Shown here piece after piece: positions 1-64,000 of a DNA stretch of 64,000 bases. This DNA comes from a virus. The stretch covers positions 1 through 64,000 of the IMG/VR virus record IMGVR_UViG_3300017964_000010, one strand, 5' to 3'. Each line of letters begins with the position of its first letter. Positions within the stretch are counted from its first letter, which is position 1. The translations under genes were made by a program, and so were the position numbers. The notes beneath the pieces were generated by a model that saw only the letters and a list, made by a program, of their open reading frames with translations, was not told the origin of the DNA and did not search any database.

Positions 1-878
1 CCTGTACCCACTCTTGTATCAAAGATTGCATTTGTCGCGCCTGTTTTTGTACAATACAGCCAAGTCTCAAATGTCCAACTACCAGTGCCAAAACCAAATC
101 CTGCATCATTAGGTATTGCAAGGAAATCCCCAGACCCATCAAAATGATTGCTATACCCCCCATGCCTGTACGGACTAAATGTGCCAGCATGAGTATCACC
201 GTTGACTGTAATAGTATGATTACTAGTAGACTCGTCAGTTATGTTATTATTGTCTGAGGTTCCAGTTGCTGTTGCTAGTAAAGTTGTATACCTACTGTTT
301 TCTATAATAGTAATAAATCTCAAGGTAAATGATGAAACTGAAGGTAGAATATTTACTCCATCACTGGCTCTAAAGGTAATCGACCCAGTTAATTCAGCAC
401 CTTCTCCAACTTCTGAAACTGTTTTAGGAGTGATAGTAAAGACACTTGAATCTTGACTGATAGTAGCCATCGAGTCCATAGATCCAGCAGTTACATAAGA
501 ATATGATATGGGAAGACCGTCTGGATCTGAAGCGGCTAATGTAATAATAGTAGCATCCTGTGGGCTATCAGCATCCAACACATAAGATGACAAAGGTTGT
601 CCACCAGAATCCCATGTTGGAGTGGTGTTAATAAGGGCTATATTGTACCAACCCGATCCATTCCAGATGTAAAGTCTATTTGATGATTGTACAAAAGCTT
701 GATCTCCTATTTCGTTACCAGTATTTGGGAGTAAATCTGGTGATGCAAAATCTCCAACAGAAGCTTCATCTACTGCAGATGCAATTGTTGCAGGAGTAAC
801 ACTTGGATTTGATGTTATTTCAGAAAGTATAGGACTTTCTATCATAGATTTTGCTAAAAGTCTTGCTTTACTTGGCAT
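1..878 (-). CDS. LamG/concanavalin-A-like domain virion adhesin, paralogue of 886..3354 (runs off window start; not in ORF track)
   Basis: Manual translation from ATG at 878: MPSKARLLAKSMIES...LPNTGNEIGDQAFVQSSNRLYIWNGSGWYNIALINTTPTWDSGGQP...HAGTFSPYRHGGYSNHFDGSGDFL...WTFETWLY. Open to base 1 and closely matches the neighbouring gene's N-terminus. Confidence 0.85.
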   Translation of the reverse strand, partial: MPSKARLLAKSMIESPILSEITSNPSVTPATIASAVDEASVGDFASPDLLPNTGNEIGDQAFVQSSNRLYIWNGSGWYNIALINTTPTWDSGGQPLSSYVLDADSPQDATIITLAASDPDGLPISYSYVTAGSMDSMATISQDSSVFTITPKTVSEVGEGAELTGSITFRASDGVNILPSVSSFTLRFITIIENSRYTTLLATATGTSDNNNITDESTSNHTITVNGDTHAGTFSPYRHGGYSNHFDGSGDFLAIPNDAGFGFGTGSWTFETWLYCTKTGATNAIFDTRVGT

Positions 879-885
879 ATCTTTA

Positions 886-3354
886 TTATCCTCTAAATGG
901 TAATGTTGGTGGTGTAAAGCTTGTGACTGCTGGGCTTCCGTATACGTTATATGTGGATATTTTTATATCACTAGCATACCCAGCATAAGGTGTACCGGGT
1001 CCTGATGATCCAAATGAAAAATATACATTATCAGCACTTGGATCAAGTAACCCAGCTGATAAATTACCAGTCATTACACGAGTTCCATTTAAATACAAAG
1101 AACAGCTTGTTGCTCCCGAGTTTGACATAAAACAAACATGTTGCCATGTATTTGCCGCAAGTTTATAACTATTTGAAGTTTCTTGATTAAAAAATTGGGT
1201 ACCACCGTTTCTCACTGTTAATCTTAAATTGTCAGTATTTTCTTGTTGAAATAATATATACGTGATTCCGCTACCAAGAAACCAAACAATTTTATGAGCT
1301 AATCCATTAGCTTGAACATGTGTAGGATTTATCCAGCATTCAATTGTACACGGCGCGGCAAATAAATTTGGAAACCCAGGACCACCAGCATTTTTTGATG
1401 GTATTTTAACATAATAATCGTTGCTAATAGTACTAAAATCTATAGATTTAGTTCCCGCAAAATTAACTGATGTTGTTGTGCCTACAGTCCCAACTGCTTG
1501 CAAAACCGATCTTTGAGACTTATCAATGATGGATGCGTCTGTTCCTTTGAGGTGTAAAGATGTACCAGATGATGATAGTGGAAATGTAGGTGGAGTGAAA
1601 TTGCTAGTATAAATGGCAGTATCTTTGACTATTCGTAAATCGCTGATATAAACTGAACCAGTGTTTTCTCCAATGAAAGCATTCCATCCAATACCAACAT
1701 TACTTGAAATAAAGTTTGTACTATTTGATGCTGACCCTACACTTGTGCCATCAACATAGATACTGATTGTACCACTATTACGAACCCAAGCGACATGATG
1801 CCATTGATTTACATTAATGGTTCCAACACCATTAGGAAATATTTCACCAACAGTGGTATAAAAATAAACGCCTGTTCCCGCTTGAACGGTGATAGTAACA
1901 TATGCTCCGTTTGTGCTGACGGGCCTTGTATCAACAATTTGACTTGCAGTTGTATCATTACAATAAACCCACGCTTCTATAGTAAAATCGTTCGTTCCAA
2001 AATCAGCTATATTAGTATCATTTATTGTTAAATAATCCCCAGTCCCATCAAAATACACAGACCCACCATGATCCGCAACTTCGTATTCATTGTTGTCGTA
2101 AGGGCCAAATGGTCTTGTTGAGGTATTACCGTTTACTGTAATAGCATGATTGTTGGTAGAACCATCTGCTATGTATGGAAGATGGCAGGTGAGTAATGAA
2201 GTATTTGCTATAGCGGTAAGGCGTGCAATTGGTGGAGTAAAGTTGCTAGTATAAACAGCGGTGCCTTTTACTATTCTAAAATCAGAAATATATCCGCCGA
2301 ATATTTCATTATACCCTCTTGTAAATCCAATAGAGAGAGGCTCATCTATCTCAGATACACTTACAGTTTGAGAAAGCACCTGAGTGCCATTTACAAAAAT
2401 TTTAATATTCGTGCCATCATATACCCATGCACAATGGCTCCAAGCATTACTTACTAAAGTAGTGGAACTTTCATAATTTGTTCCATTATAAAAACCAATG
2501 ACACCAGTGCTAATAGCTAAATAACCATGGTAACTTGTAGTGTTGCTGCCACTGACACGCTTTGAAAAAATCGTTCTATATTTACTATAATCAAGCATGG
2601 GAAATACCCAACACTCAATCGTAAAGCTTGTATTTGCTAAGTTTATCGAAGCATCATTTGAAATAGTTAGATAATCCCCATTCCCATCAAAGTAAGTGCT
2701 ATACCCACCATGCCGATAAGGACTAAACGTACCGGCATGAGCATCGCCGTTTACCGTAATTGTATGATTATTAGTGGAAGAATCGGTTATATCATTGTTA
2801 TCTGAAGTATTCGTGACATCAAATAAAGCAATAGTGTGTTTACTGTTTTCAATACTAACTATAAATGTAAGTGTAAAGTTTGATATTTGAGGCAAGATAT
2901 TAACACCATCGCTTGCTCTAAAGGTAATTGATCCAGTGTATGTCCCTTCACCAAGCTGTGCAAGTGTTTTAGGAGTAATCGTAAATACGCTTGAGTCTTG
3001 ATTAATAGTAGCCATTGAATCCATTGATCCACCAGTAACGTAGGTGTAATTTATTGGAAGACCTTCTGGATCTGAAGCAGCTAGTGTAATGGTAGTTGGG
3101 TCTTGTGGGCTATCTGCATCCAATACATAAGAACCAGAAGGTTGTCCACCAGAATCCCATATTGGACTCGTATTAATAAGAGCTATATTGTACCAGCCAG
3201 TGCCGTTCCAGATATAAAGCCTATTTGTATCTTCAACAAAAGCTTGATCTCCAACTTTATTACCAGTATTGGGAAGTGCATTTACATCAGCATAGTCTTC
3301 ATTTTTAGGGGCTTCAGCCAATTCTGATAATAATCTACCTTTTGATTTTGTCAT
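886..3354 (-). CDS. Virion adhesin/tail fibre with three LamG (concanavalin A-like lectin/glucanase) domains
   Basis: Repeated FDGxGDYL...FTIExW...WxHxAWV...IxVNG...GYISDxRIVKGTAxYTSNFTPP motifs typical of phage LamG_3 domains. Confidence 0.8.
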   Translation of the reverse strand: MTKSKGRLLSELAEAPKNEDYADVNALPNTGNKVGDQAFVEDTNRLYIWNGTGWYNIALINTSPIWDSGGQPSGSYVLDADSPQDPTTITLAASDPEGLPINYTYVTGGSMDSMATINQDSSVFTITPKTLAQLGEGTYTGSITFRASDGVNILPQISNFTLTFIVSIENSKHTIALFDVTNTSDNNDITDSSTNNHTITVNGDAHAGTFSPYRHGGYSTYFDGNGDYLTISNDASINLANTSFTIECWVFPMLDYSKYRTIFSKRVSGSNTTSYHGYLAISTGVIGFYNGTNYESSTTLVSNAWSHCAWVYDGTNIKIFVNGTQVLSQTVSVSEIDEPLSIGFTRGYNEIFGGYISDFRIVKGTAVYTSNFTPPIARLTAIANTSLLTCHLPYIADGSTNNHAITVNGNTSTRPFGPYDNNEYEVADHGGSVYFDGTGDYLTINDTNIADFGTNDFTIEAWVYCNDTTASQIVDTRPVSTNGAYVTITVQAGTGVYFYTTVGEIFPNGVGTINVNQWHHVAWVRNSGTISIYVDGTSVGSASNSTNFISSNVGIGWNAFIGENTGSVYISDLRIVKDTAIYTSNFTPPTFPLSSSGTSLHLKGTDASIIDKSQRSVLQAVGTVGTTTSVNFAGTKSIDFSTISNDYYVKIPSKNAGGPGFPNLFAAPCTIECWINPTHVQANGLAHKIVWFLGSGITYILFQQENTDNLRLTVRNGGTQFFNQETSNSYKLAANTWQHVCFMSNSGATSCSLYLNGTRVMTGNLSAGLLDPSADNVYFSFGSSGPGTPYAGYASDIKISTYNVYGSPAVTSFTPPTLPFRG

Positions 3355-3391
3355 CTTTATATAACCTTAAATTAGTCTATACTATTTATTA

Positions 3392-6300
3392 TTACTTTTC
3401 TGTTAAAATCCAACCACGGCTTGCGTTATAATAAACTAAACCAAATGAAGCTTCATTTACATCTACGGTTAAATCTGAGTCTGTACCCTGTATCCTATCT
3501 GAAGAAGTTAATATAATATTATTTGTTGCACAGTTTCCGGAGCCATCAATAATTCTAATTTCATTACCAAATGTCGGAGAACTAGGTAAATTAATTGTTA
3601 TAGAATTTGAAGATGTGTCAATTACTAATTTTTTATTTACTGCAGCAGTATATGGTGTAGTATTTACTTCAACATAATCATTAGCTAAAACACTATTTAC
3701 AATACCCGTCACATAATCGGAGTCTGCTCCAGTAATTTTTAATACAGATGAAGTATTTGTTTGTAAAGTATTAATTACAACTTCATCCGCAGCTTCTGTT
3801 GGATCGTTAAAAGTAATAGTATTTGTTGTTGAGTTTACAGTAAAATCTGATGCTAAAACTCTAATACCATTTATAAACACCTGATAATTGTCTGTATCTA
3901 TATTTAATGTTTGTGCATTAATATCAGCACCGGTAAATACCGTTTGTCCAGAATCTGCGGAATAAACATAGTTTTTAAAATATGACTGATTGTGGAAATA
4001 ATTGTTATTAGTAAATTCTTTTATATATGAATTACTATGTGCTGTAATAAGTAATTCGGTTCCGTTTACAACAGGATCAGTAAGAGTAAGAGATGTTCCA
4101 TTTGTTGCAGTATAATCAACACCATCTATAATTACAATACCATTTAAAAATACTTGAAGTTGACCAGAATTATATGATAAAGTATTTCCTACATCATCCG
4201 CGCCTGTAAATATGGTTTGATTAGAATCGGAAGTATATCTAAATGTTGTTGTTGCTGGATCATTAGAAGAAGTAAATGTAGATAAGATATATGCTGAATC
4301 CACAATACCCAATACTTGAGCAGAATCAACAGTTGAAATTCTTGCATTAATATAAGCCGAATCAATAGTATTGATATAATCAAACTGTGGGCTTCTGGCA
4401 AGAATATAAGCTGAGTCAATAAGAGCAACCGTTTCTGCTTCTGTCATTAAAAAACCATCAGCTAAAGCTGAGTCTAAACCTTTTATTTGTCTTTCTCCGA
4501 TATATGCTTCATTTACTATTGATGCAATATAAGCTGAATCCACTGCTCCACTACCAAGGAAAGCAGTAATTGTAATTTCAGAAGAGGACTCTGCAGCATC
4601 GGTAAGTACAATAGAAGATCCGTTAGTTGCGGTATAATCGGTAGAACTCAATAAAATACCATTCATAGAAACTATAATTGCACCAGGATGATAATTAAGT
4701 GTATTACCATTATCATCTGTTCCACTAAAACTCGTCTGATTTAACGACGCTGTATAATTATATACATCTAATCCGGGTAAACTTCTGTAAGTTGATACGT
4801 TTGATAAATTATATGCTTGAATTGTAAGCTCGGATGTTGAAGGAGCAGCTGTATTAAGAACAATAGATGTACCATTAGTTGCTATATAATCATCTGAATC
4901 AGATAATAAAATACCATTTAAATAAACTTGTATATCACCAGACTGATAAGATAAAATTTTACCTTTTATATCAGAACCCGTAAAAGTTGTTTGACCAGAA
5001 TCTGCAGTATAAATAAATGTTGATATACCATCAAGGGCTTTTGAACTTCTTACTCTTTCATTAATATATGCAGCATCTATTAATGCAACTGTATCGTTTG
5101 CAACTATAGTATTAATTACAACTTCGTCTTCAATTATTGCAGCTGTACCAAGAGTAATTGTATTTGTGATAGGATTTGCAGAATAATCTGATCTAAGTAA
5201 TCTAATACCATTTATAAATAATTCATAATTAGAAGAATCAAATGCTAAAGAATTTCCATTTACATCATTACCACTAAATATTGTTTGACCAGAGTCTGCA
5301 ATAAATTTAAAATCTACAAAAGATGCATCAACGGCATTTAAAGAAGAACGTGCAGAAATATAAGCTGAATCAATTATTGCAATTACATCAGCCGAGTCTA
5401 TTGTACCAGTTCCTCCACCAGAATTTGTTGAAGGATTAAAAGTAAATATTCCAGTTGAATTATCATAAGACAAAGAACCGCCGCCTGATGCAGAACCAGT
5501 AGTAACTGATAATCCCGCTCTTGCCTCCGATAAACTAATACCAGAACCACCACCAGACTGTCTAGCTTGAACATAAGCCGAATCAACAGTATTTTGAATA
5601 AGAATAATTGTTGAAGCAGAATCTACTGTACCACCACCGCCGCCACTTATAACAAGATCACCAGACCCTAAAAGTGTATTTCCATTAATTGTTTTAATAT
5701 TGGTTCCAGATACAAGTGTTGATTGAGCATCCGTAATACCATATCCAGAAATTGTGGTAGGTATGCCCGTTAATGAACTAAATGCCCCATCAAACGCATC
5801 CGTAATGCCATAGCCAGCTATTGTTGTTGGCGTACCTGTTAAAGAACTGAAAGCTCCATCAAATGCATCCGTAATACCGTATCCAGCTATTGTTGTTGGC
5901 GTACCTGTTAATGAACTAAATGCCCCGTCAAAATTTACAGAATAATCTGGACCAGAACCACCCATACCACTATGATTAGTGCAATAATAATGTAATCTTG
6001 GTGTTGCAAAAGTAACAGCTATTTCTGTATAAGCACCTGAACTACCAGGTGTTCCAGCAACTGTAACACCTGTTGAATATGTGGCACTTGGACTATTATT
6101 AGCATTAGTTGAAAATCTGAGTGGGTGACCAGAGTTTGATGCATCTGATTGATCGAACCTATATGTTCTGCCGGGTTGCAAATGAAGAACCGGACTAACC
6201 GCCCCACTAAAATAATATTTATTACCAGTTCCATACTCATTAGTACCGCTTGCTACAGTAACTAATACTGTGGTAATAGTTGGCAATTTAGTAGCAATAT

Positions 6301-6847
6301 TATTAGTTACTGTTGTACTAAAGTTAGCATCATCTCCAAGAGCAGCAGCAAGTTCGTTTAAAGTATCAAGTGTCCCAGGGGCTGCATCTACTAATGCATC
6401 AATCTTTAGTTGTGCTCTTGCGTCGGCTCTTGCATCTGTATAATATAAATTAGTACCTTCAGTTAAATCGTTGGTAGATTTTGTTCCTAATCTTGTATCA
6501 AATCTTGCATCTGTATAATATAAATTAGTACCTTCAGTAATATGATCAGTAGTATCTGGTATAGTTAAAACACCAGTAGAATTATCATATGCTTGGGTTC
6601 CTGCAGAACCTAAACTTATAGATGTTCTTATAAGAGGAATAGCTCTAGCCGAATCAATCGAATTTGCTTGTACTATGTCAAGTACACCGGCAGAATCAAA
6701 TCCGGATCCTGCTGCAGGTATTCCTCCAGAAGAATCTATAATTGTAATTATGCTACCGTCGGCTTTAACTGATTTTAATTCACCTCGTACAACAATATCT
6801 TGTCCTACATCTAGGCCATTTTTTACCTTAAAATCTTTATTTGGCAT
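3392..6847 (-). CDS. Tail fibre / virion structural protein (fibre repeats, cupredoxin-like motif, five or more 'ADSGQTxFxG...NG...DYxATNGTS' beta domains)
   Basis: TxDLTEGTNLYYTDAR repeats, APGTLDTLNELAAALGDD fibre motif, PTTIAGYGITDA repeats, YYCTNHSGMG motif, C-terminal T4 gp9/gp10-like 'VYYNASRGWI' domain. Confidence 0.75.
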   Translation of the reverse strand: MPNKDFKVKNGLDVGQDIVVRGELKSVKADGSIITIIDSSGGIPAAGSGFDSAGVLDIVQANSIDSARAIPLIRTSISLGSAGTQAYDNSTGVLTIPDTTDHITEGTNLYYTDARFDTRLGTKSTNDLTEGTNLYYTDARADARAQLKIDALVDAAPGTLDTLNELAAALGDDANFSTTVTNNIATKLPTITTVLVTVASGTNEYGTGNKYYFSGAVSPVLHLQPGRTYRFDQSDASNSGHPLRFSTNANNSPSATYSTGVTVAGTPGSSGAYTEIAVTFATPRLHYYCTNHSGMGGSGPDYSVNFDGAFSSLTGTPTTIAGYGITDAFDGAFSSLTGTPTTIAGYGITDAFDGAFSSLTGIPTTISGYGITDAQSTLVSGTNIKTINGNTLLGSGDLVISGGGGGTVDSASTIILIQNTVDSAYVQARQSGGGSGISLSEARAGLSVTTGSASGGGSLSYDNSTGIFTFNPSTNSGGGTGTIDSADVIAIIDSAYISARSSLNAVDASFVDFKFIADSGQTIFSGNDVNGNSLAFDSSNYELFINGIRLLRSDYSANPITNTITLGTAAIIEDEVVINTIVANDTVALIDAAYINERVRSSKALDGISTFIYTADSGQTTFTGSDIKGKILSYQSGDIQVYLNGILLSDSDDYIATNGTSIVLNTAAPSTSELTIQAYNLSNVSTYRSLPGLDVYNYTASLNQTSFSGTDDNGNTLNYHPGAIIVSMNGILLSSTDYTATNGSSIVLTDAAESSSEITITAFLGSGAVDSAYIASIVNEAYIGERQIKGLDSALADGFLMTEAETVALIDSAYILARSPQFDYINTIDSAYINARISTVDSAQVLGIVDSAYILSTFTSSNDPATTTFRYTSDSNQTIFTGADDVGNTLSYNSGQLQVFLNGIVIIDGVDYTATNGTSLTLTDPVVNGTELLITAHSNSYIKEFTNNNYFHNQSYFKNYVYSADSGQTVFTGADINAQTLNIDTDNYQVFINGIRVLASDFTVNSTTNTITFNDPTEAADEVVINTLQTNTSSVLKITGADSDYVTGIVNSVLANDYVEVNTTPYTAAVNKKLVIDTSSNSITINLPSSPTFGNEIRIIDGSGNCATNNIILTSSDRIQGTDSDLTVDVNEASFGLVYYNASRGWILTEK
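5726..5932 (-). repeat. 3 x 69-bp tandem repeat encoding FDGAFSSLTG(T/I)PTTI(A/S)GYGITDA
   Basis: Three consecutive 23-aa units are visible in protein and DNA. Confidence 0.9.
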
Positions 6848-6865
6848 AGTTCACTTTCCCCGTGC

Positions 6866-9800
6866 CTAATTTACTACTGTTTTATTTGATACTACTTTAA
6901 CTGTTCCTGTACCACTTGCCTTTATTAGTTTTAATTGAATTTGACCACCATTTTCTACTACATCAATTATACCAAGATCACTATCATTGGCAAAAGTACT
7001 TACTGTACCGTACTGAGTACTAAATACCTGGGATTTATTATATGTAGCAAGTAGTTTGGTTATCTGAGTATGACCTAAACTACTATCTTCCATATGAACG
7101 GTGTATTCAATTGACTTAAAGTTATTACTATGTATTGTTCTATCAAATATTGTTGCTGTGCTAGCAGTTACTGAAGTGGTGGTAGTTCCTGTTGATCCAG
7201 AAGATCCTGCATCTGCTGCAGCTTTAGTAGTAAAGATAGAAATTTCATCACCAGAATCTCTGGCTTCAAAGAATGTTAGACTAGAACTATCGGTATGAGT
7301 ATAATCAACCCCTTTTGTAAGAGTAATACCATTGGCAGTAACTATTGTAGCGGTTGTTACATCATATGATAGAATACCGCCTTCTATATCCGAACCACTA
7401 AATACGGTTTGACCTGCTATTGCAACAAAACTATACCCAACTAATGATCCTCCTCCGGAGCCGGATCCACTTCCTCCTCCAGATCCAGTAATTGATAAAA
7501 TATAATCTGAATCAATTATACTTGTAATATATGAAGAATCTATTATTGCAAGAACTTGAGCAGAATCAACAGTTGAAATTCTTGCATTAATATAAGCAGA
7601 GTCAATAATATTAATATAATCAAATTGTGGGCTTCTAGCAAGAATATAGGCTGAATCAACCATTGCTTCTACAGCGTCTGAATCAACACCTTGAGGTACC
7701 ACTCTTGCTTGTACATAAGCCGAGTCGATAATACTAATATAATCAAATTGTGGGCTTCTAGCAAGAACATAGGCTGAATCAACTAAAGTTGATACTCTAT
7801 CATCTGTATAATATAAGTTTGATCCTTCAAGAAGATCATCAGTTGTTTTAGTTGCTAATCTTAAATCAAAGTCAGCATTTGCTCTTACTGTAGTATAGTA
7901 TAAATTTGTTAAACCTTCAGTAAGATCATCAGTTGTTTTAGAATTAAAGTCAGAATCAAATCCTAGATATTTACCCGATATGCTTCCGACATTTAGTGCA
8001 GCAAGAGTAAATCCTGTGCCATTTCTATTAATAGTAGCTGTTGGATCACTGTCATCGAGAGCAGCATCATCTAATCCATTGAATATATAATATTCACTAT
8101 TTGTTGCATCTCTAAAGAAACCGGTATGTTCTTTTGTAGTGCCACCATCTGGAGAATAATGCCCAATAAAGCCAATATCTACGGCATCGGATAGTTCATT
8201 ATTTTTTCCAAGATGAATCATTGGATCGTCAATACCCAGAGTTTGAGTATTAAGAATTGTTTGTGTACCATTTACAGTAAGATTGCCTGATACTACAAGA
8301 TCAGAAAATTCTACACTGTCACCATTTAGAATAATTCTATTCCAGGCAGATCCAGTAGAAACATATGGTTTGTTGTCGGTGTTTATTACTGCAAACATAC
8401 CTTTATGACTACTTGCAGTAGGCAGAGAAGAAATGTTTGAATATGAATTTCTATATAAAATCTTATGTGGACCAAAGTCCACATCTCTAATTCCTATTCC
8501 AGTAAGTAATTGAGTATAGGAAGAATCAACAATATTTTTAATATAAGCGGAATCAGCAACACTCTTAATATAATCAGAATCAGCATTAAATCTAATCCAG
8601 GACCGATTAGCTGCAGTTTTAATATAATCTGAATCAGCATTAAATCTAATCCAAGACTGATTAGCTGCAGTTTTAATATAATCTGAATCAGCATTAAATC
8701 TAATCCAAGACCGATTGGCTGCCGTTTTAATATAGTCGGAATCGGCGGCTGTTTTAATGTAATCGGAATCAGCATTAAATCTAATCCAAGACTGATTTGC
8801 TGCCGTTTTAATATAGTCGGAATCGGCTACTAATTTAATATAATCGGAGTCCGCTATTGATTTAACATAATCTGAATCAACTATGTTTTTAAGAAAATCT
8901 GGAGTAATTGCAGTTTTAATATAATCTGAATCAGCGGCTGCTCTTATATAATCTGTATTAATTAACTGTGTTGTTAGATTTGAATCAATTAAAATTTGTC
9001 TATCTCTAACAAAATCAGAATCAAATATACCAAGTATGTCTGCCCCGTTTAGCTGTATTTCTGTAGCATTAAATGTACCGTTTACATCAAAATCTACAGC
9101 TGGAACTGTAGTTCCAATACCAACATTTTTACTGCCGTTATAGTAAATGTAAGCAAAATCTTCAGTAAATACGGTTGTTGGAGAGAAAGGCACTCCATTA
9201 AATTGAAGTTGACCATTATTACTAATATTCAGATTACCTTGAATTTCAGTTGTACCACCAACTTTAAGCATATTACCAAAGCCTGGTATATCGGCTGTTA
9301 CACCAATACCAACACTTGGAGTGCCGCCAGCTGGAGTTGCAGTAAGAGATGATCTTCCTATGATGTCAAATCCAAATGCAACACCGTCGCCCAAAGCCCT
9401 ATCAATCATAACTTGGGCCTCAGCTGAATCCAAGAATAAAGTATCATCTAATCTACTGTTAATATAACCTTCGTCAATTACAGTAAGATAAGTTTGACCT
9501 GCTGTAAAGCCAAACATTTGTTGACGGGCAGTTACATAAGCTGAATCAAAGTATTCTTCTGCACTATCTGGTCCAATAAAGTATTGATTTTCATGATGTT
9601 CAATATAAACATCACCAAGAGAATCTTCACTCGGAATAAGTAAATCACCATTTAGATATAATTTACCAGTATAATTAATACTTCCGTCAACATCTAATTT
9701 ATACTTACTTGAGTTTATTGGCTGTCTACCAATACCAATACCGCCAGATATTGTTGTGTAAAGATCATTTGAAATAGGATCACTATAGAAGAAGAATGGG

Positions 9801-12800
9801 TGAGTCATAGTAGCTCTGAGATACGGAATATCTACAATATTCTGTACATAAGGAGCATCTATAATTCCTTCAACGTATGCATTGTTTACAACATCATCCG
9901 TAATATATTGACTAATTCTCTTTCCGTGTCTCCAGTAATCTCCAAAGACACCAACGTGAACATTTCCGTATATATCTACATCATATGCCGGATCTGCAGC
10001 AGCTTGACCGATGGCAACCTTACCGCCCATTATAGATAATGTATTGGGTTCATTTACTGTACCAGATACAGATGAAGATAGACCAATTCCAACTGAATTA
10101 TTGCCGTTAACAGTAATTCCGCTACCAATTGCAATTGATCTAAATGCAGAAGATATACTATTAGCACCAAATGCTAAACCACCATTTGATACTGTTAGAT
10201 TTTCACCAAACCCTAAACCGCCAGATGAAGCAGATATGTTATGGCCAAATGCCATTGGATCATCAGTACCTGTTGATCCATCTGTAGTATTACTGTAACC
10301 AAATGCGTAGCCAGTTCCGAGAGTTGTTGTATTGCCGCCACCATAAGCATAGCCGCCATTTGCTACAGTATTTCCTACACCATAAGCATAACCATTATCT
10401 ACAGAAGTGTTTCCGTACCCAAATAAGAAACCATTTCTAGTAATAATATTATTAGTACCAAATATATAACTTGTTCCACTCGGACCTGTAGAACCGGTAT
10501 TACCACTACCATAAATATTAACTTGTCCGTTATTGGTATTTAAATGCCCAAATATATTAACACCGGAATTGTTGGAGTTACTATTACCATAAATTCTAAC
10601 AGTACCTCGGGTATTGACTGCATTGGAAGGTGAATTATTAGTATTACCCCATCCAAAAACAGAAACACCGGCCCAGTAACCATTATGTCCGCTGTTATTT
10701 CTACCTACAAAAAGACCATTGTAGTTATTACTTCTATTATTATCACCAACAATTACTAAGCCACCATAATAACCGTTTCCATTATTACTACCGCCTATAA
10801 GTATACTTCTTGGTCCCGCATTATTACTTGCACCAATAGCAACACCGCCACCGTATGCAGCTGCAGTATTACCAGAACCAATAGCAACACCGCCCCAGTT
10901 GGTAGAATTGCTTCTACCTATACTGGTACCACTTTGGGTTGCATCTGATGTTGTACCAATTGAAACACCACTTAGATTAGATGATACTGATGAACCAATT
11001 GATTTACCACTATTAGATGAAGTATTACTAACACCAATTGAAACACCGCTAGTGTTTGCAGTCAAAGATGTACCAATTGCAACACCACCATTTGATGAAG
11101 ATGCTACTGTACCTATAGAAGTTGAACTATAGGAAGTTGCTGATCTACCAATTGAAACACCACTTAGGTTAGATGGTGATAATCTACCAATTGAAACACC
11201 ACTATTACTTGCACGTTGATCAAGTCCTATAGAAACTGATGCAGTGGTTGTTGTTGAAGATACATCTTTACCAATTGAAACACCGCTATTACTGGTTATT
11301 GATTTACCAATTGCAACAGCATTTGCAAAGTTGTTATTTACAATATTTTCACCAATTGAAACCGACCCTGCAAAGTTCTGGTTGTGGTATATGTTAGCAC
11401 CAATACCAACACCATCTTGAGATGGGTTATCAATCGTATTACCAATTGCAACAGCATTAGTTCTAGGTAATATTGCATTTCCGGCTTTTACATCATAACC
11501 AAGGGCTAAAGAATAATCTGTAGCTAATGTATTATAACCTATACCAACCGATGCTCTTCCAACTTCAGTATCATCCCAAGTTACGGTTGTTCCATCTACT
11601 GCACCAACTCTAAATGCTCCCCTTTGGGGTATCCACATCATCCGAGCACCGGCATTAGTTCCATATCTAGGATTAATTGTAAAATCTGGAATTACATTTG
11701 GTGTTGTTATAGCAACTCCAGCACTATCCCAATCACCATGATAGAAAATTGCATTACCACTCTTTACAAAGAATTTAGTATCACTATCACCAAGGACCAT
11801 ATCCTGTGGTTCACCAATAACAACTGCACCACCAGCATCATAATATATTTGTTGATTACCGACAGCATCATTATTATAACTCCAAACACTTTGAAGTCTA
11901 TTACCGATATAATTTGAATCAACAATTCTTTCTATATTTGAATCAAAAGATAAACCACCAGGACCATAATACATTGTAACATTTGAATCAAAGGTAAATG
12001 ATCCGACTGTTGCATTAACTGAAACGGGACCTGTAAAACTAGTTGAACTTGAAATTAGATTATTAGCCGTTAGAGTATCAACTGTGGTATGATATCCATT
12101 ATTAACAGTTACATTACCATTAAATGTTGCTGGGCCAAGTAGTGAAAGAGAAGTTGTTACTTTAGGTGATTTATCATCAATTCTAAATATATCATTTAGT
12201 GCTACTGAAGTTGCATCATCTGTAAATGATACAGTATTTGCATCAATAATACTAAATGTGCCACCATATCCAGATTTTGGATTTTGTAAAGAGTCTAGGA
12301 GACCTCCTGCACTATAAACGGTGTTAATATTAAGATTATCACCATTTATATCAAGACCCGTAAATGTAATTGTAGTAGGAAGTGTTCTAAGATTTACATT
12401 TAAAGATAGATCAGCCGAATCAACAGCATCTTCATAAACTCTAAAGGAATTTGGATTTGCAAAGAAGTAATCGGAAGATGAAAGAACCTGTGAATCACCT
12501 AAACTATCAATTCTATATACTTCGACAAATCTCTGTTCTGGAGGTGTTGGAAAATAGAAAGCTTCAAATTCAGAATCAGTATTTACATTAAGAGCTGCTA
12601 TCAAAGCTCCTTGACTTAATGTATTTAAATTATTAGATAATAATGAAGAAGTTATCTGGAAGAAATAATCGCTATCAACTGTAACTTGTGTTCCAGAAAT
12701 ATTAACTGGACCGCCGGTTACTGTTAGTCCGCTATCAAATCTTCCAACACCAGCAACGTGAAATTTAGTTACTGGCTGATCTGTTCCAATACCAACATTT

Positions 12801-15800
12801 ACATTTCTAACATTTGGATAAGTGCCAAAGAATAGTGTGTTATCTCTCCTTTGCCATTCAGAACTATCATTAGCTGCAGAAAGAATATATGAACTATCAA
12901 CAATTGATTTTATATAAGCTTCATCAATAAACGATGCAAGTGTAGCTGCATTTAAAACAACTCTTGAACTAACATAAGCATTATCTATTATTGATGCAAG
13001 ATAATCTTCTGTCGGCCATTGTCTAACTTGACCTAGACTATTTCTTATGCTTATAGGGCTATTGCCGGCATTGTCGTCCAAGTAATCATTAGCATCTTCA
13101 ATAAGAATTGGTGCTTTACCTATATTTCTTACAGACAGAGCTAAAGTATGATCTGCTAATAAAGTAGGTGTTAATTCAGAAGGTTGAAGACCACCTAGTA
13201 ATGATTTTACACTACCTGAAGGTTTATAGTAAAGAGCATCTGGATGTGCTTGCCAGAATGCATCATTAGAAACTCTTGCTTGGACATAATCAGTATCCAA
13301 GAAATCTATCATTGTAGGTATTACTAAGTTGCCTGGACGGATAACGTGACTATCAAATGATAGACCACCAATAGTAATAGCACTTCCGCCTAATGTAAAT
13401 GCTCCTCCAACGGTAATACCTTGTGAATCAAATCTAAAGTTTTTGTTACCAGCTGTACTTGTAAAGGCTAAATCACCACTAAATGTAACACCTTGTGAAT
13501 CAACTCTTAAGTTTGTACCATCACCTCCGACAAAAAGATCACCAAGGACATTTAAATTCGGACTAAGAACTCTTGGTGGTGTATATGGCACAGAAAGAAC
13601 ATCACCAGCATCACCAAAATCAAATCCATCAATTATTGTTATATTACTATCAATCAGACCTCCTGATATAACTGGAGGACCACCATGAGAATCTCTGCGA
13701 AGAGCAAACTGGAATGAATCAATTGGATCAGCAAAGTAGAAAATTGTATCTAAATTATTTCCTGCATTTGTTGTTAATTCGGTTAAAGGAATATTAGAAA
13801 GTTGTATGGCTTTGGTTAAATCTGGATCAAAAGTACGAACAGGATGACCTGTGTTTTTAACATATAATTCGTGATCATAAGGTACTTTAATTCTTACTGC
13901 ATTAGTAATAGCACCAATAGTATGATCAAACTGAATTGAATCAATTCCTGTGCCTATTATAGATCCAGTTCCAAATCCTGGTCCGACTGATGTAGTACTA
14001 CCAAACCCAAGATAATCTTGAATTGTTTTTGGTCCAAAGTATATCGTTGCTCCGCTATCAACTCTTATTGAACCAGCGACATCAAGAGCATAATCAGCAT
14101 TATTTTTACCTATTGCAACTTTAGTATTGTCGAGAGAACTATCATTAGCTGCAGAAGTATTTAATATAATATGATCAGATTTATTATTAGCTGTTACATT
14201 TCTACCAATTATAAATGTATTTGTAGTATTACCTTTTATAAGGTTATCTTCACCAAGTATAAAGTTATTAGAACCAGTAGCTATACTATCAAGAATATTA
14301 TTCGTACCTATAAATGTAGTGTAACTTCCTTTCAAACTTGTGAATGATAAATCACCGCCGCGGCTAATATTATTTTCATTACCAATAGCTGTACTATAAA
14401 GACCAGATACGGCGTTATTTCTTCCTAATGCAATAGATCCAAAACCTAGTTTTTCATTTGATAATTGATTATCAAAATCCGAGAATCTACCAACTCTAAA
14501 TAATTCTAATTTTGGCTGATATGTTAAAAGATTAACATCACCGGCAATAAATGGAATTGAATCCATTAGTTGTGCATCTGTAACGGTAAATGTGCCGTCT
14601 GTAATACCACTTACAGCAAAACCTTCTTGTGCTAAAATATCAAGATCATAAGTAGCAATTTTATTAATTCCAAGAGGTTTAGGAACATTTGTAGAATCTA
14701 CAACGGCATATCTAACAGCTTCACCTTCATCTACAAATGGTGTTGTACTTTGATAGACACCAGGAGCCCCTTCTTGCAAAAGTTCTCCTGCTAATATGAT
14801 ATTGCCTTTTACATAAAGGTTTCCGTCATAATTATTAAATTTATCACCAGAATCACCAATAATTACGTTACCATAATTAATAGCTAAAATTCTTTCTGAG
14901 TGAACATTCATAGGAACATTAGATAGGTTGATACCTATGGCATTATCTGCACTAGAATCTATTCTAATATTTCTACCAATACCAGTAGCATTATCACCAT
15001 GTATTCTAATGTCCGTACCAAGTGCTACACCAAGATTTGCATCTATAAAGTTATTATCTCCAAATGCATAGGAAGGTGAACCTTTTAATATATTTGCGCT
15101 GCCTACAGCATAAGCACCACCACCAGTTATGGTATTATAGGTACCTATTGCATAAGAACCAGAGGCAGCTGTTGCACTTGCAGTTGTTCCAATAGTATTA
15201 TTGTAACCGAATACACCAGCTAAATTACCATTTACATTATTTTCAGTACCAATACCTATGACACTAGTACCATATAAATGATTTTCTTTACCAATACCAA
15301 TTGCAAATTGTGTACTACCAATAGGGACAGATGAATCGACTGTAACATCAGTACCTATTAATATAGTACCCGTATTATTTGCCCTAGTTTTAGTTCTTCT
15401 GCCTAAAGCTATAGAATAATCCGCTTCAGCTTCTGTTAAAGAACCTATAGCTAGTGATGCTAAACCTTTTGCTCTAGTTGCTTCACCAAATGCGGTAGAA
15501 AATAATCCAATATTACCTTGAATATAATCTCCAGAGGGCCCACCTCTAAAGTAGCCGCCTCTTGTAGCACCTTTTGATGTAATATATGTAAATCTTGATC
15601 CATTACTATCATCCATATAAGAAGCCATTGGACCAGCAAGAGTATTGAGAGCATAAACAATACCTGTAGAATCAATTTGGCCTCTTACAGATATATCTCC
15701 AATAACGTCCAATTTATATTTTGGAGTATCCGTTCCAATTGCAACTCTACCATAAGATTGTAAAGATATTGCATATGGATCAGTAATATCAGATAAAGGA

Positions 15801-18337
15801 ATATTATAAGCAGCATCTGCAGTTGGTTCATTTTTTATAAAAATACCACCACCGGTAAAGATAGAACCATCTTTATAAATATTTCCAGTGAAGTTTATAG
15901 AACCGTCTTTTCTTACTTCAAAAAGTGTACTATCATAACGAGCTAAAACTTCAATAACATTAAATGAGTCAGAGTTCGGAGCATTTTTTGCTAGTGAAGA
16001 TTTAAAGATATTTTCATGTGCAGTAGATACCAATTTAGCAGAATCAGTAAATATTTCTAAACCATAAAAGTCTCTTGGTGCAGAAATATTAGACGGTAGT
16101 GTCCAAGTTGATGGAGCATAATATGTGCCAAACTGTGCAGTTGTAAATCTACCTAATTGAATATCGCCGGTAGCAATAATTTTACCGGTATTATCATCAA
16201 CATTAAATCTATAGTATCCTGAATCATATAATTTTTGAAAGGATGTTGCAAAACCGTCATTAGTGATAATACTACTAACATGATTACCGTATTTAAGACC
16301 TTCGGTAAATCCAATTGAATCATTATCACCTGAAGTTAAAATATAACCTGGATATAAAGATGTTAGTTTTACATCTCTTGCAACCAAGTCTTTTTCTACA
16401 GTAACTTGACCATTACTAAGATCAAAACTTAAAGAAGAATCAGAAGTTAAAGTGCCGTTATTATCTATTATTGCAACTGTATTTGGTTTAAAATTACCAA
16501 ATGCACCAGTTAATTTGCCAGTAATATGTAAATTACCTATGGTTGCAGAGTCAATAGTAATTGCTGCTATTTTTGCTGAATCTGCATAAAAGTGTTTAAA
16601 ATTTCCTGAATCAATTCTAAGTACACTTATATCTGCTGAATCTGCATCTAAATATGGAGTAATAATTCCAGATCCAGAAACAGTTAAATTGCCAGATCTT
16701 AAAACATTAATATCAGCAGAATCTATATTAGCATAATTAGATGTTAACTTATTTGTAGTAATACTATCTGCCTGTATTCCAGAAAGATAAATATTTCTCC
16801 ATCTCTGATCTGAACTACCAATATCAAATGCAAGGCTTGTATTAGGTATTAAGTGAGAATTAATATCACCACTAAAAACTATATTATCTTCGTTGCTGTC
16901 ACCAAGATAAATATTACCGCCTGTTGCTGATTTTATTGTAGCATTACCGGATACGGTAAGGTCTCCACCTACGGAAAGATTGCCTTTTATATGAGCACTA
17001 TCTACAGTAAGACCACTAATTCTTGCTAAATTGATGTCTGCTGAATCAATATCTGCATACTCTATACCAGCGCTATCTATGGTTGCTCTTGTAATATCAG
17101 CATAAATAGAAGTAAGATCCGTTATAATACCACTATCTGCATATATTGCAGGAACATCTATATCTTTATTAAATACCCATCTATCAGGTGTAGCTTCATA
17201 AGTTATTTTAGCGTTGGCTGCAAATACTGTAATACCGGCACCATCTGCTTGACTTGAATCTTGAGCAGAGTCTGCAAGAACAATATTTTTATCATTAACG
17301 GTAACTGTAGTTGAGTTTACTATTGTCTCAGTACCATCAACCTGTAAATCGCCTTTAATAATAACTTTACCAGTATTATCTCCTACAGCAGCAGGATCTA
17401 TAACAAAGATTTGAGGCCCATTTATTTGACCAGTGATATTTAAAATATCAATTTGTGCAGAATCAATATAAGCATGTTTAATATCTGCTGAATCAATATA
17501 AGCTGTAATAATTCTTGTTAAATCTACATCAGAAGAATCTATATCTGCATAATTGATTCTAGCAAGAGTAATATCAGCTGAATCAATGTCTGTATGATCT
17601 ATATCTGCATATCTAATATAAGCAGAATCAATTTCCGCATTGGTAATTCTAGCAAGAGTAATATCTGCTGAATCAATAATTGCGTGTAAAATATCTGCAC
17701 TATCAATATAAGCAGTAATAATATCTGCCATAATAATATCTGCTGAATCAATATAAGCATGACCAATATCTGCAGAATCAGCATAAAGAGCAGTAAATCT
17801 ATTTCCTAGTTTACCAATATATCTTGCACCAACAATAAATATTTCATTTCCATCAAGCCCGGCTGGAAGATTATCACCAATAAAGTTAAGTACACCAGAT
17901 TGATAATCAAAGAAAAATTCATCATTATTACCAGAACCAGCAGCAAATATTCTAGTCCCAGAAGTTTGTGGATCCGTTGTACCAGAAGGTGCAATATAAA
18001 CTTTTACAGCATAAGTGGAACCAAATTGCGGAGGAATCCAATTAGTTAAATTTGTTTTCCAAGTTCTATTAGGGGTTGCAGTAGTATCTTTTACTGCTTC
18101 TATTGAAGAAGATCCATTTCCGCTATCATCATAAATTTCAATAATGCCAATACTTAAACTAGGTAGTATATTAGGTATTTGATAAGCATCAGTCCATAAA
18201 TTATTTCCGTCCAAAAGTAAAGGACTTGCAATTGCTTCGTTTGTAGCAGTTTTAATTGAATTGATATCTGTCTTTGTTGCTCCGTAACCAAGCTTTTTCC
18301 AAAGAAAGTCTATCTTTTGATTGTCACTTATTGACAT
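6866..18337 (-). CDS. Giant (3823 aa) tail fibre/adhesin with YadA-head-like repeats and Asp-Ser repeats
   Basis: Uninterrupted 11.5-kb ORF with (A/S)V(A/S)IG and xFG repeats, VGIGTxxP fibre motifs, GNLTVNGTQT motifs, and IDSADI and ADSDYIK repeats. Confidence 0.8.
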   Translation of the reverse strand: MSISDNQKIDFLWKKLGYGATKTDINSIKTATNEAIASPLLLDGNNLWTDAYQIPNILPSLSIGIIEIYDDSGNGSSSIEAVKDTTATPNRTWKTNLTNWIPPQFGSTYAVKVYIAPSGTTDPQTSGTRIFAAGSGNNDEFFFDYQSGVLNFIGDNLPAGLDGNEIFIVGARYIGKLGNRFTALYADSADIGHAYIDSADIIMADIITAYIDSADILHAIIDSADITLARITNAEIDSAYIRYADIDHTDIDSADITLARINYADIDSSDVDLTRIITAYIDSADIKHAYIDSAQIDILNITGQINGPQIFVIDPAAVGDNTGKVIIKGDLQVDGTETIVNSTTVTVNDKNIVLADSAQDSSQADGAGITVFAANAKITYEATPDRWVFNKDIDVPAIYADSGIITDLTSIYADITRATIDSAGIEYADIDSADINLARISGLTVDSAHIKGNLSVGGDLTVSGNATIKSATGGNIYLGDSNEDNIVFSGDINSHLIPNTSLAFDIGSSDQRWRNIYLSGIQADSITTNKLTSNYANIDSADINVLRSGNLTVSGSGIITPYLDADSADISVLRIDSGNFKHFYADSAKIAAITIDSATIGNLHITGKLTGAFGNFKPNTVAIIDNNGTLTSDSSLSFDLSNGQVTVEKDLVARDVKLTSLYPGYILTSGDNDSIGFTEGLKYGNHVSSIITNDGFATSFQKLYDSGYYRFNVDDNTGKIIATGDIQLGRFTTAQFGTYYAPSTWTLPSNISAPRDFYGLEIFTDSAKLVSTAHENIFKSSLAKNAPNSDSFNVIEVLARYDSTLFEVRKDGSINFTGNIYKDGSIFTGGGIFIKNEPTADAAYNIPLSDITDPYAISLQSYGRVAIGTDTPKYKLDVIGDISVRGQIDSTGIVYALNTLAGPMASYMDDSNGSRFTYITSKGATRGGYFRGGPSGDYIQGNIGLFSTAFGEATRAKGLASLAIGSLTEAEADYSIALGRRTKTRANNTGTILIGTDVTVDSSVPIGSTQFAIGIGKENHLYGTSVIGIGTENNVNGNLAGVFGYNNTIGTTASATAASGSYAIGTYNTITGGGAYAVGSANILKGSPSYAFGDNNFIDANLGVALGTDIRIHGDNATGIGRNIRIDSSADNAIGINLSNVPMNVHSERILAINYGNVIIGDSGDKFNNYDGNLYVKGNIILAGELLQEGAPGVYQSTTPFVDEGEAVRYAVVDSTNVPKPLGINKIATYDLDILAQEGFAVSGITDGTFTVTDAQLMDSIPFIAGDVNLLTYQPKLELFRVGRFSDFDNQLSNEKLGFGSIALGRNNAVSGLYSTAIGNENNISRGGDLSFTSLKGSYTTFIGTNNILDSIATGSNNFILGEDNLIKGNTTNTFIIGRNVTANNKSDHIILNTSAANDSSLDNTKVAIGKNNADYALDVAGSIRVDSGATIYFGPKTIQDYLGFGSTTSVGPGFGTGSIIGTGIDSIQFDHTIGAITNAVRIKVPYDHELYVKNTGHPVRTFDPDLTKAIQLSNIPLTELTTNAGNNLDTIFYFADPIDSFQFALRRDSHGGPPVISGGLIDSNITIIDGFDFGDAGDVLSVPYTPPRVLSPNLNVLGDLFVGGDGTNLRVDSQGVTFSGDLAFTSTAGNKNFRFDSQGITVGGAFTLGGSAITIGGLSFDSHVIRPGNLVIPTMIDFLDTDYVQARVSNDAFWQAHPDALYYKPSGSVKSLLGGLQPSELTPTLLADHTLALSVRNIGKAPILIEDANDYLDDNAGNSPISIRNSLGQVRQWPTEDYLASIIDNAYVSSRVVLNAATLASFIDEAYIKSIVDSSYILSAANDSSEWQRRDNTLFFGTYPNVRNVNVGIGTDQPVTKFHVAGVGRFDSGLTVTGGPVNISGTQVTVDSDYFFQITSSLLSNNLNTLSQGALIAALNVNTDSEFEAFYFPTPPEQRFVEVYRIDSLGDSQVLSSSDYFFANPNSFRVYEDAVDSADLSLNVNLRTLPTTITFTGLDINGDNLNINTVYSAGGLLDSLQNPKSGYGGTFSIIDANTVSFTDDATSVALNDIFRIDDKSPKVTTSLSLLGPATFNGNVTVNNGYHTTVDTLTANNLISSSTSFTGPVSVNATVGSFTFDSNVTMYYGPGGLSFDSNIERIVDSNYIGNRLQSVWSYNNDAVGNQQIYYDAGGAVVIGEPQDMVLGDSDTKFFVKSGNAIFYHGDWDSAGVAITTPNVIPDFTINPRYGTNAGARMMWIPQRGAFRVGAVDGTTVTWDDTEVGRASVGIGYNTLATDYSLALGYDVKAGNAILPRTNAVAIGNTIDNPSQDGVGIGANIYHNQNFAGSVSIGENIVNNNFANAVAIGKSITSNSGVSIGKDVSSTTTTASVSIGLDQRASNSGVSIGRLSPSNLSGVSIGRSATSYSSTSIGTVASSSNGGVAIGTSLTANTSGVSIGVSNTSSNSGKSIGSSVSSNLSGVSIGTTSDATQSGTSIGRSNSTNWGGVAIGSGNTAAAYGGGVAIGASNNAGPRSILIGGSNNGNGYYGGLVIVGDNNRSNNYNGLFVGRNNSGHNGYWAGVSVFGWGNTNNSPSNAVNTRGTVRIYGNSNSNNSGVNIFGHLNTNNGQVNIYGSGNTGSTGPSGTSYIFGTNNIITRNGFLFGYGNTSVDNGYAYGVGNTVANGGYAYGGGNTTTLGTGYAFGYSNTTDGSTGTDDPMAFGHNISASSGGLGFGENLTVSNGGLAFGANSISSAFRSIAIGSGITVNGNNSVGIGLSSSVSGTVNEPNTLSIMGGKVAIGQAAADPAYDVDIYGNVHVGVFGDYWRHGKRISQYITDDVVNNAYVEGIIDAPYVQNIVDIPYLRATMTHPFFFYSDPISNDLYTTISGGIGIGRQPINSSKYKLDVDGSINYTGKLYLNGDLLIPSEDSLGDVYIEHHENQYFIGPDSAEEYFDSAYVTARQQMFGFTAGQTYLTVIDEGYINSRLDDTLFLDSAEAQVMIDRALGDGVAFGFDIIGRSSLTATPAGGTPSVGIGVTADIPGFGNMLKVGGTTEIQGNLNISNNGQLQFNGVPFSPTTVFTEDFAYIYYNGSKNVGIGTTVPAVDFDVNGTFNATEIQLNGADILGIFDSDFVRDRQILIDSNLTTQLINTDYIRAAADSDYIKTAITPDFLKNIVDSDYVKSIADSDYIKLVADSDYIKTAANQSWIRFNADSDYIKTAADSDYIKTAANRSWIRFNADSDYIKTAANQSWIRFNADSDYIKTAANRSWIRFNADSDYIKSVADSAYIKNIVDSSYTQLLTGIGIRDVDFGPHKILYRNSYSNISSLPTASSHKGMFAVINTDNKPYVSTGSAWNRIILNGDSVEFSDLVVSGNLTVNGTQTILNTQTLGIDDPMIHLGKNNELSDAVDIGFIGHYSPDGGTTKEHTGFFRDATNSEYYIFNGLDDAALDDSDPTATINRNGTGFTLAALNVGSISGKYLGFDSDFNSKTTDDLTEGLTNLYYTTVRANADFDLRLATKTTDDLLEGSNLYYTDDRVSTLVDSAYVLARSPQFDYISIIDSAYVQARVVPQGVDSDAVEAMVDSAYILARSPQFDYINIIDSAYINARISTVDSAQVLAIIDSSYITSIIDSDYILSITGSGGGSGSGSGGGSLVGYSFVAIAGQTVFSGSDIEGGILSYDVTTATIVTANGITLTKGVDYTHTDSSSLTFFEARDSGDEISIFTTKAAADAGSSGSTGTTTTSVTASTATIFDRTIHSNNFKSIEYTVHMEDSSLGHTQITKLLATYNKSQVFSTQYGTVSTFANDSDLGIIDVVENGGQIQLKLIKASGTGTVKVVSNKTVVN
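8518..8945 (-). repeat. Intragenic tandem array of 27-bp (ADSDYIKxx) and 54-bp (ADSDYIKTAAN(Q/R)SWIRFN) units
   Basis: Four copies of AAN(Q/R)SWIRFN interleaved with about ten (A/V)DSDY(I/V)K units. Confidence 0.9.
17455..17782 (-). repeat. Degenerate 5-aa-period repeat (IDSADI...) near the N-terminus of the giant fibre
   Basis: Nine DS units spaced 10 or 15 aa apart with hydrophobic residues every 5 aa. Confidence 0.8.
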
Positions 18338-18346
18338 ATTCGATCC

Positions 18347-21300
18347 TTATGAAATACTCAAAGCTGTTATTGACTGATTAGTAGACAGAGCAATTCTAAC
18401 TAACCCTACATTTCCAGTAGCGTTTGTTAAATTTTCTTCACCGAGTGTCATTAAATAAGATCCGCTTAAAGCAGTATTTGCAATTATTCTATCATTACCT
18501 GTTTTAGCACAACCATTACTTCCATTACCACCATTGGAAATATTAGCACCAGGAACACCACCATCATTTGCTTGGATAGAACAGTCTAACCACCCATTTA
18601 TAGTACTTGTATTATCTATTGTAGATCCCGGTGCAGCTATAAAAATTCCTTCAACTCCTGTTGTACTTGTTATATTAATATTAAAGTTTGCTACAACTGT
18701 CCTTCTAAATGCAAATGTAAAATACTGAATTCCCGTGTCCCCAGATCTATTAGGTCCTGCCGGTAAATATGAACCGTTACTATAATCAGTTAAATTATGT
18801 TCTATTACTCCATAATTTACTGTAGCTTCTTGTGTGCCTTCTACTCCCGGATCTGCTGTTTCAGTATAAACATTATTAGTATAAAAATTAGTTGAACTTG
18901 TATAACTAGGAGTATTTATAACTTCAGAATTGAAGTCAAAAATGCGTACTCCATCATCATCAAATCCAAATCCTAGATTATCGTCTACTTCAATAGCTAT
19001 TTCACTAATAGGTGTTTGATCAGCATTATGTACTAATATATTTTCCGATAGTTCATGATATGAACCCCAACCATTTGGGTTTCTTGCTCTTACTTTTAGT
19101 TTTTGCATTGCTCTAGCTGAAGTAGTGCTTGTTATAATAACCGACATACTACCTAAAGCATAAGGAGAAGGAATACCAGTATTTGCAATTGGTATACCAT
19201 TTGATAAAAATGTTGAAACACCATCTATTTGATCATACCTATAATTCTGATCTGAAATTACATTTCCTGTTCCTTCTAAACGTGTTGCAGAAGAAACTTG
19301 AAAAGGACTATTTGTTTGTTGATAAGTTTGGCCAATAAAATCTGAAATATTTAAACCAGAAACATTTAAAGTTGCTCCTGTTGTATAATGTGGAACTCCA
19401 CTTATGTATTTGTAAGTTCCAGATACATTTTCTGAAATTGTTCCAGTAGTTAAAGATGGTGTAGTATTATTATTATCTTTAACAAAATATACAGTATTTG
19501 TAGAACCAGTTTGAGAATGAGAAATGCTATAACTATTTAAACCAACAGGCAATAATGTTACATTTTTAGAAATCTTTGCTTTAAATCCCTGATATAAATT
19601 TGGATGATAAATGCTAGTATCAAAGGAAGTTGGTGCACCTGTTGCATCAAATAAATTATAATCTACATTATCTGAAACAATTAAGCTATTATAAGTTCCG
19701 TTCTGATTTGCTGATGTAAATGTAACCGAACCATCTATTGAATTATTAATATTAGAAACTAAAACTCCAGAATTTCCACTATAAGCAATACCAGAAGATG
19801 TGACTGATGTTTCTACATTTCCAGAAGATTGTGTAACTCTATCAACATCTTGACTAGAAGTTGGTCCTCCACCAGTAGTATTATCTGTAAATCCTACAGC
19901 AAGTTTAGGACTGTCGCCTATACTATTATTAAATGATATAGTTTTTGTATTTAAACCTTGAGGTGCCGAAATATTAGGATTATAAACTTTTAATTCAGTT
20001 GTACCAGATTCTGGTATTAAAGTTGGATCGGCGGTAGTATGTGTTACTATAGTAAGAGTTAGTGTATCTTTTCCTGTTCCAGTATTGCTCCCGACTGGCC
20101 AAGTATGAACTAATCTTATTCCAGAAGCACCACCAGCACCAGTATTATCTAAGATATTATCTATAGGTGTGCCGTCTCCCCAGTCCATGGTATATTCTAC
20201 AGTCGCTGGTCCATTTTTATCTGCTACATTTGTATTTGTTGATAAATTTGAAAGCCATAAATTTTGACCTTCAATAACATATAAATCATTACCTGTTAGT
20301 ACAGGTGAAGAAATATCTTCTAGCCTATGAAGAGTAAATTGAGCAACAGGATCGGGAGTATATATTGTAATATAATCAACATTCGTTCTAAATGCTTCAC
20401 TTCCAGTTCCAACACCATCTGTATGCCAAGCCCTAACTTTTACACTAGCCGGACTAGATAAAGGATCTAAATATTGATGAGTTGGGTTTACTGCTGTTAC
20501 TGCTGAATCAATAGTACCATCACCCCAATCAATATCGTATCTATTTGGTGTACCATCATTATCTATAGTAAGTGTTGCTATAAAACCTGCACCTGCTGCA
20601 GTAGGAGATGCAGTAAAAGTAAGATCCCTACAAAAAGCATTATTTCTTACATTATTAATTGCTTCATTTAAACCATCAAGAACATCTGTTACTCTATCAC
20701 TATCAACAAAGTGCATATAAGCACCATCTTTCCAGAGCCCATCTAAAGGTATACCAGCTTTAACATTATCTGTATATGTTTTTGTAACAAGAGACTGTGA
20801 ACTATCTGGAATATAATCTACAGATGCTACTAATTGTCCAGAATCTGTAATTGATAATCTTTTTGTGCCCGCAGTATAAAATTGTAATGTATCATTATCT
20901 GTGCCAGGAGAAAGTTCTGCAATAATATATGTATCTTGATCTACATCTTTTACACCGCCAAGACCACTCCATACATTTCCGTCGTATCCTTCAAATGAAG
21001 TATCTTCGGTATTAAATCTTATTGATCCAATTACATCATCTGGTCTTTCAGATGTGGTACCTGTTGGAATAACAAGTTCATTATTAATTCTGAGATAATC
21101 AAGATCCCGACTATCTCCAGTTAATAAAAGTTTTAAAGATTGATTAATACCAGCGGAATCTGGCACTAAAGAAGTTATAAATTCTCCACCAATTTTTGCA
21201 ATTCGTGGTGCAGTACCTGATGAATCAATTGGATTACCGACACCAATAAAAAGCGCTCTTGAAGAATCTAAAGAAGAATAAGCCAATTCACCGGTTTTAA

Positions 21301-21358
21301 GCGAACTAGGAATAGCTTGCGTAGATGATCTTTTTATTCTTATTATACTGAAAGCCAT
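18347..21358 (-). CDS. Virion structural protein with two PKD-like domains
   Basis: N-terminal IRIKRSS...LKTGELAYS fibre-anchor motif, IRFNTEDTSFEGYDG motif, and PKD signatures YDIDWGDGT and YTMDWGDGT. Confidence 0.7.
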   Translation of the reverse strand: MAFSIIRIKRSSTQAIPSSLKTGELAYSSLDSSRALFIGVGNPIDSSGTAPRIAKIGGEFITSLVPDSAGINQSLKLLLTGDSRDLDYLRINNELVIPTGTTSERPDDVIGSIRFNTEDTSFEGYDGNVWSGLGGVKDVDQDTYIIAELSPGTDNDTLQFYTAGTKRLSITDSGQLVASVDYIPDSSQSLVTKTYTDNVKAGIPLDGLWKDGAYMHFVDSDRVTDVLDGLNEAINNVRNNAFCRDLTFTASPTAAGAGFIATLTIDNDGTPNRYDIDWGDGTIDSAVTAVNPTHQYLDPLSSPASVKVRAWHTDGVGTGSEAFRTNVDYITIYTPDPVAQFTLHRLEDISSPVLTGNDLYVIEGQNLWLSNLSTNTNVADKNGPATVEYTMDWGDGTPIDNILDNTGAGGASGIRLVHTWPVGSNTGTGKDTLTLTIVTHTTADPTLIPESGTTELKVYNPNISAPQGLNTKTISFNNSIGDSPKLAVGFTDNTTGGGPTSSQDVDRVTQSSGNVETSVTSSGIAYSGNSGVLVSNINNSIDGSVTFTSANQNGTYNSLIVSDNVDYNLFDATGAPTSFDTSIYHPNLYQGFKAKISKNVTLLPVGLNSYSISHSQTGSTNTVYFVKDNNNTTPSLTTGTISENVSGTYKYISGVPHYTTGATLNVSGLNISDFIGQTYQQTNSPFQVSSATRLEGTGNVISDQNYRYDQIDGVSTFLSNGIPIANTGIPSPYALGSMSVIITSTTSARAMQKLKVRARNPNGWGSYHELSENILVHNADQTPISEIAIEVDDNLGFGFDDDGVRIFDFNSEVINTPSYTSSTNFYTNNVYTETADPGVEGTQEATVNYGVIEHNLTDYSNGSYLPAGPNRSGDTGIQYFTFAFRRTVVANFNINITSTTGVEGIFIAAPGSTIDNTSTINGWLDCSIQANDGGVPGANISNGGNGSNGCAKTGNDRIIANTALSGSYLMTLGEENLTNATGNVGLVRIALSTNQSITALSIS

Positions 21359-21394
21359 ACTGGGTCAAACCTTAATAAATCTTGAATTATATAC

Positions 21395-21402
21395 TATTTA
21401 TA
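21395..21402 (-). promoter_or_regulatory. T4-type late promoter TATAAATA
   Basis: Exact consensus in the intergenic gap upstream of 18347..21358. Confidence 0.75.
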
Positions 21403-21408
21403 TACTTT

Positions 21409-21654
21409 TTAAAAGGTATCACCCCCATCTAGTTCTTGGCTTATATATTTTTGTTCAGCGGCATCAAAAACTAATACATGTCCTTCTGCAAGACCTAAAA
21501 GAGTTGGATCATCTGTATTTGTTTCATCCACATCTACATCAACAATATCTCTTAATCTAGCACGAAGTTGAACCCGTTTTGTTGTAAAAACGGGTGTTCC
21601 TACAGTAATTTTTTTTACAACTGTTTTATTTGATACTAACTTTATACTAGACAT
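21409..21654 (-). CDS. Small virion-associated protein
   Basis: Ends in LDGGDTF, has an EGHVLVFD fibre-like motif, and lies in the late operon. Confidence 0.6.
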   Translation of the reverse strand: MSSIKLVSNKTVVKKITVGTPVFTTKRVQLRARLRDIVDVDVDETNTDDPTLLGLAEGHVLVFDAAEQKYISQELDGGDTF

Positions 21655-21663
21655 TATTTACCT

Positions 21664-22050
21664 CTAAGTTACGGATGGAGTAACCTGTATATTACCCTCT
21701 AATATTCTTTCAACTATTGTAGCTTGTTCTGCAGAATCATATCTTGATATTTCAACATCATAAACATATCTACCCGGTTTTAAAGCATTTGTCTGTTCAT
21801 TAGTTAAAGATAAATGTATAACATAATCTAAATTATCCGGATCAACCGTAGTTGCAAAAAATGATATAGCATCAGAATCTTTAGTATTATAAGTTTTTTT
21901 TAATTTTGCATTCACATTATATAATGGAACAAAGGTAGCAGTTTCATCTTGAGTATTTAATTGTTTAGGAGATCCGTCTGGATTATATAAATCCAGCCTA
22001 ATAGTTACATCCGAACCTTTATCAATTGTTAAATCTTCGTATTGTGCCAT
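21664..22050 (-). CDS. Conserved phage structural protein (BppU-like Ig fold)
   Basis: LTIDKGS...LSLTNEQTNALKPGRYVYDVEI...RILEGNIQVTPSVT pattern seen in T4-like tail regions. Confidence 0.7.
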   Translation of the reverse strand: MAQYEDLTIDKGSDVTIRLDLYNPDGSPKQLNTQDETATFVPLYNVNAKLKKTYNTKDSDAISFFATTVDPDNLDYVIHLSLTNEQTNALKPGRYVYDVEISRYDSAEQATIVERILEGNIQVTPSVT

Positions 22051-22061
22051 TTTCTTTCTCG

Positions 22062-23576
22062 TTATAAAATTTCTATATCCGTAATATATAAGTTTGCACC
22101 GGCTGCTTTACCACCAGAATAATCAAAAGTTCCACATAAAAATGCAAAACTATAAGTTGCATCATTTTGTACCTGTACTGTTACTGTTTGCCATCCACTA
22201 TCGCCGCCTACAGAATTTTGAGTTTCATTTAATAATGTTTGTTGATAGTGGTTTCCCGGAGACGTGTCCCAAGATTGTAACCAAGCAAAAACATCATATG
22301 CATCGCCACCACCAACTGCTCTCCACTTAAAGCGAACTGAATTACTTGTTGTTAAAGGAATCCAAGATAAGCTTGTTAATAATGGACCATGAACAACATC
22401 GTAGCCATTTTGTGTCGTTCCTGAGTTATACAGTCTCATACAATAATAACCTAGTTGAGTGCTGCCTCCTTGTACGGTATCTGTAGGACTTTTAAACTCA
22501 AAATTATAAACGGCGCCAGAAGCAAAATCTCCAAGATCACCTTGGCTAGTTCCGCTACTACCCGAAGGTGTCGGTGTAGGATCGATCGGCATATTAATAC
22601 CTTTATCCGTAAATCCTGATCTACGCCAATATATTGTACTACCCGTGTGTGATGGAGAAGTACTTTTTCCTAAATTTTTATTTGATCTATGTACATCCCA
22701 GCCTAATAGTTGTGATATAGGTTGACTATTATATGTACTTGAATATAATGTAGTATTTTGAAAATTAGGATTTATAAAACCTATACTCGTATCTAAAAGA
22801 GTAAATGGTGTTGTCACTAAATCGCCGCCGTCAGAATCTAATCCAGGAAATCTTATTCTTAAATCTATATTACCTTCAGCTTTATTATCGGCAGCAAAAG
22901 AACAACGAAGATTTAAAACAGGTGTTAAATAATTTAAAACATTAAATTCTGTTGAATTTAATTCCCAACCAGGTCGTGATCCTTGTGTAAAAGCAGAACC
23001 AGCCCCTCCTATTTGTACGCCGTCTAAGTTAAGAAAATCTGAACTATCAAAATTGGGATCTGGGCCATATGCTGGTTCAATTACATAATATATACCTCTC
23101 CATGGATCATAACCAGCTGGCCAATTGCCTCCAGTATCAGTACTTACAGTTTTTACAACAGTACCCAATGATCTTCGTACATCATTAGTTGTACCGTTTT
23201 CTACTCTATAGGTTGCATCAAATTGCAAAGTAACATCATTAAAAAAACCTGTATTCGGGGGCTCTGCAACATGACTTACAGTAAAACCGGTTGTTCTTGT
23301 TTGAAAATCTCTTATACTTATTTCAGTTCCACGATTTTTTGCACCAATAGTTCTCCTACTATTTGATGTAGATGTTCCAATTCTTCCGTTTGGATCTTCT
23401 GGTACATTAAGCCAAGCACTAAAGAAATTATCTTGTTCAGGAACATATATTCCGCCTCTATATAAATCTGCAAAAGATAAAGGCTGGTTATTACCAACAT
23501 TAAATGCTGACCTAAGATCATCAAAAGAAAATTCAGTTCCTAAGCTTCTTGGAAATAAATTTCGGTTATAACTCAT
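22062..23576 (-). CDS. Putative fibre-tip adhesin / receptor-binding protein
   Basis: N-terminal 'SFDDLRSAF...LSFADLYRGG...ISIRDF' cap motif typical of proteins following chaperone-containing fibres, then a beta-rich C-terminus. Confidence 0.55.
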   Translation of the reverse strand: MSYNRNLFPRSLGTEFSFDDLRSAFNVGNNQPLSFADLYRGGIYVPEQDNFFSAWLNVPEDPNGRIGTSTSNSRRTIGAKNRGTEISIRDFQTRTTGFTVSHVAEPPNTGFFNDVTLQFDATYRVENGTTNDVRRSLGTVVKTVSTDTGGNWPAGYDPWRGIYYVIEPAYGPDPNFDSSDFLNLDGVQIGGAGSAFTQGSRPGWELNSTEFNVLNYLTPVLNLRCSFAADNKAEGNIDLRIRFPGLDSDGGDLVTTPFTLLDTSIGFINPNFQNTTLYSSTYNSQPISQLLGWDVHRSNKNLGKSTSPSHTGSTIYWRRSGFTDKGINMPIDPTPTPSGSSGTSQGDLGDFASGAVYNFEFKSPTDTVQGGSTQLGYYCMRLYNSGTTQNGYDVVHGPLLTSLSWIPLTTSNSVRFKWRAVGGGDAYDVFAWLQSWDTSPGNHYQQTLLNETQNSVGGDSGWQTVTVQVQNDATYSFAFLCGTFDYSGGKAAGANLYITDIEIL

Positions 23577-24607
23577 GCTACTTTATCTTTATTTTTTAAT
23601 TCTTCTATTTCAGCTTTTAATTCTTTTACGGCTTCTACAAGTAAACCTATCATATTAGCATAATGTAAAGCTTTATTTCCTTGAGGTGTTTCATATACTG
23701 CTTCCGGTAAAACTTTTTCAACTTCTTGAGCAATAAGACCTGGTAATCTAATATCACTACCTATATAATTAAATGTATATCCGTTTAATTCCATCACTTT
23801 ATCAACAGGATTGTTAATAAGTTCTAAATTTTCTTTAAGAGATATATCGGAAAAACTAGCAAAACCTGTTATATTTCCAGAAACATATAATTCACCCGTA
23901 ATATAATAATCTCCAAGCATATTGGAATCGCCAAACTTAGAAATAAATGAAGTATTACCTCTAGTTTCAACATAAGACGAATCAATAATAGTTGTTAAAT
24001 CTACTGCAGTTACAGAAGCTCCGTGGCCATATGTATCAAATGTAATACTTTGTAAAACATTAGTCCCAGAATTTATAGAATTTGTTAAACCTCCGGCAGT
24101 TGGATGAGAAATATAAACTGGACCACTACCTGGAGTAATTAAACCCCCACCACTTAATCCAACACCAGCAAAGACACCTGCAGATTCTAAGAATATTGTG
24201 CCACCATTAGACTCTACCATAGATAAAATGTGTCCAGCATTATCAATTGTAATATTACGAATAATATTTGAATTACCAGAATTATTTATTGAAGTTGCAG
24301 AACTTATTGCGTGATTAAGAGAAATTGTATCATTTGCACTATCAAATATGCCTCCGCTTAAACTATCAAAGCCTATACTTGCATTAATTGTATAAGGAAA
24401 ATGTAAATTATTATTGGAACTAATTGCACTATCAAGCTGTTGAACAGTAACAAAAGTATTACCTCCGGATAATACATAACCAACAAAGTCCATAACATTA
24501 ACACGAGAAGAAGCTTGAGGCTTACCGCCTACATTAGAAATAACAAGATAATCTCCCGAATCTATGTCGGCTTGTTGAATTGGTGTTAAATCTAATATTC
24601 TTACCAT
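23573..24607 (-). CDS. Tail fibre with C-terminal Peptidase S74-type intramolecular chaperone
   Basis: FSDISLKENL...LNGYTFNY...GLIAQEVEKVLPEAV...YANMIGLLVEAVKEL coiled-coil end. Confidence 0.85.
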   Translation of the reverse strand: MVRILDLTPIQQADIDSGDYLVISNVGGKPQASSRVNVMDFVGYVLSGGNTFVTVQQLDSAISSNNNLHFPYTINASIGFDSLSGGIFDSANDTISLNHAISSATSINNSGNSNIIRNITIDNAGHILSMVESNGGTIFLESAGVFAGVGLSGGGLITPGSGPVYISHPTAGGLTNSINSGTNVLQSITFDTYGHGASVTAVDLTTIIDSSYVETRGNTSFISKFGDSNMLGDYYITGELYVSGNITGFASFSDISLKENLELINNPVDKVMELNGYTFNYIGSDIRLPGLIAQEVEKVLPEAVYETPQGNKALHYANMIGLLVEAVKELKAEIEELKNKDKVA

Positions 24608-24624
24608 TTTTTTTTCTTTCTATA

Positions 24625-25854
24625 TTATAATTGGGTCATTGTGCCTGTTGTATCAATATCTTCGTTTGCATCAGTTCCGTACCAAAATAATGATACATTT
24701 ACTGACCATTTAGTTCCACTGGCAATAAAATGGTTGCCGCCGGTTCTTCGAGTTGGAGCTGCTACTCCATTATTGCCTATTGGTACTAATACATCATTAT
24801 TAGAAACATCATAAGCAACCGCAACTCCTTCATTTTTGCCATAAGGATCATTATTTGATGTTCCTATATATATTACATCACCAACTGAATAACCACCATC
24901 GGCACTAGTACATATTATTTTTAATTGTATATCATCGGGTCTTCTTGATATTCCTGTAGGAAAATTACTGGCGTTCCATCTATATGTTGCAGAATTAGCA
25001 GGTACTGCTATAGTGACATCTTGTCTATAAACCTTTGTTGCTGCTACTGAAGAAAGATCTGCTGGTTCAAAAGTAAAGTTTCCGGTTCCGTTATTATAAG
25101 TTAAAGAACCGCCGCCACTAGCAGCATTTGTAATTACAGCTAAATCTGTTAAAGCTATTCCGCCGCTGTCTGGATCAACTCTTGCGTTAATATATGCAGA
25201 ATCAATTAAATTAAGTGTTATTGCTTGAGCTGTTGCTGAATCAATTCCTGCCGGCGAAATATTATTATTAATATTATTAATAATATTATTCATATTAACT
25301 CTAAATTGACCAGTAGCGGTATTATAATCAAGTGAACTGTCACCAGGGTAAGTTCCTATTGCAGCATAAACTCTCTGATTAGTATAATAAAGATTTGAAC
25401 TACCTTCTTGTAAATCATCTGTTGTATTTTGTAAAAATTCTTTATCAAAGTAGCCTACTGGCATTCTAGCAGAATCTAAAACACCCGTAATTATCATACA
25501 AGCATCTAATCCGGGAATTAACTGTGCATTAAACACACCAGTTCCGACTTTACTTGCATCTAAAGTAGGAATATCAGAATCTCTAATGGTATTCGAAGAA
25601 AATGTAAAAACGCCTGTTGCCGGACTATAAGATAAACTAGAATGTGGAGCATTATTACTTGCGTTTAGTGATACACTATTACGAATAAATGATTGAGTTG
25701 TTCTACTATTAACTTCATTTAAAGCCTGAACAAGATCAGTAGTTACCGGAGTAGTTAAATTATCCGGATCTCCAACATTACTTGAGATAAGATTTGTTTT
25801 TTGTCTAAAGGTCTCAAACGTGTCTGTCAAATTAACTGTAGGTTTTCTGGCCAT
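24625..25854 (-). CDS. Tail fibre protein (paralogue of 27800..28948 at the N-terminus)
   Basis: MARKPTVNLTDTFETFRQKTN start, LDASKxxTGVF repeats, TTDDLQEGSSNLYYT repeat. Confidence 0.65.
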   Translation of the reverse strand: MARKPTVNLTDTFETFRQKTNLISSNVGDPDNLTTPVTTDLVQALNEVNSRTTQSFIRNSVSLNASNNAPHSSLSYSPATGVFTFSSNTIRDSDIPTLDASKVGTGVFNAQLIPGLDACMIITGVLDSARMPVGYFDKEFLQNTTDDLQEGSSNLYYTNQRVYAAIGTYPGDSSLDYNTATGQFRVNMNNIINNINNNISPAGIDSATAQAITLNLIDSAYINARVDPDSGGIALTDLAVITNAASGGGSLTYNNGTGNFTFEPADLSSVAATKVYRQDVTIAVPANSATYRWNASNFPTGISRRPDDIQLKIICTSADGGYSVGDVIYIGTSNNDPYGKNEGVAVAYDVSNNDVLVPIGNNGVAAPTRRTGGNHFIASGTKWSVNVSLFWYGTDANEDIDTTGTMTQL

Positions 25855-25886
25855 TTTTATACCATCTCTAAAATTTTAATTAATAC

Positions 25887-25894
25887 TATTTATA
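25887..25894 (-). promoter_or_regulatory. T4-type late promoter TATAAATA
   Basis: Exact consensus, intergenic, upstream of 24625..25854. Confidence 0.75.
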
Positions 25895-25912
25895 ACAAAT
25901 TATTTAGATTTA

Positions 25913-27790
25913 TTAGAAAAAGAGTACTGCAACTGCACCAGATGATCCAGAACCAGAAGATGTAGAAGATGCGCCTCCACCGCCGCCAAAATTACCACCA
26001 TTTGAACCGGTTCCTCCACCATGACCGCACAGCACTTTACCATTTGATCTTACTAAATGTGTTGATGTACCATATTGTGATAAAATTAAATTTACTTCAG
26101 TTCCAGTAAGAGAACCATTAGGACCTCCCGCAGGACCGCCCGAACTTTGAACTCCCGCGGCTGCACCTGCTGCATCACCACCATTTATATTATAATCACC
26201 GCCTGATGCACCACCACCATTAGGCCCGATTTGTACAACATTTCCACCAATTCCACCACCGCCGTAAACCGGAGAACTTAAAGATCCGCCCGTAACTGTA
26301 GTATTACCTCCATTTGCTCCTGCAGCATTACTACTACCAACGCCTCCTGCACCAACATTAAAGTTAAATGTTTCTCCTGGCAAAACCTGAGTTATTCTTA
26401 TTGCAACACCCCCACCTCCGCCGCCAAAACTTTGAGAACCGACACCGCCTGCTGCTCCTCCACCAATAGAAACAAAAGCAACATTTCTTGCTGAATTAAT
26501 TGACCATGTTTGATTTGCAGCATAAACAGATACTGAAGTAGGTGCCGTCGAAAATAAACCAGTGTTAATGTCAAATGTAGGTAAAGGATCTGATGTTAAT
26601 CCTATAACACCATTTAAAATAACATCATCTCTTATAGCAGTCCATGCATTATATAAATCATTAAAGTATTGTACAATATTTTCATCTTCATTTAATTGTG
26701 TCGGATCTAAGTTATTTTCATCAGTAACTATTGATGGTATAGTAGGATCTATATTTGTTCTATATTGGGGCCCCATATATGCTACTTGTGTTTCATCATA
26801 TACCGTACCATCTTCTCTTGTAGCAAGCACTCTTAATTTTCTTATATTTGTATATTTATTTGCCTCGGTTAAAAATACATCAAATATTTTGTCACCATCT
26901 ATTTTATATCCTAATCCTAAATGATTATCACCCCTTATAGAATTAACTAGATCTTGTTCATTAAATACTGGACCAGTGCCAGGAAGAGAAGATGGTGTTT
27001 CTTCTTTTAATATAATACCGCCTGATACACCATTACCGCCGTTATTACCGCCTCCTGCCGCCCCGGTTCCACCAGAGCCTATTTGGGTAATTACCATATA
27101 AATTGTTTGACCCGAATATGCAGATAAATCTAAATCCGTTTCTACTTTTTCTCCAGCACTTCCGCCCTTACCGCCATTACCGGATTCATCATATCGATCT
27201 GGTAAATCTCCTCCTCCACCGCCGCCGCCGGCTCCTATACCTGTAGCATCAGTACCACTACTTGATTCTCTTGCAACACCACCAGTTCCTATTGTACCAT
27301 AATTTGGATCAGAAGATACAACACTTCCTCCTACAGTAGCCGGTTTTGGTCCACTATTACTAAAAGAAACAGCACAGCTTGCACCACCTTCACCGCCTGC
27401 TAAATCATAAGCTTTTATAAGAGTGCCGGTTGGCGATCCTGCTCTAAATTCAAATATAGTATTAGTACCATTACCACCTTTTCTATCACCCGTAGGACCA
27501 CCACCAGGACCGCCATTTTCTCTACCATGGCCTCCGCCACCACCACCGGCAACAGCTATAAAAGAAACACTATTTCTTACACCTAAAATAACAGTATCTG
27601 GTGATGTTATAGTTGCAGAACCACCAAATGCAGCTGCCACTTTAGGATCACTCTGTACTTCTGGTCCATCATCTCCGGACCAAACTATTTCAGCAATTAT
27701 TCTATCGTGAAAAATTTCTTTAAATTTTCTAACAATAGGAAGTACTTCTACTTCATCATTTAAATTTCCTATTACATTTCCAGCTACCAT
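25913..27790 (-). CDS. Glycine-rich tail adhesin-like protein
   Basis: Two Gly-rich domains (xxAGGGGGG, GAGGGGG, GxxGAVAV) flanking a globular core. Confidence 0.65.
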   Translation of the reverse strand: MVAGNVIGNLNDEVEVLPIVRKFKEIFHDRIIAEIVWSGDDGPEVQSDPKVAAAFGGSATITSPDTVILGVRNSVSFIAVAGGGGGGHGRENGGPGGGPTGDRKGGNGTNTIFEFRAGSPTGTLIKAYDLAGGEGGASCAVSFSNSGPKPATVGGSVVSSDPNYGTIGTGGVARESSSGTDATGIGAGGGGGGGDLPDRYDESGNGGKGGSAGEKVETDLDLSAYSGQTIYMVITQIGSGGTGAAGGGNNGGNGVSGGIILKEETPSSLPGTGPVFNEQDLVNSIRGDNHLGLGYKIDGDKIFDVFLTEANKYTNIRKLRVLATREDGTVYDETQVAYMGPQYRTNIDPTIPSIVTDENNLDPTQLNEDENIVQYFNDLYNAWTAIRDDVILNGVIGLTSDPLPTFDINTGLFSTAPTSVSVYAANQTWSINSARNVAFVSIGGGAAGGVGSQSFGGGGGGVAIRITQVLPGETFNFNVGAGGVGSSNAAGANGGNTTVTGGSLSSPVYGGGGIGGNVVQIGPNGGGASGGDYNINGGDAAGAAAGVQSSGGPAGGPNGSLTGTEVNLILSQYGTSTHLVRSNGKVLCGHGGGTGSNGGNFGGGGGASSTSSGSGSSGAVAVLFF

Positions 27791-27799
27791 ATTGTACTC

Positions 27800-28948
27800 C
27801 TACACTTTAAGTACACACTCAACTAATTTTTCTTCTTGATTTTTATTTGTTTCAAGAGCAATACCAACAATTGCTGTGGTTTTTAGTGTAGTACAAATAC
27901 CGTCTTTTAGAGCAAAGACTGCTTGACCTTTATTAACGGGCCCTTCTACCCTTACTGGAACACGACCCTTTAGTCCAACATACTGCCCTTCAGCTTCACT
28001 ATTCATCATAAGAGCTGGTTTTGTAGAAATTACACCAATACAATAATCGGACATTGTTGCTTCTCTAACTTCATAATCTTTACTATCTGAAACAGCAACT
28101 GCGGTTCCAGGAATTAATTCTTCACGTGTTGTATATTTTTCTGCAAGGTCAGCATACAGTGAAGAGGTTGCAACACCATCAAAAGTAGTAGCATACATAG
28201 TAGCAAATCTATTTGTATCCTCTCCTATATCATAGGTATTATTACTTGCAGATAGAACATGATCATTAATTGTAAGATTAGATGACATTGTTACGCCACC
28301 TGTAAATGTTTTATTACCACTTATTGTTTGTAAATTAGTAAGAAGAACTGGTCCGTGTGGATTTGAACCATAAAGAGTTGTTGGAAAACCAAATCCCAGA
28401 GAATCTAATTCAATAGGATGATCAATTGGTATTGGTGGTATACAAGGTAATCTGTTTATCTCGCCTTTAATTTTTGAACCGCGTGTATCTGGAATATGAT
28501 TTGAATCTATAATACCAGATGTAATAATACTACCAGGCAAATTTGGAACATGTGCAACGCCCAACTGATCTGAAGTAATTTTAGTTGCAGATATATTGGG
28601 TATTCTTGCTGGATCAAATGTACCAGATGTTATTTTTCCTGCCGGGAGAGAAGGAACCAAGCTTGGTGTAAGAGGATTTGTTACAAAAGTAAATTCTCCA
28701 TTAGCACTATTATAAGATAATTGTGCAAGAGAATTTGGCCCAGAAGTAGTTAAAGAAATAAGCTGTGCTATTTCAGCCGAATCTAAAAATTTATTATCTA
28801 AGTAATTAATAGCTGAAACAATACTTACATCATCAGGAGCTGGCACTTGAAGATTGTCTAAATCTCCAAGATATTCTCCTGTTAAGTTTGTTTTCTGTCT
28901 CCACGCTTCAATAGAGTTACTTAGGTCTACATATACTTGCCTTGCCAT
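27800..28948 (-). CDS. Tail fibre with C-terminal 'ADLAEKY' auto-cleavage/chaperone domain
   Basis: YADLAEKY...GVISTKPALMMN...GLKGRVPVRVEGPVNKG...IVGIALE motif, plus LPAxKITSG repeats. Confidence 0.75.
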   Translation of the reverse strand: MARQVYVDLSNSIEAWRQKTNLTGEYLGDLDNLQVPAPDDVSIVSAINYLDNKFLDSAEIAQLISLTTSGPNSLAQLSYNSANGEFTFVTNPLTPSLVPSLPAGKITSGTFDPARIPNISATKITSDQLGVAHVPNLPGSIITSGIIDSNHIPDTRGSKIKGEINRLPCIPPIPIDHPIELDSLGFGFPTTLYGSNPHGPVLLTNLQTISGNKTFTGGVTMSSNLTINDHVLSASNNTYDIGEDTNRFATMYATTFDGVATSSLYADLAEKYTTREELIPGTAVAVSDSKDYEVREATMSDYCIGVISTKPALMMNSEAEGQYVGLKGRVPVRVEGPVNKGQAVFALKDGICTTLKTTAIVGIALETNKNQEEKLVECVLKV

Positions 28949-29166
28949 TAATCACCTATTTTATTTAAAAGAGTTGAAAGTAATTCTTTTATTTCTGTAA
29001 CATCGTCTTTTAATTTTTCCAATTCTTGCTTTTCTCTTTTTTTCTTTTTTAATGCTTGTCTTGATTTAATAATTGTTTCATCATCACTTATTACAATTGC
29101 TCCAGACTCTAAATCTCTTTTATATCCTGGAAAATTATCTACCATTGCATATTTATGATTTTTCAA
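28948..29166 (-). CDS. Small conserved coiled-coil protein downstream of the DUF4815 gene
   Basis: RDLESGAIV...LKDDVTEIKELL, in the usual position in T4-like phages. Confidence 0.7.
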   Translation of the reverse strand: MKNHKYAMVDNFPGYKRDLESGAIVISDDETIIKSRQALKKKKREKQELEKLKDDVTEIKELLSTLLNKIGD

Positions 29167-29167
29167 T

Positions 29168-32100
29168 TTAATCTCCTAATGCAATTACTCTAAGATCACG
29201 TATTACAGGTACCTTAGTCTGATTTCCTGATCTCATAACAATTTTCAATTGAAACTGTGTAAATTCTTCACTAGAACCATCAGATTTACCAACTAAGTAA
29301 CGATATTCTCTAAAGATAAGAGGATCATCATCGGAACCAATTGCTTTTTCTGGTTCAACTTTAATAAATGGTATACCTTCTATTGAAGCTTCGCTGGTTA
29401 CTCTATAATACATATCAATAAATGTATCTGATGGTCTATTAGCTCCCATAAGAATTTTTAATCCAACTGATGATGCTGTTAATCTTACCGGTTTTGTTAT
29501 ATGTTTAGCAATAGAAGGACCGTCTTCCCTTGTTTCTCCAAATAGTGGATCATAGTATGCCGTTCTGTTACTGGTGCCCATAATAGCATTTACTGTATCA
29601 CTATCTAATGAGTGAGACCATTCAATAGGCTTATTCTGAGTTGTACTTTGTGTATTACTTGGATTATCAATAAGATTTGTAGTAAGGGTTGCCGAGTTTC
29701 TTTGTAAGTCGATAACAGGACTTACATAAACATTACTTGATCTTATTTCAGCTTCTAAAACTAAAGATGTTGCAAGCTTAGAAGGTGGAGAAACTCTATG
29801 CATTGTTCTCATAATATTATCTTGATTAGGAGAAACCAACGTAGATACAGTATCAAGTATATCAACACTTCCTAAAATATTTGGAGTATTATCCGCATAT
29901 GATTTACCAGTAGACATTTTAACCTGATAATCTATTCTAGTTTTTGGTGGTTCAATTGCTTGAACAGCTGGCCAAATAATATTATAATTATATGCTTGTT
30001 CAACAGATACGTTATTACCACCAGTTATTGATCTAAAATATAAATTTGGTTTTGTAAGACTAGATGGTGCTGAAAATACAAATCCAGTAGGATCAACTTC
30101 AGTTAAAGTAAATGGTGTATTATTTAAGTCACTATCTATTGGTGTTCCAGTGATTCCACTTAAATTAATAGTGTCTCCTACATATAAACCGTGTAATGGT
30201 GATCTAACGTAAACATCACTATAATTTGAACTATCTCTAAAGAAAAATTCTATAGGATCTGAAGCTAAGATTCTTTTTGGTACCGGAACATTTTTAAAGA
30301 CGGCTTTCGTTGTTTTATCTACATGGAATTCAGCTTTATATAATGTAAATTTAAGATCAGTTTTAAAATCTGGTTCCCAAGTTCTACTATTCTGCGATTT
30401 AAAGAAAGAGCCAAGATATGGCTGAGTATTAATTTTTTCTGTTGTAGATCCTAATTTAAACTCGCCCATTGTTGAAATATATGTTTCATATGCATCACTA
30501 TTTGAAATAACTACAATAGCATATTCTGTAGCTGGTTTTAAATATACTGGTTCTCTAAATACTGCTTTTGTTTCTGCTGAAGCATCTGAAGAAACAACTA
30601 CATCTGATGCCGGAATAGTAACAATCGAACCCGGTAGTGCAACATCTGAAGATGGAACACCATTTACTGTTGGTCTAATTTGAATAGAAACCGGAAAAGC
30701 TTGATCGCTCGTATCTTTTTTTGAAAAGAATAGTCCGACTTCTGTTAAGAAAACACCAGTTCCTTCGGTAACTAAAAATGATTGTGCAATAGGATCTTGA
30801 TAACCAAGCACACATTTTATTACTCCTGCGGTATCTTGAACAATTCCTGTTGCAGTTTCAATTGTGTCATCAATTAAATCTCCAGTAGCAGTAGCCACAC
30901 CGCCCATAGCAGATGTTATTCCTCCAATGAGATCTCCTTGGAAAACCTCTCCTATACCATCAGCAATACCTCCAGCAACAGTTTGTAAAGCACCAAGGAA
31001 GTCTATACCACCACCTTTTGATCTAACATTTATTGTTTCCGTCTTAGTTGTAGACTCTCCGACAATATGAAGCATTCTTGTAGATAAAACATCTTCTTGT
31101 CTTGTAGTAAGTGTTCCAGTAGAACTAAAAATTGCCTGAGCAGCACATGATGCATTTTGCTTTTTAAACTCTGTAATATCTAATAGAGTAAATTCTAAAT
31201 CTCCAGTTCTAAAATTACCGTTAGCACGGGTGCTTGATGATGGTATAAAGAAACTGCCTTGAATTTTACCCGAACCGTCGGTATAAAGTTTTGTTTTTCC
31301 GCCTAAATTGCTCGGATATTCCGTTGCTGATTTATATAAATTGCTTACTTCAGTTTGTTTTGTAGTGTTAACACCAGTAAATTGATCTTGTCTTACCCAA
31401 TCTGCAATAGATCTGCCGTCAAAATAAGCAAATACTTGTGTATTAGGAGCTAAACCTTCGGCTTGGAAACTCACAATCTTTGATCTCATAAAAGGTAAAA
31501 ATGCAACATCAACGACCCGATCATCAATTATTTCTCTAATAGTTTCTGAAGCAACAACTCTATTTACAACAGTTTCTGTTGTAACATCAGTTCCTCTAGT
31601 AGTTTTTTTGTTCCAGAACCAACCTTTTGTTTCTTTCCAATCTCTTCTTGATATTTCATTAGTAACTGAAGCTTCAGCTCCGACATCAAGACCATCAATA
31701 TCAGTGCCGCCCCAATTCCATTCATGGGCTCCCCATTGAAGTGCCAAATCAGTATTAAGCAGAGTTCCGCCGGGAATAATTTTTTCTGGAAGATAATCTG
31801 TTTCATACCAATCATCTGATGCAGGAGAAAGAGTTAATGATCCATTATAAAATAAATTTAAATAAGGATTAACATTTATTGTAGAGGAAGCAACGTCTTG
31901 AACAATATAAGGTGTTGTAGTATATGTTGTATATACATTATCGCCTTTCATAATTGTATTTGTAGAAGCATTTGAATCGTAATAAAAACCAATATTATTT
32001 GTAATTGCTCTGGGTCTTAACGCTTTATTTCTAGGATCTATTGCAGCAGAATAATCAGGATGTGTAATATCGGAATAATATTGATTTTCAAAATTATCTG

Positions 32101-34732
32101 CCATAAGCCCAGATTTAGTTCTGTTTCTATTATCAGAATCTAAAACATCAATATTAGCAGTATCCATTTCTAATAAAGTGAGAGATGTTACCTCGGTAAG
32201 ATCATCAATCTTTTTTTCAATCTTTGCTATATCTCTCATAGTATAACGTTTATTGTCAAGCATAGTGAATTGCAAATCTTTAGGACCGAAAGTTCCTGGA
32301 TTCATTCTAACTCTATAAAGTTCCATAGCATCTGGAGGAGTAGGCGGGAATTTAGGTGTTAAACTAGGTCTACCTTGAATATATTTAAATTCACCTTCTT
32401 GTGTTAATAATACTTTATCATATCTTGCTTCATATAAATTTACGTCTGCTATAATAGTAGAACCATTTCTTGGTAAAATAAAAACTTCAGCATCTGATGT
32501 TGAAAATGTTCCGCTACTACCTTTTGATGATCTAAAATCCAAATAATTTTTAAGATCAATATATTGACCATTTGCTAATTTATAATTTGGTATATCTTGA
32601 TAATTTATACTAGAATATGAACTTGGTCCAAAAAAGTCTCCAGAACCATGTTCAAAATAAGTAAACTCTACATATAATGTTATACTTGTGTTATTAAAAT
32701 TACCTGTTATTGTTCTACCAGATTTTATTCTAATAGAACCTTTAGCATATAAATTATCTCTTTGTCCACCATCAACAATAAATTTATCAGTAACAAGATT
32801 ACCGTTTTTTGATTGAACTCTAATTTCTTCTACACTAATAACATCAGTAAAAGGTAAAGAAGCTGTGCCTACACTAGGATTAAATGTTACTAAAGCTGAT
32901 GTAGAAATCTTTGTTTTAGATGCAACCGTTGCTTGTTGTTTAAATGTATATGCATATACTTCATAGGTATCGCCAGCAACAACACCATTATCTACAAGAG
33001 GATCTCCTGTTGAACCCTTTAAACCAGAAATAGTTATACTTGAAAATCCTACTGAACCATAGCTAGGAGTTTGACCAAGCGTTACTCCGCCAGCATCTGC
33101 AATAACCCATCCATTAGTATCAGTAAAAATTTCACCTGCTGGAGCATTTATAGTGATAGTTCCTGCACCATTTGCAATAGATGCTGTAGCTGTATATCTT
33201 CTTGCAAGAGTCATGGAAACATCTGAAACTGAACTTGGTCTCTCGCCTGGTATCTTAAAGAATAGCTCATTTGCTTCTGATTCAAAAATAGACACTTTAT
33301 TATTATTTCTAACAAGAATCATTTCTTGTCTATCACAATTACATAAAGAAACTTCAACACCAATTGATTTTGCATCTCTATTAAACTGTTTACCTGGATT
33401 CATATTAATGTCAAATATATATACTTTATATGTACCCGAACCAGGTTCACCACGATCTATACCCCTTACTCTTAAAGTTCCTATAGTATCGGGTGCTGTG
33501 CTACTAAAAGTAGGAGATACATCAGTATCACTAATTGTAAGTAATTCAAATACGTTTACGTTTGGTATACCATAAAAACCTTCTTTTACAAGAATATAGT
33601 TTCCATAGTTACCAGAAATACCTTGATTTTCTTGAGTTACCGTAGTAGTTGATCTAGGTACACTTAACGAACTTGCAGAAGATTTATTTATTCTGTAACC
33701 ATTTACATAAGCCGTACCACTACTTACAGATAAATTAAGTTTAGAATTATCAGTACTATGATCTTCCCAAGAAATTCTAAAAGGTTTTACTGTATAATTA
33801 CCAGACTCTTCCCTGGTACGTACAGCCATAATATCATTTATTTTATTATATTGTTCATATCCAGTAACCGCTTCTGATAATACACCATGTTCAATTTTAG
33901 CATAATAAATAAATGTTTCACCGGGCTGAATGGTATTTTTATTTACAAGTTCAAGTTTAATTGTATATCTGTCGGCACCAGGAGCAGTATAATTAGGCAA
34001 TTCCCCCTGATTATCATATAAAGTATCATCATCATCGGCTGTAGTTATCACTTGGGTAAGTTTAAAACCAATGGTAGCAGTTGGGTTTGAAAAATACTTT
34101 GCTACAATTAAATCTTGCCTAGGAACATAAACAAAATGACCTTCTGCAAAAAATGTTGCTGGTCCAGCAGAAACTCTAAATCCATAACCAGTTGCCGGAT
34201 CTGCTGTAGTATTTGTAGTTTGAGCAACTAATACCAAAGACCCATCTTTTTCAAGTAATTCTTCTCCAGGTCTTATTGAAGCCGGAGTTGTTCCGGATGT
34301 GCCATTTAATGTATCAAGATATTGTACATATATTGTAGCCGGATCATTTACGGTAGCTTCAATGATTTCAATTATTTTTACTGAAATGCCAGATAGCTGC
34401 CCAACAAAAACTTTATCTTTAAAATTAGATATATTAGCAGGAAGAGCAACACCAGGAGTTACTACATCTGTAGGATCAGTATTTAGTTTAACATATCTAT
34501 AACGAGTATTGGCAGTAACTGAAGCTGCTTCAAGTGAAGCCCCCTCTTTAAAAAGATTTGTACCAAGCCTTTTTATTTCTTCTTGAATAATCGATTGAAG
34601 CTGATTTAATTCTCTGCTCTGAAGGGCTTTACCACTTTTAAATAATACTTTATGATATCCCTTATCAGGATCAAAGTCATCTCTATAAATCTGATTTTCT
34701 AAATTTTTAGTGTAATTAATAGACATTAGCAC
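29168..34732 (-). CDS. DUF4815/VrlC-like large baseplate-associated structural protein (start probably 34726)
   Basis: YRDDFDPDKGYHKVLFKSG-LQSRELNQLQS, APGADRY, RTREESGNY, NKRYTMRDI, DPIAQSF and IRDLRVIAL motifs. Confidence 0.85.
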   Translation of the reverse strand: MLMSINYTKNLENQIYRDDFDPDKGYHKVLFKSGKALQSRELNQLQSIIQEEIKRLGTNLFKEGASLEAASVTANTRYRYVKLNTDPTDVVTPGVALPANISNFKDKVFVGQLSGISVKIIEIIEATVNDPATIYVQYLDTLNGTSGTTPASIRPGEELLEKDGSLVLVAQTTNTTADPATGYGFRVSAGPATFFAEGHFVYVPRQDLIVAKYFSNPTATIGFKLTQVITTADDDDTLYDNQGELPNYTAPGADRYTIKLELVNKNTIQPGETFIYYAKIEHGVLSEAVTGYEQYNKINDIMAVRTREESGNYTVKPFRISWEDHSTDNSKLNLSVSSGTAYVNGYRINKSSASSLSVPRSTTTVTQENQGISGNYGNYILVKEGFYGIPNVNVFELLTISDTDVSPTFSSTAPDTIGTLRVRGIDRGEPGSGTYKVYIFDINMNPGKQFNRDAKSIGVEVSLCNCDRQEMILVRNNNKVSIFESEANELFFKIPGERPSSVSDVSMTLARRYTATASIANGAGTITINAPAGEIFTDTNGWVIADAGGVTLGQTPSYGSVGFSSITISGLKGSTGDPLVDNGVVAGDTYEVYAYTFKQQATVASKTKISTSALVTFNPSVGTASLPFTDVISVEEIRVQSKNGNLVTDKFIVDGGQRDNLYAKGSIRIKSGRTITGNFNNTSITLYVEFTYFEHGSGDFFGPSSYSSINYQDIPNYKLANGQYIDLKNYLDFRSSKGSSGTFSTSDAEVFILPRNGSTIIADVNLYEARYDKVLLTQEGEFKYIQGRPSLTPKFPPTPPDAMELYRVRMNPGTFGPKDLQFTMLDNKRYTMRDIAKIEKKIDDLTEVTSLTLLEMDTANIDVLDSDNRNRTKSGLMADNFENQYYSDITHPDYSAAIDPRNKALRPRAITNNIGFYYDSNASTNTIMKGDNVYTTYTTTPYIVQDVASSTINVNPYLNLFYNGSLTLSPASDDWYETDYLPEKIIPGGTLLNTDLALQWGAHEWNWGGTDIDGLDVGAEASVTNEISRRDWKETKGWFWNKKTTRGTDVTTETVVNRVVASETIREIIDDRVVDVAFLPFMRSKIVSFQAEGLAPNTQVFAYFDGRSIADWVRQDQFTGVNTTKQTEVSNLYKSATEYPSNLGGKTKLYTDGSGKIQGSFFIPSSSTRANGNFRTGDLEFTLLDITEFKKQNASCAAQAIFSSTGTLTTRQEDVLSTRMLHIVGESTTKTETINVRSKGGGIDFLGALQTVAGGIADGIGEVFQGDLIGGITSAMGGVATATGDLIDDTIETATGIVQDTAGVIKCVLGYQDPIAQSFLVTEGTGVFLTEVGLFFSKKDTSDQAFPVSIQIRPTVNGVPSSDVALPGSIVTIPASDVVVSSDASAETKAVFREPVYLKPATEYAIVVISNSDAYETYISTMGEFKLGSTTEKINTQPYLGSFFKSQNSRTWEPDFKTDLKFTLYKAEFHVDKTTKAVFKNVPVPKRILASDPIEFFFRDSSNYSDVYVRSPLHGLYVGDTINLSGITGTPIDSDLNNTPFTLTEVDPTGFVFSAPSSLTKPNLYFRSITGGNNVSVEQAYNYNIIWPAVQAIEPPKTRIDYQVKMSTGKSYADNTPNILGSVDILDTVSTLVSPNQDNIMRTMHRVSPPSKLATSLVLEAEIRSSNVYVSPVIDLQRNSATLTTNLIDNPSNTQSTTQNKPIEWSHSLDSDTVNAIMGTSNRTAYYDPLFGETREDGPSIAKHITKPVRLTASSVGLKILMGANRPSDTFIDMYYRVTSEASIEGIPFIKVEPEKAIGSDDDPLIFREYRYLVGKSDGSSEEFTQFQLKIVMRSGNQTKVPVIRDLRVIALGD

Positions 34733-36090
34733 TCATCCAATTGAATAACTATTTTAATATCTTCTGTTTGATTTGCAACTCTAGTAACTGCAGACCTATT
34801 ATCTATATACAATACTTCACCTGTAAATGGATCAACTTCTGATCTTATTAACGGATTACCTATGGTTCCTTGACCTGGACCGGTTAATTCTGTTATAGTT
34901 TCACTTGCAATAAAAGGTGCATAACCAGTAGAATCATTTTGATGATATAACAATATGTTTTGGTTCGTTTGATCAACATAAGCTCTAGCACCACTTGTAG
35001 CACCAATAATAATTTCATCTGTTGAAAATGCAATAGGATTTGTTGAAAGAGTCATCGATTGTAATGCATTACCAGTAAGACTTGTCCATTGGGAACCTTG
35101 TGCAGAATCTTTAATTCCTCTAATAATACCAATCTGTCTATAATCTTGATTTATAAGCCAATCTGATGTATTTCCGTCAACTCTTACTCCAATCATCATA
35201 GAACCACATTTAAGATCAGAAGATGCATCTCCACCAATACCCAATCCGCTTGACATAATAGCTCTTACTTCACCGTTTGTCCCATCCTGATCTGTAAGTG
35301 TAATTTGAGCACCTCTTAATCCATGAACATAATTTAAAGTTGTTCCTGAAGAATCTGGATTATATTCTGCTTTAATAATTGAACCCGTACCGGAATCTAA
35401 AGTAAAATTGACAAGTGATGGATAATTAACACCATTAATATTTACTGAAGGATTGCTGTAATTTGATCCGCCTGCTATTACTTCAAAGGAAGTAATCATT
35501 CCTGGCTTTGCAGTTTGTTGTATTTCATATTGCTTAATTTCATTACCTGTAGAATTTGAATCTACAGATAAAATTCTATTAATAGGCATATGATCATTAG
35601 TCATAAATAAAGTAGCATCTAGTGCACTAATAGTATAGAGAAATTTCCAAACATAACCATCTGAAGTTTCAAACGGGTCATTATTAGCTCCTGTAGGTTC
35701 TACTATCGAAGGTACTGCAGAACCAATTGAATCTGTTCCTTGTCTTAAACAAATATAAACATCATTATTATTATTTGCAGTATAAAAATATTCTGAACTA
35801 TAATCTGTTAAATCTTTTTTATCATCATATGCAACGTATGTAGATCCTGTTTTCCAGGATTTACGAGGAACAACTAAAGAAGCTGCCGCTACTCTATGAA
35901 TAGATTGCAAACCATTCCTAAAATCATTTTGGATTCTAATATTGTCTTTTGCAACAGGAGCAGAATCTAAAGCATTCCATGGATTGGATCGAGACACACC
36001 AATATAATAGTTTTCTGTAGTATTATTAATACTACGAATAGTCCCAATCATGAGTTCTTTTTTAAAGTTTTGTGTTACAACTGTTGACAT
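34726..36090 (-). CDS. gp8: Baseplate wedge subunit gp8
   Basis: VVPRKSW, VYICL, TSDGYVWKFLYTI, DYRQIGII, GEVLYIDNR...QTEDIKIVIQL. Confidence 0.85.
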   Translation of the reverse strand: MSTVVTQNFKKELMIGTIRSINNTTENYYIGVSRSNPWNALDSAPVAKDNIRIQNDFRNGLQSIHRVAAASLVVPRKSWKTGSTYVAYDDKKDLTDYSSEYFYTANNNNDVYICLRQGTDSIGSAVPSIVEPTGANNDPFETSDGYVWKFLYTISALDATLFMTNDHMPINRILSVDSNSTGNEIKQYEIQQTAKPGMITSFEVIAGGSNYSNPSVNINGVNYPSLVNFTLDSGTGSIIKAEYNPDSSGTTLNYVHGLRGAQITLTDQDGTNGEVRAIMSSGLGIGGDASSDLKCGSMMIGVRVDGNTSDWLINQDYRQIGIIRGIKDSAQGSQWTSLTGNALQSMTLSTNPIAFSTDEIIIGATSGARAYVDQTNQNILLYHQNDSTGYAPFIASETITELTGPGQGTIGNPLIRSEVDPFTGEVLYIDNRSAVTRVANQTEDIKIVIQLDEC

Positions 36091-36100
36091 ACTCTACCTA

Positions 36101-37648
36101 TTAAATTATTGCGTCCTTTAAATATAACAGATTCTTGTTTCTTAATTCTTGAATAGTTACATTTTTCATATTCTGGTTATCACCATAATTAAAACTATTT
36201 ATATTGAAAACAGCATTAGAATCGTACTTAATCCACTCATATATACTATTAAATTTATGTGAAAGATTAAATTTAACAGTAATATTTCCTGGACCATCCT
36301 TTTTAAGATTTATATCTAATATTCCATTAGAATCAAGTATATTATCAATCCTTAATACTGGTGCTGTAGTAGATACAAATGATGTTGCATGATTAGCAGC
36401 ATCTAAACTATCTCCTATACAAAAATAATCACCACCAAAAGAATCACCAAGACCAGGTAATGCAATTTCAAGATTTGTGGAAGAATAATCACCTTGCAAA
36501 TACATTCTTGAAATATATGTCTTACTATCGCCTCTTGTAATTTGAGCAAGAGTTTTATTTAATTCTTGTGGCACATTAATTTGTATTAAAGATGAAGTTA
36601 ATGTTGGAGTTTCTGTTCCTAGAGTTTTTATTGTTGCTGGAGATGCTTCAAATATACTATAGCGTTCACCATCGACTTCTGTAAGACCAGGTTGATAATT
36701 ACTATCTTCAGTTCTAAGTGTTGGAGATAAATTTATGGCTGCAAGATTTATTTCTTTATTACTATAAATTCCACCATTGGCGGAACTTTGAATAGAAAAC
36801 CCAGGACCTTCAAGTGCTCTTCCATAACTGTCTTCAATAAACCATCCTTCACTATCAGTATAATCTAATACATTTCGGTATCCAAATCTTCTTGTATTTA
36901 ATCCGCAAGTGTATTCTTTAAATCCATCCATCACAAGAATATCAATATTACCCATATCGACTTTACTGATAACACGAGTTTCTACCGACATTCTTGGAAT
37001 TGAGCTGTCTGTTTCAATTCTTAAATTTAAAGGTGTTGCATCAGAAAGAACACCAACGGGTTTATATTTTGGATTTGTATATAACTGTGCATCCGCATGT
37101 AAATAAAAACCTGCAGGGTGCACAAACTTTTTATATAATTGTTCCCATTGCTTTAAAGGTACCGAAGTTTTTACTAAATGTGATAATACTTGATGTAATC
37201 TACCGTCTTGAATTTTCTTTGGCGAATTAGGTCCAAGTATTGATAAAGGATCGTCTAATAAAAATATTTTTTCTTTTGGGTATTCTATCTCTACATACGT
37301 ATCGAAAAAGCCACGGAAAAACCCTTCTGCAGAATAAAGAGAACCTTTTACTCTGAAAAACTTTGCAAGATTTTTTAATATTTCACGAGGATTAGAAATA
37401 AATTGAGAAGATAAACTAAGACCAATTTCTGCAAAAAGAGAATCAAGATATTTTAAATCCGTTTTTCCAATATCTCTTATTTCATATAAATCTTTTATTG
37501 TATTTCCAAAATTTCCATCAGAATCTAAAGCGTCATAATATGATTCCAAAAATTCTACAAGATTTGGATAATCAGTAACAAAATATTCCGGGAGAACATC
37601 CCTTACATAATCTGCTCTAAGTGATATATTATTTCTATCTTCAGACAT
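36101..37648 (-). CDS. Baseplate wedge protein, gp7-like
   Basis: LPEYF..DYPNLVEFLESYY, FFRVKGSLYS, KKFVHPAGF, located between gp6 and gp8. Confidence 0.7.
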   Translation of the reverse strand: MSEDRNNISLRADYVRDVLPEYFVTDYPNLVEFLESYYDALDSDGNFGNTIKDLYEIRDIGKTDLKYLDSLFAEIGLSLSSQFISNPREILKNLAKFFRVKGSLYSAEGFFRGFFDTYVEIEYPKEKIFLLDDPLSILGPNSPKKIQDGRLHQVLSHLVKTSVPLKQWEQLYKKFVHPAGFYLHADAQLYTNPKYKPVGVLSDATPLNLRIETDSSIPRMSVETRVISKVDMGNIDILVMDGFKEYTCGLNTRRFGYRNVLDYTDSEGWFIEDSYGRALEGPGFSIQSSANGGIYSNKEINLAAINLSPTLRTEDSNYQPGLTEVDGERYSIFEASPATIKTLGTETPTLTSSLIQINVPQELNKTLAQITRGDSKTYISRMYLQGDYSSTNLEIALPGLGDSFGGDYFCIGDSLDAANHATSFVSTTAPVLRIDNILDSNGILDINLKKDGPGNITVKFNLSHKFNSIYEWIKYDSNAVFNINSFNYGDNQNMKNVTIQELRNKNLLYLKDAII

Positions 37649-37652
37649 TATA

Positions 37653-39494
37653 TTACAGTGCTACCTTGGTATCTTGTTCATTTTTTATTGGTTGCATTAC
37701 TAGTTTTGAAGTGTCTAATCTTAATACATAATTTCTAAGAGGTTTGATCATGCTTTGATCAATAGGTGTTGAAGTGAAAGATATATACGATTTACCACTT
37801 AAATTAGAAACCGGATTAAAACCATAAAGAGTTACACTACCCTTTTCATAATCATAATTACCTATATCTTCTTCAATAATAGTTCCGTTACTTGAAATAA
37901 CTTGTAATATATTAGAGTTTAATTTATTTTTAACTCTACAACTAATAGCATCATCACCATATGTAAATAAAGATGATTCTATACTATAATCCTCTGCTTC
38001 AGCAGGAATTAACATCACTGGAAAATATATATTGTAATTGTTGGCAGATCCTAAAGTCACATTAACTCTCTGTTGAATTTTAATATCCATTTTAGCAGAA
38101 AGTATGGCTCTGTTTATATCACTTACTTCTGTCAGAATTTCTGATCTACTAAATGATTTATTAAATGCATTTAAATTTGTTGAAAAATAATCCTTTAAAA
38201 AATTATAAATTGCAGTTTGAATTCCAGATCCCGTAACGTTTGTTAAACTTGGATCAAAATTAAAATTTCCAGTTATTTCTAAATAAGTTTCTTCTGGGTT
38301 AATAAATTTATTAGAAATTGACATAACAGAAAGCTGATCGGTAAAATTATTTTTTATACTATCTTCAGTTGATGTTTTTACCGTATCTGATGTACCGTCT
38401 TGATACTGAAGACTAATATACACTTTACCGTAATCAATAGGTATATTATCTTCACCTCCCCATACCACTACATCTTTTATAACAGGAAAATTTGAAAGAA
38501 TCATTGCTCTATAATCAGCTGCTGTTACTAGTCTTTTTTGAGTAGCAAATTGTAGAGGTGCTAACTTACGAATTGATTCTATACTTTCTTTTTCATAGCC
38601 CTCTGTTGAAGGAATTTGAGATTGAACTTGAACGGAATAATTAATTCCATCATAAGTAAAAAAATCTTTACTTTTAAATCCGCTACAGCCGTTTGCAGAA
38701 GTACCGCTGGAAGAAAAATATCTTACAACAACTTTACTTCCTATTGCCGGAGATTTACCAAAACTTTTTCCATCACCAAAATTAATTTCATAATATCCAT
38801 TTGGTGCTTCTTTTATATCAAAGAAAGTAGTAGTTGAATCAACCTTAAGTGCGGTATCTAAGAAATAATAAGAAGTATATTTTGTAGATGTAGGTGAATC
38901 ATAAACATCAACTGTTATTTTTCCCGTGTCAAGAGTTTCATCTGGAATTACATATATCTGATTTTCTGGTGTATCATCAACAATAAATGTTTTTGTTTTA
39001 TATTTTCCTTGAAAAATCTTTATCTGATTATTGTTATCATCGTCAACAAACTCATATAATCCTGAACCATTATCTGTTGCGGTATAATTTTTATCTGTTA
39101 TAAATGTAAAAGTATCATTTTCATTTTCAGCAGTAAAATTCCAACCCGAAGTTAGCGTTATACTTGTAGGTCTATTAACCACACCCGATAAATTTACATA
39201 TACACTTATAGCAGAAGAGGATGGTGTTCTTGATCTTGGTCTATAACCTAGAAGTTCTGCATGAGACACTACAGAAGAACGTAATTGTGCTGTATTTAAA
39301 AATGCTTCGTTAGTAGCAAAATTTGCAGTTAAACCATTAAAGTGTGTATTATATGCTAAAACATCTAATATATTTGAAAGACCTGAAGCTTCAAAATCAT
39401 AATCAGAAAATTCTGGTTGTTGAGCAAAATAAGTTTTTAAACTATTTCTTATATTGCCAAAATCTAAAGCCGTTGATGTAATATTTGTTGCCAT
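37653..39494 (-). CDS. gp6: Baseplate wedge subunit gp6
   Basis: LDFGNIRNSLKTY...DYDFEASGLSNILDVLAYNTH...LRSSVVSHA, FGDG, QKRLVTAADY, WGGEDN, YGKVYIS. Confidence 0.92.
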   Translation of the reverse strand: MATNITSTALDFGNIRNSLKTYFAQQPEFSDYDFEASGLSNILDVLAYNTHFNGLTANFATNEAFLNTAQLRSSVVSHAELLGYRPRSRTPSSSAISVYVNLSGVVNRPTSITLTSGWNFTAENENDTFTFITDKNYTATDNGSGLYEFVDDDNNNQIKIFQGKYKTKTFIVDDTPENQIYVIPDETLDTGKITVDVYDSPTSTKYTSYYFLDTALKVDSTTTFFDIKEAPNGYYEINFGDGKSFGKSPAIGSKVVVRYFSSSGTSANGCSGFKSKDFFTYDGINYSVQVQSQIPSTEGYEKESIESIRKLAPLQFATQKRLVTAADYRAMILSNFPVIKDVVVWGGEDNIPIDYGKVYISLQYQDGTSDTVKTSTEDSIKNNFTDQLSVMSISNKFINPEETYLEITGNFNFDPSLTNVTGSGIQTAIYNFLKDYFSTNLNAFNKSFSRSEILTEVSDINRAILSAKMDIKIQQRVNVTLGSANNYNIYFPVMLIPAEAEDYSIESSLFTYGDDAISCRVKNKLNSNILQVISSNGTIIEEDIGNYDYEKGSVTLYGFNPVSNLSGKSYISFTSTPIDQSMIKPLRNYVLRLDTSKLVMQPIKNEQDTKVAL

Positions 39495-39940
39495 TATCTC
39501 AACCTCGAAATTTCTGTTTCTAAAGTAATTATTTCATTTGTATTTAATATACGAAAAGTAATTGATATATCAAGAGAATTTGCATAGTCAACAAGCGAAC
39601 ATGATATATCGATTACTTCAGCTCTTGGTTCATAATTTTCAATAGCAAGTTTTATTCTTTGTTTTGTTTCAAATTCTGTAAATGGGTCTCCAAGTTCAAA
39701 AAGCATATCTCTAATATTAGCACCAAAAAAAGGAATAAAAGGTTTTTCATAGTGATTAGTAAGAATTAAATTCTTTACTGCCTGTTTTACCGCATTTGCG
39801 TCCGTTTTTTTAAATATATCACCATTTCTTCTTTTTTTAAATGATAAGTCAATATCAGAATAGTTACCCTTTCCAAGAGCCGTTATTTGTACTCCTGTAT
39901 CTAGTTTTCTATCTTCAATTGATAATGATCTTGTTGGCAT
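39494..39940 (-). CDS. gp25: Baseplate wedge subunit gp25
   Basis: YSDIDLSF...AVKQAVKNLILTNHYEKPF.P.FG...IENYEPR. Confidence 0.9.
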   Translation of the reverse strand: MPTRSLSIEDRKLDTGVQITALGKGNYSDIDLSFKKRRNGDIFKKTDANAVKQAVKNLILTNHYEKPFIPFFGANIRDMLFELGDPFTEFETKQRIKLAIENYEPRAEVIDISCSLVDYANSLDISITFRILNTNEIITLETEISRLR

Positions 39941-39963
39941 GTTTTTCTCTTATTTTATTGTAT

Positions 39964-39971
39964 TATTTATA
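39964..39971 (-). promoter_or_regulatory. T4-type late promoter TATAAATA
   Basis: Exact consensus, intergenic, upstream of gp25. Confidence 0.75.
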
Positions 39972-39977
39972 ATGGTT

Positions 39978-41993
39978 TTACGTGCTTAATATTTCAACCA
40001 AATCTGTTGCTGTTTGAACGGTCCCATTATAAACAGTTTCAACACTTCTATTAAAGTACGCTGTATAATTTTCTGGCATTGATGGCATATTTACCACCAT
40101 TTGAGAATTTAAAGAGCCGTTAGGGTTGTAATTATCATAATATAAACTTATTTTTTCATAATCACTATTATCTTTTAGATATACTGCAAAGTCAAATATT
40201 TTATCATTTGCTATATTACCTGTAGTAGAATCATAGATTTCATAAGCTACAGATCTTCCGTTTTCGGCTAATTTTTTAGGAGAACCGTCTGATAAAGTTT
40301 CTTTAGGTCCTTTCTTATAAAGACCCTCTGCAACTACTAAATCATATCCTTCAAATTTTTTCAATTGATTAAAGGTATTAATTATATTTGCTTGTGGGTA
40401 TAAATTTCTTGCTATAATTTTTCTTTCTTCTGAACTTTTTGTATGATCAAAATTTACTGGATCTTTATCTGATGCCACAAATTTAGAAATAGGAACACCT
40501 TTTGCAAGATGTGTTTGCATTGTAATATCTCTTTGATTATTAGGGTCAAAGTTTTGATCAACAGCAATTGTTCTTTCTACTCCACGTGAAGAAGATTCCC
40601 TTAAAGTAAACTTTTTAGTCGCTGCTTGTAATTGTCTATTTCCTATTTCTTCTACACCGGATCTTGCGGTCTGAGACATACTTTTTATACGTCCTGTACT
40701 TCCGGGTGCAAGTGATGCATAAGCCGGATTTAAAACACCATTTGCAATTTGACTTTCTACAAATTTTTCATTTTTAAGATTATTTGGTTCTTTTAATTTT
40801 GATCTTATTTGTCCAGTATTCAATTTTTTATCTGTTATACCATCAGAGTTTTTGGTTTGATCAATACCGTCATTAATTGCAGAATCTCTATCAATTCTTA
40901 CTTGTCTTATTCCTTGATCGCAGTCAGAACAATGGGAATCTAATATATCTTTTGTTGGTTTATATTTTTTCCCTTGTGCCACAGGATCTTCTATACTATG
41001 GGCTGTAGTATTTACACTTCCACCATGTGAAGCACCAAGTGCTGCGGTCCCAGCTTTTACTGCCCCTTTTGCTGTACCATTTAAATCTCCATGAAATACT
41101 TTTGCTTTCATAGTTTTCTTTGCTTCTACTTCACTTGCATGTAGTGTTCTATCAACATAACTATTCTGAGCAAACATTGTTATATTATCACCACCAATAG
41201 TACCTTCATCTCCAAAGACTGATAGATTATTGGCTGCAACATTAACGTCAACAGATGTCATATTCATCTGAGTTTCAGAAGTTATAAATGTATCACCACT
41301 GTGGGCATATTCTGCAACACCGTCAACTTCATTAAAATATGTGCCTTTAGTATGAGAACTAAAACCATTTAAACAAACATTGGAAACTTTTTGTAAAACA
41401 GTAGATGATCTTGTTTTTTGTATAACTTCGTTAAACGCTCCAACAATATGTTTACGATAATTTCTTACTACATTTAAGATATGATTACCGCCAACTTTTA
41501 CATTATAATCACCTTTTACATCTAAGTTATAATCACCATGAACTGTAAGATTTAAATTTCCATAATAAACAATTTCTCCGTTACCGCCAACTTTAAGAAT
41601 CCTTTCTTGACGACAGAACTCTGCTTTCTTTCCTGTATTGCTTATAAAAATACTACCATCTGGAGAAATTTCAATTCCGTGACCATCTTTATGTTTTATA
41701 AGTATTCTTTCGCCGCCGGGAGTATCATTAACTTCAATTACATGACCAGAAGTAGATTCACTAACTTGATTTAATGGGTATATTGCTTTAGGATGATTTC
41801 TAGGATTATCTTTTAGTTTAAAAACTTTTTTTCCTCTGGCTGCTTTATTTACTGATGGTTCTCCAGCATATTCTTTTTTAGGATACTTACCTTCAGGATC
41901 GGCAAATCCATCAGAGGGCACTCCTTCGTTTACAACCTGAGATTTCCCTTGATAAGCAATTCTATCTTGTACTGTATCATTTTCTGTAGTCAT
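39978..41993 (-). CDS. gp5 C-terminal part (needle beta-helix) fused to a degenerate peptidase M15A-like domain
   Basis: DPEGKYP, YPLNQVSESTSGHVIEVNDTPGGERILIKHKDG and VxGxxxxx repeats of the gp5 beta-helix. Confidence 0.75.
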   Translation of the reverse strand: MTTENDTVQDRIAYQGKSQVVNEGVPSDGFADPEGKYPKKEYAGEPSVNKAARGKKVFKLKDNPRNHPKAIYPLNQVSESTSGHVIEVNDTPGGERILIKHKDGHGIEISPDGSIFISNTGKKAEFCRQERILKVGGNGEIVYYGNLNLTVHGDYNLDVKGDYNVKVGGNHILNVVRNYRKHIVGAFNEVIQKTRSSTVLQKVSNVCLNGFSSHTKGTYFNEVDGVAEYAHSGDTFITSETQMNMTSVDVNVAANNLSVFGDEGTIGGDNITMFAQNSYVDRTLHASEVEAKKTMKAKVFHGDLNGTAKGAVKAGTAALGASHGGSVNTTAHSIEDPVAQGKKYKPTKDILDSHCSDCDQGIRQVRIDRDSAINDGIDQTKNSDGITDKKLNTGQIRSKLKEPNNLKNEKFVESQIANGVLNPAYASLAPGSTGRIKSMSQTARSGVEEIGNRQLQAATKKFTLRESSSRGVERTIAVDQNFDPNNQRDITMQTHLAKGVPISKFVASDKDPVNFDHTKSSEERKIIARNLYPQANIINTFNQLKKFEGYDLVVAEGLYKKGPKETLSDGSPKKLAENGRSVAYEIYDSTTGNIANDKIFDFAVYLKDNSDYEKISLYYDNYNPNGSLNSQMVVNMPSMPENYTAYFNRSVETVYNGTVQTATDLVEILST

Positions 41994-42003
41994 GATTTAT
42001 CCT

Positions 42004-43548
42004 TTACGAGGGCGTTGCTTTTGAGTTATTTGCTCCTACCAACTGTGCAGGAGATAATGGTGGTGCTGAACCACTTGAAGATTTATTTGTTTTATTAAAT
42101 TTTGAAAGAATATATTGTTTCATACTAATTCCAGGATCAACTTTTGTTGGATCTGTTTCATTATGACCCCAAACTTGTCCGCCAGGCCAGACAACATAAA
42201 ATGCTCTAAGAAACTGATTTAAACTATTCCATTGACTTGAAGTAATAGATTCTGCACTTATAAAATTATTCGGAGTAGGATTATTACTATTACAGTTATA
42301 TCCTCCTATCATAGAAATCCCTATACTATACTTATTATGTCCATTTGCTTTTGCATGAGCACCCATCATATTTAAAGGTCGCCCTCTTTGAATAGAACCG
42401 TCCTTTTTTATAATATAATGATATGATATACCTCTACCAAAACCTCTATCTATAGCAATATTATGACACTCTTCAGAACCAACATTTCCCTGATTGTTAA
42501 AGTGTGCAGACCAGTGTACAACTACTTCTGTTATTTCTCTACTAGCACCTCTAAAATCAGCAATTAATTCTTCAAAACTATCTACAAATTTAAATTCATA
42601 TGGATATGATCCACCTTTAGTGATTCTAGTATTTTCAGGATAATTCTGTTCATTAGAATTTAATCTTTCTACCTTAACTGTTGGAGGAAGTAGTTTTGAA
42701 AATTCGTCTGTAGATGATGGAACTCCACTAACTACATTTGATAATGAAGGATCTATTTTATAAACATCTTTAAAAATTTTATCACGTTCAGTAGCAGATA
42801 AATTACTACCGCTAAGAGCATTTTCTACTATCTGTGCAGCTTTTTCTTTATTTCCTAATAGTATTTCTTGTAATACACTTTTTAAAACATTTTCTTTTAA
42901 TAAGCCTCTTGTAATAGTAGTTAATTCATTTCTTAATACATCTGTTCCTAATAGTAACAAATTATTTAATAAGCCGCCTTCAAAATTATTAATTGATCCC
43001 AATTTTGATAATAGTTGAGAAAAAAGTGCATTTCCAAATAAATTATTATTACCTTGAGTTTTTTTAATATTTTGAACAACTTCTCCTGTAGGTTCTGTAG
43101 TAAAATTGTTCATTAAAGATTGACTAGGTTCATTTCCCGTAATAGATTGAATATTATTAAATATGGAAAGAGGTGTTGAAGCAATAACGTGAGATTTTAG
43201 TTTACCGGAAACAGGAGACTTTCCTGTTATTGCTTCTAATGGTCTAACATTTGTTGGAGTGGTTTCAAAATCACTATTAAATCCTTGTATTGGATTTTTT
43301 AATCTTACCGGACCAACATCTTCTATATTATCTGGATCAGATTTGTCATTTAGTGTTACTAAAGATTCTATATTACCTACATTCGAGTTTGCATTTTTTG
43401 CTACAACACCATTTCTAACAGAAGAGATTATATTTGCAGCACTTTTTATATCTTGTGTTACATCATCAATATTAGTCTGTTTTTTAAGACTATTAAGAAT
43501 GTTATTAAAACCGTCTTTATCTATTGAATTTTTTAAAAAAGATGACAT
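42004..43548 (-). CDS. Baseplate-region protein with C-terminal N-acetylmuramoyl-L-alanine amidase (Amidase_2, T7-lysozyme-like)
   Basis: EVVVHWSA...ISYHYIIKKDGSIQRGRP...GAHAK...NKYSIGISMIGG...VWGHNE...KVDPG. Confidence 0.8.
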   Translation of the reverse strand: MSSFLKNSIDKDGFNNILNSLKKQTNIDDVTQDIKSAANIISSVRNGVVAKNANSNVGNIESLVTLNDKSDPDNIEDVGPVRLKNPIQGFNSDFETTPTNVRPLEAITGKSPVSGKLKSHVIASTPLSIFNNIQSITGNEPSQSLMNNFTTEPTGEVVQNIKKTQGNNNLFGNALFSQLLSKLGSINNFEGGLLNNLLLLGTDVLRNELTTITRGLLKENVLKSVLQEILLGNKEKAAQIVENALSGSNLSATERDKIFKDVYKIDPSLSNVVSGVPSSTDEFSKLLPPTVKVERLNSNEQNYPENTRITKGGSYPYEFKFVDSFEELIADFRGASREITEVVVHWSAHFNNQGNVGSEECHNIAIDRGFGRGISYHYIIKKDGSIQRGRPLNMMGAHAKANGHNKYSIGISMIGGYNCNSNNPTPNNFISAESITSSQWNSLNQFLRAFYVVWPGGQVWGHNETDPTKVDPGISMKQYILSKFNKTNKSSSGSAPPLSPAQLVGANNSKATPS

Positions 43549-43565
43549 AAATTAAACTCCATAAA

Positions 43566-44435
43566 TTAACCATATGTTTCAAAAACTTTTTGTGCATAAT
43601 TATATCTTTTTTGAAAAGTACCTGGCTGTGGTCTTTCAAATAACTCTTCAAAAATTCTTGTCGATTCTGAAACACTACCTGCACCTGTTAATTCTCCGTA
43701 ACCTAAATATGGTTTTGTTTCCAATTCGTGCATTAAAAAATTTAATTGGCCTTCAAGAGACGAATACTCTACACCGTTTTTACTTGAAAAATCTTTTAAC
43801 TCATCATATCTACTACCTCTCCATTGTGCTAATCCATATGCAGGCTTACCAAGATCATTTGGATTTAAAGTATCTGGTTCTAACCCAGATTCAGCATAAA
43901 GATTGCCTATAACTCCAGCAGCTTGTTCATCTGTGAGACCTTCACCTTTTAAGTAATTAAATATTTTTTCAGCATTGGAACCACCTTTTAAATTTGATGT
44001 ATCAATTTCTCTGCCTTCTTCATCTTTACCATCTTCAACATCGGTATCTTGATCTTTATCATCTGCCGGAGTGTCTCCACTTCCACCACTATTATTTTTA
44101 TTTGTATTTCTTTCAATATGATGAATAGGACCTATAATTATTGGCAATTGAGAACTAAAACCGTCCATAAAAAATCCAAAAACTTGAGCACCATTTTGAA
44201 TTTGAGGCATTTTTCCTATACCAGATATTCCGCCTTCGGTTGATGGTAGTACAACTTGGGCCCAAGGTAAATCATTAACACTTGTCTGACCCCCGTTATG
44301 TATCCCTCTTATACGTACCTTTAATCTACCTAACTTAAGAGGATCTTTATTATCTACAATAATGCCAATAAACCATCTAAAATGGTCACCATAATAATCT
44401 TCCTGTAAAGTTTTTAATTCATTAACTGTTTTCAT
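43566..44435 (-). CDS. gp5 N-terminal OB-fold fused to phage tail lysozyme (Phage_lysozyme2-like)
   Basis: WFIGIIVDNKDPLKLGRLKVRIRGIH...DLPWA...VFGFFMDG (gp5 OB fold), and AAGVIGNLYAESGL...AYGLAQWRGSR...FERP (lysozyme). Confidence 0.85.
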   Translation of the reverse strand: MKTVNELKTLQEDYYGDHFRWFIGIIVDNKDPLKLGRLKVRIRGIHNGGQTSVNDLPWAQVVLPSTEGGISGIGKMPQIQNGAQVFGFFMDGFSSQLPIIIGPIHHIERNTNKNNSGGSGDTPADDKDQDTDVEDGKDEEGREIDTSNLKGGSNAEKIFNYLKGEGLTDEQAAGVIGNLYAESGLEPDTLNPNDLGKPAYGLAQWRGSRYDELKDFSSKNGVEYSSLEGQLNFLMHELETKPYLGYGELTGAGSVSESTRIFEELFERPQPGTFQKRYNYAQKVFETYG

Positions 44436-45784
44436 GCTGTTAAGGTACCATTTGTTGTAGGTTTATATCCTAATTTAGCACAAGAAATTACAGAGTTATA
44501 AACATTCTCTTGAAATACATGTCTGGTTGCATATATCATATATGTACCACTTTTTTTCTTATCTAAATTATTATTAGGATCAGATTGTGATGTATCTGAT
44601 ATATTAGCATTAAATGCTATATTAATTAAATTTCCAATAGATTTATTTACTCCGTTCTGTAAAAAGTTTCTACCGGGCACTGATATATCTATAGATGATT
44701 TATGTAAGAAGTGTCTAAGAGACTTTGTTTTTGCTTTAAACATATGCGATGAAACACCAGATGCTTCATAATAATTTAAAGAGCCGTCTTCAAAAGTTAG
44801 TGTTGGTGTTATTTGTGTTATCTCGCTTGTATCATAATCGTGCATTGGTCCGCCGGGAAATTGTGTTACTCCATCATATATCGGTCTCTGTTGTGCTGGC
44901 GGATAAGGAATACTGGAAAATATTTCTTGTGCATTAATTCTTGCAGTATAAGGTTTATTTTTAATTGTATCTAAAAATGTATAAGTTGAACCAGTTAACC
45001 CTTTTCTTGCCATCATTAACTGATCTTCAAGATTAGAATATTTAAAATCACGAATTGCATAATACTGTCTAGGATCTAGTGTTTCAAATCCAGAACCTAT
45101 TGGTTGTGAAAAAGTATATGCATAGGTATTATTATTTAAAGGTGTTGCATTTAAAATTGTTTCTAAATCCATAAGTCTAAGATTATCATCACATATTGTT
45201 GAAAATAAAAAATATGGTAATCCTGATGTTGTAGATGCTCTATCTTTAATCCAATTAGCTGCACCAATAGGAGTCATGTTTGGCACTACTACTTTAATAC
45301 TACCATCTACATTTTCATTTCCAGCCATTAGAACAGATCTTCCTAAATTTTCACTTATGATGCTACTAATTATTGAACTTGGTGTTCCACTATAAGCTTT
45401 TTGAACACGAATCATTCTCGAATAATAGCCAATATCTTCTATTAAAGCAATAGAATCAAGTTCTGTATTATCATTTGTTTTTACAGCTCTTAAAACTTCT
45501 GTTATTATAAATTTTTTTGTAATCGAAAATTCGTCTCCATCTAGCGAAGTTGAAATTTCAATTGTAACTAATTCTGTACCAGAAATTTCTGCTGTTTCTA
45601 ATATTCTTGATGTATCAGCAAATACAATTTGTGCAGTTAAATACGGTTTATCTACATGTTCGTAAATATTAACTTCATTGATAACAGAGTTTATTATAAA
45701 ACTTGCATTGAGTTCTTGTTTTTCTATTTCAATTTTTCTGATAATAAACTCTGCATTGAGTTCTTGATTTGATTTTTCATTCAT
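44432..45784 (-). CDS. Baseplate hub / tail protein (gp27-like position)
   Basis: VNIYEHVDKPYLTA, VVPNMTP, DKKKSGTYMIYATRHVF, located between gp53 and gp5. Confidence 0.6.
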   Translation of the reverse strand: MNEKSNQELNAEFIIRKIEIEKQELNASFIINSVINEVNIYEHVDKPYLTAQIVFADTSRILETAEISGTELVTIEISTSLDGDEFSITKKFIITEVLRAVKTNDNTELDSIALIEDIGYYSRMIRVQKAYSGTPSSIISSIISENLGRSVLMAGNENVDGSIKVVVPNMTPIGAANWIKDRASTTSGLPYFLFSTICDDNLRLMDLETILNATPLNNNTYAYTFSQPIGSGFETLDPRQYYAIRDFKYSNLEDQLMMARKGLTGSTYTFLDTIKNKPYTARINAQEIFSSIPYPPAQQRPIYDGVTQFPGGPMHDYDTSEITQITPTLTFEDGSLNYYEASGVSSHMFKAKTKSLRHFLHKSSIDISVPGRNFLQNGVNKSIGNLINIAFNANISDTSQSDPNNNLDKKKSGTYMIYATRHVFQENVYNSVISCAKLGYKPTTNGTLTA

Positions 45785-46524
45785 TATCTATTCTCTCGAA
45801 GAGTCTTTTTATAAGAAGAAAATACAGATGATACAATTTCGGGTTTAAATATTTTTATCTTTTTGTTTATATCATTCTGTTCTTTATAATGATCAAGATT
45901 GGTTACTGCTGTTAAATTAGAACCCGGACCAATAGTAGGATCAATATCAACAATGCCTTCAGTATCTTTATAGTGTCTAACTGCATTATATTCAACGGTA
46001 GATGAGTGAACAGTAATAAATTTACCAGATTGTAGTCCGACAAGCTTTACCATTTCTCCATCAATGTAATTTAAAGAACCTGGAACGGTAAAGGTCCCTA
46101 TATTTGAATTAGTCTTGATTACTCTTGTCACAATTTCTTCTTGGTTTGAATCATTTCTGGTAGTAGTAACCAAATCGCCTACTCGAAATTTATCATAAAA
46201 ATAATCTCTTGTTGTAATAGTTGTATTAGTGTATTTCTTTTTTACATATGCTTCTAAACTTTTAAGAGATCTTGGCCAACCACTTTCTTTTAATTTATCA
46301 TTAAGTAAAAAGAAAGTCCAGTAATAATCTGTAGTACCGTATAACATTTGAGAAACCTGATCTGGTCTTTCACCATCGTATAAATTATAAAAAGTATATG
46401 CAGTTGTATTGTCTTTAAGTTTGTCAATTATATCAATATACAAAGACAAATTTTGAATAATATTGTAATCTTTTTCATTGCCAAATTTATAATTTACTGT
46501 TGGAAATCCTGAAAAAAAAGTCAT
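45784..46524 (-). CDS. gp53: Baseplate wedge subunit gp53
   Basis: FFSGFPTVNY, DGERPDQVSQMLYGTTDYYWTFFLLN, WP motif. Confidence 0.88.
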   Translation of the reverse strand: MTFFSGFPTVNYKFGNEKDYNIIQNLSLYIDIIDKLKDNTTAYTFYNLYDGERPDQVSQMLYGTTDYYWTFFLLNDKLKESGWPRSLKSLEAYVKKKYTNTTITTRDYFYDKFRVGDLVTTTRNDSNQEEIVTRVIKTNSNIGTFTVPGSLNYIDGEMVKLVGLQSGKFITVHSSTVEYNAVRHYKDTEGIVDIDPTIGPGSNLTAVTNLDHYKEQNDINKKIKIFKPEIVSSVFSSYKKTLRENR

Positions 46525-46527
46525 ATC

Positions 46528-47613
46528 TTATCTTGCCCCTGCTTCTCTACCAGTGTAACCATCATAATAAGGATTGTCTGCTCCACCATATCTATCTGCC
46601 TTTGCTGACATTCCTGCCATTGCATCAGATTTATTTAAAGTAAATTCTTCAGCAAACGATACTGTAATATTTGTCTCATTAAATTTACCGTCTTTATAAA
46701 AACCACCAGTAGTATTATATGAAGCTGAAAAAGATCTGAGATACATATGTTTAAAACTTAAATTAGGATTTGTTTCAGATAAGTCTATATAAGTTCCTGT
46801 TCCTGTAGGATTTCCATTTACATCTAAATTAGGTTGAAAATACATCAATTTTATTTCAAATAAATTTGGAAACTTATAACCAGCGTCTATGGTAGAACCT
46901 CCAGTACCCTCTAACTTAATAACCTCGGGATAAAGATTTGTTCTAAAAAATGATACAATATTTTGAATAGCAACTTGTTCTGATTGACTTGTTGGAACCA
47001 TTTTAAAGTCAAAAGAAAACTCACGTATATTAACTGCTCTAAAAATCATTCTAGTATTAGGATTAGGTGTTACTCTTAAAGACCCTCTTACAGCATCTGT
47101 TCCAGGACCAGGCAATCCAGCTGCAAGTCTGCTGGCTGCAAGAGATGCTCCAGGACCACTTAAATTTCCTTTTATTGTATCAACAATACTACCAACACCT
47201 TCTTGAAGGGCACCGCCGAGTGAATTTAGTATTCCCGAACCAGCATCCATCCCTCTTGAAATACCTTCACCAAGAATACCAAGATTAGCGGCTTCAATAC
47301 TAACACCATCTTGAATAGTAACTGGTGTCGGCATGTATAAAGCAACAGATTCATTACCTCTTGAGGAAGTAGCACCAGATATTGCAGAATTAGTAAAATC
47401 TGAAAATGTATTACTTAAAGCATTTTCGAGTTCACCAAATAGGCCGTCACTTGATGCTTGAGTTTCATTATTACTTGTACTAACTCTAGCCGAATAAGTG
47501 GGCCCGTGCTTAATAATCGGAGTAAACTTTATATAAGCTTTATATTTGTCTGCATTATCTATAGGAAATATATGTGTTATTCCCGCACCACCCATATTTG
47601 TATAATCTACCAT
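46528..47613 (-). CDS. gp48: Baseplate tail-tube cap gp48
   Basis: VALYMP, PNPNTRMIFRAVNIREFSFDFKMVPTSQSE...IVSFFR...YP, adjacent to gp53. Confidence 0.75.
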   Translation of the reverse strand: MVDYTNMGGAGITHIFPIDNADKYKAYIKFTPIIKHGPTYSARVSTSNNETQASSDGLFGELENALSNTFSDFTNSAISGATSSRGNESVALYMPTPVTIQDGVSIEAANLGILGEGISRGMDAGSGILNSLGGALQEGVGSIVDTIKGNLSGPGASLAASRLAAGLPGPGTDAVRGSLRVTPNPNTRMIFRAVNIREFSFDFKMVPTSQSEQVAIQNIVSFFRTNLYPEVIKLEGTGGSTIDAGYKFPNLFEIKLMYFQPNLDVNGNPTGTGTYIDLSETNPNLSFKHMYLRSFSASYNTTGGFYKDGKFNETNITVSFAEEFTLNKSDAMAGMSAKADRYGGADNPYYDGYTGREAGAR

Positions 47614-47624
47614 TCAAAGTCCTT

Positions 47625-47655
47625 AATAAATAGAATTATCCTATTCTTATTTATA
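47625..47655. promoter_or_regulatory. Face-to-face late promoters: AATAAATA (+, 47625-47632) towards gp4 and TATAAATA (-, 47648-47655) towards gp48
   Basis: Both octamers lie in the 61-bp gap between the divergent genes. Confidence 0.6.
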
Positions 47656-47674
47656 TAATTTAACTGAAAGTACT

Positions 47675-48169
47675 ATGAAAACATACCAAGGAAAATATAA
47701 AGTAAAACATAGATCAAAATATCGTGGCGATGCAGATAATGTAATTTATAGATCAATGTGGGAAAGATATTGTTTTAAATGGTGTGACGACAATCCTTCC
47801 GTAAAAACTTGGGCATCTGAAGAAGTCGTTATACCTTATTTTTATGAAGTCGATAAAAAATATCATAGATATTTTGTCGATTTAAAAATAACATTTAATA
47901 ATGGTAAAACTATTATTGTAGAAATAAAACCAGATAGTCAAACTACTCCACCCAAATTTTCAGGAAGAAAAACAAAAAAGTATATTGCTGAAGGCATGAC
48001 ATATGTTAAAAATATGAATAAGTGGAAAGCTGCTAAAAACTTTGCTGATGATCGAAATTGGGAATTTCAAATATGGACAGAAAAAACTTTACAAAGTATG
48101 GGTATAATGCCAAAACAGTCAACAATGAAGAGTCTTCCAAAGATGAAAAAAATTAAAAAATCATTATAA
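47675..48169 (+). CDS. gp4: Head completion nuclease gp4
   Basis: KYRGD...IYRSMWER...WCD.NP...WASEE...IPY...HRYFVD...VEIKP...N..KWKAA. Confidence 0.92.
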   Translation: MKTYQGKYKVKHRSKYRGDADNVIYRSMWERYCFKWCDDNPSVKTWASEEVVIPYFYEVDKKYHRYFVDLKITFNNGKTIIVEIKPDSQTTPPKFSGRKTKKYIAEGMTYVKNMNKWKAAKNFADDRNWEFQIWTEKTLQSMGIMPKQSTMKSLPKMKKIKKSL

Positions 48170-48172
48170 ATA
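48165..48172 (+). promoter_or_regulatory. T4-type late promoter TATAAATA, 5 nt before the gp2 ATG
   Basis: Exact consensus overlapping the gp4 stop codon. Confidence 0.65.
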
Positions 48173-48177
48173 CTACA

Positions 48178-48777
48178 ATGGCAAGTATATTTCAGAATCT
48201 TGAGATCGAAGCGTTTAGAGCCGGTATTAACCCTCGGACAAAAGAATCAAGGGATTGGTTTAGAAAAAGAATTGGTGCACTACGTGGAGGAGCTTTACGT
48301 AGAATTAATAGGAATCAACTATTAAAAGATGATGAACTAACCTTAGAAAATAGAGCTATTATAGGCAATATGTATATGTTTTTCTACGATCCAAAACATA
48401 AAGATACATTACCATATTATGATAGTTTTCCTTTAGTAATACCAATTGGTCCAGCTGAAAAGGGATTTTTAGGATTAAATTTACATTATTTGCCTCCAGT
48501 ATTAAGAGCAAAATTACTTGACGGACTTATGGATACAACAAACAATAATAGATTTGATGAATCAACTAAATTTAATATAAAATATAGACAATTAAAGAGT
48601 GCTTCTAATTTAAGATATTTTAAACCATGTGTTAAACACTATTTAAATTCTAATGTAAGAAGTAGATTTGCAAAGGTTGAATCACCCGAATGGGAAATAG
48701 CAACATTTCTTCCAACTGCATCTTGGAATAAAGCAAGTGGTTCTGCAGTATATAGAGCATCAAGGGAAATGATATAA
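48178..48777 (+). CDS. gp2: DNA end protector protein gp2
   Basis: MYMFFYDPKHKDTLPYYDSFPL...GFLGLNLHYLPP...KPCVKHYL...EWEIATFLPTA. Confidence 0.92.
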   Translation: MASIFQNLEIEAFRAGINPRTKESRDWFRKRIGALRGGALRRINRNQLLKDDELTLENRAIIGNMYMFFYDPKHKDTLPYYDSFPLVIPIGPAEKGFLGLNLHYLPPVLRAKLLDGLMDTTNNNRFDESTKFNIKYRQLKSASNLRYFKPCVKHYLNSNVRSRFAKVESPEWEIATFLPTASWNKASGSAVYRASREMI

Positions 48778-49346
48778 TGGATATAAAATCTTTTAAAGCG
48801 TCCTTTGAAAAAAAAGGCTTGGCAAGAAATAATCTTTTTAAAGTTGCTTTTCCTACATTTACAGCACTTCCAGATATTACGGCTGAACAGTTAAATTTTA
48901 TGTGTAAAAATGTTAATTTACCTGGTAGAAGTATGAGTGTAAATGAAAGAGTAATAGGTATACCTAAGGCAGAAAAAGTAGTAAATGGTTTCTTAATTGA
49001 CGATATTCAGATGACCTTTATGATGACTAATTCATATGAAGCTAAAAGATATTTTGATTACTGGACTGGTTTAACTATGGATTTTAATACATACGAATTG
49101 AAATATAAATATGGAACAACTCCTGGGACTGGTTTTACTTCTGGTTATACGCGTGGTGTTAATATATCACAATTTAATCAAAGAAATCAAATCATATATG
49201 AATGCGTACTTATTGATGCATTTCCTACTTTAGTTAATGCTATAGAATTTACAAACGAACAAGGAGGGTTAACAGAATTAACTGTTCAACTTTCTTATAA
49301 TAACTGGAAAGGAAAATACTTCGCTAACGAAGAAGCCCCTGTATAA
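48777..49346 (+). CDS. Tail tube family protein (gp19/gp54-like)
   Basis: GLARNNLFKV, CKNVNLPGR, YFDYW, LIDAFPT, LTVQLSYNNW. Confidence 0.75.
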   Translation: MDIKSFKASFEKKGLARNNLFKVAFPTFTALPDITAEQLNFMCKNVNLPGRSMSVNERVIGIPKAEKVVNGFLIDDIQMTFMMTNSYEAKRYFDYWTGLTMDFNTYELKYKYGTTPGTGFTSGYTRGVNISQFNQRNQIIYECVLIDAFPTLVNAIEFTNEQGGLTELTVQLSYNNWKGKYFANEEAPV

Positions 49347-49368
49347 TAAATGAAATGAGGATGAAAAA

Positions 49369-50076
49369 ATGGCGCTGCCAAAGTTAAATGATAAACCAAA
49401 ATATGAATTAACAATACCTTCTTTACAAGAAAAAGTAAGATATAGACCTTATTTGGTAAAAGAAGAAAAAGTATTAATGATGGCTCTTGAATCACAAGAT
49501 AAGGCCTCTGCATTACATGCTGTAGTTGATACAATTACTTCTTGTATAGATGCAGAGATTGATAAAAGCAAACTTACATTATTTGATATCGAATATATGT
49601 TTATTATAATTAGATCAAAATCGGTAGGTGAAGTAAGTGATTTAGGACTTAAATGTTCATCATGTGAAAAAGTAAACGATGTTTCTGTGAAACTTGATGA
49701 TATTGAAATTAAAAAAGATAAAGAAGTAAGTAAGGAAATACAATTAGATGAAAATATTTCTTTAACTATGAAATATCCTAATTTTAATGATGTACTAAAA
49801 TTTGAAGATAATGAATTAACTGATACAGAAAGAACATTTATGCTTATTGGTAAATGTATGGAATCAATTGAAACTGAAGAAGAAAATATTTTATTAAAAG
49901 ATGTATCAGATAAAGAAATAGACGATTTTATAGAATCTTTAAACTCTCAGCAATTTGCTAAAGTAAGAGAATATGTAGAAAATATGCCAAGAGTTGAAAA
50001 AGAAGTAAAATTTATTTGTGGTGGTTGTGAAAAAGAAAATAAAATAATACTGAGTGGTATAGATGATTTTTTTTAG
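49369..50076 (+). CDS. gp26: Baseplate hub subunit gp26
   Basis: MALPKL..PKYELTIPS...YRPYLVKEEKVL...FDIEY.F..IRSKSVGE, CxxC motifs, ends GIDDFF. Confidence 0.9.
   Translation: MALPKLNDKPKYELTIPSLQEKVRYRPYLVKEEKVLMMALESQDKASALHAVVDTITSCIDAEIDKSKLTLFDIEYMFIIIRSKSVGEVSDLGLKCSSCEKVNDVSVKLDDIEIKKDKEVSKEIQLDENISLTMKYPNFNDVLKFEDNELTDTERTFMLIGKCMESIETEEENILLKDVSDKEIDDFIESLNSQQFAKVREYVENMPRVEKEVKFICGGCEKENKIILSGIDDFF
50067..50073 (+). promoter_or_regulatory. Candidate -1 ribosomal frameshift slippery heptamer T TTT TTT at the gp26 end
   Basis: GAT GAT TTT TTT TAG. The -1 frame continues TTA GTG GCT... directly into gp51. Confidence 0.6.
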
Positions 50077-50255
50077 TGGCTCTTTCTCATGATAACTTAG
50101 TAAATTATTATAAAACTAATTTTTTACTAATGCAAGAACATAAATATTCTTTGACCGAGATTGAGAATATGTTACCATGGGAAAGAGAAATTTATATTGC
50201 TATGCTTATTGATTATATTGAAAAAGAAAACGAAAGAATAAAAAATCAAGGATAG
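50076..50255 (+). CDS. gp51: Baseplate hub assembly protein gp51 (not in ORF track)
   Basis: Manual translation: VALSHDNLVNYYKTNFLLMQEHKYSLTEIENMLPWEREIYIAMLIDYIEKENERIKNQG*, with the characteristic MQ.HKYSL.EIENM.PWEREIY motif. Confidence 0.88.
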   Translation: MALSHDNLVNYYKTNFLLMQEHKYSLTEIENMLPWEREIYIAMLIDYIEKENERIKNQG

Positions 50256-50261
50256 GATCCT

Positions 50262-52202
50262 ATGGCTACATTAACTGAAGTTGTGAGACAATTAGAAGAA
50301 TCTAATAAGCAGTCTGACAAAAGACATGAAGAAATCAAAATCGAACTAAAAAAAGGCATAAGTGATGTAGCTAAATCCATAAGTGGTATTAAGAGTGCTG
50401 GACTCAAGATACCAGGTTTAACAGCTCTTACAAATGCTATTATTGATAATCCTATTACAAGAACACTAGGTGCCTTTAAAGATTCAATAGTAAATGTTAT
50501 AACAGCACCGTTTAAATTAATAGCTAATGCAGTATCAACTATTAAAAATGCCATTATAGGTATAGTATCTGGTGTTGGTAAAATGGTTAAAGATGTTATT
50601 ACTGCACCAATTTCTGCCGCTTTTGGGCTTATTAAAAGTATATTTTCAACCAACTTTGAAAAAGAAAATAATAAATTACTTGATAAAATTTTAATTCAAA
50701 TGGTGTTTTTAAATGATCAGATGAAATCATACTTTGATTATTTAAAGTTACAAAAACTTGATAATTTACAACAGTCATCTGATGATACTAATATTCCCAA
50801 TAATCAAGATCCTGCCGTACCGCAACAACAGTCAAATAGAGGTATGGGGCTGATACCAGCATTTAATTTAGCAGGGGTAGGCAGGTTACTTGCTGGTTTG
50901 GGTCTTGCAATAACAGCAGAGTTTCTAGGTTTAGACAAATACATAAAAGCATTATTTGTTACGGATACTTGGAAATCATTAAGATCAATACCAAAAAGAA
51001 TAGTCAACACGATTGGTTCAGTATTTAAATCTTTAGACAATTTGGTAAATAATCAATTCACAAAAGTAGGAAAAAGTATAGCTAAAACTTTTAGAAGCAT
51101 TACTGCTGGTATTATGATGTTTACTTCTACTTTAGATTTTTCAAGAATTGCAGCTTTCTTTGAACCAATCACTAATGTATTCAAAAATATTGGATCAGTA
51201 CTATCAAAAGTTACAGCACCTATCACAGCAACAGGAAAAGCCGTGGCTCAAGGTGGATCCATACTAAGAAGTGTATTTGGTGCTGTTGGTAAATTCTTTG
51301 GAACAATTGGAAAAATTTTCAGTGGTATTACGTCAATATTTAAACCGGTATTATCAGCAGCTAAAATATTTTCAAGAGCTACATTTTTACTTCCATTAAT
51401 TACGTTATTTGATTTTGTCAGAGGTGCAATTACAGGTTTTACTGAAGCTGAAGGCGGAATTATATCAAAATTATTTGGTGCTCTTGAAGGCGGAATAAAA
51501 GGAATTGTAACGGGCATACTTGAAGGTGTAGACGTATTAAAAGATATTGTTACATTTGTTCCAAGAAAAGTTCTCGAGTACCTAGGCTTTGGAGAAATAG
51601 CACAGAAAATTAAAGACTTTTCTTTAGCGGATTCATTCAACGGTGTATATGACGGAGCTAAAAACTTTATAAAGAACTTTGGTGAAAACTTTGGAAATTT
51701 AATTTCTGGAGCAGGTTCATTTATTAAAGCTACCTTTAAATCTGCAATAACAGATAGAATTAAAAATACATTTGAAAGTTTAGCAACAGTATTTTTAAAC
51801 TTTAAAGATAAGCTGATAACATCATTATCCAAAGTAGGATTTAGTCTACCGACTCTCAAAATACCAATCCCCAGTTGGTTAGGTGGTGGAGAGTTTACTG
51901 TATTAGAAGGTACGAGAGTTAGTCTAGTAAGTCAAGAAAAAGCTGGAGCTGCAGCTCAAAGAATTGAAAACAGAAATGCTGAGTTAATTCAAAGAAGAAA
52001 TGAAAGAGAAAGAGAAACTAATGCAATGCTCGAAAGGGCACAAAATCAACTAGCAAGTACGGTTGAGGCAAGAGAAGCTAATAGAACAGTTGCTATGGTA
52101 AATAACACAGACGCCCGATCTGTACAGAATAATACTACCGTACTTAATCAGGCGTCTATGCCGATATCAGTTGATGGTTTTGATAGAATGGCTCCTATCT
52201 AG
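50262..52202 (+). CDS. Tape-measure-like protein (gp29 position)
   Basis: 646 aa of amphipathic helical repeats with hydrophobic segments, following gp26/gp51. Confidence 0.65.
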   Translation: MATLTEVVRQLEESNKQSDKRHEEIKIELKKGISDVAKSISGIKSAGLKIPGLTALTNAIIDNPITRTLGAFKDSIVNVITAPFKLIANAVSTIKNAIIGIVSGVGKMVKDVITAPISAAFGLIKSIFSTNFEKENNKLLDKILIQMVFLNDQMKSYFDYLKLQKLDNLQQSSDDTNIPNNQDPAVPQQQSNRGMGLIPAFNLAGVGRLLAGLGLAITAEFLGLDKYIKALFVTDTWKSLRSIPKRIVNTIGSVFKSLDNLVNNQFTKVGKSIAKTFRSITAGIMMFTSTLDFSRIAAFFEPITNVFKNIGSVLSKVTAPITATGKAVAQGGSILRSVFGAVGKFFGTIGKIFSGITSIFKPVLSAAKIFSRATFLLPLITLFDFVRGAITGFTEAEGGIISKLFGALEGGIKGIVTGILEGVDVLKDIVTFVPRKVLEYLGFGEIAQKIKDFSLADSFNGVYDGAKNFIKNFGENFGNLISGAGSFIKATFKSAITDRIKNTFESLATVFLNFKDKLITSLSKVGFSLPTLKIPIPSWLGGGEFTVLEGTRVSLVSQEKAGAAAQRIENRNAELIQRRNERERETNAMLERAQNQLASTVEAREANRTVAMVNNTDARSVQNNTTVLNQASMPISVDGFDRMAPI

Positions 52203-53110
52203 TCTTCATTTACAAGATTTGCAAAGTGAGTCATGATATCGTCATCTTCTTCCGAAGCTGAAGCCATTTCTGCAGTTTCCATCCGAACAGGTTCTGCTTC
52301 TCTCATTTTAGGAGCCGGTTGCGGTTCTCCTAGAGATTCCTCTTGTTTCATTGTAGGTGCTCCAACAGAAGCCTGTTCTCCGAGAACAGCCATCAGTTTA
52401 GCTTGTAGTTCATCATATGTTTTATAATTTTTAGGATCTGTAAATTCACGCAGATCATGAAGTTTATTATAAATTTCTTCCAGATATGTATCATCAGAAG
52501 ATAATTCACTCTGGCCAGAAAATTCAGATTTATCGTAGTTACGATAACCTTCTACATCACGAATTTTAAGCTTAAAGTCGGCACCTTGCCAAAAATCAAA
52601 TGGATTAATTGGTTCTTCATCTTGAAAATCTGGTTGCATTGCATCCATTAGTTTATCAAAGATTTTCTTCCCATATTGAAAAATGAATACTTTACCTTCA
52701 TTGCTTGGATTACCCGGATCTGAAAGAACTAAAATATTCGAAACATAATGCAACCGCCGCTTTTGTTTACGAGCAATTTCTTTATCCGATTCAATACCAG
52801 AGTTCCAGAGTTTACTATTTAATTCCCCCACTGGATCATTTTGACCAATCGAAGTAAGTGAACGTTCAATATACCAACGACCCGTTGGTCCCTTAAACCC
52901 ATGATCCCAATAGCGGTTCCATGGTAAATCTGATCCTTCTGATGCTGGGAGAAAGCGGATAACTGCATAACCATTATTAGATTTATCTACAGTTGGTTTC
53001 CAGATACGATCATCTACATAATTATTAGATTGAGTTGTATTAGTAGCTTCTGCTGCTTTTACAAGTTGATCGATTGCGTTACGATTACGTTTTAGATTTG
53101 CGAATGACAT
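52199..53110 (-). CDS. gp32: Single-stranded DNA-binding protein gp32
   Basis: DDRIWKPTVDKSNNGYAVIRFLPA, HGFKGPTGRWYIE, YGKKIFDK, NPFDFWQGADFKLKI, acidic tail. Confidence 0.95.
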   Translation of the reverse strand: MSFANLKRNRNAIDQLVKAAEATNTTQSNNYVDDRIWKPTVDKSNNGYAVIRFLPASEGSDLPWNRYWDHGFKGPTGRWYIERSLTSIGQNDPVGELNSKLWNSGIESDKEIARKQKRRLHYVSNILVLSDPGNPSNEGKVFIFQYGKKIFDKLMDAMQPDFQDEEPINPFDFWQGADFKLKIRDVEGYRNYDKSEFSGQSELSSDDTYLEEIYNKLHDLREFTDPKNYKTYDELQAKLMAVLGEQASVGAPTMKQEESLGEPQPAPKMREAEPVRMETAEMASASEEDDDIMTHFANLVNED

Positions 53111-53155
53111 ATATTTTTTTCCTTATACTGAAATATGTTTTTGTATTACTGTAAT

Positions 53156-53195
53156 ATTATACTACATCTTTATGACATAGTAAATAGTATTTATT
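53156..53195 (-). promoter_or_regulatory. gp32 promoters: sigma70-like TTTACT-N17-TATAAT (53184-53156) plus late-like AATAAATA (53195-53188)
   Basis: Perfect 17-bp spacing in the intergenic gap. Confidence 0.65.
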
Positions 53196-53427
53196 CAAAA
53201 AGAAGTTCATTTTGCTTCGGTAGAAAATTTAATTTCATTGCTTCAGCTTCGATTTTCTCTTTGATAAGAGGTGAGATATACTTTTTAACATCTTGTGGAT
53301 CTATATTAGTAATCTCACATGCTTCAACTACGGCATCAATATACCCTAGTTTCTTTGATAGAACCTGTTCTTCAATAAGTTTTGTAAACTTTGAACGGTT
53401 CATAAAATTATTTTTATCTTCTATCAT
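53191..53427 (-). CDS. gp33: Late transcription coactivator gp33
   Basis: F...IE......GYIDAVV..CE...ID......I...IKEKIEAEA..LNFL. Confidence 0.88.
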   Translation of the reverse strand: MIEDKNNFMNRSKFTKLIEEQVLSKKLGYIDAVVEACEITNIDPQDVKKYISPLIKEKIEAEAMKLNFLPKQNELLFE

Positions 53428-54527
53428 CTATCAAGAGCCCTTAATATGATTGTGTCCTTATTAACCCTTCCGTTTGCATTTCCGGGTTTTGTAGTAAGTT
53501 TGCCCCACTCTTTATTAATTTGATTAGGGGTCTTTTTAAGAACCAGAGGTAAAAATTCATCTGGTTTTCTTAATCTAATATTTCGTGATATATCTTCATC
53601 AATTCCTTTAATTGTAGTACCACTCACTTCAAAGCCTTGTGATAATCTACAGACTAACTCTGTAATAACTCTTGACTTTACATTAAACAAATATATTCTA
53701 CTTGCTCCTACAATTGAAGTAGGATTAATAGAAACCAGCTTATGTTCTTTTGACTCTTTAAGATAAGTTAATCTTGTAACTTGTTTATCTGCAGTTTTAA
53801 CTTTAGGTGTTCGAGTTTTTCTTTGTGCTTTCTTTGAAGCCATATATCTTTCTGCATCAACAATAATATCTTCCAAGAATTTCATATATGATTTTTTTTC
53901 TCTTGCAGACATATGATTATATGCTTCAACAAGATCACTAGGTTTATCATTAATTAATTCTTGCATTTCTTTTAGTTGAGGAAGATAATAATCATAAACC
54001 GCTTTTGCAGTATTATTTGGAGCATCTATCTTTTTTAATTCATCATAAACAGATAAGTCTGAAACCTCTGGAAAAGCATCTACTTTTTCTTCTATTTCTC
54101 CAATAAAATCAGAAGTACGTTCCTTTACAATATCGGCAATAGTTTTTTTAGGTGTTTCTTCTTCTACTTCTTCTTTTTGCTCTGCTTTTATTTTACCTTT
54201 TTCTACAATCTCTGCAATTCTTTTTCTAATAACTTCTTCTCCATTCCAATATTCTGGAAATGGATTACCTAGATTTTTCCATGCAATTGTTGCAGATAGA
54301 TAAGGAACTGAAGTAAATGCCCATTCTGGTGCTTTTAGTGCAAGTTGAATATCTACTTTTTTTAGATTTTTTCTAATATAGGCTTTTATAACTTGGGATA
54401 ATTCTTTTTTATCAACTTCCAAACGAAGATAATCATTAAAGTGTCTAAAGTCGTTTGTAGGAGCTGCAGCAATACCCGTACGTGCTCTACGAGAATATAC
54501 TTTTTTAGTTTTTGCTCTTTTAGCCAT
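53424..54527 (-). CDS. Conserved hypothetical T4-like phage protein
   Basis: 367-aa ORF with SD; C-terminal LVSINP..IVGA...FN.K.R...G.T...LRKP...NGRVN...IILR. Confidence 0.75.
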   Translation of the reverse strand: MAKRAKTKKVYSRRARTGIAAAPTNDFRHFNDYLRLEVDKKELSQVIKAYIRKNLKKVDIQLALKAPEWAFTSVPYLSATIAWKNLGNPFPEYWNGEEVIRKRIAEIVEKGKIKAEQKEEVEEETPKKTIADIVKERTSDFIGEIEEKVDAFPEVSDLSVYDELKKIDAPNNTAKAVYDYYLPQLKEMQELINDKPSDLVEAYNHMSAREKKSYMKFLEDIIVDAERYMASKKAQRKTRTPKVKTADKQVTRLTYLKESKEHKLVSINPTSIVGASRIYLFNVKSRVITELVCRLSQGFEVSGTTIKGIDEDISRNIRLRKPDEFLPLVLKKTPNQINKEWGKLTTKPGNANGRVNKDTIILRALDR

Positions 54528-54555
54528 GGTATAGAATCTCCTCTATGATAATATT

Positions 54556-54584
54556 ATTATATCATAGTTATAAGGCTCTGTAAA
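54556..54584 (-). promoter_or_regulatory. Early sigma70-like promoter TTTACA-N17-TATAAT (extended TG)
   Basis: Intergenic, with exact spacing. Confidence 0.7.
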
Positions 54585-54593
54585 CCTTTAAAT

Positions 54594-54803
54594 TTAAAAT
54601 TCTTCGTTAAGTTTTATGAGTTCTATTTCTCCGTCACGATCTCGTCTGTGTTTTAGATACCCCTCGTGACACAAATATAACATTGTTTGTTCTATCAATT
54701 CGTCATCTCTTTGTTTACGATTATCACGACCGATAGAATAGGAACAATAAAATATTGCAAAAATACCAAGTGCTAAAATAATAAGTGGATCTATACCAAA
54801 CAT
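54594..54803 (-). CDS. Small membrane-anchored hypothetical protein
   Basis: N-terminal hydrophobic helix; AAGGA SD. Confidence 0.65.
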   Translation of the reverse strand: MFGIDPLIILALGIFAIFYCSYSIGRDNRKQRDDELIEQTMLYLCHEGYLKHRRDRDGEIELIKLNEEF

Positions 54804-54804
54804 A

Positions 54805-55050
54805 TTACTTCCTTTTCTGTTTTAAAGAACTTTCCGTGACGTAAACACCTTCACTGTATTTCATTGAAGCAAGTATCTCATTAAACATAAAAGGAGATAA
54901 TGCTATTACATCGTATCTGCCAGATTTATCATTAAATTGTCTTATATAAACATTATTATCAGTCATAATAAGTTGAACATCTTCTTCGCGTTCATCATTA
55001 TCTACGATAGTAATTAATGTATGATCAAATTCATTTTCTATGCTAAACAT
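54805..55050 (-). CDS. Hypothetical protein
   Basis: Tightly packed in operon. Confidence 0.65.
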   Translation of the reverse strand: MFSIENEFDHTLITIVDNDEREEDVQLIMTDNNVYIRQFNDKSGRYDVIALSPFMFNEILASMKYSEGVYVTESSLKQKRK

Positions 55051-55427
55051 TATCTTCGCATACTTGCTGCATCAATGGCCGCTTGTTTATTATCTTTACG
55101 AACGGGCATAAGATTAGATTTATGTGTTACTACAATACCTGCTATTTCATCGCCAGTATATTTCATAGTTTCTTTTCTTGGTGCTATGCCATCAATCCTA
55201 TCACTAGTAGGACAATTATTTGAGCTAGGGCTAGAAAGATCAGGAAAATCCACTGTCGTAACATTACCACGCTTTGCCTTTTTCTTTGCCAGCTGATCGG
55301 GGTGCACACCCATCTTTTTTAGAAATTCATCATGTTCTTGAATTGTGCTTTTCCAACCAGGCTTCTTTTTCATTTTACGCTTCTTAGTATTTAAAGAAGT
55401 CATTCCTCGTACTAAATGCATAGTCAT
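55050..55427 (-). CDS. Conserved basic hypothetical protein
   Basis: MHLVRGMTSL start and YTG..I.GI...HKSNL.PV...A...A.MRR end. Confidence 0.7.
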   Translation of the reverse strand: MTMHLVRGMTSLNTKKRKMKKKPGWKSTIQEHDEFLKKMGVHPDQLAKKKAKRGNVTTVDFPDLSSPSSNNCPTSDRIDGIAPRKETMKYTGDEIAGIVVTHKSNLMPVRKDNKQAAIDAASMRR

Positions 55428-55439
55428 ACTAATTTACTC

Positions 55440-56006
55440 TCATACTGTTTCATCAACAATTCTGATATAAGTTTGGTCTTTTTCATTCTTTTTCATAAAA
55501 TGATAAAATAGACCATTATCTTTTGCAACTTTTTCTATTTCTTTAGGTCCTTTCCAACTATCAGACTTTGATTCTGTTTCAAAAGAAATCTGTTCGTTTT
55601 CACTATTATATCTTCTAATACATATATCAAAATCCATTTTATAATAATCTTTACGTTCTGTAAAGTTTCCAGTTAATTTATCTATATAATAACCTATAAA
55701 AAATACCTTATCTTTATGTGTAGTTCTGTTTGTTACATATATTCTGTAAAAAGAATTATTATCGTAAAGACTGTCAATATCAACACCAAAACGATTATTG
55801 TTTTCTGAATATAGGCTATCATTTAATGGATGCAAATTAGTAATAATATTTCTAAATGTAGAAATGTTTGATGTACCGACAGTAGTTGAAATTACATTGC
55901 CTCTTAGAGCAAACAACAATTCATTAATGTTTGCTCTATGTTCATAAGGCAAAATTTGTAATCTATTTGAAAATCTTTCAAACTGATCAACTAACTTTCC
56001 AGCCAT
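55440..56006 (-). CDS. Hypothetical protein with its own late-like promoter
   Basis: AAGGAG SD; GATAAATA at 56033-56026. Confidence 0.6.
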   Translation of the reverse strand: MAGKLVDQFERFSNRLQILPYEHRANINELLFALRGNVISTTVGTSNISTFRNIITNLHPLNDSLYSENNNRFGVDIDSLYDNNSFYRIYVTNRTTHKDKVFFIGYYIDKLTGNFTERKDYYKMDFDICIRRYNSENEQISFETESKSDSWKGPKEIEKVAKDNGLFYHFMKKNEKDQTYIRIVDETV

Positions 56007-56028
56007 CTATTAACTCCTTTTATAGTAT

Positions 56029-56295
56029 TTATCTACAAGCAAAGCTAATTACACTATCTACACGAAAAGAGCGCCAACCTTTTGCATTTACATCCCACAC
56101 AGGAAGAACTTCTTCATTAATTGATCTTACTTTTTTCTGAGAAAGTGGATCATCTTTTTTTGCAGGAGGAATTACAGTTGGCTGTAAAGTACACGTCATA
56201 TCGCGTTCTTCACCATTTGTTTTTTTAAAAATTACACGACACTCTCCTTGCTGGAGTTTTGTCATCATATATTCACGTGTTATTTCTTCAGTCAT
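56029..56295 (-). CDS. WYL_2/Sm-like (DUF2693-type) small protein; start revised to 56295
   Basis: F.K.NGEER.M.CTL...VWD....GWRSFR motif; AAGGA SD before ATG 56295. Confidence 0.75.
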   Translation of the reverse strand: MTEEITREYMMTKLQQGECRVIFKKTNGEERDMTCTLQPTVIPPAKKDDPLSQKKVRSINEEVLPVWDVNAKGWRSFRVDSVISFACR

Positions 56296-56312
56296 ATTTT
56301 TTTCCTTTTCAA

Positions 56313-56453
56313 TTATTCGTCTAATAAATCCAAATAACAATAACCAAATTTTGAACGAGACTCGTGTGAGTCAAGATCAAGTTTACATTTTTCCATTCTT
56401 CGTAGGACTGCATTGGTAGGTCTACCGTTTCGGTCTACTTTAACTGCCCACAT
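56313..56453 (-). CDS. 46-aa hypothetical protein (not in ORF track)
   Basis: MWAVKVDRNGRPTNAVLRRMEKCKLDLDSHESRSKFGYCYLDLLDE*, with AAGGAG SD and a promoter upstream. Confidence 0.65.
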   Translation of the reverse strand: MWAVKVDRNGRPTNAVLRRMEKCKLDLDSHESRSKFGYCYLDLLDE

Positions 56454-56484
56454 ATTTTTCTCCTTATGTATTACCGATTCTTAT

Positions 56485-56513
56485 ATAATATACCATATAA
56501 CATTAAAAGTAAA
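56485..56513 (-). promoter_or_regulatory. Early sigma70-like promoter TTTACT-N17-TATTAT
   Basis: Intergenic, 17-bp spacer. Confidence 0.6.
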
Positions 56514-56521
56514 TAGCCAAT

Positions 56522-57181
56522 TTAGCTAATTTCATATTTTTTTCTAGCATCTAAAAATGCAGGAAGATAATCGTGAGTGTTTATTTTAAAAACCTGAGGT
56601 TCAGCATTATCTACAGTAATAAGAATAACACCTTGTTTAACAGGTACATTTGTTCTTTCATAAAAAGCAGCTGCATAAAAAGCAGCTTGAATAAAATAAT
56701 TTGTAATCCATTCTTTTCTTTTTGTTTTACGTGATGTTTTAAAATCTATAATAGATAATTGTCCATCAAACTCTGCAATGCAATCTACTTGTCCAGCAGT
56801 TCTTAGAATATCACTATACAAAAATTCTTCTTGAAACCAAATATTGTTTAATCTTTCATCTATAATACTTTTAATTTGATTAAAAGCAAATAAGTTATGA
56901 GGCATTACATTATCTTTCCATTCGGGTATATTATCAAGATAATCTTCTGCTAGTTTATGTACAGCAGTTCCTCTAATAGTCGCTCTACGAGAAATTCTAT
57001 CGGCTTCTTCTTCTCCAACTTTTTTTCTCCAATCTAGGATAGCTTCCTTACTTAAAGCACCTAAAACTGTAGTAATCGATGGATAAGCATTACCTTCTGG
57101 TGTAAAATATTTACGACCAGCTTCTGTAGTTTTTCTTTCTATCTTAGGTAAAACTATTCCATGATTTACGTGTTTAAACAA
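56522..57181 (-). CDS. PD-(D/E)XK exonuclease (probable TTG start at 57181)
   Basis: YPSITTVL, RGTAVH, AGQVDCIAEFDG.LSIIDFKTS, YFIQ...YA; GAGGA SD before TTG. Confidence 0.85.
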   Translation of the reverse strand: MFKHVNHGIVLPKIERKTTEAGRKYFTPEGNAYPSITTVLGALSKEAILDWRKKVGEEEADRISRRATIRGTAVHKLAEDYLDNIPEWKDNVMPHNLFAFNQIKSIIDERLNNIWFQEEFLYSDILRTAGQVDCIAEFDGQLSIIDFKTSRKTKRKEWITNYFIQAAFYAAAFYERTNVPVKQGVILITVDNAEPQVFKINTHDYLPAFLDARKKYEIS

Positions 57182-57419
57182 GATATTCCTCGTGTTCGTT
57201 TTCCCACATATTGATACAATTACGAATACCAAGAGCAAGAGTTTGATTATAGTCCATCATTTCTTCCCACTCATCTATAACTTCATATATCTGTTCTTGA
57301 GTAAGTTCAATGATTTCAACACCAAAATGATTTTGAATTAATTCTTCTGCCCATTCTGTTACATAATTTTCTATCCAGTCAAGCATCTTGTGTGCTTTAT
57401 ATATTTTAAACTTATTCAT
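57174..57419 (-). CDS. Acidic hypothetical protein
   Basis: Overlapping start/stop with neighbours. Confidence 0.65.
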   Translation of the reverse strand: MNKFKIYKAHKMLDWIENYVTEWAEELIQNHFGVEIIELTQEQIYEVIDEWEEMMDYNQTLALGIRNCINMWENEHEEYLV

Positions 57420-57753
57420 CTATTAGATTACTCCAAGTTTTAAGTTTATTTCTTTTAGAACTACTTCTTGCATAAATTTCTTTCCAATCAAGAATACCAT
57501 GTTCACACATTAAATCAATCATACAATAAACATCTCCAACTTCTTCAAGAAGTTTATTTCTTTGATCATTTTCTATATCCGATATTTTTTCATACTTACG
57601 GACAATCTTACTACACCTTTGTGTAAGTTCACCACATTCTTCAGCAGTAATAATCATTAACTGCTGAAGTTTGTTGATGGGACTAGTAGGATTAGAATTG
57701 CTTTGTCCAAGATATTCTTCATAATCCTCTAAATCGTAAAACATTCCAGTCAT
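57412..57753 (-). CDS. MazG-like NTP pyrophosphohydrolase domain protein
   Basis: ITAEECGEL...SK...LLEEVGDV motif. Confidence 0.7.
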   Translation of the reverse strand: MTGMFYDLEDYEEYLGQSNSNPTSPINKLQQLMIITAEECGELTQRCSKIVRKYEKISDIENDQRNKLLEEVGDVYCMIDLMCEHGILDWKEIYARSSSKRNKLKTWSNLIDE

Positions 57754-57950
57754 AAAAATTGTACCTCCACTACTTCTTTTTCTTTCATCAAAGTAACGAC
57801 CCTAGCTTTGCTATGCTTACCCCTTACGTGAACTTCAAACCATTCCCTGGCTTCCGTTTCAGTCTCGCAAACTACTGCAACCCACTCAGGCAATTCACTC
57901 TTGACTGCTTGGCACATAGTGCTGAATTGTGTTGTTACCGTCCAAGTCAT
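57750..57950 (-). CDS. Hypothetical protein
   Basis: ATGA-type overlaps on both sides; GAGGA SD. Confidence 0.6.
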   Translation of the reverse strand: MTWTVTTQFSTMCQAVKSELPEWVAVVCETETEAREWFEVHVRGKHSKARVVTLMKEKEVVEVQFL

Positions 57951-58081
57951 TTGTTAAGCATCCTCATACAAGTTAAAACCGAGTTTTCTTCTAGGCAGTC
58001 GCTCCACACATAGTAAGTATAGTAGCCAAAGCCTGTGAAAAATACTAGTGAGCAAGCAATAATAATCAAGTTTTTAGTCAT
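57947..58081 (-). CDS. 44-aa membrane peptide (not in ORF track)
   Basis: MTKNLIIIACSLVFFTGFGYYTYYVWSDCLEENSVLTCMRMLNK*, with AAGGAG SD. Confidence 0.7.
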   Translation of the reverse strand: MTKNLIIIACSLVFFTGFGYYTYYVWSDCLEENSVLTCMRMLNK

Positions 58082-58086
58082 TTTTA

Positions 58087-58280
58087 AACTCCTTTCAGCA
58101 TACGCCTGAGCTAGTATCTCCAATCTCTCCGCACGGCCTTATTGACATTGCCGCTCTAGTTTGATTGAAACTAACATCCATGGTTTTCACGTCACCGATA
58201 TTTCGCGGGCGAATATATTCACCAGAGATAGTGCTTTTAGCTGATCAACGCCTCCACACAGACGTATGCTGAAAAGAGTC
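58087..58280 (-). ncRNA. Unassigned structured RNA (22-bp closing stem, multibranch interior)
   Basis: 58280-58259 pairs fully with 58108-58087 (19 Watson-Crick + 3 G-U on the minus strand); several internal hairpins; 46% GC by hand count. Confidence 0.65.
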
Positions 58281-58287
58281 TTTAAAC

Positions 58288-58590
58288 TCAATCCCATTCA
58301 TTATCATACCTTATTGTTTCAAACATTGTTTCTCCATAGTGTTCTTTTGCATATTTGGACCCATCAGTCCAATAATTTGGATTTTCACCATCTTTTATAT
58401 TTAAGATAGTAAGAGGATCCTTACGGTTCTTACGTGCTTTTAACATAACGGAACGAGCTTTTTTACCTTTCTCTTTAATCTCATTCATTTTAATTTGACG
58501 AGCACGGTCGGCTTTCTTTTCTGCTTTACGTCTTTCTGCAATCTCTTTGATGAGAGTAAGACGTTCGGTTTGTGTTTTAGCTATAGTCAT
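58288..58590 (-). CDS. Basic hypothetical early protein (start revised to 58590)
   Basis: The ORF-track 5' extension overlaps the promoter; ATG 58590 follows GGA. Confidence 0.65.
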   Translation of the reverse strand: MTIAKTQTERLTLIKEIAERRKAEKKADRARQIKMNEIKEKGKKARSVMLKARKNRKDPLTILNIKDGENPNYWTDGSKYAKEHYGETMFETIRYDNEWD

Positions 58591-58617
58591 AATCCATCCG
58601 ATTCTTTTTACACTACC

Positions 58618-58656
58618 AATATAGTATAATTTTAGGGGCTTGTAAACCCCTAAAAT
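58618..58656 (-). promoter_or_regulatory. Early promoter TTTACA-N17-TATATT with the -35 inside a 10-bp inverted repeat (ATTTTAGGGG..CCCCTAAAAT)
   Basis: IR arms at 58629-58638 and 58647-58656. Confidence 0.65.
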
Positions 58657-58662
58657 CAATTT

Positions 58663-59430
58663 TTAAGAGAAAAAATCATCTATAATATTAAAGGCATCTT
58701 CAATACTAAGTTGACTATTAATTCCATATGTTTCACGATTCCCAGTTTTTTCAATATCTTTATCCATTATATCATAATGGCTTAAAAATTCGAATATCTG
58801 TTCTTTGCGATATGCAATCTTATCTTTCTCTTGAGCTTGTATTTGAAATCTAAAATGTTTTATGTTTCCATCGGATGCAACCAAAATATTTGGTTGTAAT
58901 TGTTCACGAGTGGAAAAACTAAGCCAAGTCATTTCAGATTTAATTTCTACAACTGTAAGCCGTCCTTTTAGTTTTTCATAGTTTTCTATATACCATTCAG
59001 GTAAAGCTTCAAAATTATCCTTCTGTGATGAAGTATAAACATTGAAAAGTTCGGAAAATTTAGCCATTTTAAAACACTCCTTATAGTGGCCAGACACACT
59101 GTTATCCGATGGTGTGTACGATGAAATAAGATATGATTCAAGAAGAAATGATTGAGCATCTTTTTTTCTATCAAAATCAAATCTTTCAAGATTTTTAGCT
59201 ATAATATAAAGATCATTTATATCATAGTCCTTTTCTTTAATGTGCTGTATTGCACGATTACGATTACCTTTACCTATATATTGCCATTTGCCATCTTTTA
59301 AATAGCCGTAGACATATTGGCCTAAAGTTTGCCAAAAATCCATAGGTGCGCTATTCAGAAACGGTGCAAACTTAACATTTTTTCTTGGCAGAACCTCTAC
59401 AGCACCTGGAAGTCCAAAAAAAGCACTCAT
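58663..59430 (-). CDS. GIY-YIG-like (LEM-3 type) nuclease domain protein
   Basis: QYVYGY...YIGKGNRNRAIQH...ESYLI...N.VSGH. Confidence 0.6.
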   Translation of the reverse strand: MSAFFGLPGAVEVLPRKNVKFAPFLNSAPMDFWQTLGQYVYGYLKDGKWQYIGKGNRNRAIQHIKEKDYDINDLYIIAKNLERFDFDRKKDAQSFLLESYLISSYTPSDNSVSGHYKECFKMAKFSELFNVYTSSQKDNFEALPEWYIENYEKLKGRLTVVEIKSEMTWLSFSTREQLQPNILVASDGNIKHFRFQIQAQEKDKIAYRKEQIFEFLSHYDIMDKDIEKTGNRETYGINSQLSIEDAFNIIDDFFS

Positions 59431-59432
59431 CA

Positions 59433-59675
59433 CTATCCCCAATCTTTTCTGTCTTGTTCATTATCATAACCATATTCATAGGCTTCAATTTCACCAATAG
59501 TCATGCTATCTCTTTCTATTCTTTCAGAAGTAATAGAAGCACCAACATAATAATGAGGATCAAAACCGCGGCCGTAATAACGATCTGCACTACCACGATC
59601 CTGAGGAGAACCGTGCCGTGGAAGCTTATCTGTTACAATTTTATCGTCCATATAAGGATTAGCTACTTTTTGCAT
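59433..59675 (-). CDS. Conserved hypothetical phage protein
   Basis: RHGSP.DRGSADRYYGR...PHYY...EIEAY..GY...KDWG. Confidence 0.7.
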   Translation of the reverse strand: MQKVANPYMDDKIVTDKLPRHGSPQDRGSADRYYGRGFDPHYYVGASITSERIERDSMTIGEIEAYEYGYDNEQDRKDWG

Positions 59676-59862
59676 TTACAAGTACTCCTAAAACTTTGGA
59701 TAATCTTTGTGATTCATATTCAAGTTTCATTTCATCTTCAGCGGCATTCCTACGGTCCAACCACTTAAGCGTAATTTGATCCCATACTGTATGAAAAGAA
59801 GCAGTACCATTGGCTTGCTCCAATGTATCGAGATCATCAATAAATTCAAGAAGATCATTCAT
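59659..59862 (-). CDS. Hypothetical protein
   Basis: GGAG SD; first gene after a promoter. Confidence 0.65.
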   Translation of the reverse strand: MNDLLEFIDDLDTLEQANGTASFHTVWDQITLKWLDRRNAAEDEMKLEYESQRLSKVLGVLVNAKSS

Positions 59863-59892
59863 TTTAGTTTCTCCGATTCTCTTTATATTAAC

Positions 59893-59931
59893 AATATAAT
59901 ATATTTTAAATCGAATGTAAACCCCTAAAAT
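59893..59931 (-). promoter_or_regulatory. Early promoter ATTTTAGGGG-TTTACA-N17-TATATT
   Basis: Shares 16 bp (ATTTTAGGGGTTTACA) and the -10 box with the promoter at 58618-58656. Confidence 0.7.
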
Positions 59932-59939
59932 GCATTTTT

Positions 59940-60383
59940 TTAATAAAAACGAGAAATTAAAGTATTCTTATTTCTATACAAATTGTATTCATAATTATCA
60001 GTTTTTTCATTTTCTTTAAGCCAGAAAGCACCGTTACTTAAGTGAAACTTTTTAGCCATTTCGGTTTTAGGACTCATGGTTACTAATCTATCAATATTAT
60101 TATTTTTTAATACTAGATCCCTAAGTGCTAAAACTATTTTTCTACCAGCACCTTTTGCACTGCTCCAAACTGTATAGGCGACAAGTATGTCGCCATCTAC
60201 ATCTTTAAATTGTTCAAGTTCTTCTTCTGTTGTTGGTATATCATTGCAATAACACGTACATATTACTGCAGATAAATCATCTAATACATAAACTTGCTTA
60301 CCAACATCCAGCTTATTAACGTGCGGACGAACTGGATCATTATTGAGAACATCCAGTTCGTCCATTTCTATAAGTCTTATCAT
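59940..60383 (-). CDS. Conserved hypothetical protein, possible GNAT-like fold
   Basis: DPVRPH...AYTVWS..KGAGRKI...LVTMSPKTEMA.KFHL.NGA. Confidence 0.6.
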   Translation of the reverse strand: MIRLIEMDELDVLNNDPVRPHVNKLDVGKQVYVLDDLSAVICTCYCNDIPTTEEELEQFKDVDGDILVAYTVWSSAKGAGRKIVLALRDLVLKNNNIDRLVTMSPKTEMAKKFHLSNGAFWLKENEKTDNYEYNLYRNKNTLISRFY

Positions 60384-60385
60384 TA

Positions 60386-60547
60386 CTAGCCTTTGCGTGC
60401 TACTGATTCTAGTTCATATTTTTTTACAACTACGTTCCATTTTTCTTGATTCTCTACTGATTTTATTCTTTTATCTTTTTGTAGAGAAAGATTTTTATTT
60501 CTATTTTTCTTTTTGTTACGTGAATCGTATCGACTGAACTTAGCCAT
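60386..60547 (-). CDS. 53-aa basic hypothetical protein (not in ORF track)
   Basis: MAKFSRYDSRNKKKNRNKNLSLQKDKRIK...ARKG*, with GAGGA SD. Confidence 0.65.
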   Translation of the reverse strand: MAKFSRYDSRNKKKNRNKNLSLQKDKRIKSVENQEKWNVVVKKYELESVARKG

Positions 60548-60548
60548 T

Positions 60549-61442
60549 TTAGTCCTCTAGTAATTTTCCAAAAGTTGCAGGACCAGCTACTCCATCTGGA
60601 GTTAAACCATTAGCAGCTTGCCACTCTTTAAGTGCTCTTTCTGTGCCTGGGCCAAATACACCATCAGCACCAATACCGAGCGCTTCTTGCATAATCTTTA
60701 CTCCCTCTCCACGAGAGCCTTTCCGTAGTACACCAATATCATCAATGATGTCTTCAATATCATCGTCATCATTATCGGCTACCATATCCGCAGACATACC
60801 TAATACTTCCATAGCATTAATGTATCTTTTTTGTCTATCTTCAAGCCCGATATTACCACCATTAATTTTCTTGGTCATTTTTACTACATCATCGGTATCT
60901 GCAATATTATTTAAATTATTTGCATCCCAGAACCAGCATGCGGATTCTACTGCTCCTTTTTCTGTTGCAACATATTCTGCTGCTTCTTCTGCAGTCATAT
61001 CAACAGTTTTACCAAATCGTGTATAATTTTCACGACCAGTAAGTTGTTTTAGTCCGCGTCCTCTAAATAACCAACCATCACCTTCATTTACATTGCCCAT
61101 TTTATATTTACGGAATTCGTCCATATAAACATAATTTGCAATCATTTCGGGTTGTCTATGATATTCATCTGCATCTCTTTTTGGTGCATCACCAAAATAG
61201 CGACCGAATACAGCACGTAGTGCTTTTGCGGAATAGTTTAAGTTTTCTTCAAGTTTTTTAAAGTTACCACTTTCATGAGCACATTGACTTAAAAAGTGTG
61301 CAACTCTTCGTTCGGTCGTGATACCATACTTTGGTAAAATATCACATAAAGCTTCATACCAATCTCCTACTTTATTATTACCAGGAATAATTTTAGCAAG
61401 ATGGTCTTCAGTAAAGTCAAAATCAAATGGCATTTTCTCCAT
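60549..61442 (-). CDS. Endolysin: GH19 (chitinase-like lysozyme) domain plus C-terminal peptidoglycan-binding domain
   Basis: AHFLSQCAHES...EENLNYS...FRGRGLKQLTGRENY...TKKINGG..GL.DR, then LRKGSRGE.VK..Q...DG.FGP.T...Q...GL..DG.AGP.T. Confidence 0.9.
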   Translation of the reverse strand: MEKMPFDFDFTEDHLAKIIPGNNKVGDWYEALCDILPKYGITTERRVAHFLSQCAHESGNFKKLEENLNYSAKALRAVFGRYFGDAPKRDADEYHRQPEMIANYVYMDEFRKYKMGNVNEGDGWLFRGRGLKQLTGRENYTRFGKTVDMTAEEAAEYVATEKGAVESACWFWDANNLNNIADTDDVVKMTKKINGGNIGLEDRQKRYINAMEVLGMSADMVADNDDDDIEDIIDDIGVLRKGSRGEGVKIMQEALGIGADGVFGPGTERALKEWQAANGLTPDGVAGPATFGKLLED

Positions 61443-61674
61443 AGCCTCCTATTGTGTTTTCTATTTCTTTTACAAAATTTTCATAAGTTCCAATTATATT
61501 ATTATACCAAATTATTTGTGGCACAGTTTTTGCTCCTGGAAACTTTTCCACCATTTCTTCAAGATATTCAAGATGTGCTATATTTTTATATTCATAATCT
61601 AATTGATAATCATTACATAACTGTTTTGCTTTTTCACAAAATGTACAATTAGTTTTACCGTAAATGATTACCAT
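61423..61674 (-). CDS. Glutaredoxin (start revised to 61674)
   Basis: IYGKTNCTFCEKAK...KTVPQI; TAATG overlap with the upstream gene. Confidence 0.88.
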   Translation of the reverse strand: MVIIYGKTNCTFCEKAKQLCNDYQLDYEYKNIAHLEYLEEMVEKFPGAKTVPQIIWYNNIIGTYENFVKEIENTIGGYGENAI

Positions 61675-61835
61675 TATTCTGCTTTCCATATTTCCCATAA
61701 ACCATATAATATGGCAAGACCAGCAGCAATCTTTGCAAGTGGAGCAAGAAATAGTACAAGAAATCCTAGTACTATAAGTGCCAATCCTGATAGTGTACTT
61801 CTTTCACCAATTCTTTGTTTTATCCAATTTAACAT
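61674..61835 (-). CDS. 53-aa two-helix membrane protein, holin-like (not in ORF track)
   Basis: MLNWIKQRIGERSTLSGLALIVLGFLVLFLAPLAKIAAGLAILYGLWEIWKAE*, with GAGGA SD. Confidence 0.7.
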   Translation of the reverse strand: MLNWIKQRIGERSTLSGLALIVLGFLVLFLAPLAKIAAGLAILYGLWEIWKAE

Positions 61836-61851
61836 AAATTTTCCTCTTTAG

Positions 61852-62538
61852 TTATGATATGTTTAACATTTCTTTAGTCATTATATAATCTCTTACAAGA
61901 TCTGATCTAACAATATCTTCCCAACCAAAATTAATAACTCTAAAAAATCTCATCTGTTCCACAATACTTATAAACTTTATAATCCCGTCTTTATCATCAT
62001 TATATTTAAAATCCGATTGTAAATAATCTCCACAAAAAATAATTTTACAATCATTTCCGACACGAGTAATAACAGAATCTAATTCATGAAAATTCAAGTT
62101 TTGCATTTCATCAACTACTATAATAGTTTGGTCAAATGTTGCTCCACGAATATAAGAAGTTGTTTCAAATATAAGTTTATTACCAGTTACTAATTTTCCA
62201 TATGCTCCTCTATAACCAAATATTTCATCACAAATATTTTTATAAGGTGCTTTATAGGGGTCTTCCTTTTCTTCTTTAGATCCAGGAAGATGTCCTGCAT
62301 CTCTTGTAGGAACCATTGACCTCATAATCATAATTTGTCTGTACATATCAGGTTTATTTAACATTTCTTTAAAAGCATTATATAAAGCTATAAATGTTTT
62401 ACCTGTTCCCGCACTACCAGTTAATATTAAATTGTGACCTTTATTCCAAAAATCAAAGGCTTTCTTTTGATTATCTGTAATAGGATCAATTTTTTCAAGT
62501 TCATCAAAAGAAACTGTTAATGAATTATTTTTTTTCAT
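61852..62538 (-). CDS. phoH: PhoH-family ATPase
   Basis: GSAGTGKT Walker A, IRGATF, IVVDEMQN, GD..QSD, DIVRS.LV. Confidence 0.92.
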   Translation of the reverse strand: MKKNNSLTVSFDELEKIDPITDNQKKAFDFWNKGHNLILTGSAGTGKTFIALYNAFKEMLNKPDMYRQIMIMRSMVPTRDAGHLPGSKEEKEDPYKAPYKNICDEIFGYRGAYGKLVTGNKLIFETTSYIRGATFDQTIIVVDEMQNLNFHELDSVITRVGNDCKIIFCGDYLQSDFKYNDDKDGIIKFISIVEQMRFFRVINFGWEDIVRSDLVRDYIMTKEMLNIS

Positions 62539-62768
62539 GTTTTTATTGTGTTATCTTTCCCAGAACCAGATTTTACTTTATTTAAAATATCTTTAAATCC
62601 ATCTGGCACTTTTGAATTTAAGCTTCCTACACTAGAAACAATTTTTGGTGCAGATAGAACTTGAATTACGTTAGGCATTTCATTTAGAATGGCTTGAAGT
62701 TCATCCCAAGTACACACAACATCCCAAGTGTGATTATCTTTAATGTTTTTCAGAGTATAACTTGGCAT
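62535..62768 (-). CDS. Conserved small protein (FmdB-like position/fold; start revised to 62768)
   Basis: MPSYTL...APKIVS...KVPDGFKDIL. Confidence 0.6.
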   Translation of the reverse strand: MPSYTLKNIKDNHTWDVVCTWDELQAILNEMPNVIQVLSAPKIVSSVGSLNSKVPDGFKDILNKVKSGSGKDNTIKT

Positions 62769-62970
62769 TATTTTTCCACCATTTCCAATTATCATCTATT
62801 TCATATCTATACATTGTTTTCCAGCTTTTTGATAACGGCGACCAAATCTGTATTAATTTATTTTTCTTTACTTGGGTTTGACAAAGACGCATTTTCATAC
62901 CTTTACCCCATTCTATTTTTTCCAAAACATCTATATCAAGCTGCAACATTAAACCACTCCGGTATATCAC
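62740..62970 (-). CDS. Hypothetical protein (true start uncertain, probably later)
   Basis: Fills the gap between two conserved genes. Confidence 0.4.
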   Translation of the reverse strand: MIYRSGLMLQLDIDVLEKIEWGKGMKMRLCQTQVKKNKLIQIWSPLSKSWKTMYRYEIDDNWKWWKNNAKLYSEKH

Positions 62971-63499
62971 GTTTTGTCCAAGCCATTTTAAAACGATCTT
63001 GTTTAGTTTGATAATATTCTTGATAAGAACGTACAGGATCTCCTATATGTATGCATTGAGGTTCGTGTTGCATTGCAAGAGCAAAAGGTGTGAGTCCTTT
63101 ATTATAATTTAGATTTTTTGGTGGAACAGACAAAATTTCTTCAAGCAGAATTTGTGTGTTGTGAACTTTATCATAGCGATATTGATATTCTACACAAAGT
63201 CCAATAAAATGTTCATAGTGCCAAGCATAGTTACCTATAGATTGCATAGTCCATACTGTACAAGGATGATTATGATGAACTGCTTTGTATAAAGTATTTT
63301 CCATATTTGCATCCGGATGAACCCAGTAATTTATCATTCTTTTTCCAGACTTTGAAAGACGTTTTTCTATATAGCCATCCAACATTCTATGAGCAGTAGA
63401 TAGCATTTGAGCCGATTCTACTATCATTTTAACTACGTGTTTATCACACTGTAATTGTGCAGATTTGATAGGATTACTATCAAGTACAAAAATATTCAT
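62936..63499 (-). CDS. Pyrimidine-dimer DNA glycosylase/endonuclease V-like protein
   Basis: MNIF.LD......A...CDKHVVKMIVESAQMLSTAHR...H.NHPCT.W...EY..RY.K.H...W..R..P.W. Confidence 0.75.
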   Translation of the reverse strand: MNIFVLDSNPIKSAQLQCDKHVVKMIVESAQMLSTAHRMLDGYIEKRLSKSGKRMINYWVHPDANMENTLYKAVHHNHPCTVWTMQSIGNYAWHYEHFIGLCVEYQYRYDKVHNTQILLEEILSVPPKNLNYNKGLTPFALAMQHEPQCIHIGDPVRSYQEYYQTKQDRFKMAWTKRDIPEWFNVAA

Positions 63500-63526
63500 T
63501 GGTTACTCCAAATAAGTTATGTAACT

Positions 63527-63570
63527 ATAATACTATATTTTAAGAGATTTGTAAACCGTTAAGTTTACAA
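63527..63570 (-). promoter_or_regulatory. Early promoter TTTACA-N17-TATTAT; the -35 forms one arm of the palindrome TTGTAAAC-N6-GTTTACAA
   Basis: IR at 63549-63556 / 63563-63570. Confidence 0.65.
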
Positions 63571-63577
63571 TTAAGTA

Positions 63578-63742
63578 TTATGCCGCCACCTCCATTACCG
63601 ATAATATGTGTTTATCTAAAAACTTTTTCTTTGCTTCAATTTTTTTCACCAATTCTGTTTCCCCTTCTTCAATTAACTGGTCTGTAAATGTATTTAATTC
63701 TTCAGAATCTTTAATTAGTCTTTGTAATTGATGATCGGACAT
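63578..63742 (-). CDS. Small coiled-coil hypothetical protein (start revised to 63742)
   Basis: AAGGAG SD before ATG 63742. Confidence 0.65.
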   Translation of the reverse strand: MSDHQLQRLIKDSEELNTFTDQLIEEGETELVKKIEAKKKFLDKHILSVMEVAA

Positions 63743-63766
63743 TATTATCTCCTTTAGAAAAGTGAA

Positions 63767-63797
63767 AGCTGGCAATCCCTTGGAAAGGAAGCCAGCT
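63767..63797 (-). terminator. GC-rich hairpin (terminator or 5' stabiliser)
   Basis: AGCTGGC-TTCCTT..AAGGGA-TT-GCCAGCT followed by TTCACTTTT on the minus strand. Confidence 0.5.
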
Positions 63798-63828
63798 ACA
63801 AAGTTTTTAGATTGATTATTATTCATTA

Positions 63829-64000
63829 TTAACCTTTTTGTATTAAACCCGGATAAGCCTCCTGTACTACTGTTTTTGATATACCTTTTATGGATTTTTT
63901 ACTAACCATGTTTATTACAACCTTAGCGTCTAATGGGTGAATTGATTCTAATAGCCTAATATAAATATTTTCCCGTTTAGCTTTTAAAACACCTCTGGAA
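63829..64000 (-). CDS. C-terminal end of a conserved T4-like phage protein (DUF6433-like); runs off window end
   Basis: ...KRENIYIRLLESIHPLDAKVVINMVSKK..KGISKTVVQEAYPGLIQKG*. Confidence 0.6.
   Translation of the reverse strand, partial: SRGVLKAKRENIYIRLLESIHPLDAKVVINMVSKKSIKGISKTVVQEAYPGLIQKG

What the first reader, a model, noticed from the sequence alone, without database searches (positions are those of the whole stretch)
1..37648. Virion-wide Asp-Ser (DS) motif: candidate surface-modification sequon on fibres and outer baseplate
Seen: hand counts give about 90 DS dipeptides in the 3823-aa fibre, about 21 in the 1151-aa protein, 11 in gp7-like (515 aa), 7 in gp8 (454 aa), 8 in the first ~290 aa of the PKD protein, 6 each in the 344- and 409-aa fibres, and 5 in the first ~195 aa of the LamG protein. 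In contrast there are 2 in gp6 (613 aa), about 5 in the DUF4815 protein (1854 aa) and 0 in the D/S-rich gp32. The context is mostly hydrophobic/small-D-S-(A/S/D/G/N). The motif occurs in non-homologous, non-repetitive settings, and Ser is encoded by both TCN and AGY codons, so selection is on the protein, not the DNA. Established: D-(S/T)-(A/L/V/I/M/T) is the Bacteroidetes O-glycosylation sequon, and DS followed by a helix is the phosphopantetheinylation site of carrier proteins and ybbR tags (compare VDSAYIASIV here). Inference: the phage may have painted its exposed proteins with an acceptor site for a phage- or host-encoded transferase (glycan shield or similar), or with a metal-binding turn. 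No candidate enzyme lies in this window.
Basis: partly seen in the sequence, partly recalled or inferred. Interest (0 to 1): 0.82.

Follow-up and report, generated by a model that had tools for sequence, protein, structure and literature searches.

The report
Asp-Ser signature of phage fibre shafts
The tail-fibre and outer-baseplate proteins of this uncultured marine T4-like phage carry about twice the expected number of Asp-Ser pairs, and these pairs are unusually well conserved; they most likely act as structural punctuation in rod-like fibre repeats, not as a tag for sugar attachment.

Summary
In the tail genes at 1-37648, DS occurs 171 times against 87 expected. It is the most enriched of all 400 dipeptides, while SD is 1.0x, DT 0.6x and ES 0.3x. 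Ser codon use at DS matches Ser codon use across these tail genes as a whole, so selection acts on the protein.

DS is also the best-conserved dipeptide between this phage and a relative whose tail proteins are 49-86% identical (84% kept, against 55% for other pairs). The excess is not virion-wide. It sits in shaft-like segments and is missing from the LamG and PKD globular parts, DUF4815, the Gly-rich protein and a 590-aa Ser-rich head-repeat block.

About 40% of sites lie in repeat modules that share the pattern hydrophobic-D-S-small:
- a pentapeptide-repeat beta-helix;
- an uncatalogued 9-residue repeat, DS[D/A]Y[I/V]xxxh, which a trimer model packs into a rod with DS at chain contacts;
- an Ig-like DSGQT domain.

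The Bacteroidota sequon and the carrier-protein analogy both fail their tests.

A modification sequon is not excluded. The 74-kb record is a fragment, and a near-complete relative has GT25, a weak GT8-like match and methyltransferase genes just downstream of the fibre genes.

The same scan had already noted the solenoid in an overlapping window of this genome.

My best reading is a structural turn or helix-cap motif (confidence 0.6).

The parts
6866..18337 (-). 3823-aa mosaic fibre with 92 DS (O/E 2.8)
   Evidence: The excess appears in every segment (O/E 2.4-4.5) except the N-terminal 180 aa, residues 2211-2800 and residues 3281-3510.
16508..17797 (-). Pentapeptide-repeat (A-D/Y-I-x-x) beta-helix segment, fibre residues 181-610. 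It has 22 DS against 5.4 expected, and DS fills the two variable positions after the central Ile.
   Evidence: phmmer hits to solved pentapeptide-repeat proteins (5dra, 4yfo, 3du1, 2j8k, MfpA 6zt4), best E 8.7e-13. Counts. Ser here uses both TCN (16) and AGY (6) codons.
8498..9052 (-). Nine-residue repeat array 1 (DS-D/A-Y-I-K-x-x-A, partly as 18-residue units), fibre residues 3096-3280. 13 DS against 2.9 expected.
   Evidence: Contains near-identical 54-nt DNA repeats and uses only TCN Ser codons. The trimer model shows contacts with strict 9-residue periodicity.
7478..7807 (-). Nine-residue repeat array 2 (hDSAY[IV]xARx), fibre residues 3511-3620. 8 DS against 2.2 expected.
   Evidence: Homologous to residues 769-934 of the 1151-aa protein (42% identity, E 3e-29).
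9938..11707 (-). DS-free contrast block: G/S/N-rich YadA-head-like repeats, fibre residues 2211-2800. It has 81 Ser and 20 Asp but 0 DS (2.7 expected).
   Evidence: The Pfam YadA_head hit on this protein lies at residues 1298-1321, outside this block; the block is called YadA-head-like only by eye.
3392..6847 (-). 1151-aa modular fibre with 21 DS (O/E 2.0). DS sits in two nine-residue repeat blocks (about 5318-5647 and 4253-4552) and in four of five roughly 90-aa 'F.Y.A-DS-GQT.F.G' domains.
   Evidence: The same domain in the Pelagibacter phage HTVC025P fibre reads TASQTTF, without DS.
36101..37648 (-). gp7-like baseplate wedge protein, 515 aa, with 11 DS (O/E 3.2) in non-repeat contexts
   Evidence: Pfam Baseplate_wedge E 1.3e-14. 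Seven of the 11 DS are invariant in 18 orthologues at 59-82% identity. Only about four recur as DS in several of the 25-45% homologues. In the AF2 model (pLDDT 65) DS lies in loops or at the ends of helices and strands.
34726..36090 (-). gp8-like baseplate protein, 454 aa, with 7 DS (O/E 2.3; p about 0.03)
23573..25854 (-). Two short fibres (344 aa with a Peptidase_S74 chaperone domain, and 409 aa), 6 DS each, including IDSSYVETR and IDSAYINAR
27800..28948 (-). 382-aa fibre-like protein (Peptidase_G2 autoproteolytic domain), 4 DS against 1.9 expected
29168..34732 (-). DUF4815 (VrlC-like) 1854-aa protein, a DS-poor contrast (5 against 11.0 expected)
   Evidence: The same holds in relative G001 (6 against 10.7) and in phage Mosig VrlC (8 against 12.4).
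886..3354 (-). LamG protein, 822 aa. All 5 DS lie in the first 195 aa; the 627-aa LamG part has 0 (3.1 expected).
18347..21358 (-). PKD-domain protein, 1003 aa. 8 DS lie in the first 290 aa (O/E 2.5) and 1 in the remaining 713 aa (4.4 expected).

Best explanation
DS is a structural element of the rod-like (shaft) parts of this phage lineage's fibres and outer baseplate. The recurring unit is hydrophobic-Asp-Ser-small. It stands where a buried strand or helix residue ends and a new short element begins.

I infer that Asp acts as a helix N-cap or Asx-turn residue. The adjacent Ser would then supply the second hydrogen-bonding group, within the chain or to the neighbouring chain of the trimer.

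The unit is built into several repeat families:
- the corners of a pentapeptide-repeat beta-helix;
- an uncatalogued 9-residue repeat, DS[D/A]Y[I/V]xxxh;
- an Ig-like DSGQT domain;
- strand-DS-strand units of beta-helix-like parts.

These modules are multiplied by tandem duplication and exchanged between fibre genes. That amplification, plus strong purifying selection on each copy, yields the dipeptide excess. No covalent modification is required.

Shown here: the excess, its restriction to shaft-like segments, its conservation, the pentapeptide-repeat homology and the repeat anatomy. Inferred: the capping or turn role, and the inter-chain contact (from a model only).
For: 1. The excess is real and acts at the protein level.

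2. DS is the most conserved of the 110 dipeptide types with n>=40 between this phage and relative G001. It is kept at 142 of 169 sites (84%). Other D-x pairs are kept at 61%, x-S at 48% and all other pairs at 55%. In the giant fibre the figure is 83 of 92.

3. Distribution follows architecture, not exposure. O/E is 2.4-4.5 in nearly all shaft-like segments of the giant fibre and in the N-terminal parts of the LamG and PKD proteins. It is 0-0.5 in the LamG and PKD globular parts, DUF4815, the Gly-rich protein and the YadA-head-like block.

4. The flanks are fixed. A hydrophobic residue precedes 64% of sites and a small residue follows 80%.

5. Residues 187-300 of the giant fibre match solved pentapeptide-repeat proteins at E 1e-12, with DS at the two turn positions.

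6. The 9-residue repeat occurs in arrays of roughly 20 copies in viral contigs that are 33-43% identical. DS precedes the x-Y-[IV] anchor in 43 of 45 cases there, in 29 of 58 in the window fibres, and in 0 of 60 in non-fibre proteins. DS columns make up most of the invariant columns of that alignment.

7. A three-copy model of array 1 supports self-association. Score 0.69, best of 3 controls 0.00. That mark was reached by 20 of 30 proteins solved as pairs of one chain and by 1 of 23 solved as single chains. The runs agree in at least 76% of contacts, and the partner's pLDDT is at least 57. The calibration counts hold only roughly, because my own alignment and three copies were used. Contacts recur every 9 residues: Tyr-Ile and the last two residues of each repeat in all three chains, and Asp-Ser in two of the three.

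8. Phages whose fibres do not show these DS-bearing repeats show no clear excess. T4 baseplate, fibre and other virion proteins: 61 against 52. Cyanophage S-WAM1: 1.0-1.24. Pelagiphage Mosig: 1.2-1.6.
Against: No structure shows what Asp and Ser actually do. The monomer AF2 model of the repeat region is unusable (pLDDT 31), and the trimer result is a model, not a measurement.

Masking the recognisable repeat motif leaves 1.4x overall, and about 3x in gp7-like and in non-repeat parts of the giant fibre. Repeat amplification alone is therefore not the whole story.

In a pentapeptide-repeat beta-helix the two DS positions face the solvent (established knowledge of that fold). Other members of the family do not need DS there, so the fold does not dictate it.

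The preference for Ser over Thr (DT 0.6x) and for Asp over Glu (ES 0.3x) is sharper than general turn or cap statistics would predict.

The C-terminal parts of 149 diverse gp7-like proteins also show DS as their top dipeptide (768 against 412), in varied contexts. This points to some lineage-wide factor that I have not identified.
Confidence: 0.6

Rival explanations
1. DS (hydrophobic-D-S-small) is an acceptor site for a phage-encoded cytoplasmic transferase that puts a sugar or another group on Ser before or during fibre assembly. This would give the shafts a protective or adhesive coat.
For: - Ser in DS is far more conserved than Ser in general (84% for the pair, against 0.79 x 0.65 expected from the single residues).
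- Ser is required rather than Thr.
- The DS positions in the pentapeptide-repeat part face outward (fold knowledge).
- The signal is lineage-specific.
- The near-complete relative G001 has a co-directional cluster starting about 140 bp after its last large tail-cluster ORF. It contains a GT8-like match (weak, E 0.0085), an O-methyltransferase-like match, Methyltransf_24 and GT25 (E 4.5e-14), with a weaker second GT25 match about 1.6 kb further on. The genome also carries nucleotide-sugar genes.
- GT25 is absent from the four DS-poor control phages.
- There is precedent for phage-encoded virion glycosylation in mycobacteriophages: Freeman et al. 2023, known to me only from the reference list of PMC12801897.
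Against: - There is no direct evidence of modification.
- DS is missing from the most distal globular domains (LamG, PKD) and from other tail proteins. A shield should cover them too.
- The fixed hydrophobic residue before DS, the strict 9-residue register and the modelled chain contacts point to packing, not to an accessible loop.
- Sugar and methyl-transfer clusters next to baseplate genes also occur in Mosig, which has only a weak DS excess.
- The two TAGT genes suggest that the sugar genes may serve DNA modification instead.
- The GT25 comparison is one genome against four.
Confidence: 0.12
2. DS, often as DSD, forms cation-binding turns (Ca2+ or Mg2+ of sea water) that rigidify the trimeric shafts. 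This would be analogous to the ion ladders of other phage fibres and beta-rolls.
For: - Asp is invariant, and D follows DS in 28 of 171 sites here. DSD is also the commonest extension in the gp7-like family (187 of 768), and DSDG is the top 4-mer.
- The phage is marine.
- DS lies at modelled inter-chain contacts with threefold repetition.
- This rival is compatible with the structural reading and may be a special case of it.
Against: - No ion-binding consensus is present. The sequence is not the RTX GGxGxDxUx repeat.
- DG is not enriched (0.79).
- Marine cyanophage S-WAM1 lacks the excess.
- Nothing was tested with ions.
Confidence: 0.15
3. The excess is an artefact of composition, of local Asp/Ser-rich patches, or of a DNA-level motif. 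GAY-TCN contains GANTC, the target of the CcrM methyltransferase of Alphaproteobacteria.
For: - Both D and S are common in these proteins.
- GAT-TCN does create GANTC, and the tail region has 154 GANTC sites against 119 expected from base composition.
Against: - Shuffling within 30- and 60-residue windows leaves p<0.001.
- SD is exactly 1.0.
- 29% of DS Ser codons are AGY, the same as for all Ser, and AGY makes no GANTC.
- Genome-wide GANTC is 241 against 227 expected.
- DS is the best-conserved dipeptide.
Confidence: 0.02

Closest known systems
Pentapeptide-repeat proteins (A(D/N)LXX right-handed quadrilateral beta-helix; e.g. MfpA, Np275/276, All3740)
   Same: Residues 187-300 of the giant fibre, and probably 421-600, have the 5-residue period. 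They match solved members at E 1e-12.
   Different: The central residue is Ile, and the two variable positions are Asp-Ser in every second or third pentapeptide. The domain sits inside a phage fibre. The Pfam scans returned no pentapeptide-repeat family for this protein or segment.
Modular short motifs of marine phage tail fibres (NLYYTDAR, LVDxAPxTLDTLNELAxALGDD, GYGITDA, and the roughly 90-aa GQT.F.G domain of pelagiphage fibres)
   Same: The 1151-aa and 3823-aa proteins contain these motifs alongside the DS repeats. They share them with Pelagibacter, Roseobacter, Methylophilales and cyanobacterial phages. The modules are exchanged between genes.
   Different: The 9-residue DS[D/A]Y[I/V] array returned only weak or spurious Pfam and PDB matches, which I discount. 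In HTVC025P the shared domain lacks DS.
Helix N-capping / hydrophobic-staple and Asx-turn motifs (general protein structure)
   Same: The pattern is hydrophobic (N'), Asp (N-cap), Ser, small, x, hydrophobic (N4). DS lies in loops or at helix and strand ends in the gp7-like model.
   Different: The role is inferred from sequence pattern and from models of low or moderate confidence. The Ser-over-Thr and Asp-over-Glu preference is stronger than general statistics suggest.
Bacteroidota general O-glycosylation, sequon D-(S/T)-(A/I/L/V/M/T)
   Same: Asp precedes a Ser.
   Different: Thr is avoided and the third position is not restricted. The substrates of that system are non-cytoplasmic (PMC12871550). 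The host is not shown to be Bacteroidota.
Phage-encoded virion glycosylation in mycobacteriophages, and glycosylation of staphylococcal Ser-Asp repeat adhesins (from memory, not tested)
   Same: They show that cytoplasmic transferases can decorate structural or adhesive proteins on Ser or Thr. A relative of this phage encodes transferases next to its fibre genes.
   Different: No SD-repeat tracts are present (SD 1.0x). No modification is shown, and the transferase families differ.

Membership tests
Bacteroidota O-glycosylation sequon | Ser and Thr both serve as acceptor after Asp | tested here: not met
   DS is 1.97x, but DT is 0.60x and DT[AILVMT] is 0.72x.
Bacteroidota O-glycosylation sequon | Third residue restricted to A/I/L/V/M/T | tested here: not met
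   DS[AILVMT] is 2.06x against 1.91x for DS followed by any other residue. D, S, G or N follow 85 of 171 sites.
Bacteroidota O-glycosylation sequon | Substrate is exported (signal peptide or membrane protein), and glycan transfer takes place in the periplasm | tested here: not met
   The N-termini of the fibre, gp7-like and gp8 proteins were read by eye and show no signal-peptide-like start (no predictor was run). The requirement itself comes from PMC12871550.
Bacteroidota O-glycosylation sequon | Host belongs to Bacteroidota | tested here: inconclusive
   The relative's PEPCK-like gene is 63-67% identical to genes in four alphaproteobacterial single-cell or MAG assemblies, and also to short contigs binned as Flavobacteriales and Saprospiraceae. 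The fibre domains are shared with Pelagibacter phages.
Carrier-protein phosphopantetheine site / ybbR tag | DS at the start of helix II of a roughly 80-aa carrier domain, plus a PPTase | tested here: not met
   No carrier-domain or PPTase family appeared among the Pfam matches returned for the window and contig proteins of at least about 100 aa that were scanned, nor among the families listed for the 72 scanned ORFs of relative G001 (one of those lists was cut at 25 of 43 families).
Pentapeptide-repeat family | Tandem A(D/N)LXX units over many coils, with similarity to solved members | tested here: met
   phmmer E 8.7e-13 to 1.1e-06 against nine solved pentapeptide-repeat proteins over fibre residues about 188-310.
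RTX nonapeptide beta-roll | GGxGxDxUx consensus in 9-residue repeats | tested here: not met
   The repeat reads DS[D/A]Y[I/V]K[ST][IV]A and has no Gly.
Ser-Asp repeat (SDR) adhesins | Long uninterrupted SD dipeptide tracts | tested here: not met
   SD is 87 against 86.8 expected, and no SD tracts appear in the translations.
Phage-encoded virion glycosylation | Glycan mass on virion proteins that depends on phage transferases | not testable with these tools
   Only the presence of GT25, a GT8-like match and methyltransferase genes in a relative could be shown.

The most novel reading that the evidence does not exclude
Hydrophobic-Asp-Ser-small is a lineage-specific acceptor site on fibre shafts for a phage-encoded transferase. 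The candidates are the GT25, GT8-like and methyltransferase genes that follow the fibre genes in the 177.5-kb relative. On this reading, the rods of a widespread group of uncultured ocean T4-like phages would carry a regular ladder of modified Ser. That would be the first sequence-defined protein modification site described for tailed-phage fibres.
Probability: 0.12. Interest if true: 0.85.

Novelty: new variant of a known kind. Interest (0 to 1): 0.45.

Why it matters
Fibres decide which host a phage binds and how long the particle stays infective. Here a two-residue signature marks the shaft parts of the fibres and outer baseplate in a common but uncultured group of ocean T4-like phages. It is also the single best-conserved dipeptide in those proteins.

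The signature defines at least one repeat family, the 9-residue DS[D/A]Y[I/V] array, for which Pfam and PDB returned only weak or spurious matches. It is also a cheap sequence marker for separating shaft segments from globular tip domains in metagenomic fibre genes.

If the structural reading holds, this is a new building block of trimeric rods. If the minority reading holds, it would be a defined modification site on phage fibres.

Tried and rejected
- **Nearest cultured relatives.** Megablast of 20 kb against GenBank phages gave no match. Protein search found only distant N-terminal matches for gp7-like.
- **AF2 monomer of fibre residues 3090-3640.** Mean pLDDT was 31, so the model is unusable. 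Its short helices starting right after DS are not counted as evidence.
- **AF2 model of gp7-like.** Mean pLDDT was 65, enough only to place DS in loops or at the ends of elements.
- **PDB sequence search of repeat array 2.** Only chance-level hits.
- **Relaxed Pfam scan of the arrays.** Only weak or spurious matches to unrelated families, such as Med31 and a Plasmodium His-rich protein, which I discount.
- **ESM Atlas features.** Best score 0.81, below the level that means anything.
- **BLAST self-masking of repeats.** It masked most of each protein, so it was too blunt; motif masking was used instead.
- **Co-occurrence of GT25 with DS-rich fibres.** The other DS-rich relatives are fragments 15-53% complete. 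The loci found with the GT25 protein hold no fibre genes within 10 kb. No conclusion is possible.
- **Host through SAG contigs.** The alphaproteobacterial assemblies carrying the PEPCK-like gene gave no gp7-like match with this query, so they show gene kinship, not infection.
- **DNA-level explanation (GANTC).** Rejected.
- **GT2 family in the relative.** No match.
Full report
**What the DNA is.**
The window is the first 64 kb of a 74,179-bp virus record. The record carries T4-type baseplate and replication genes:
- gp6, gp25, gp53, gp5-like parts, a gp48/54-like protein, gp32, RNase H, PhoH and ribonucleotide reductase;
- a gp7-like wedge protein, gp8, a DUF4815 (VrlC-like) protein, and LamG and PKD proteins;
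- several fibres, including one of 3823 aa.

No capsid, terminase or polymerase gene is present, so the record is a fragment.

Viral contigs with about 80% protein identity are common in metagenomes. One of them, G001, is 177.5 kb, judged 86% complete and syntenic. I fetched it whole. Position 1 of the window falls inside the counterpart of a 1311-aa G001 tail gene.

**The observation.**
- In the tail genes at 1-37648, DS occurs 171 times against 86.8 expected. It ranks first of the 400 dipeptides (z = 9).
- SD is exactly at expectation, DT is 0.60x and ES is 0.31x. In the remaining genes DS is 0.65x.
- Shuffling within 30- or 60-residue windows leaves the excess intact for the giant fibre, the 1151-aa fibre and gp7-like (p<=0.001). 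It is marginal for gp8 and the two short fibres.
- Ser codons at DS sites mirror overall Ser usage (29% AGY). The GANTC site that GAY-TCN creates is not enriched genome-wide.
- In G001 the excess appears in the same genes and nowhere else.

**Where DS is, and where it is not.**
The pattern is hydrophobic-D-S-small. I/V/A/L/F precede 64% of sites, and A/D/S/G/N follow 80%.

68 of the 171 sites fit the motif DS[ASDN]x[IVLMF]. Most of these belong to recognisable modules.

1. *Solenoid.* Residues 181-610 of the giant fibre have a 5-residue period (A-D/Y-I-x-x). They match solved pentapeptide-repeat proteins at E 1e-12, and DS fills the two variable positions.

2. *Nine-residue repeat, DS[D/A]Y[I/V]xxxh.* It stands in arrays in the giant fibre (residues 3096-3280 and 3511-3620) and in the 1151-aa fibre, and singly in the 344-, 409- and 382-aa fibres.
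   - More distant viral contigs (33-43% identity) carry arrays of roughly 20 copies, in which DS is almost invariant.
   - Pfam and PDB returned only weak or spurious matches to unrelated families, which I discount.

3. *Ig-like domain.* A roughly 90-aa domain reads F.Y.A-DS-GQT.F.G in four of its five copies in the 1151-aa fibre. The homologous domain of the Pelagibacter phage HTVC025P fibre has TASQTTF instead.

4. *Strand-DS-strand units* occur in the beta-helix-like middle of the giant fibre.

The modules are not independent. The two large fibres share a 193-aa module at 42% identity, and array 1 contains near-identical 54-nt DNA repeats.

Repeats are still not the whole story.
- After motif masking, 103 DS remain against 73.7 expected.
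- Nearly every segment of the giant fibre has O/E 2.4-4.5.
- gp7-like, with no repeats, has 11 against 3.4.

The exceptions are informative:
- 0 DS in a 590-aa G/S/N-rich YadA-head-like block that contains 81 Ser;
- 0 in the 627-aa LamG part and 1 in the 713-aa PKD part, although the N-terminal stretches of both proteins are enriched;
- 5 against 11 in DUF4815;
- 0 in the Gly-rich protein.

The excess follows shaft-like architecture, not surface exposure as such.

**Selection.**
Between this phage and G001, DS is the best-conserved of the 110 dipeptide types with at least 40 occurrences.
- It is kept at 142 of 169 sites (84%). Other D-x pairs are kept at 61%, x-S at 48% and the rest at 55%.
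- In the giant fibre the figure is 83 of 92.
- In gp7-like, 7 of 11 sites are invariant across 18 orthologues down to 59% identity. Only about four persist at 25-45% identity.

**Lineage specificity.**
- Nineteen T4 baseplate, fibre and other virion proteins give 61 against 52.
- Cyanophage S-WAM1 gives 1.0-1.24.
- Pelagiphage Mosig gives 1.2-1.6, with VrlC at 0.65.
- By contrast, the C-terminal parts of 149 representatives of the gp7-like family (each under 50% identical to the others) have DS as their top dipeptide: 768 against 412, with the same DT and ES depletion and in varied contexts. Shared ancestry inflates that count, but the tendency reaches well beyond this phage.

**Structure.**
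- The gp7-like AF2 model (pLDDT 65) puts DS in loops or at helix and strand ends.
- The monomer model of the repeat region failed (pLDDT 31).
- A three-copy model of array 1 supports self-association. Score 0.69, best of 3 controls 0.00. The mark was reached by 20 of 30 proteins solved as pairs of one chain and by 1 of 23 solved as single chains. The runs agree in at least 76% of contacts, and the partner's pLDDT is at least 57. The counts hold only roughly, because my own alignment and three copies were used.
- Contacts in that model recur every 9 residues. Tyr-Ile and the last two residues of each repeat are involved in all chains, and Asp-Ser in two of the three.
- This supports a trimeric rod in which DS lies at or beside the chain interface. 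It is a model, not a measurement.

- *Bacteroidota sequon: fails.* Thr is avoided, and the third position is unrestricted (2.06x against 1.91x). That system acts only on exported proteins in the periplasm (PMC12871550). These proteins have no signal-peptide-like starts.
- *Host: unresolved.* The fibre domains are shared with Pelagibacter and other marine phages. A PEPCK-like gene of G001 is closest to genes in alphaproteobacterial single-cell or MAG assemblies, and also to short contigs binned as Bacteroidota.
- *Carrier domain, PPTase or kinase:* none appeared among the Pfam matches returned.

**Candidate enzymes.**
There are none in the window or the 74-kb record. G001 does have a co-directional cluster starting about 140 bp after its last large tail-cluster ORF. 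It holds a weak GT8-like match, an O-methyltransferase-like match, Methyltransf_24 and GT25, with a weaker second GT25 match about 1.6 kb further on. Elsewhere in the genome lie two TET-associated glycosyltransferases (usually DNA-directed) and nucleotide-sugar genes.

GT25 is absent from T4, S-WAM1, Mosig and HTVC025P. That is one genome against four. Mosig also has a sugar-modification cluster beside its baseplate genes with only a weak DS excess. Attempts to widen the comparison failed.

**Verdict.**

The most likely explanation (0.6) is a structural turn or cap element of rod-forming fibre modules, multiplied by duplication and module exchange. A cation-binding version of that idea (0.15) and a phage-encoded Ser modification (0.12) remain open. 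Composition or DNA-level artefacts are excluded.

Noticed in passing
L034:3722-10379 (= G001 83.7-90.4 kb), beyond the window's left end: In the 177.5-kb relative, a co-directional cluster follows the tail-fibre genes directly. It holds a weak GT8-like match, an O-methyltransferase-like match, Methyltransf_24, a weak Methyltransf_12 match, GT25 and several proteins with no family. The same genome has two TAGT genes, a PMM, a cytidylyltransferase, an epimerase/dehydratase and a UDP-glucose dehydrogenase.
   Followed up: partly
window 8498-9052 (-): Array 1 of the 9-residue repeat contains near-identical 54-nt DNA units encoding DSDYIKTAA-N[QR]SWIRFNA. It is probably a recent tandem expansion and a possible site of length variation. 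The G001 counterpart has a different copy number.
   Followed up: partly
window 1-37648, tail proteins: Alongside the DS excess, ES (11 against 35.7 expected) and DT (51 against 84.8) are strongly depleted. The same pair of depletions recurs in 149 gp7-like family representatives. No explanation was tested.
   Followed up: no
window 5719-5958 (-), 1151-aa protein residues about 297-376: Three tandem copies of FDGAFSSLTG[TI]PTTI[AS]GYGITDA. Upstream lie two NLYYTDAR motifs and the LVDAAPGTLDTLNELAAALGDD motif, which matches a solved tail-collar fibre (9d93, E 3.9e-12).
   Followed up: partly
window 47675-48169 (+): A TnsA-like endonuclease gene (Pfam E 1.3e-18) sits on the opposite strand between baseplate genes. 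A segE-like GIY-YIG gene lies at genome 65914-66366. Both look like mobile nuclease insertions.
   Followed up: no
L036:11622-12815 (G001 131.6-132.8 kb): A short (397-aa) PEPCK-like gene in the relative phage is 63-67% identical to full-length matches in four alphaproteobacterial single-cell or MAG assemblies, and to matches on short contigs binned as Flavobacteriales and Saprospiraceae. This is a weak hint about the host or the gene's source.
   Followed up: partly
P0060, P0098, P0129 (gp7-like family representatives): Distant homologues (25-40% identity in the N-terminal domain) with unrelated C-terminal parts again show DS at 3-4x expectation: 13 against 3.2, 14 against 3.7 and 26 against 8.8.
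   Followed up: partly

What the first reader, a model, noticed from the sequence alone, without database searches (positions are those of the whole stretch)
58082..58287. 194-nt structured intergenic RNA whose closing stem sequesters the next gene's ribosome-binding site
Seen: this is the longest non-coding gap in the window, 46% GC against AT-rich flanks. On the minus strand 5'-GACUCUUUUCAGCAUACGUCUG pairs over all 22 nt with CAGGCGUAUGCUGAAAGGAGUU-3'. The three non-Watson-Crick positions are all G-U on this strand, which points to RNA-level selection. Inside are AGCUA/UAGCU and UAUCUC/GAGAUA helices and hairpins AUAU(A)UUCGC-CC-GCGAAAUAU, UAGUUU-CAAUC-AAACUA and GCGGC-loop-GCCGU. The unpaired GUUGAU could pseudoknot with GUCAAU in the last loop. 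The 3' arm contains the AAGGAG SD of a 44-aa membrane peptide heading an operon with MazG-like and exonuclease genes. Inference: a riboregulator/riboswitch, an RNase III-excised small RNA, a 6S-like decoy (similar length), or a type I toxin-like locked mRNA. I cannot assign it to a known family.
Basis: partly seen in the sequence, partly recalled or inferred. Interest (0 to 1): 0.72.

Follow-up and report, generated by a model that had tools for sequence, protein, structure and literature searches.

The report
Marine-phage folded RNA masking ribosome site
The 194-base gap holds a real, strongly conserved folded RNA from an uncatalogued family carried once per genome by many uncultured marine phages. 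One of its loops seems built to pair two copies together, and in this phage its closing stem also hides the ribosome-binding site of the next gene.

Summary
Window 58087-58280 (minus strand) folds into a multi-branched RNA closed by a 22-bp stem. Its three non-Watson-Crick pairs are all G-U, and its 3' strand carries the GGAG of the next gene.

It is not a private riboregulator. It belongs to a family of at least 111 distinct sequences (136-221 nt) in IMG/VR and ocean or salt-marsh metagenomes. There is one copy per phage genome. Rfam 15, GenBank phages and 185,579 bacterial and archaeal genomes hold no match.

One hairpin loop always carries a self-complementary word (GGCC, GAUC, GUAC, CCGG, UGAUCA, CCGGCCGG). 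That points to kissing-loop self-pairing.

About a quarter of loci lie in tRNA clusters, with a tRNA starting 4-7 nt after the RNA. Others are followed by terminators or promoters. So the RNA is most likely a free-standing stable RNA.

In 28 contexts, this one included, the 3' arm reads GGAG, and 24 of them have an ATG 6-8 nt later. Elsewhere the arm is not a Shine-Dalgarno (SD) site and the 5' arm compensates.

The function is unknown. This scan had already found the family on other DNA.

The parts
58087..58280 (-). The whole RNA element (194 nt), a member of the uncatalogued family modelled as R1
   Evidence: cmsearch gives 153.5 bits, E = 3.5e-36, and it is the only hit in the window. It is also the single copy in the 74-kb record.
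58260..58280 (-). P1 5' strand (GACUCUUUUCAGCAUACGUCU; A58281 can add one more pair)
   Evidence: Alignment columns 1-21 pair with 217-237. 99.4% of cells are paired, and 9 of 19 pairs show changes on both sides.
58087..58107 (-). P1 3' strand (AGGCGUAUGCUGAAAGGAGUU). It contains the SD GGAG at 58092-58089.
   Evidence: The predicted unpaired probability of GGAG is 0.002 or less.
58231..58259 (-). P2 (GUGU/GCAC) with the P2a hairpin. The loop GCGUUGAUCAG carries the self-complementary word UGAUCA at 58242-58247.
   Evidence: Columns 35-38 and 36-37 are complementary in 62 of 62 sequences, each with 4 pair types. There are 15 distinct loops in A1, and 14 hold a Watson-Crick palindrome.
58176..58229 (-). 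P3 (AUCUC/UGGAU in this copy, AUCUC/GAGAU in the family consensus) with a 44-nt optional insertion domain.
   Evidence: All 5 P3 pairs change on both sides. P3 is absent in the 136-140-nt members and is a plain tetraloop hairpin in the 150-155-nt members.
58111..58174 (-). Long arm: P4 (UUAGU/ACUAG), P5 (UUCAAUC/GAUUGGA, with a GAU bulge), P6 (CU/GG) and P7 (GCGGC/GCCGU)
   Evidence: RNAalifold consensus. 99.5-100% of cells are paired, with compensatory changes in P4, P5 and P6.
58139..58149 (-). P7 loop AAUGUCAAUAA, invariant in the family apart from one Y
   Evidence: Invariant columns in A1. Part of this invariance is circular, because the retrieval pattern was taken from this hairpin.
58079..58081 (-). 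ATG of the 44-aa hydrophobic ORF (57947-58081), 7 nt after GGAG
   Evidence: The same GGAG-to-ATG spacing of 6-8 nt is seen in 24 of 28 GGAG-type contexts.
58288..58290 (-). TGA stop of the upstream 100-aa basic ORF (58288-58590), 7 nt before P1
   Evidence: In at least 25 contexts an upstream ORF stops between 2 nt inside P1 and 18 nt before it.
58276..58289 (-). Small hairpin GAGUU-UAAA-GACUC that competes with the first 5 bp of P1. The word GAGTTTAAA recurs at 58083-58091.
   Evidence: The hairpin is weak, -3.8 kcal/mol. The 9-nt direct repeat is the longest of 53 contexts, but the family shows no excess over cross-locus controls.
58618..58646 (-). Best sigma-70-like promoter match of the region (TTTACA-17-TATATT), overlapped by a stem-loop. 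It could drive the 100-aa gene, the RNA and the downstream genes.
   Evidence: This is a consensus match only, and the count of such matches is not above shuffles.

Best explanation
The stretch is a gene for a stable, non-coding, structured RNA of a new family carried once per genome by uncultured marine and salt-marsh myoviruses.

Shown:
- A conserved four-way-junction fold.
- A closing helix (P1) of about 20-22 bp.
- An invariant apical loop on a long arm.
- A short hairpin (P2a) whose loop always holds a self-complementary word.

Inferred:
- The RNA is cut out of polycistronic transcripts. In tRNA clusters RNase P cleavage of the tRNA that starts 4-7 nt downstream would set its 3' end. Elsewhere host RNase III acting on the roughly two-turn P1 helix is the likely enzyme.
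- Two copies, or more, dock through the palindromic P2a loop.
- It therefore acts as a free RNA particle, in the manner of other phage RNAs found beside tRNA islands, and not as a sensor for one gene.

In this window, and in about 45% of contexts, the RNA sits exactly between the stop codon of one gene and the start of the next. There the 3' strand of P1 has been recruited as the SD of the downstream gene. The folded RNA locks that SD. Translation of the 44-aa peptide gene should therefore need P1 to be cleaved or to be opened, for example by the ribosome terminating 7 nt upstream.

What the RNA does for the phage is unknown.
For: Family and fold:
- 106 IMG/VR stretches and at least 118 metagenome stretches hold the core hairpin. 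About 100 plus 73 of them are full members at 104-170 bits (most 120-170; three hits cut off at a contig end score about 104), against 18-32 bits on the opposite strand.
- There are 111 distinct sequences.
- On a MAFFT alignment made without structure, 97.8% of cells pair (shuffles 90.5 +/- 0.3, slid partners about 40%). 25 pairs change on both sides, and 0 of 500 shuffles reach this.
- G-U cells number 490 against 15 A-C cells, so selection acts on this strand.

Free-standing RNA:
- In 18 of 74 loci it lies in or beside tRNA clusters on the same strand, with the next tRNA 4-7 nt away in 9 loci.
- Terminator hairpins or TTGACA-N17-TATAAT promoters follow it in other loci.
- Five 150-275-kb genomes each hold one copy.

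Self-pairing:
- Columns 35/38 and 36/37 are complementary in 62 of 62 sequences, with GC, CG, AU and UA at the adjacent central pair, which cannot pair within one molecule.
- There are 15 distinct loops in A1, and 14 carry a Watson-Crick palindrome where about 9% is expected.
- UGAUCA and GGCC loops are swapped between backbones 94-98% identical.
- The extra loops found in metagenomes are also Watson-Crick or wobble palindromes.

SD use:
- 24 of 28 GGAG-type contexts have an ATG 6-8 nt later, opening at least 7 different genes.
- 34 contexts lack GGAG and then have a tRNA, a terminator or a gene with its own SD.
- The pair at columns 5/233 is C-G in 28 sequences and A-U in 28.
- The SD's unpaired probability is 0.002 or less.
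- Upstream stop codons lie between 2 nt inside P1 and 18 nt before it.
Against: - There is no direct evidence that the RNA accumulates. Four salt-marsh metatranscriptome assemblies cover the flanking genes at depth 2-4 but not this copy of the element.
- Dimerisation is inferred from sequence only.
- RNase III cleavage is untested, and the carrier phages encode no RNase III of their own.
- Modelling a ribosome parked on the stop codon frees the SD only partly (unpaired probability 0.01-0.37).
- The invariance of the P7 loop is inflated, because homologues were retrieved with a pattern from that loop.
- Divergent relatives keep only P1 and P2/P2a, so the family's true borders are not mapped.
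Confidence: 0.6

Rival explanations
1. It is a cis-acting translational regulator, such as a riboswitch, thermometer or protein-operated switch. Its job would be to open or close the SD of the downstream operon (44-aa peptide, MazG, exonuclease).
For: The SD is fully buried in P1. The core is highly conserved, as in riboswitch aptamers. An upstream mini-hairpin could compete for the first 5 bp of P1. The GGAG-to-ATG arrangement recurs in 24 contexts.
Against: The downstream genes are unrelated to one another. In 34 of 62 contexts the arm is not an SD and the RNA is followed by tRNAs, terminators or promoters. The same downstream gene (MRTVHYVG...) occurs both with the SD inside P1 and with its own SD outside it. 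No alternative fold is conserved. No Rfam riboswitch matches.
Confidence: 0.1
2. It is a self-cleaving ribozyme or dedicated processing element that cuts polycistronic tRNA and mRNA transcripts.
For: About 56 invariant positions lie in a compact four-way junction. It sits inside tRNA precursors and between cistrons.
Against: No known ribozyme class matches, even at E up to 10. Nothing in the data points to a cleavage site. The palindromic loop is not explained by this idea.
Confidence: 0.08
3. It is a mobile DNA element of the MITE type, with 20-bp terminal inverted repeats. The RNA fold would be a by-product.
For: The termini are near-perfect inverted repeats. Its position relative to neighbouring genes differs between related phages. 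In this window a 9-nt direct repeat, GAGTTTAAA, brackets it. A possible GIY-YIG endonuclease gene lies 0.4 kb upstream.
Against: There is one copy per genome. There is no family-wide flanking duplication: mean longest shared word is 4.43 within loci and 4.35 in cross-locus controls. The bias of 490 G-U to 15 A-C, and compensatory changes in internal helices, show selection on one transcribed strand. It always lies on the strand of the neighbouring genes and tRNAs.
Confidence: 0.05
4. It is a decoy or sponge RNA that binds a host or phage protein. One candidate is the basic 100-aa protein encoded just upstream in this and several related loci; another is a host defence sensor. The palindrome would then be a protein-dimer site and not an RNA-RNA contact.
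For: The apical loop AAYGUCAAUAA is invariant, and the same hairpin occurs in the 3' UTR of an unrelated gene in other phages. That suggests a shared recognition module. A K/R-rich 100-aa ORF precedes the RNA in at least 9 contexts.
Against: No partner gene is universal. The palindromic word changes completely (GGCC, GAUC, GUAC, CCGG) while staying self-complementary. That is what base pairing predicts, and it is not what a fixed protein site predicts. No TROVE/Ro gene is present in 5 carrier genomes.
Confidence: 0.12

Closest known systems
GOLLD (RF01998) and ROOL (RF03087) RNAs
   Same: They are phage- or prophage-encoded structured RNAs of unknown function, often beside tRNA islands. They form RNA-only homo-oligomers held by kissing loops and A-minor contacts whose intermolecular pairs covary (PMC12286853).
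   Different: They are 500-800 nt with many pseudoknots, against 136-221 nt here. There is no sequence or structure match. Here oligomerisation is only inferred.
manA RNA motif of marine cyanophages
   Same: It is a short RNA (under 200 nt) of marine phages, first taken for a cis-regulatory element upstream of genes. It is now reported to assemble into 8-, 10- and 60-mers (bioRxiv 10.64898/2026.07.01.735769).
   Different: No Rfam family, and manA is listed in Rfam to my knowledge, matched the window or 14 related loci at gathering score, or this element at E up to 10.
T4 rnaC and rnaD (species 1 and 2 stable RNAs)
   Same: They are small stable RNAs of unknown function, encoded in the tRNA cluster of a T4-type phage and spaced a few nt from a tRNA.
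   Different: Model R1 finds nothing there (best 11.8 bits). rnaC has a tRNA-like T arm and this RNA does not. T4's RNAs have no 20-bp closing stem.
HIV-1 dimerisation initiation site (kissing-loop palindrome)
   Same: From my own knowledge, it is a hairpin loop with a 6-nt self-complementary word flanked by purines, and the word differs between lineages (GCGCGC or GUGCAC) while staying palindromic. Here the loops read A-GGCC-A, AA-CCGG-A, U-UGAUCA-G and so on.
   Different: It comes from an unrelated molecule and biology. The words here are 4-8 nt, and dimerisation has not been tested.
RNase III processing stems (pre-rRNA stalks, T7 intercistronic R sites)
   Same: From established knowledge, a double-stranded stem of about two turns, formed by sequences flanking a structured RNA or lying between cistrons, is cut by host RNase III. 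Cutting it can free a downstream SD. P1 here is 20-23 bp and lies between cistrons.
   Different: Cleavage is not shown. P1 is a perfect helix, without the internal loops typical of T7 sites.
Correia and other MITEs co-transcribed with neighbouring genes
   Same: They have terminal inverted repeats that fold into an RNase III-sensitive hairpin within mRNAs (from my own knowledge).
   Different: This RNA is single-copy, has no family-wide target duplication, is under strand-specific G-U selection and has a conserved complex interior.

Membership tests
Any Rfam 15 family (riboswitches, ribozymes, 6S, tmRNA, manA, GOLLD, ROOL and the rest) | The covariance model scores at or above the family's gathering score | tested here: not met
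   There were 0 hits in the window. Within the element, the only match at E up to 10 was a chance hit of 17 bits against a cut-off of 60. In 14 related loci only tRNAs scored.
New family defined here (model R1) | Full-length match to the P1-P7 consensus on the transcribed strand | tested here: met
   153.5 bits, E = 3.5e-36, model positions 1-150 of 150.
New family defined here (model R1) | Self-complementary word in the P2a loop | tested here: met
   UGAUCA at 58242-58247. 62 of 62 family members are complementary at columns 35/38 and 36/37.
Riboswitch or cis-regulatory leader | Consistent association with one functional class of downstream genes | tested here: not met
   At least 7 unrelated downstream genes, plus tRNAs, terminators and promoters.
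Riboswitch or cis-regulatory leader | Expression platform (SD or terminator) conserved with the aptamer | tested here: not met
   GGAG is present in 28 of 62 contexts. In the rest the arm is AUAGU or GUAGU, with a compensating 5' arm.
GOLLD / ROOL class of ornate phage RNAs | Phage-encoded and near tRNA islands | tested here: met
   18 of 74 loci lie in or beside tRNA clusters. This window itself holds no tRNA.
GOLLD / ROOL class of ornate phage RNAs | Forms an RNA-only homo-oligomer | not testable with these tools
   Only the palindromic loop covariation speaks for it.
T4 rnaC/rnaD | Sequence or structure homology | tested here: not met
   cmsearch with filters off on the T4 tRNA region gave a best score of 11.8 bits, not at rnaC or rnaD.
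RNase III substrate | Uninterrupted double-stranded RNA of about 20 bp or more | tested here: met
   P1 is 22 bp here (23 with A58281-U58086) and 20-21 bp (19-21 pairs) in the aligned family consensus, 22-23 bp where the flanks add pairs.
RNase III substrate | Cleavage in vivo or in vitro | not testable with these tools
   The metatranscriptome contigs are uninformative.
MITE-like mobile element | Multiple copies per genome | tested here: not met
   One copy in each of 5 genomes of 150-275 kb and in the window's own record.
MITE-like mobile element | Target-site duplication | tested here: not met
   This window has a 9-nt repeat, but the family shows no excess over controls.
Y RNA / YrlA with Ro | Co-occurring TROVE (Ro/Rsr) protein | tested here: not met
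   PF05731 is absent from 5 carrier genomes, and the control genomes respond. The host's complement is unknown.
Type I toxin-antitoxin locked mRNA | The small hydrophobic ORF is always downstream of the locking structure | tested here: not met
   The 44-aa gene lies upstream of the RNA in L012 and L007-L010, and is absent in L003 and L082.

The most novel reading that the evidence does not exclude
A small (136-221 nt) phage RNA assembles with itself through a lineage-specific 'kissing code', and so forms an RNA-only dimer or higher particle during infection. The loop word is swapped between otherwise near-identical RNAs but always stays self-complementary. The same RNA can be spliced seamlessly between two cistrons because its closing helix supplies the SD of the next gene. 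Translation of that gene then becomes coupled to folding or excision of the RNA.
Probability: 0.35. Interest if true: 0.8.

Novelty: new variant of a known kind. Interest (0 to 1): 0.62.

Why it matters
This is a common marine-phage RNA: at least 111 distinct sequences, from Tara Oceans, coastal and salt-marsh samples. It is single-copy and very strongly conserved, yet it is absent from Rfam, from cultured phages and from cellular genomes. Its job is unknown.

It joins a small group of phage RNAs found beside tRNA islands (GOLLD, ROOL, manA) that have recently been shown to build RNA-only assemblies. It is much smaller than GOLLD and ROOL, and its predicted contact is simple and easy to mutate. 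That makes it a tractable model for asking what such particles do.

The subset with the SD inside the stem also shows how a structured RNA gene can live inside an operon without polar effects. That gives a direct reporter assay.

Tried and rejected
- Rfam, at gathering and E-value thresholds: nothing.
- BLAST against 50,697 GenBank phage records, with 1 kb and with the element alone at E up to 1: no match.
- Bacterial and archaeal genomes: 16 pattern hits, where about 4 are expected by chance. None is a full member.
- T4 rnaC/rnaD homology: none.
- Antisense of the invariant loop (TTATTGACR, which resembles a -35 box): not enriched in the window, 60 matches against 55 +/- 7 expected.
- Target-site duplication: not a family feature.
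- Phage-encoded Ro/TROVE and RNase III: absent from 5 carrier genomes.
- RNA evidence: six metatranscriptome runs hold 17-25% of the words. Laying four of them showed low-depth contigs over the flanking genes, and over the insertion domain of relatives, but none over this copy of the element. One contig ends at 58094, just 5' of GGAG. A single contig end is not evidence.
- Ribosome-footprint modelling: the SD is only partly freed.
- Pfam and PHROGs on the 100-aa, 44-aa, 66-aa and 68-aa neighbouring ORFs: no families.
- The catalogue of 8,495 IMG/VR candidate RNAs (PMC10690425) could not be checked, because its supplementary files are not held. Parts of this RNA may be listed there without a name.
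- The ORF-free stretch at 457-885 turned out to be an open-ended coding frame.

Full report
**The observation**

On the minus strand the gap between the TGA of a 100-aa ORF (58288-58290) and the ATG of a 44-aa hydrophobic ORF (58081) holds a 194-nt element, 58087-58280.
- Its ends pair over 22 nt, with 19 Watson-Crick and 3 G-U pairs and a duplex energy of -35.9 kcal/mol.
- The stretch folds far better than shuffles: -72.3 against -53.8 +/- 4.5 kcal/mol, z = -4.1.
- GGAG (58092-58089) lies in the 3' strand, 7 nt before the ATG. Its predicted unpaired probability is 0.002 or less.
- It is the largest ORF-free stretch of the window, once the open-ended frame at 3..878 is recognised.
- Its G+C is about 0.45, above most of its surroundings.
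- The window otherwise encodes baseplate and tail proteins of a large myovirus. Its exonuclease is most like those of T4-like cyanophages, at 45-53% identity.

**It belongs to a large family**

No Rfam family matches. No GenBank phage matches.

Loci fetched through the MazG gene showed homologues of the element in different gene contexts.

I built covariance model R1 from 62 distinct sequences.
- It scores about 100 IMG/VR copies and 73 metagenome copies at 104-170 bits (most at 120-170 bits; three hits cut off at a contig end score about 104). The opposite strand scores 18-32 bits.
- There are 111 distinct sequences of 136-221 nt.
- Five genomes of 150-275 kb each hold exactly one copy, and so does the window's own record.
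- None of 16 pattern hits in 185,579 bacterial and archaeal genomes is a full member.
- DNA runs holding this exact phage come from salt-marsh and seawater metagenomes.

**The fold**

On the MAFFT alignment, which was made without structure, RNAalifold gives these helices:
- P1, the 20-21-bp closing stem.
- P2, with a small hairpin P2a.
- A long arm, P4-P5-P6-P7.

I added P3, a hairpin that is absent in the 136-140-nt members, plain in the 150-155-nt members, and extended by a 44-nt insertion in this window.

Counting pairs gives 97.8% of cells paired, against 90.5 +/- 0.3 in shuffles and about 40% with slid partners. 25 pairs change on both sides, and 0 of 500 shuffles reach any of the five measures. 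G-U cells outnumber A-C cells 490 to 15, so one strand is under selection.

**The self-complementary loop**

Earlier notes of this scan, on other genomes, said that one loop always carries a self-complementary word. I tested this on my own alignment.
- Columns 35/38 and 36/37 of the P2a loop are complementary in 62 of 62 sequences.
- The central pair of adjacent bases, which cannot pair within one molecule, takes four types: GC 33, AU 17, CG 8 and UA 4.
- There are 15 distinct loops. 14 hold a Watson-Crick palindrome at the same place: GGCC, GAUC, GUAC, CCGG, UGAUCA, CCGGCCGG or CCGUACGG. The fifteenth (GGCU) is a wobble palindrome. About 9% would be expected by chance.
- The further loops found in metagenomes are also Watson-Crick or wobble palindromes.
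- UGAUCA and GGCC loops are exchanged between backbones that are 94-98% identical, in at least two backbone groups.

This is what a kissing-loop homodimer contact predicts. It is not what a fixed protein site predicts. In the window the word is UGAUCA, at 58242-58247.

**Context**

In 18 of 74 loci the RNA lies in or beside a tRNA cluster on the same strand. In 9 of those loci the next tRNA starts 4-7 nt after it. In other loci it is followed by a terminator hairpin or by a TTGACA-N17-TATAAT promoter. This is the behaviour of a stable RNA gene processed from polycistronic transcripts, not of a leader for one gene.

The nearest known parallel by context is T4's rnaC/rnaD, but there is no homology.

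GOLLD and ROOL are likewise phage RNAs near tRNA islands, and they form RNA-only cages through kissing loops (PMC12286853). The short manA RNAs of marine cyanophages are reported to form 8- to 60-mers (bioRxiv 10.64898/2026.07.01.735769).

**The Shine-Dalgarno question**

Among 62 distinct contexts, 28 have GGAG in the 3' arm.
- 24 of the 28 have an ATG 6-8 nt further on.
- That ATG opens at least seven different genes: the 44-aa peptide, a 66-aa protein, MazG, a 68-aa MRTVHYVG... protein and others.
- Of the other four, one is cut off by the contig end, one has only a short ORF and one has a disrupted ORF.

The other 34 contexts read AUAGU or GUAGU, with the 5' arm changed to GACUA. The pair at columns 5/233 is C-G in 28 sequences and A-U in 28. 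These RNAs are followed by tRNAs, terminators, or genes with their own SD a few nt further on. The same MRTVHYVG... gene is found with both solutions.

So the SD is a real, recurrent secondary use of P1 and not the reason the RNA exists.

Upstream ORFs stop between 2 nt inside P1 and 18 nt before it in at least 25 contexts. In operons the RNA therefore sits exactly between stop and start.

How the buried SD is exposed is inference. The candidates are host RNase III cutting the two-turn P1, or a terminating ribosome melting its base. A simple footprint model frees the SD only partly. The carrier phages encode no RNase III.

**Rivals**

- The MITE reading is weakened by the single copy number, the strand-specific G-U bias, and the lack of a family-wide flanking duplication. 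This window does have a 9-nt repeat, GAGTTTAAA.
- A new ribozyme class, or a protein decoy, cannot be excluded.
- No Ro/TROVE gene accompanies the RNA.
- The invariant loop's antisense word is not enriched in the window.

**Limits**

- There is no proof of expression as a discrete RNA.
- Homologues were retrieved with a pattern from the P7 loop, so its invariance is partly circular.
- Divergent relatives that keep only P1 and P2/P2a exist: the L007-L010 short form, and the tandem second copies in L095 and L099. The family is therefore wider than mapped here.
- An IMG/VR catalogue of unnamed candidate RNAs could not be checked.

**Verdict**

The finding is real and it is a member of a new, widespread phage RNA family. 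The likely primary nature is a self-pairing stable RNA of unknown function.

Noticed in passing
L112:1434-1560 (also L120, L124, L136, L137, L152, L164): The same hairpin, GCGGCAAUGUCAAUAAGUCCGC with an identical loop, occurs in the conserved 3' UTR of an unrelated 339-aa gene. That gene has only a weak AAA_16 hit, below the Pfam cut-off. The hairpin lies just before an intrinsic terminator, so it may be a portable recognition module.
   Followed up: partly
L095:420-530 (-), L099 about 5880-5995 (-), L007-L010:3841-3986: There are shorter, divergent relatives of 100-146 nt that keep P1 and the P2/P2a palindromic hairpin (CCGG) but replace the long arm. Two of them lie in tandem, 3-7 nt after a full-length copy. 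This hints at a wider superfamily.
   Followed up: partly
window 58663-59442 (-): A 259-aa ORF carries a YGY...YIGKG motif. It matches solved 'GIY-YIG domain-containing protein' chains of similar length only weakly (E = 0.033) and has no Pfam hit. It may be a Seg-like homing endonuclease, sited next to the RNA much as segB sits in T4's tRNA cluster.
   Followed up: partly
window 58618-58656 (-): A stem-loop, AGGGG-UUUACAAG-CCCCU, overlaps the -35 box of the best promoter match (TTTACA-17-TATATT). Similar GGGGTTGACA cassettes follow the RNA in L094 and L103. This recalls the promoter-stem-loop cassettes said to mediate gene shuffling in T4-type phages (from my own knowledge).
   Followed up: no
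window 58083-58091 and 58281-58289: A 9-nt direct repeat, GAGTTTAAA, lies just before the element and again overlapping its 3' end. It is the longest such repeat among 53 contexts, but the family shows no excess over controls.
   Followed up: yes
window 58288-58590 (-); L086:1836-2120: A K/R-rich ORF of about 100 aa, ending ...YDN(E/D)WD, has no Pfam or PHROG family. It immediately precedes the RNA in at least 9 contexts and could be an RNA-binding partner.
   Followed up: no
L086:2322-2528 and many other loci: A 68-aa ORF, MRTVHYVGM..., is the most frequent gene directly downstream of the RNA. It has no Pfam family.
   Followed up: partly
window 6866-18337 (-): A very large ORF of 3,823 aa lies among the tail and baseplate genes. 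It was not examined.
   Followed up: no
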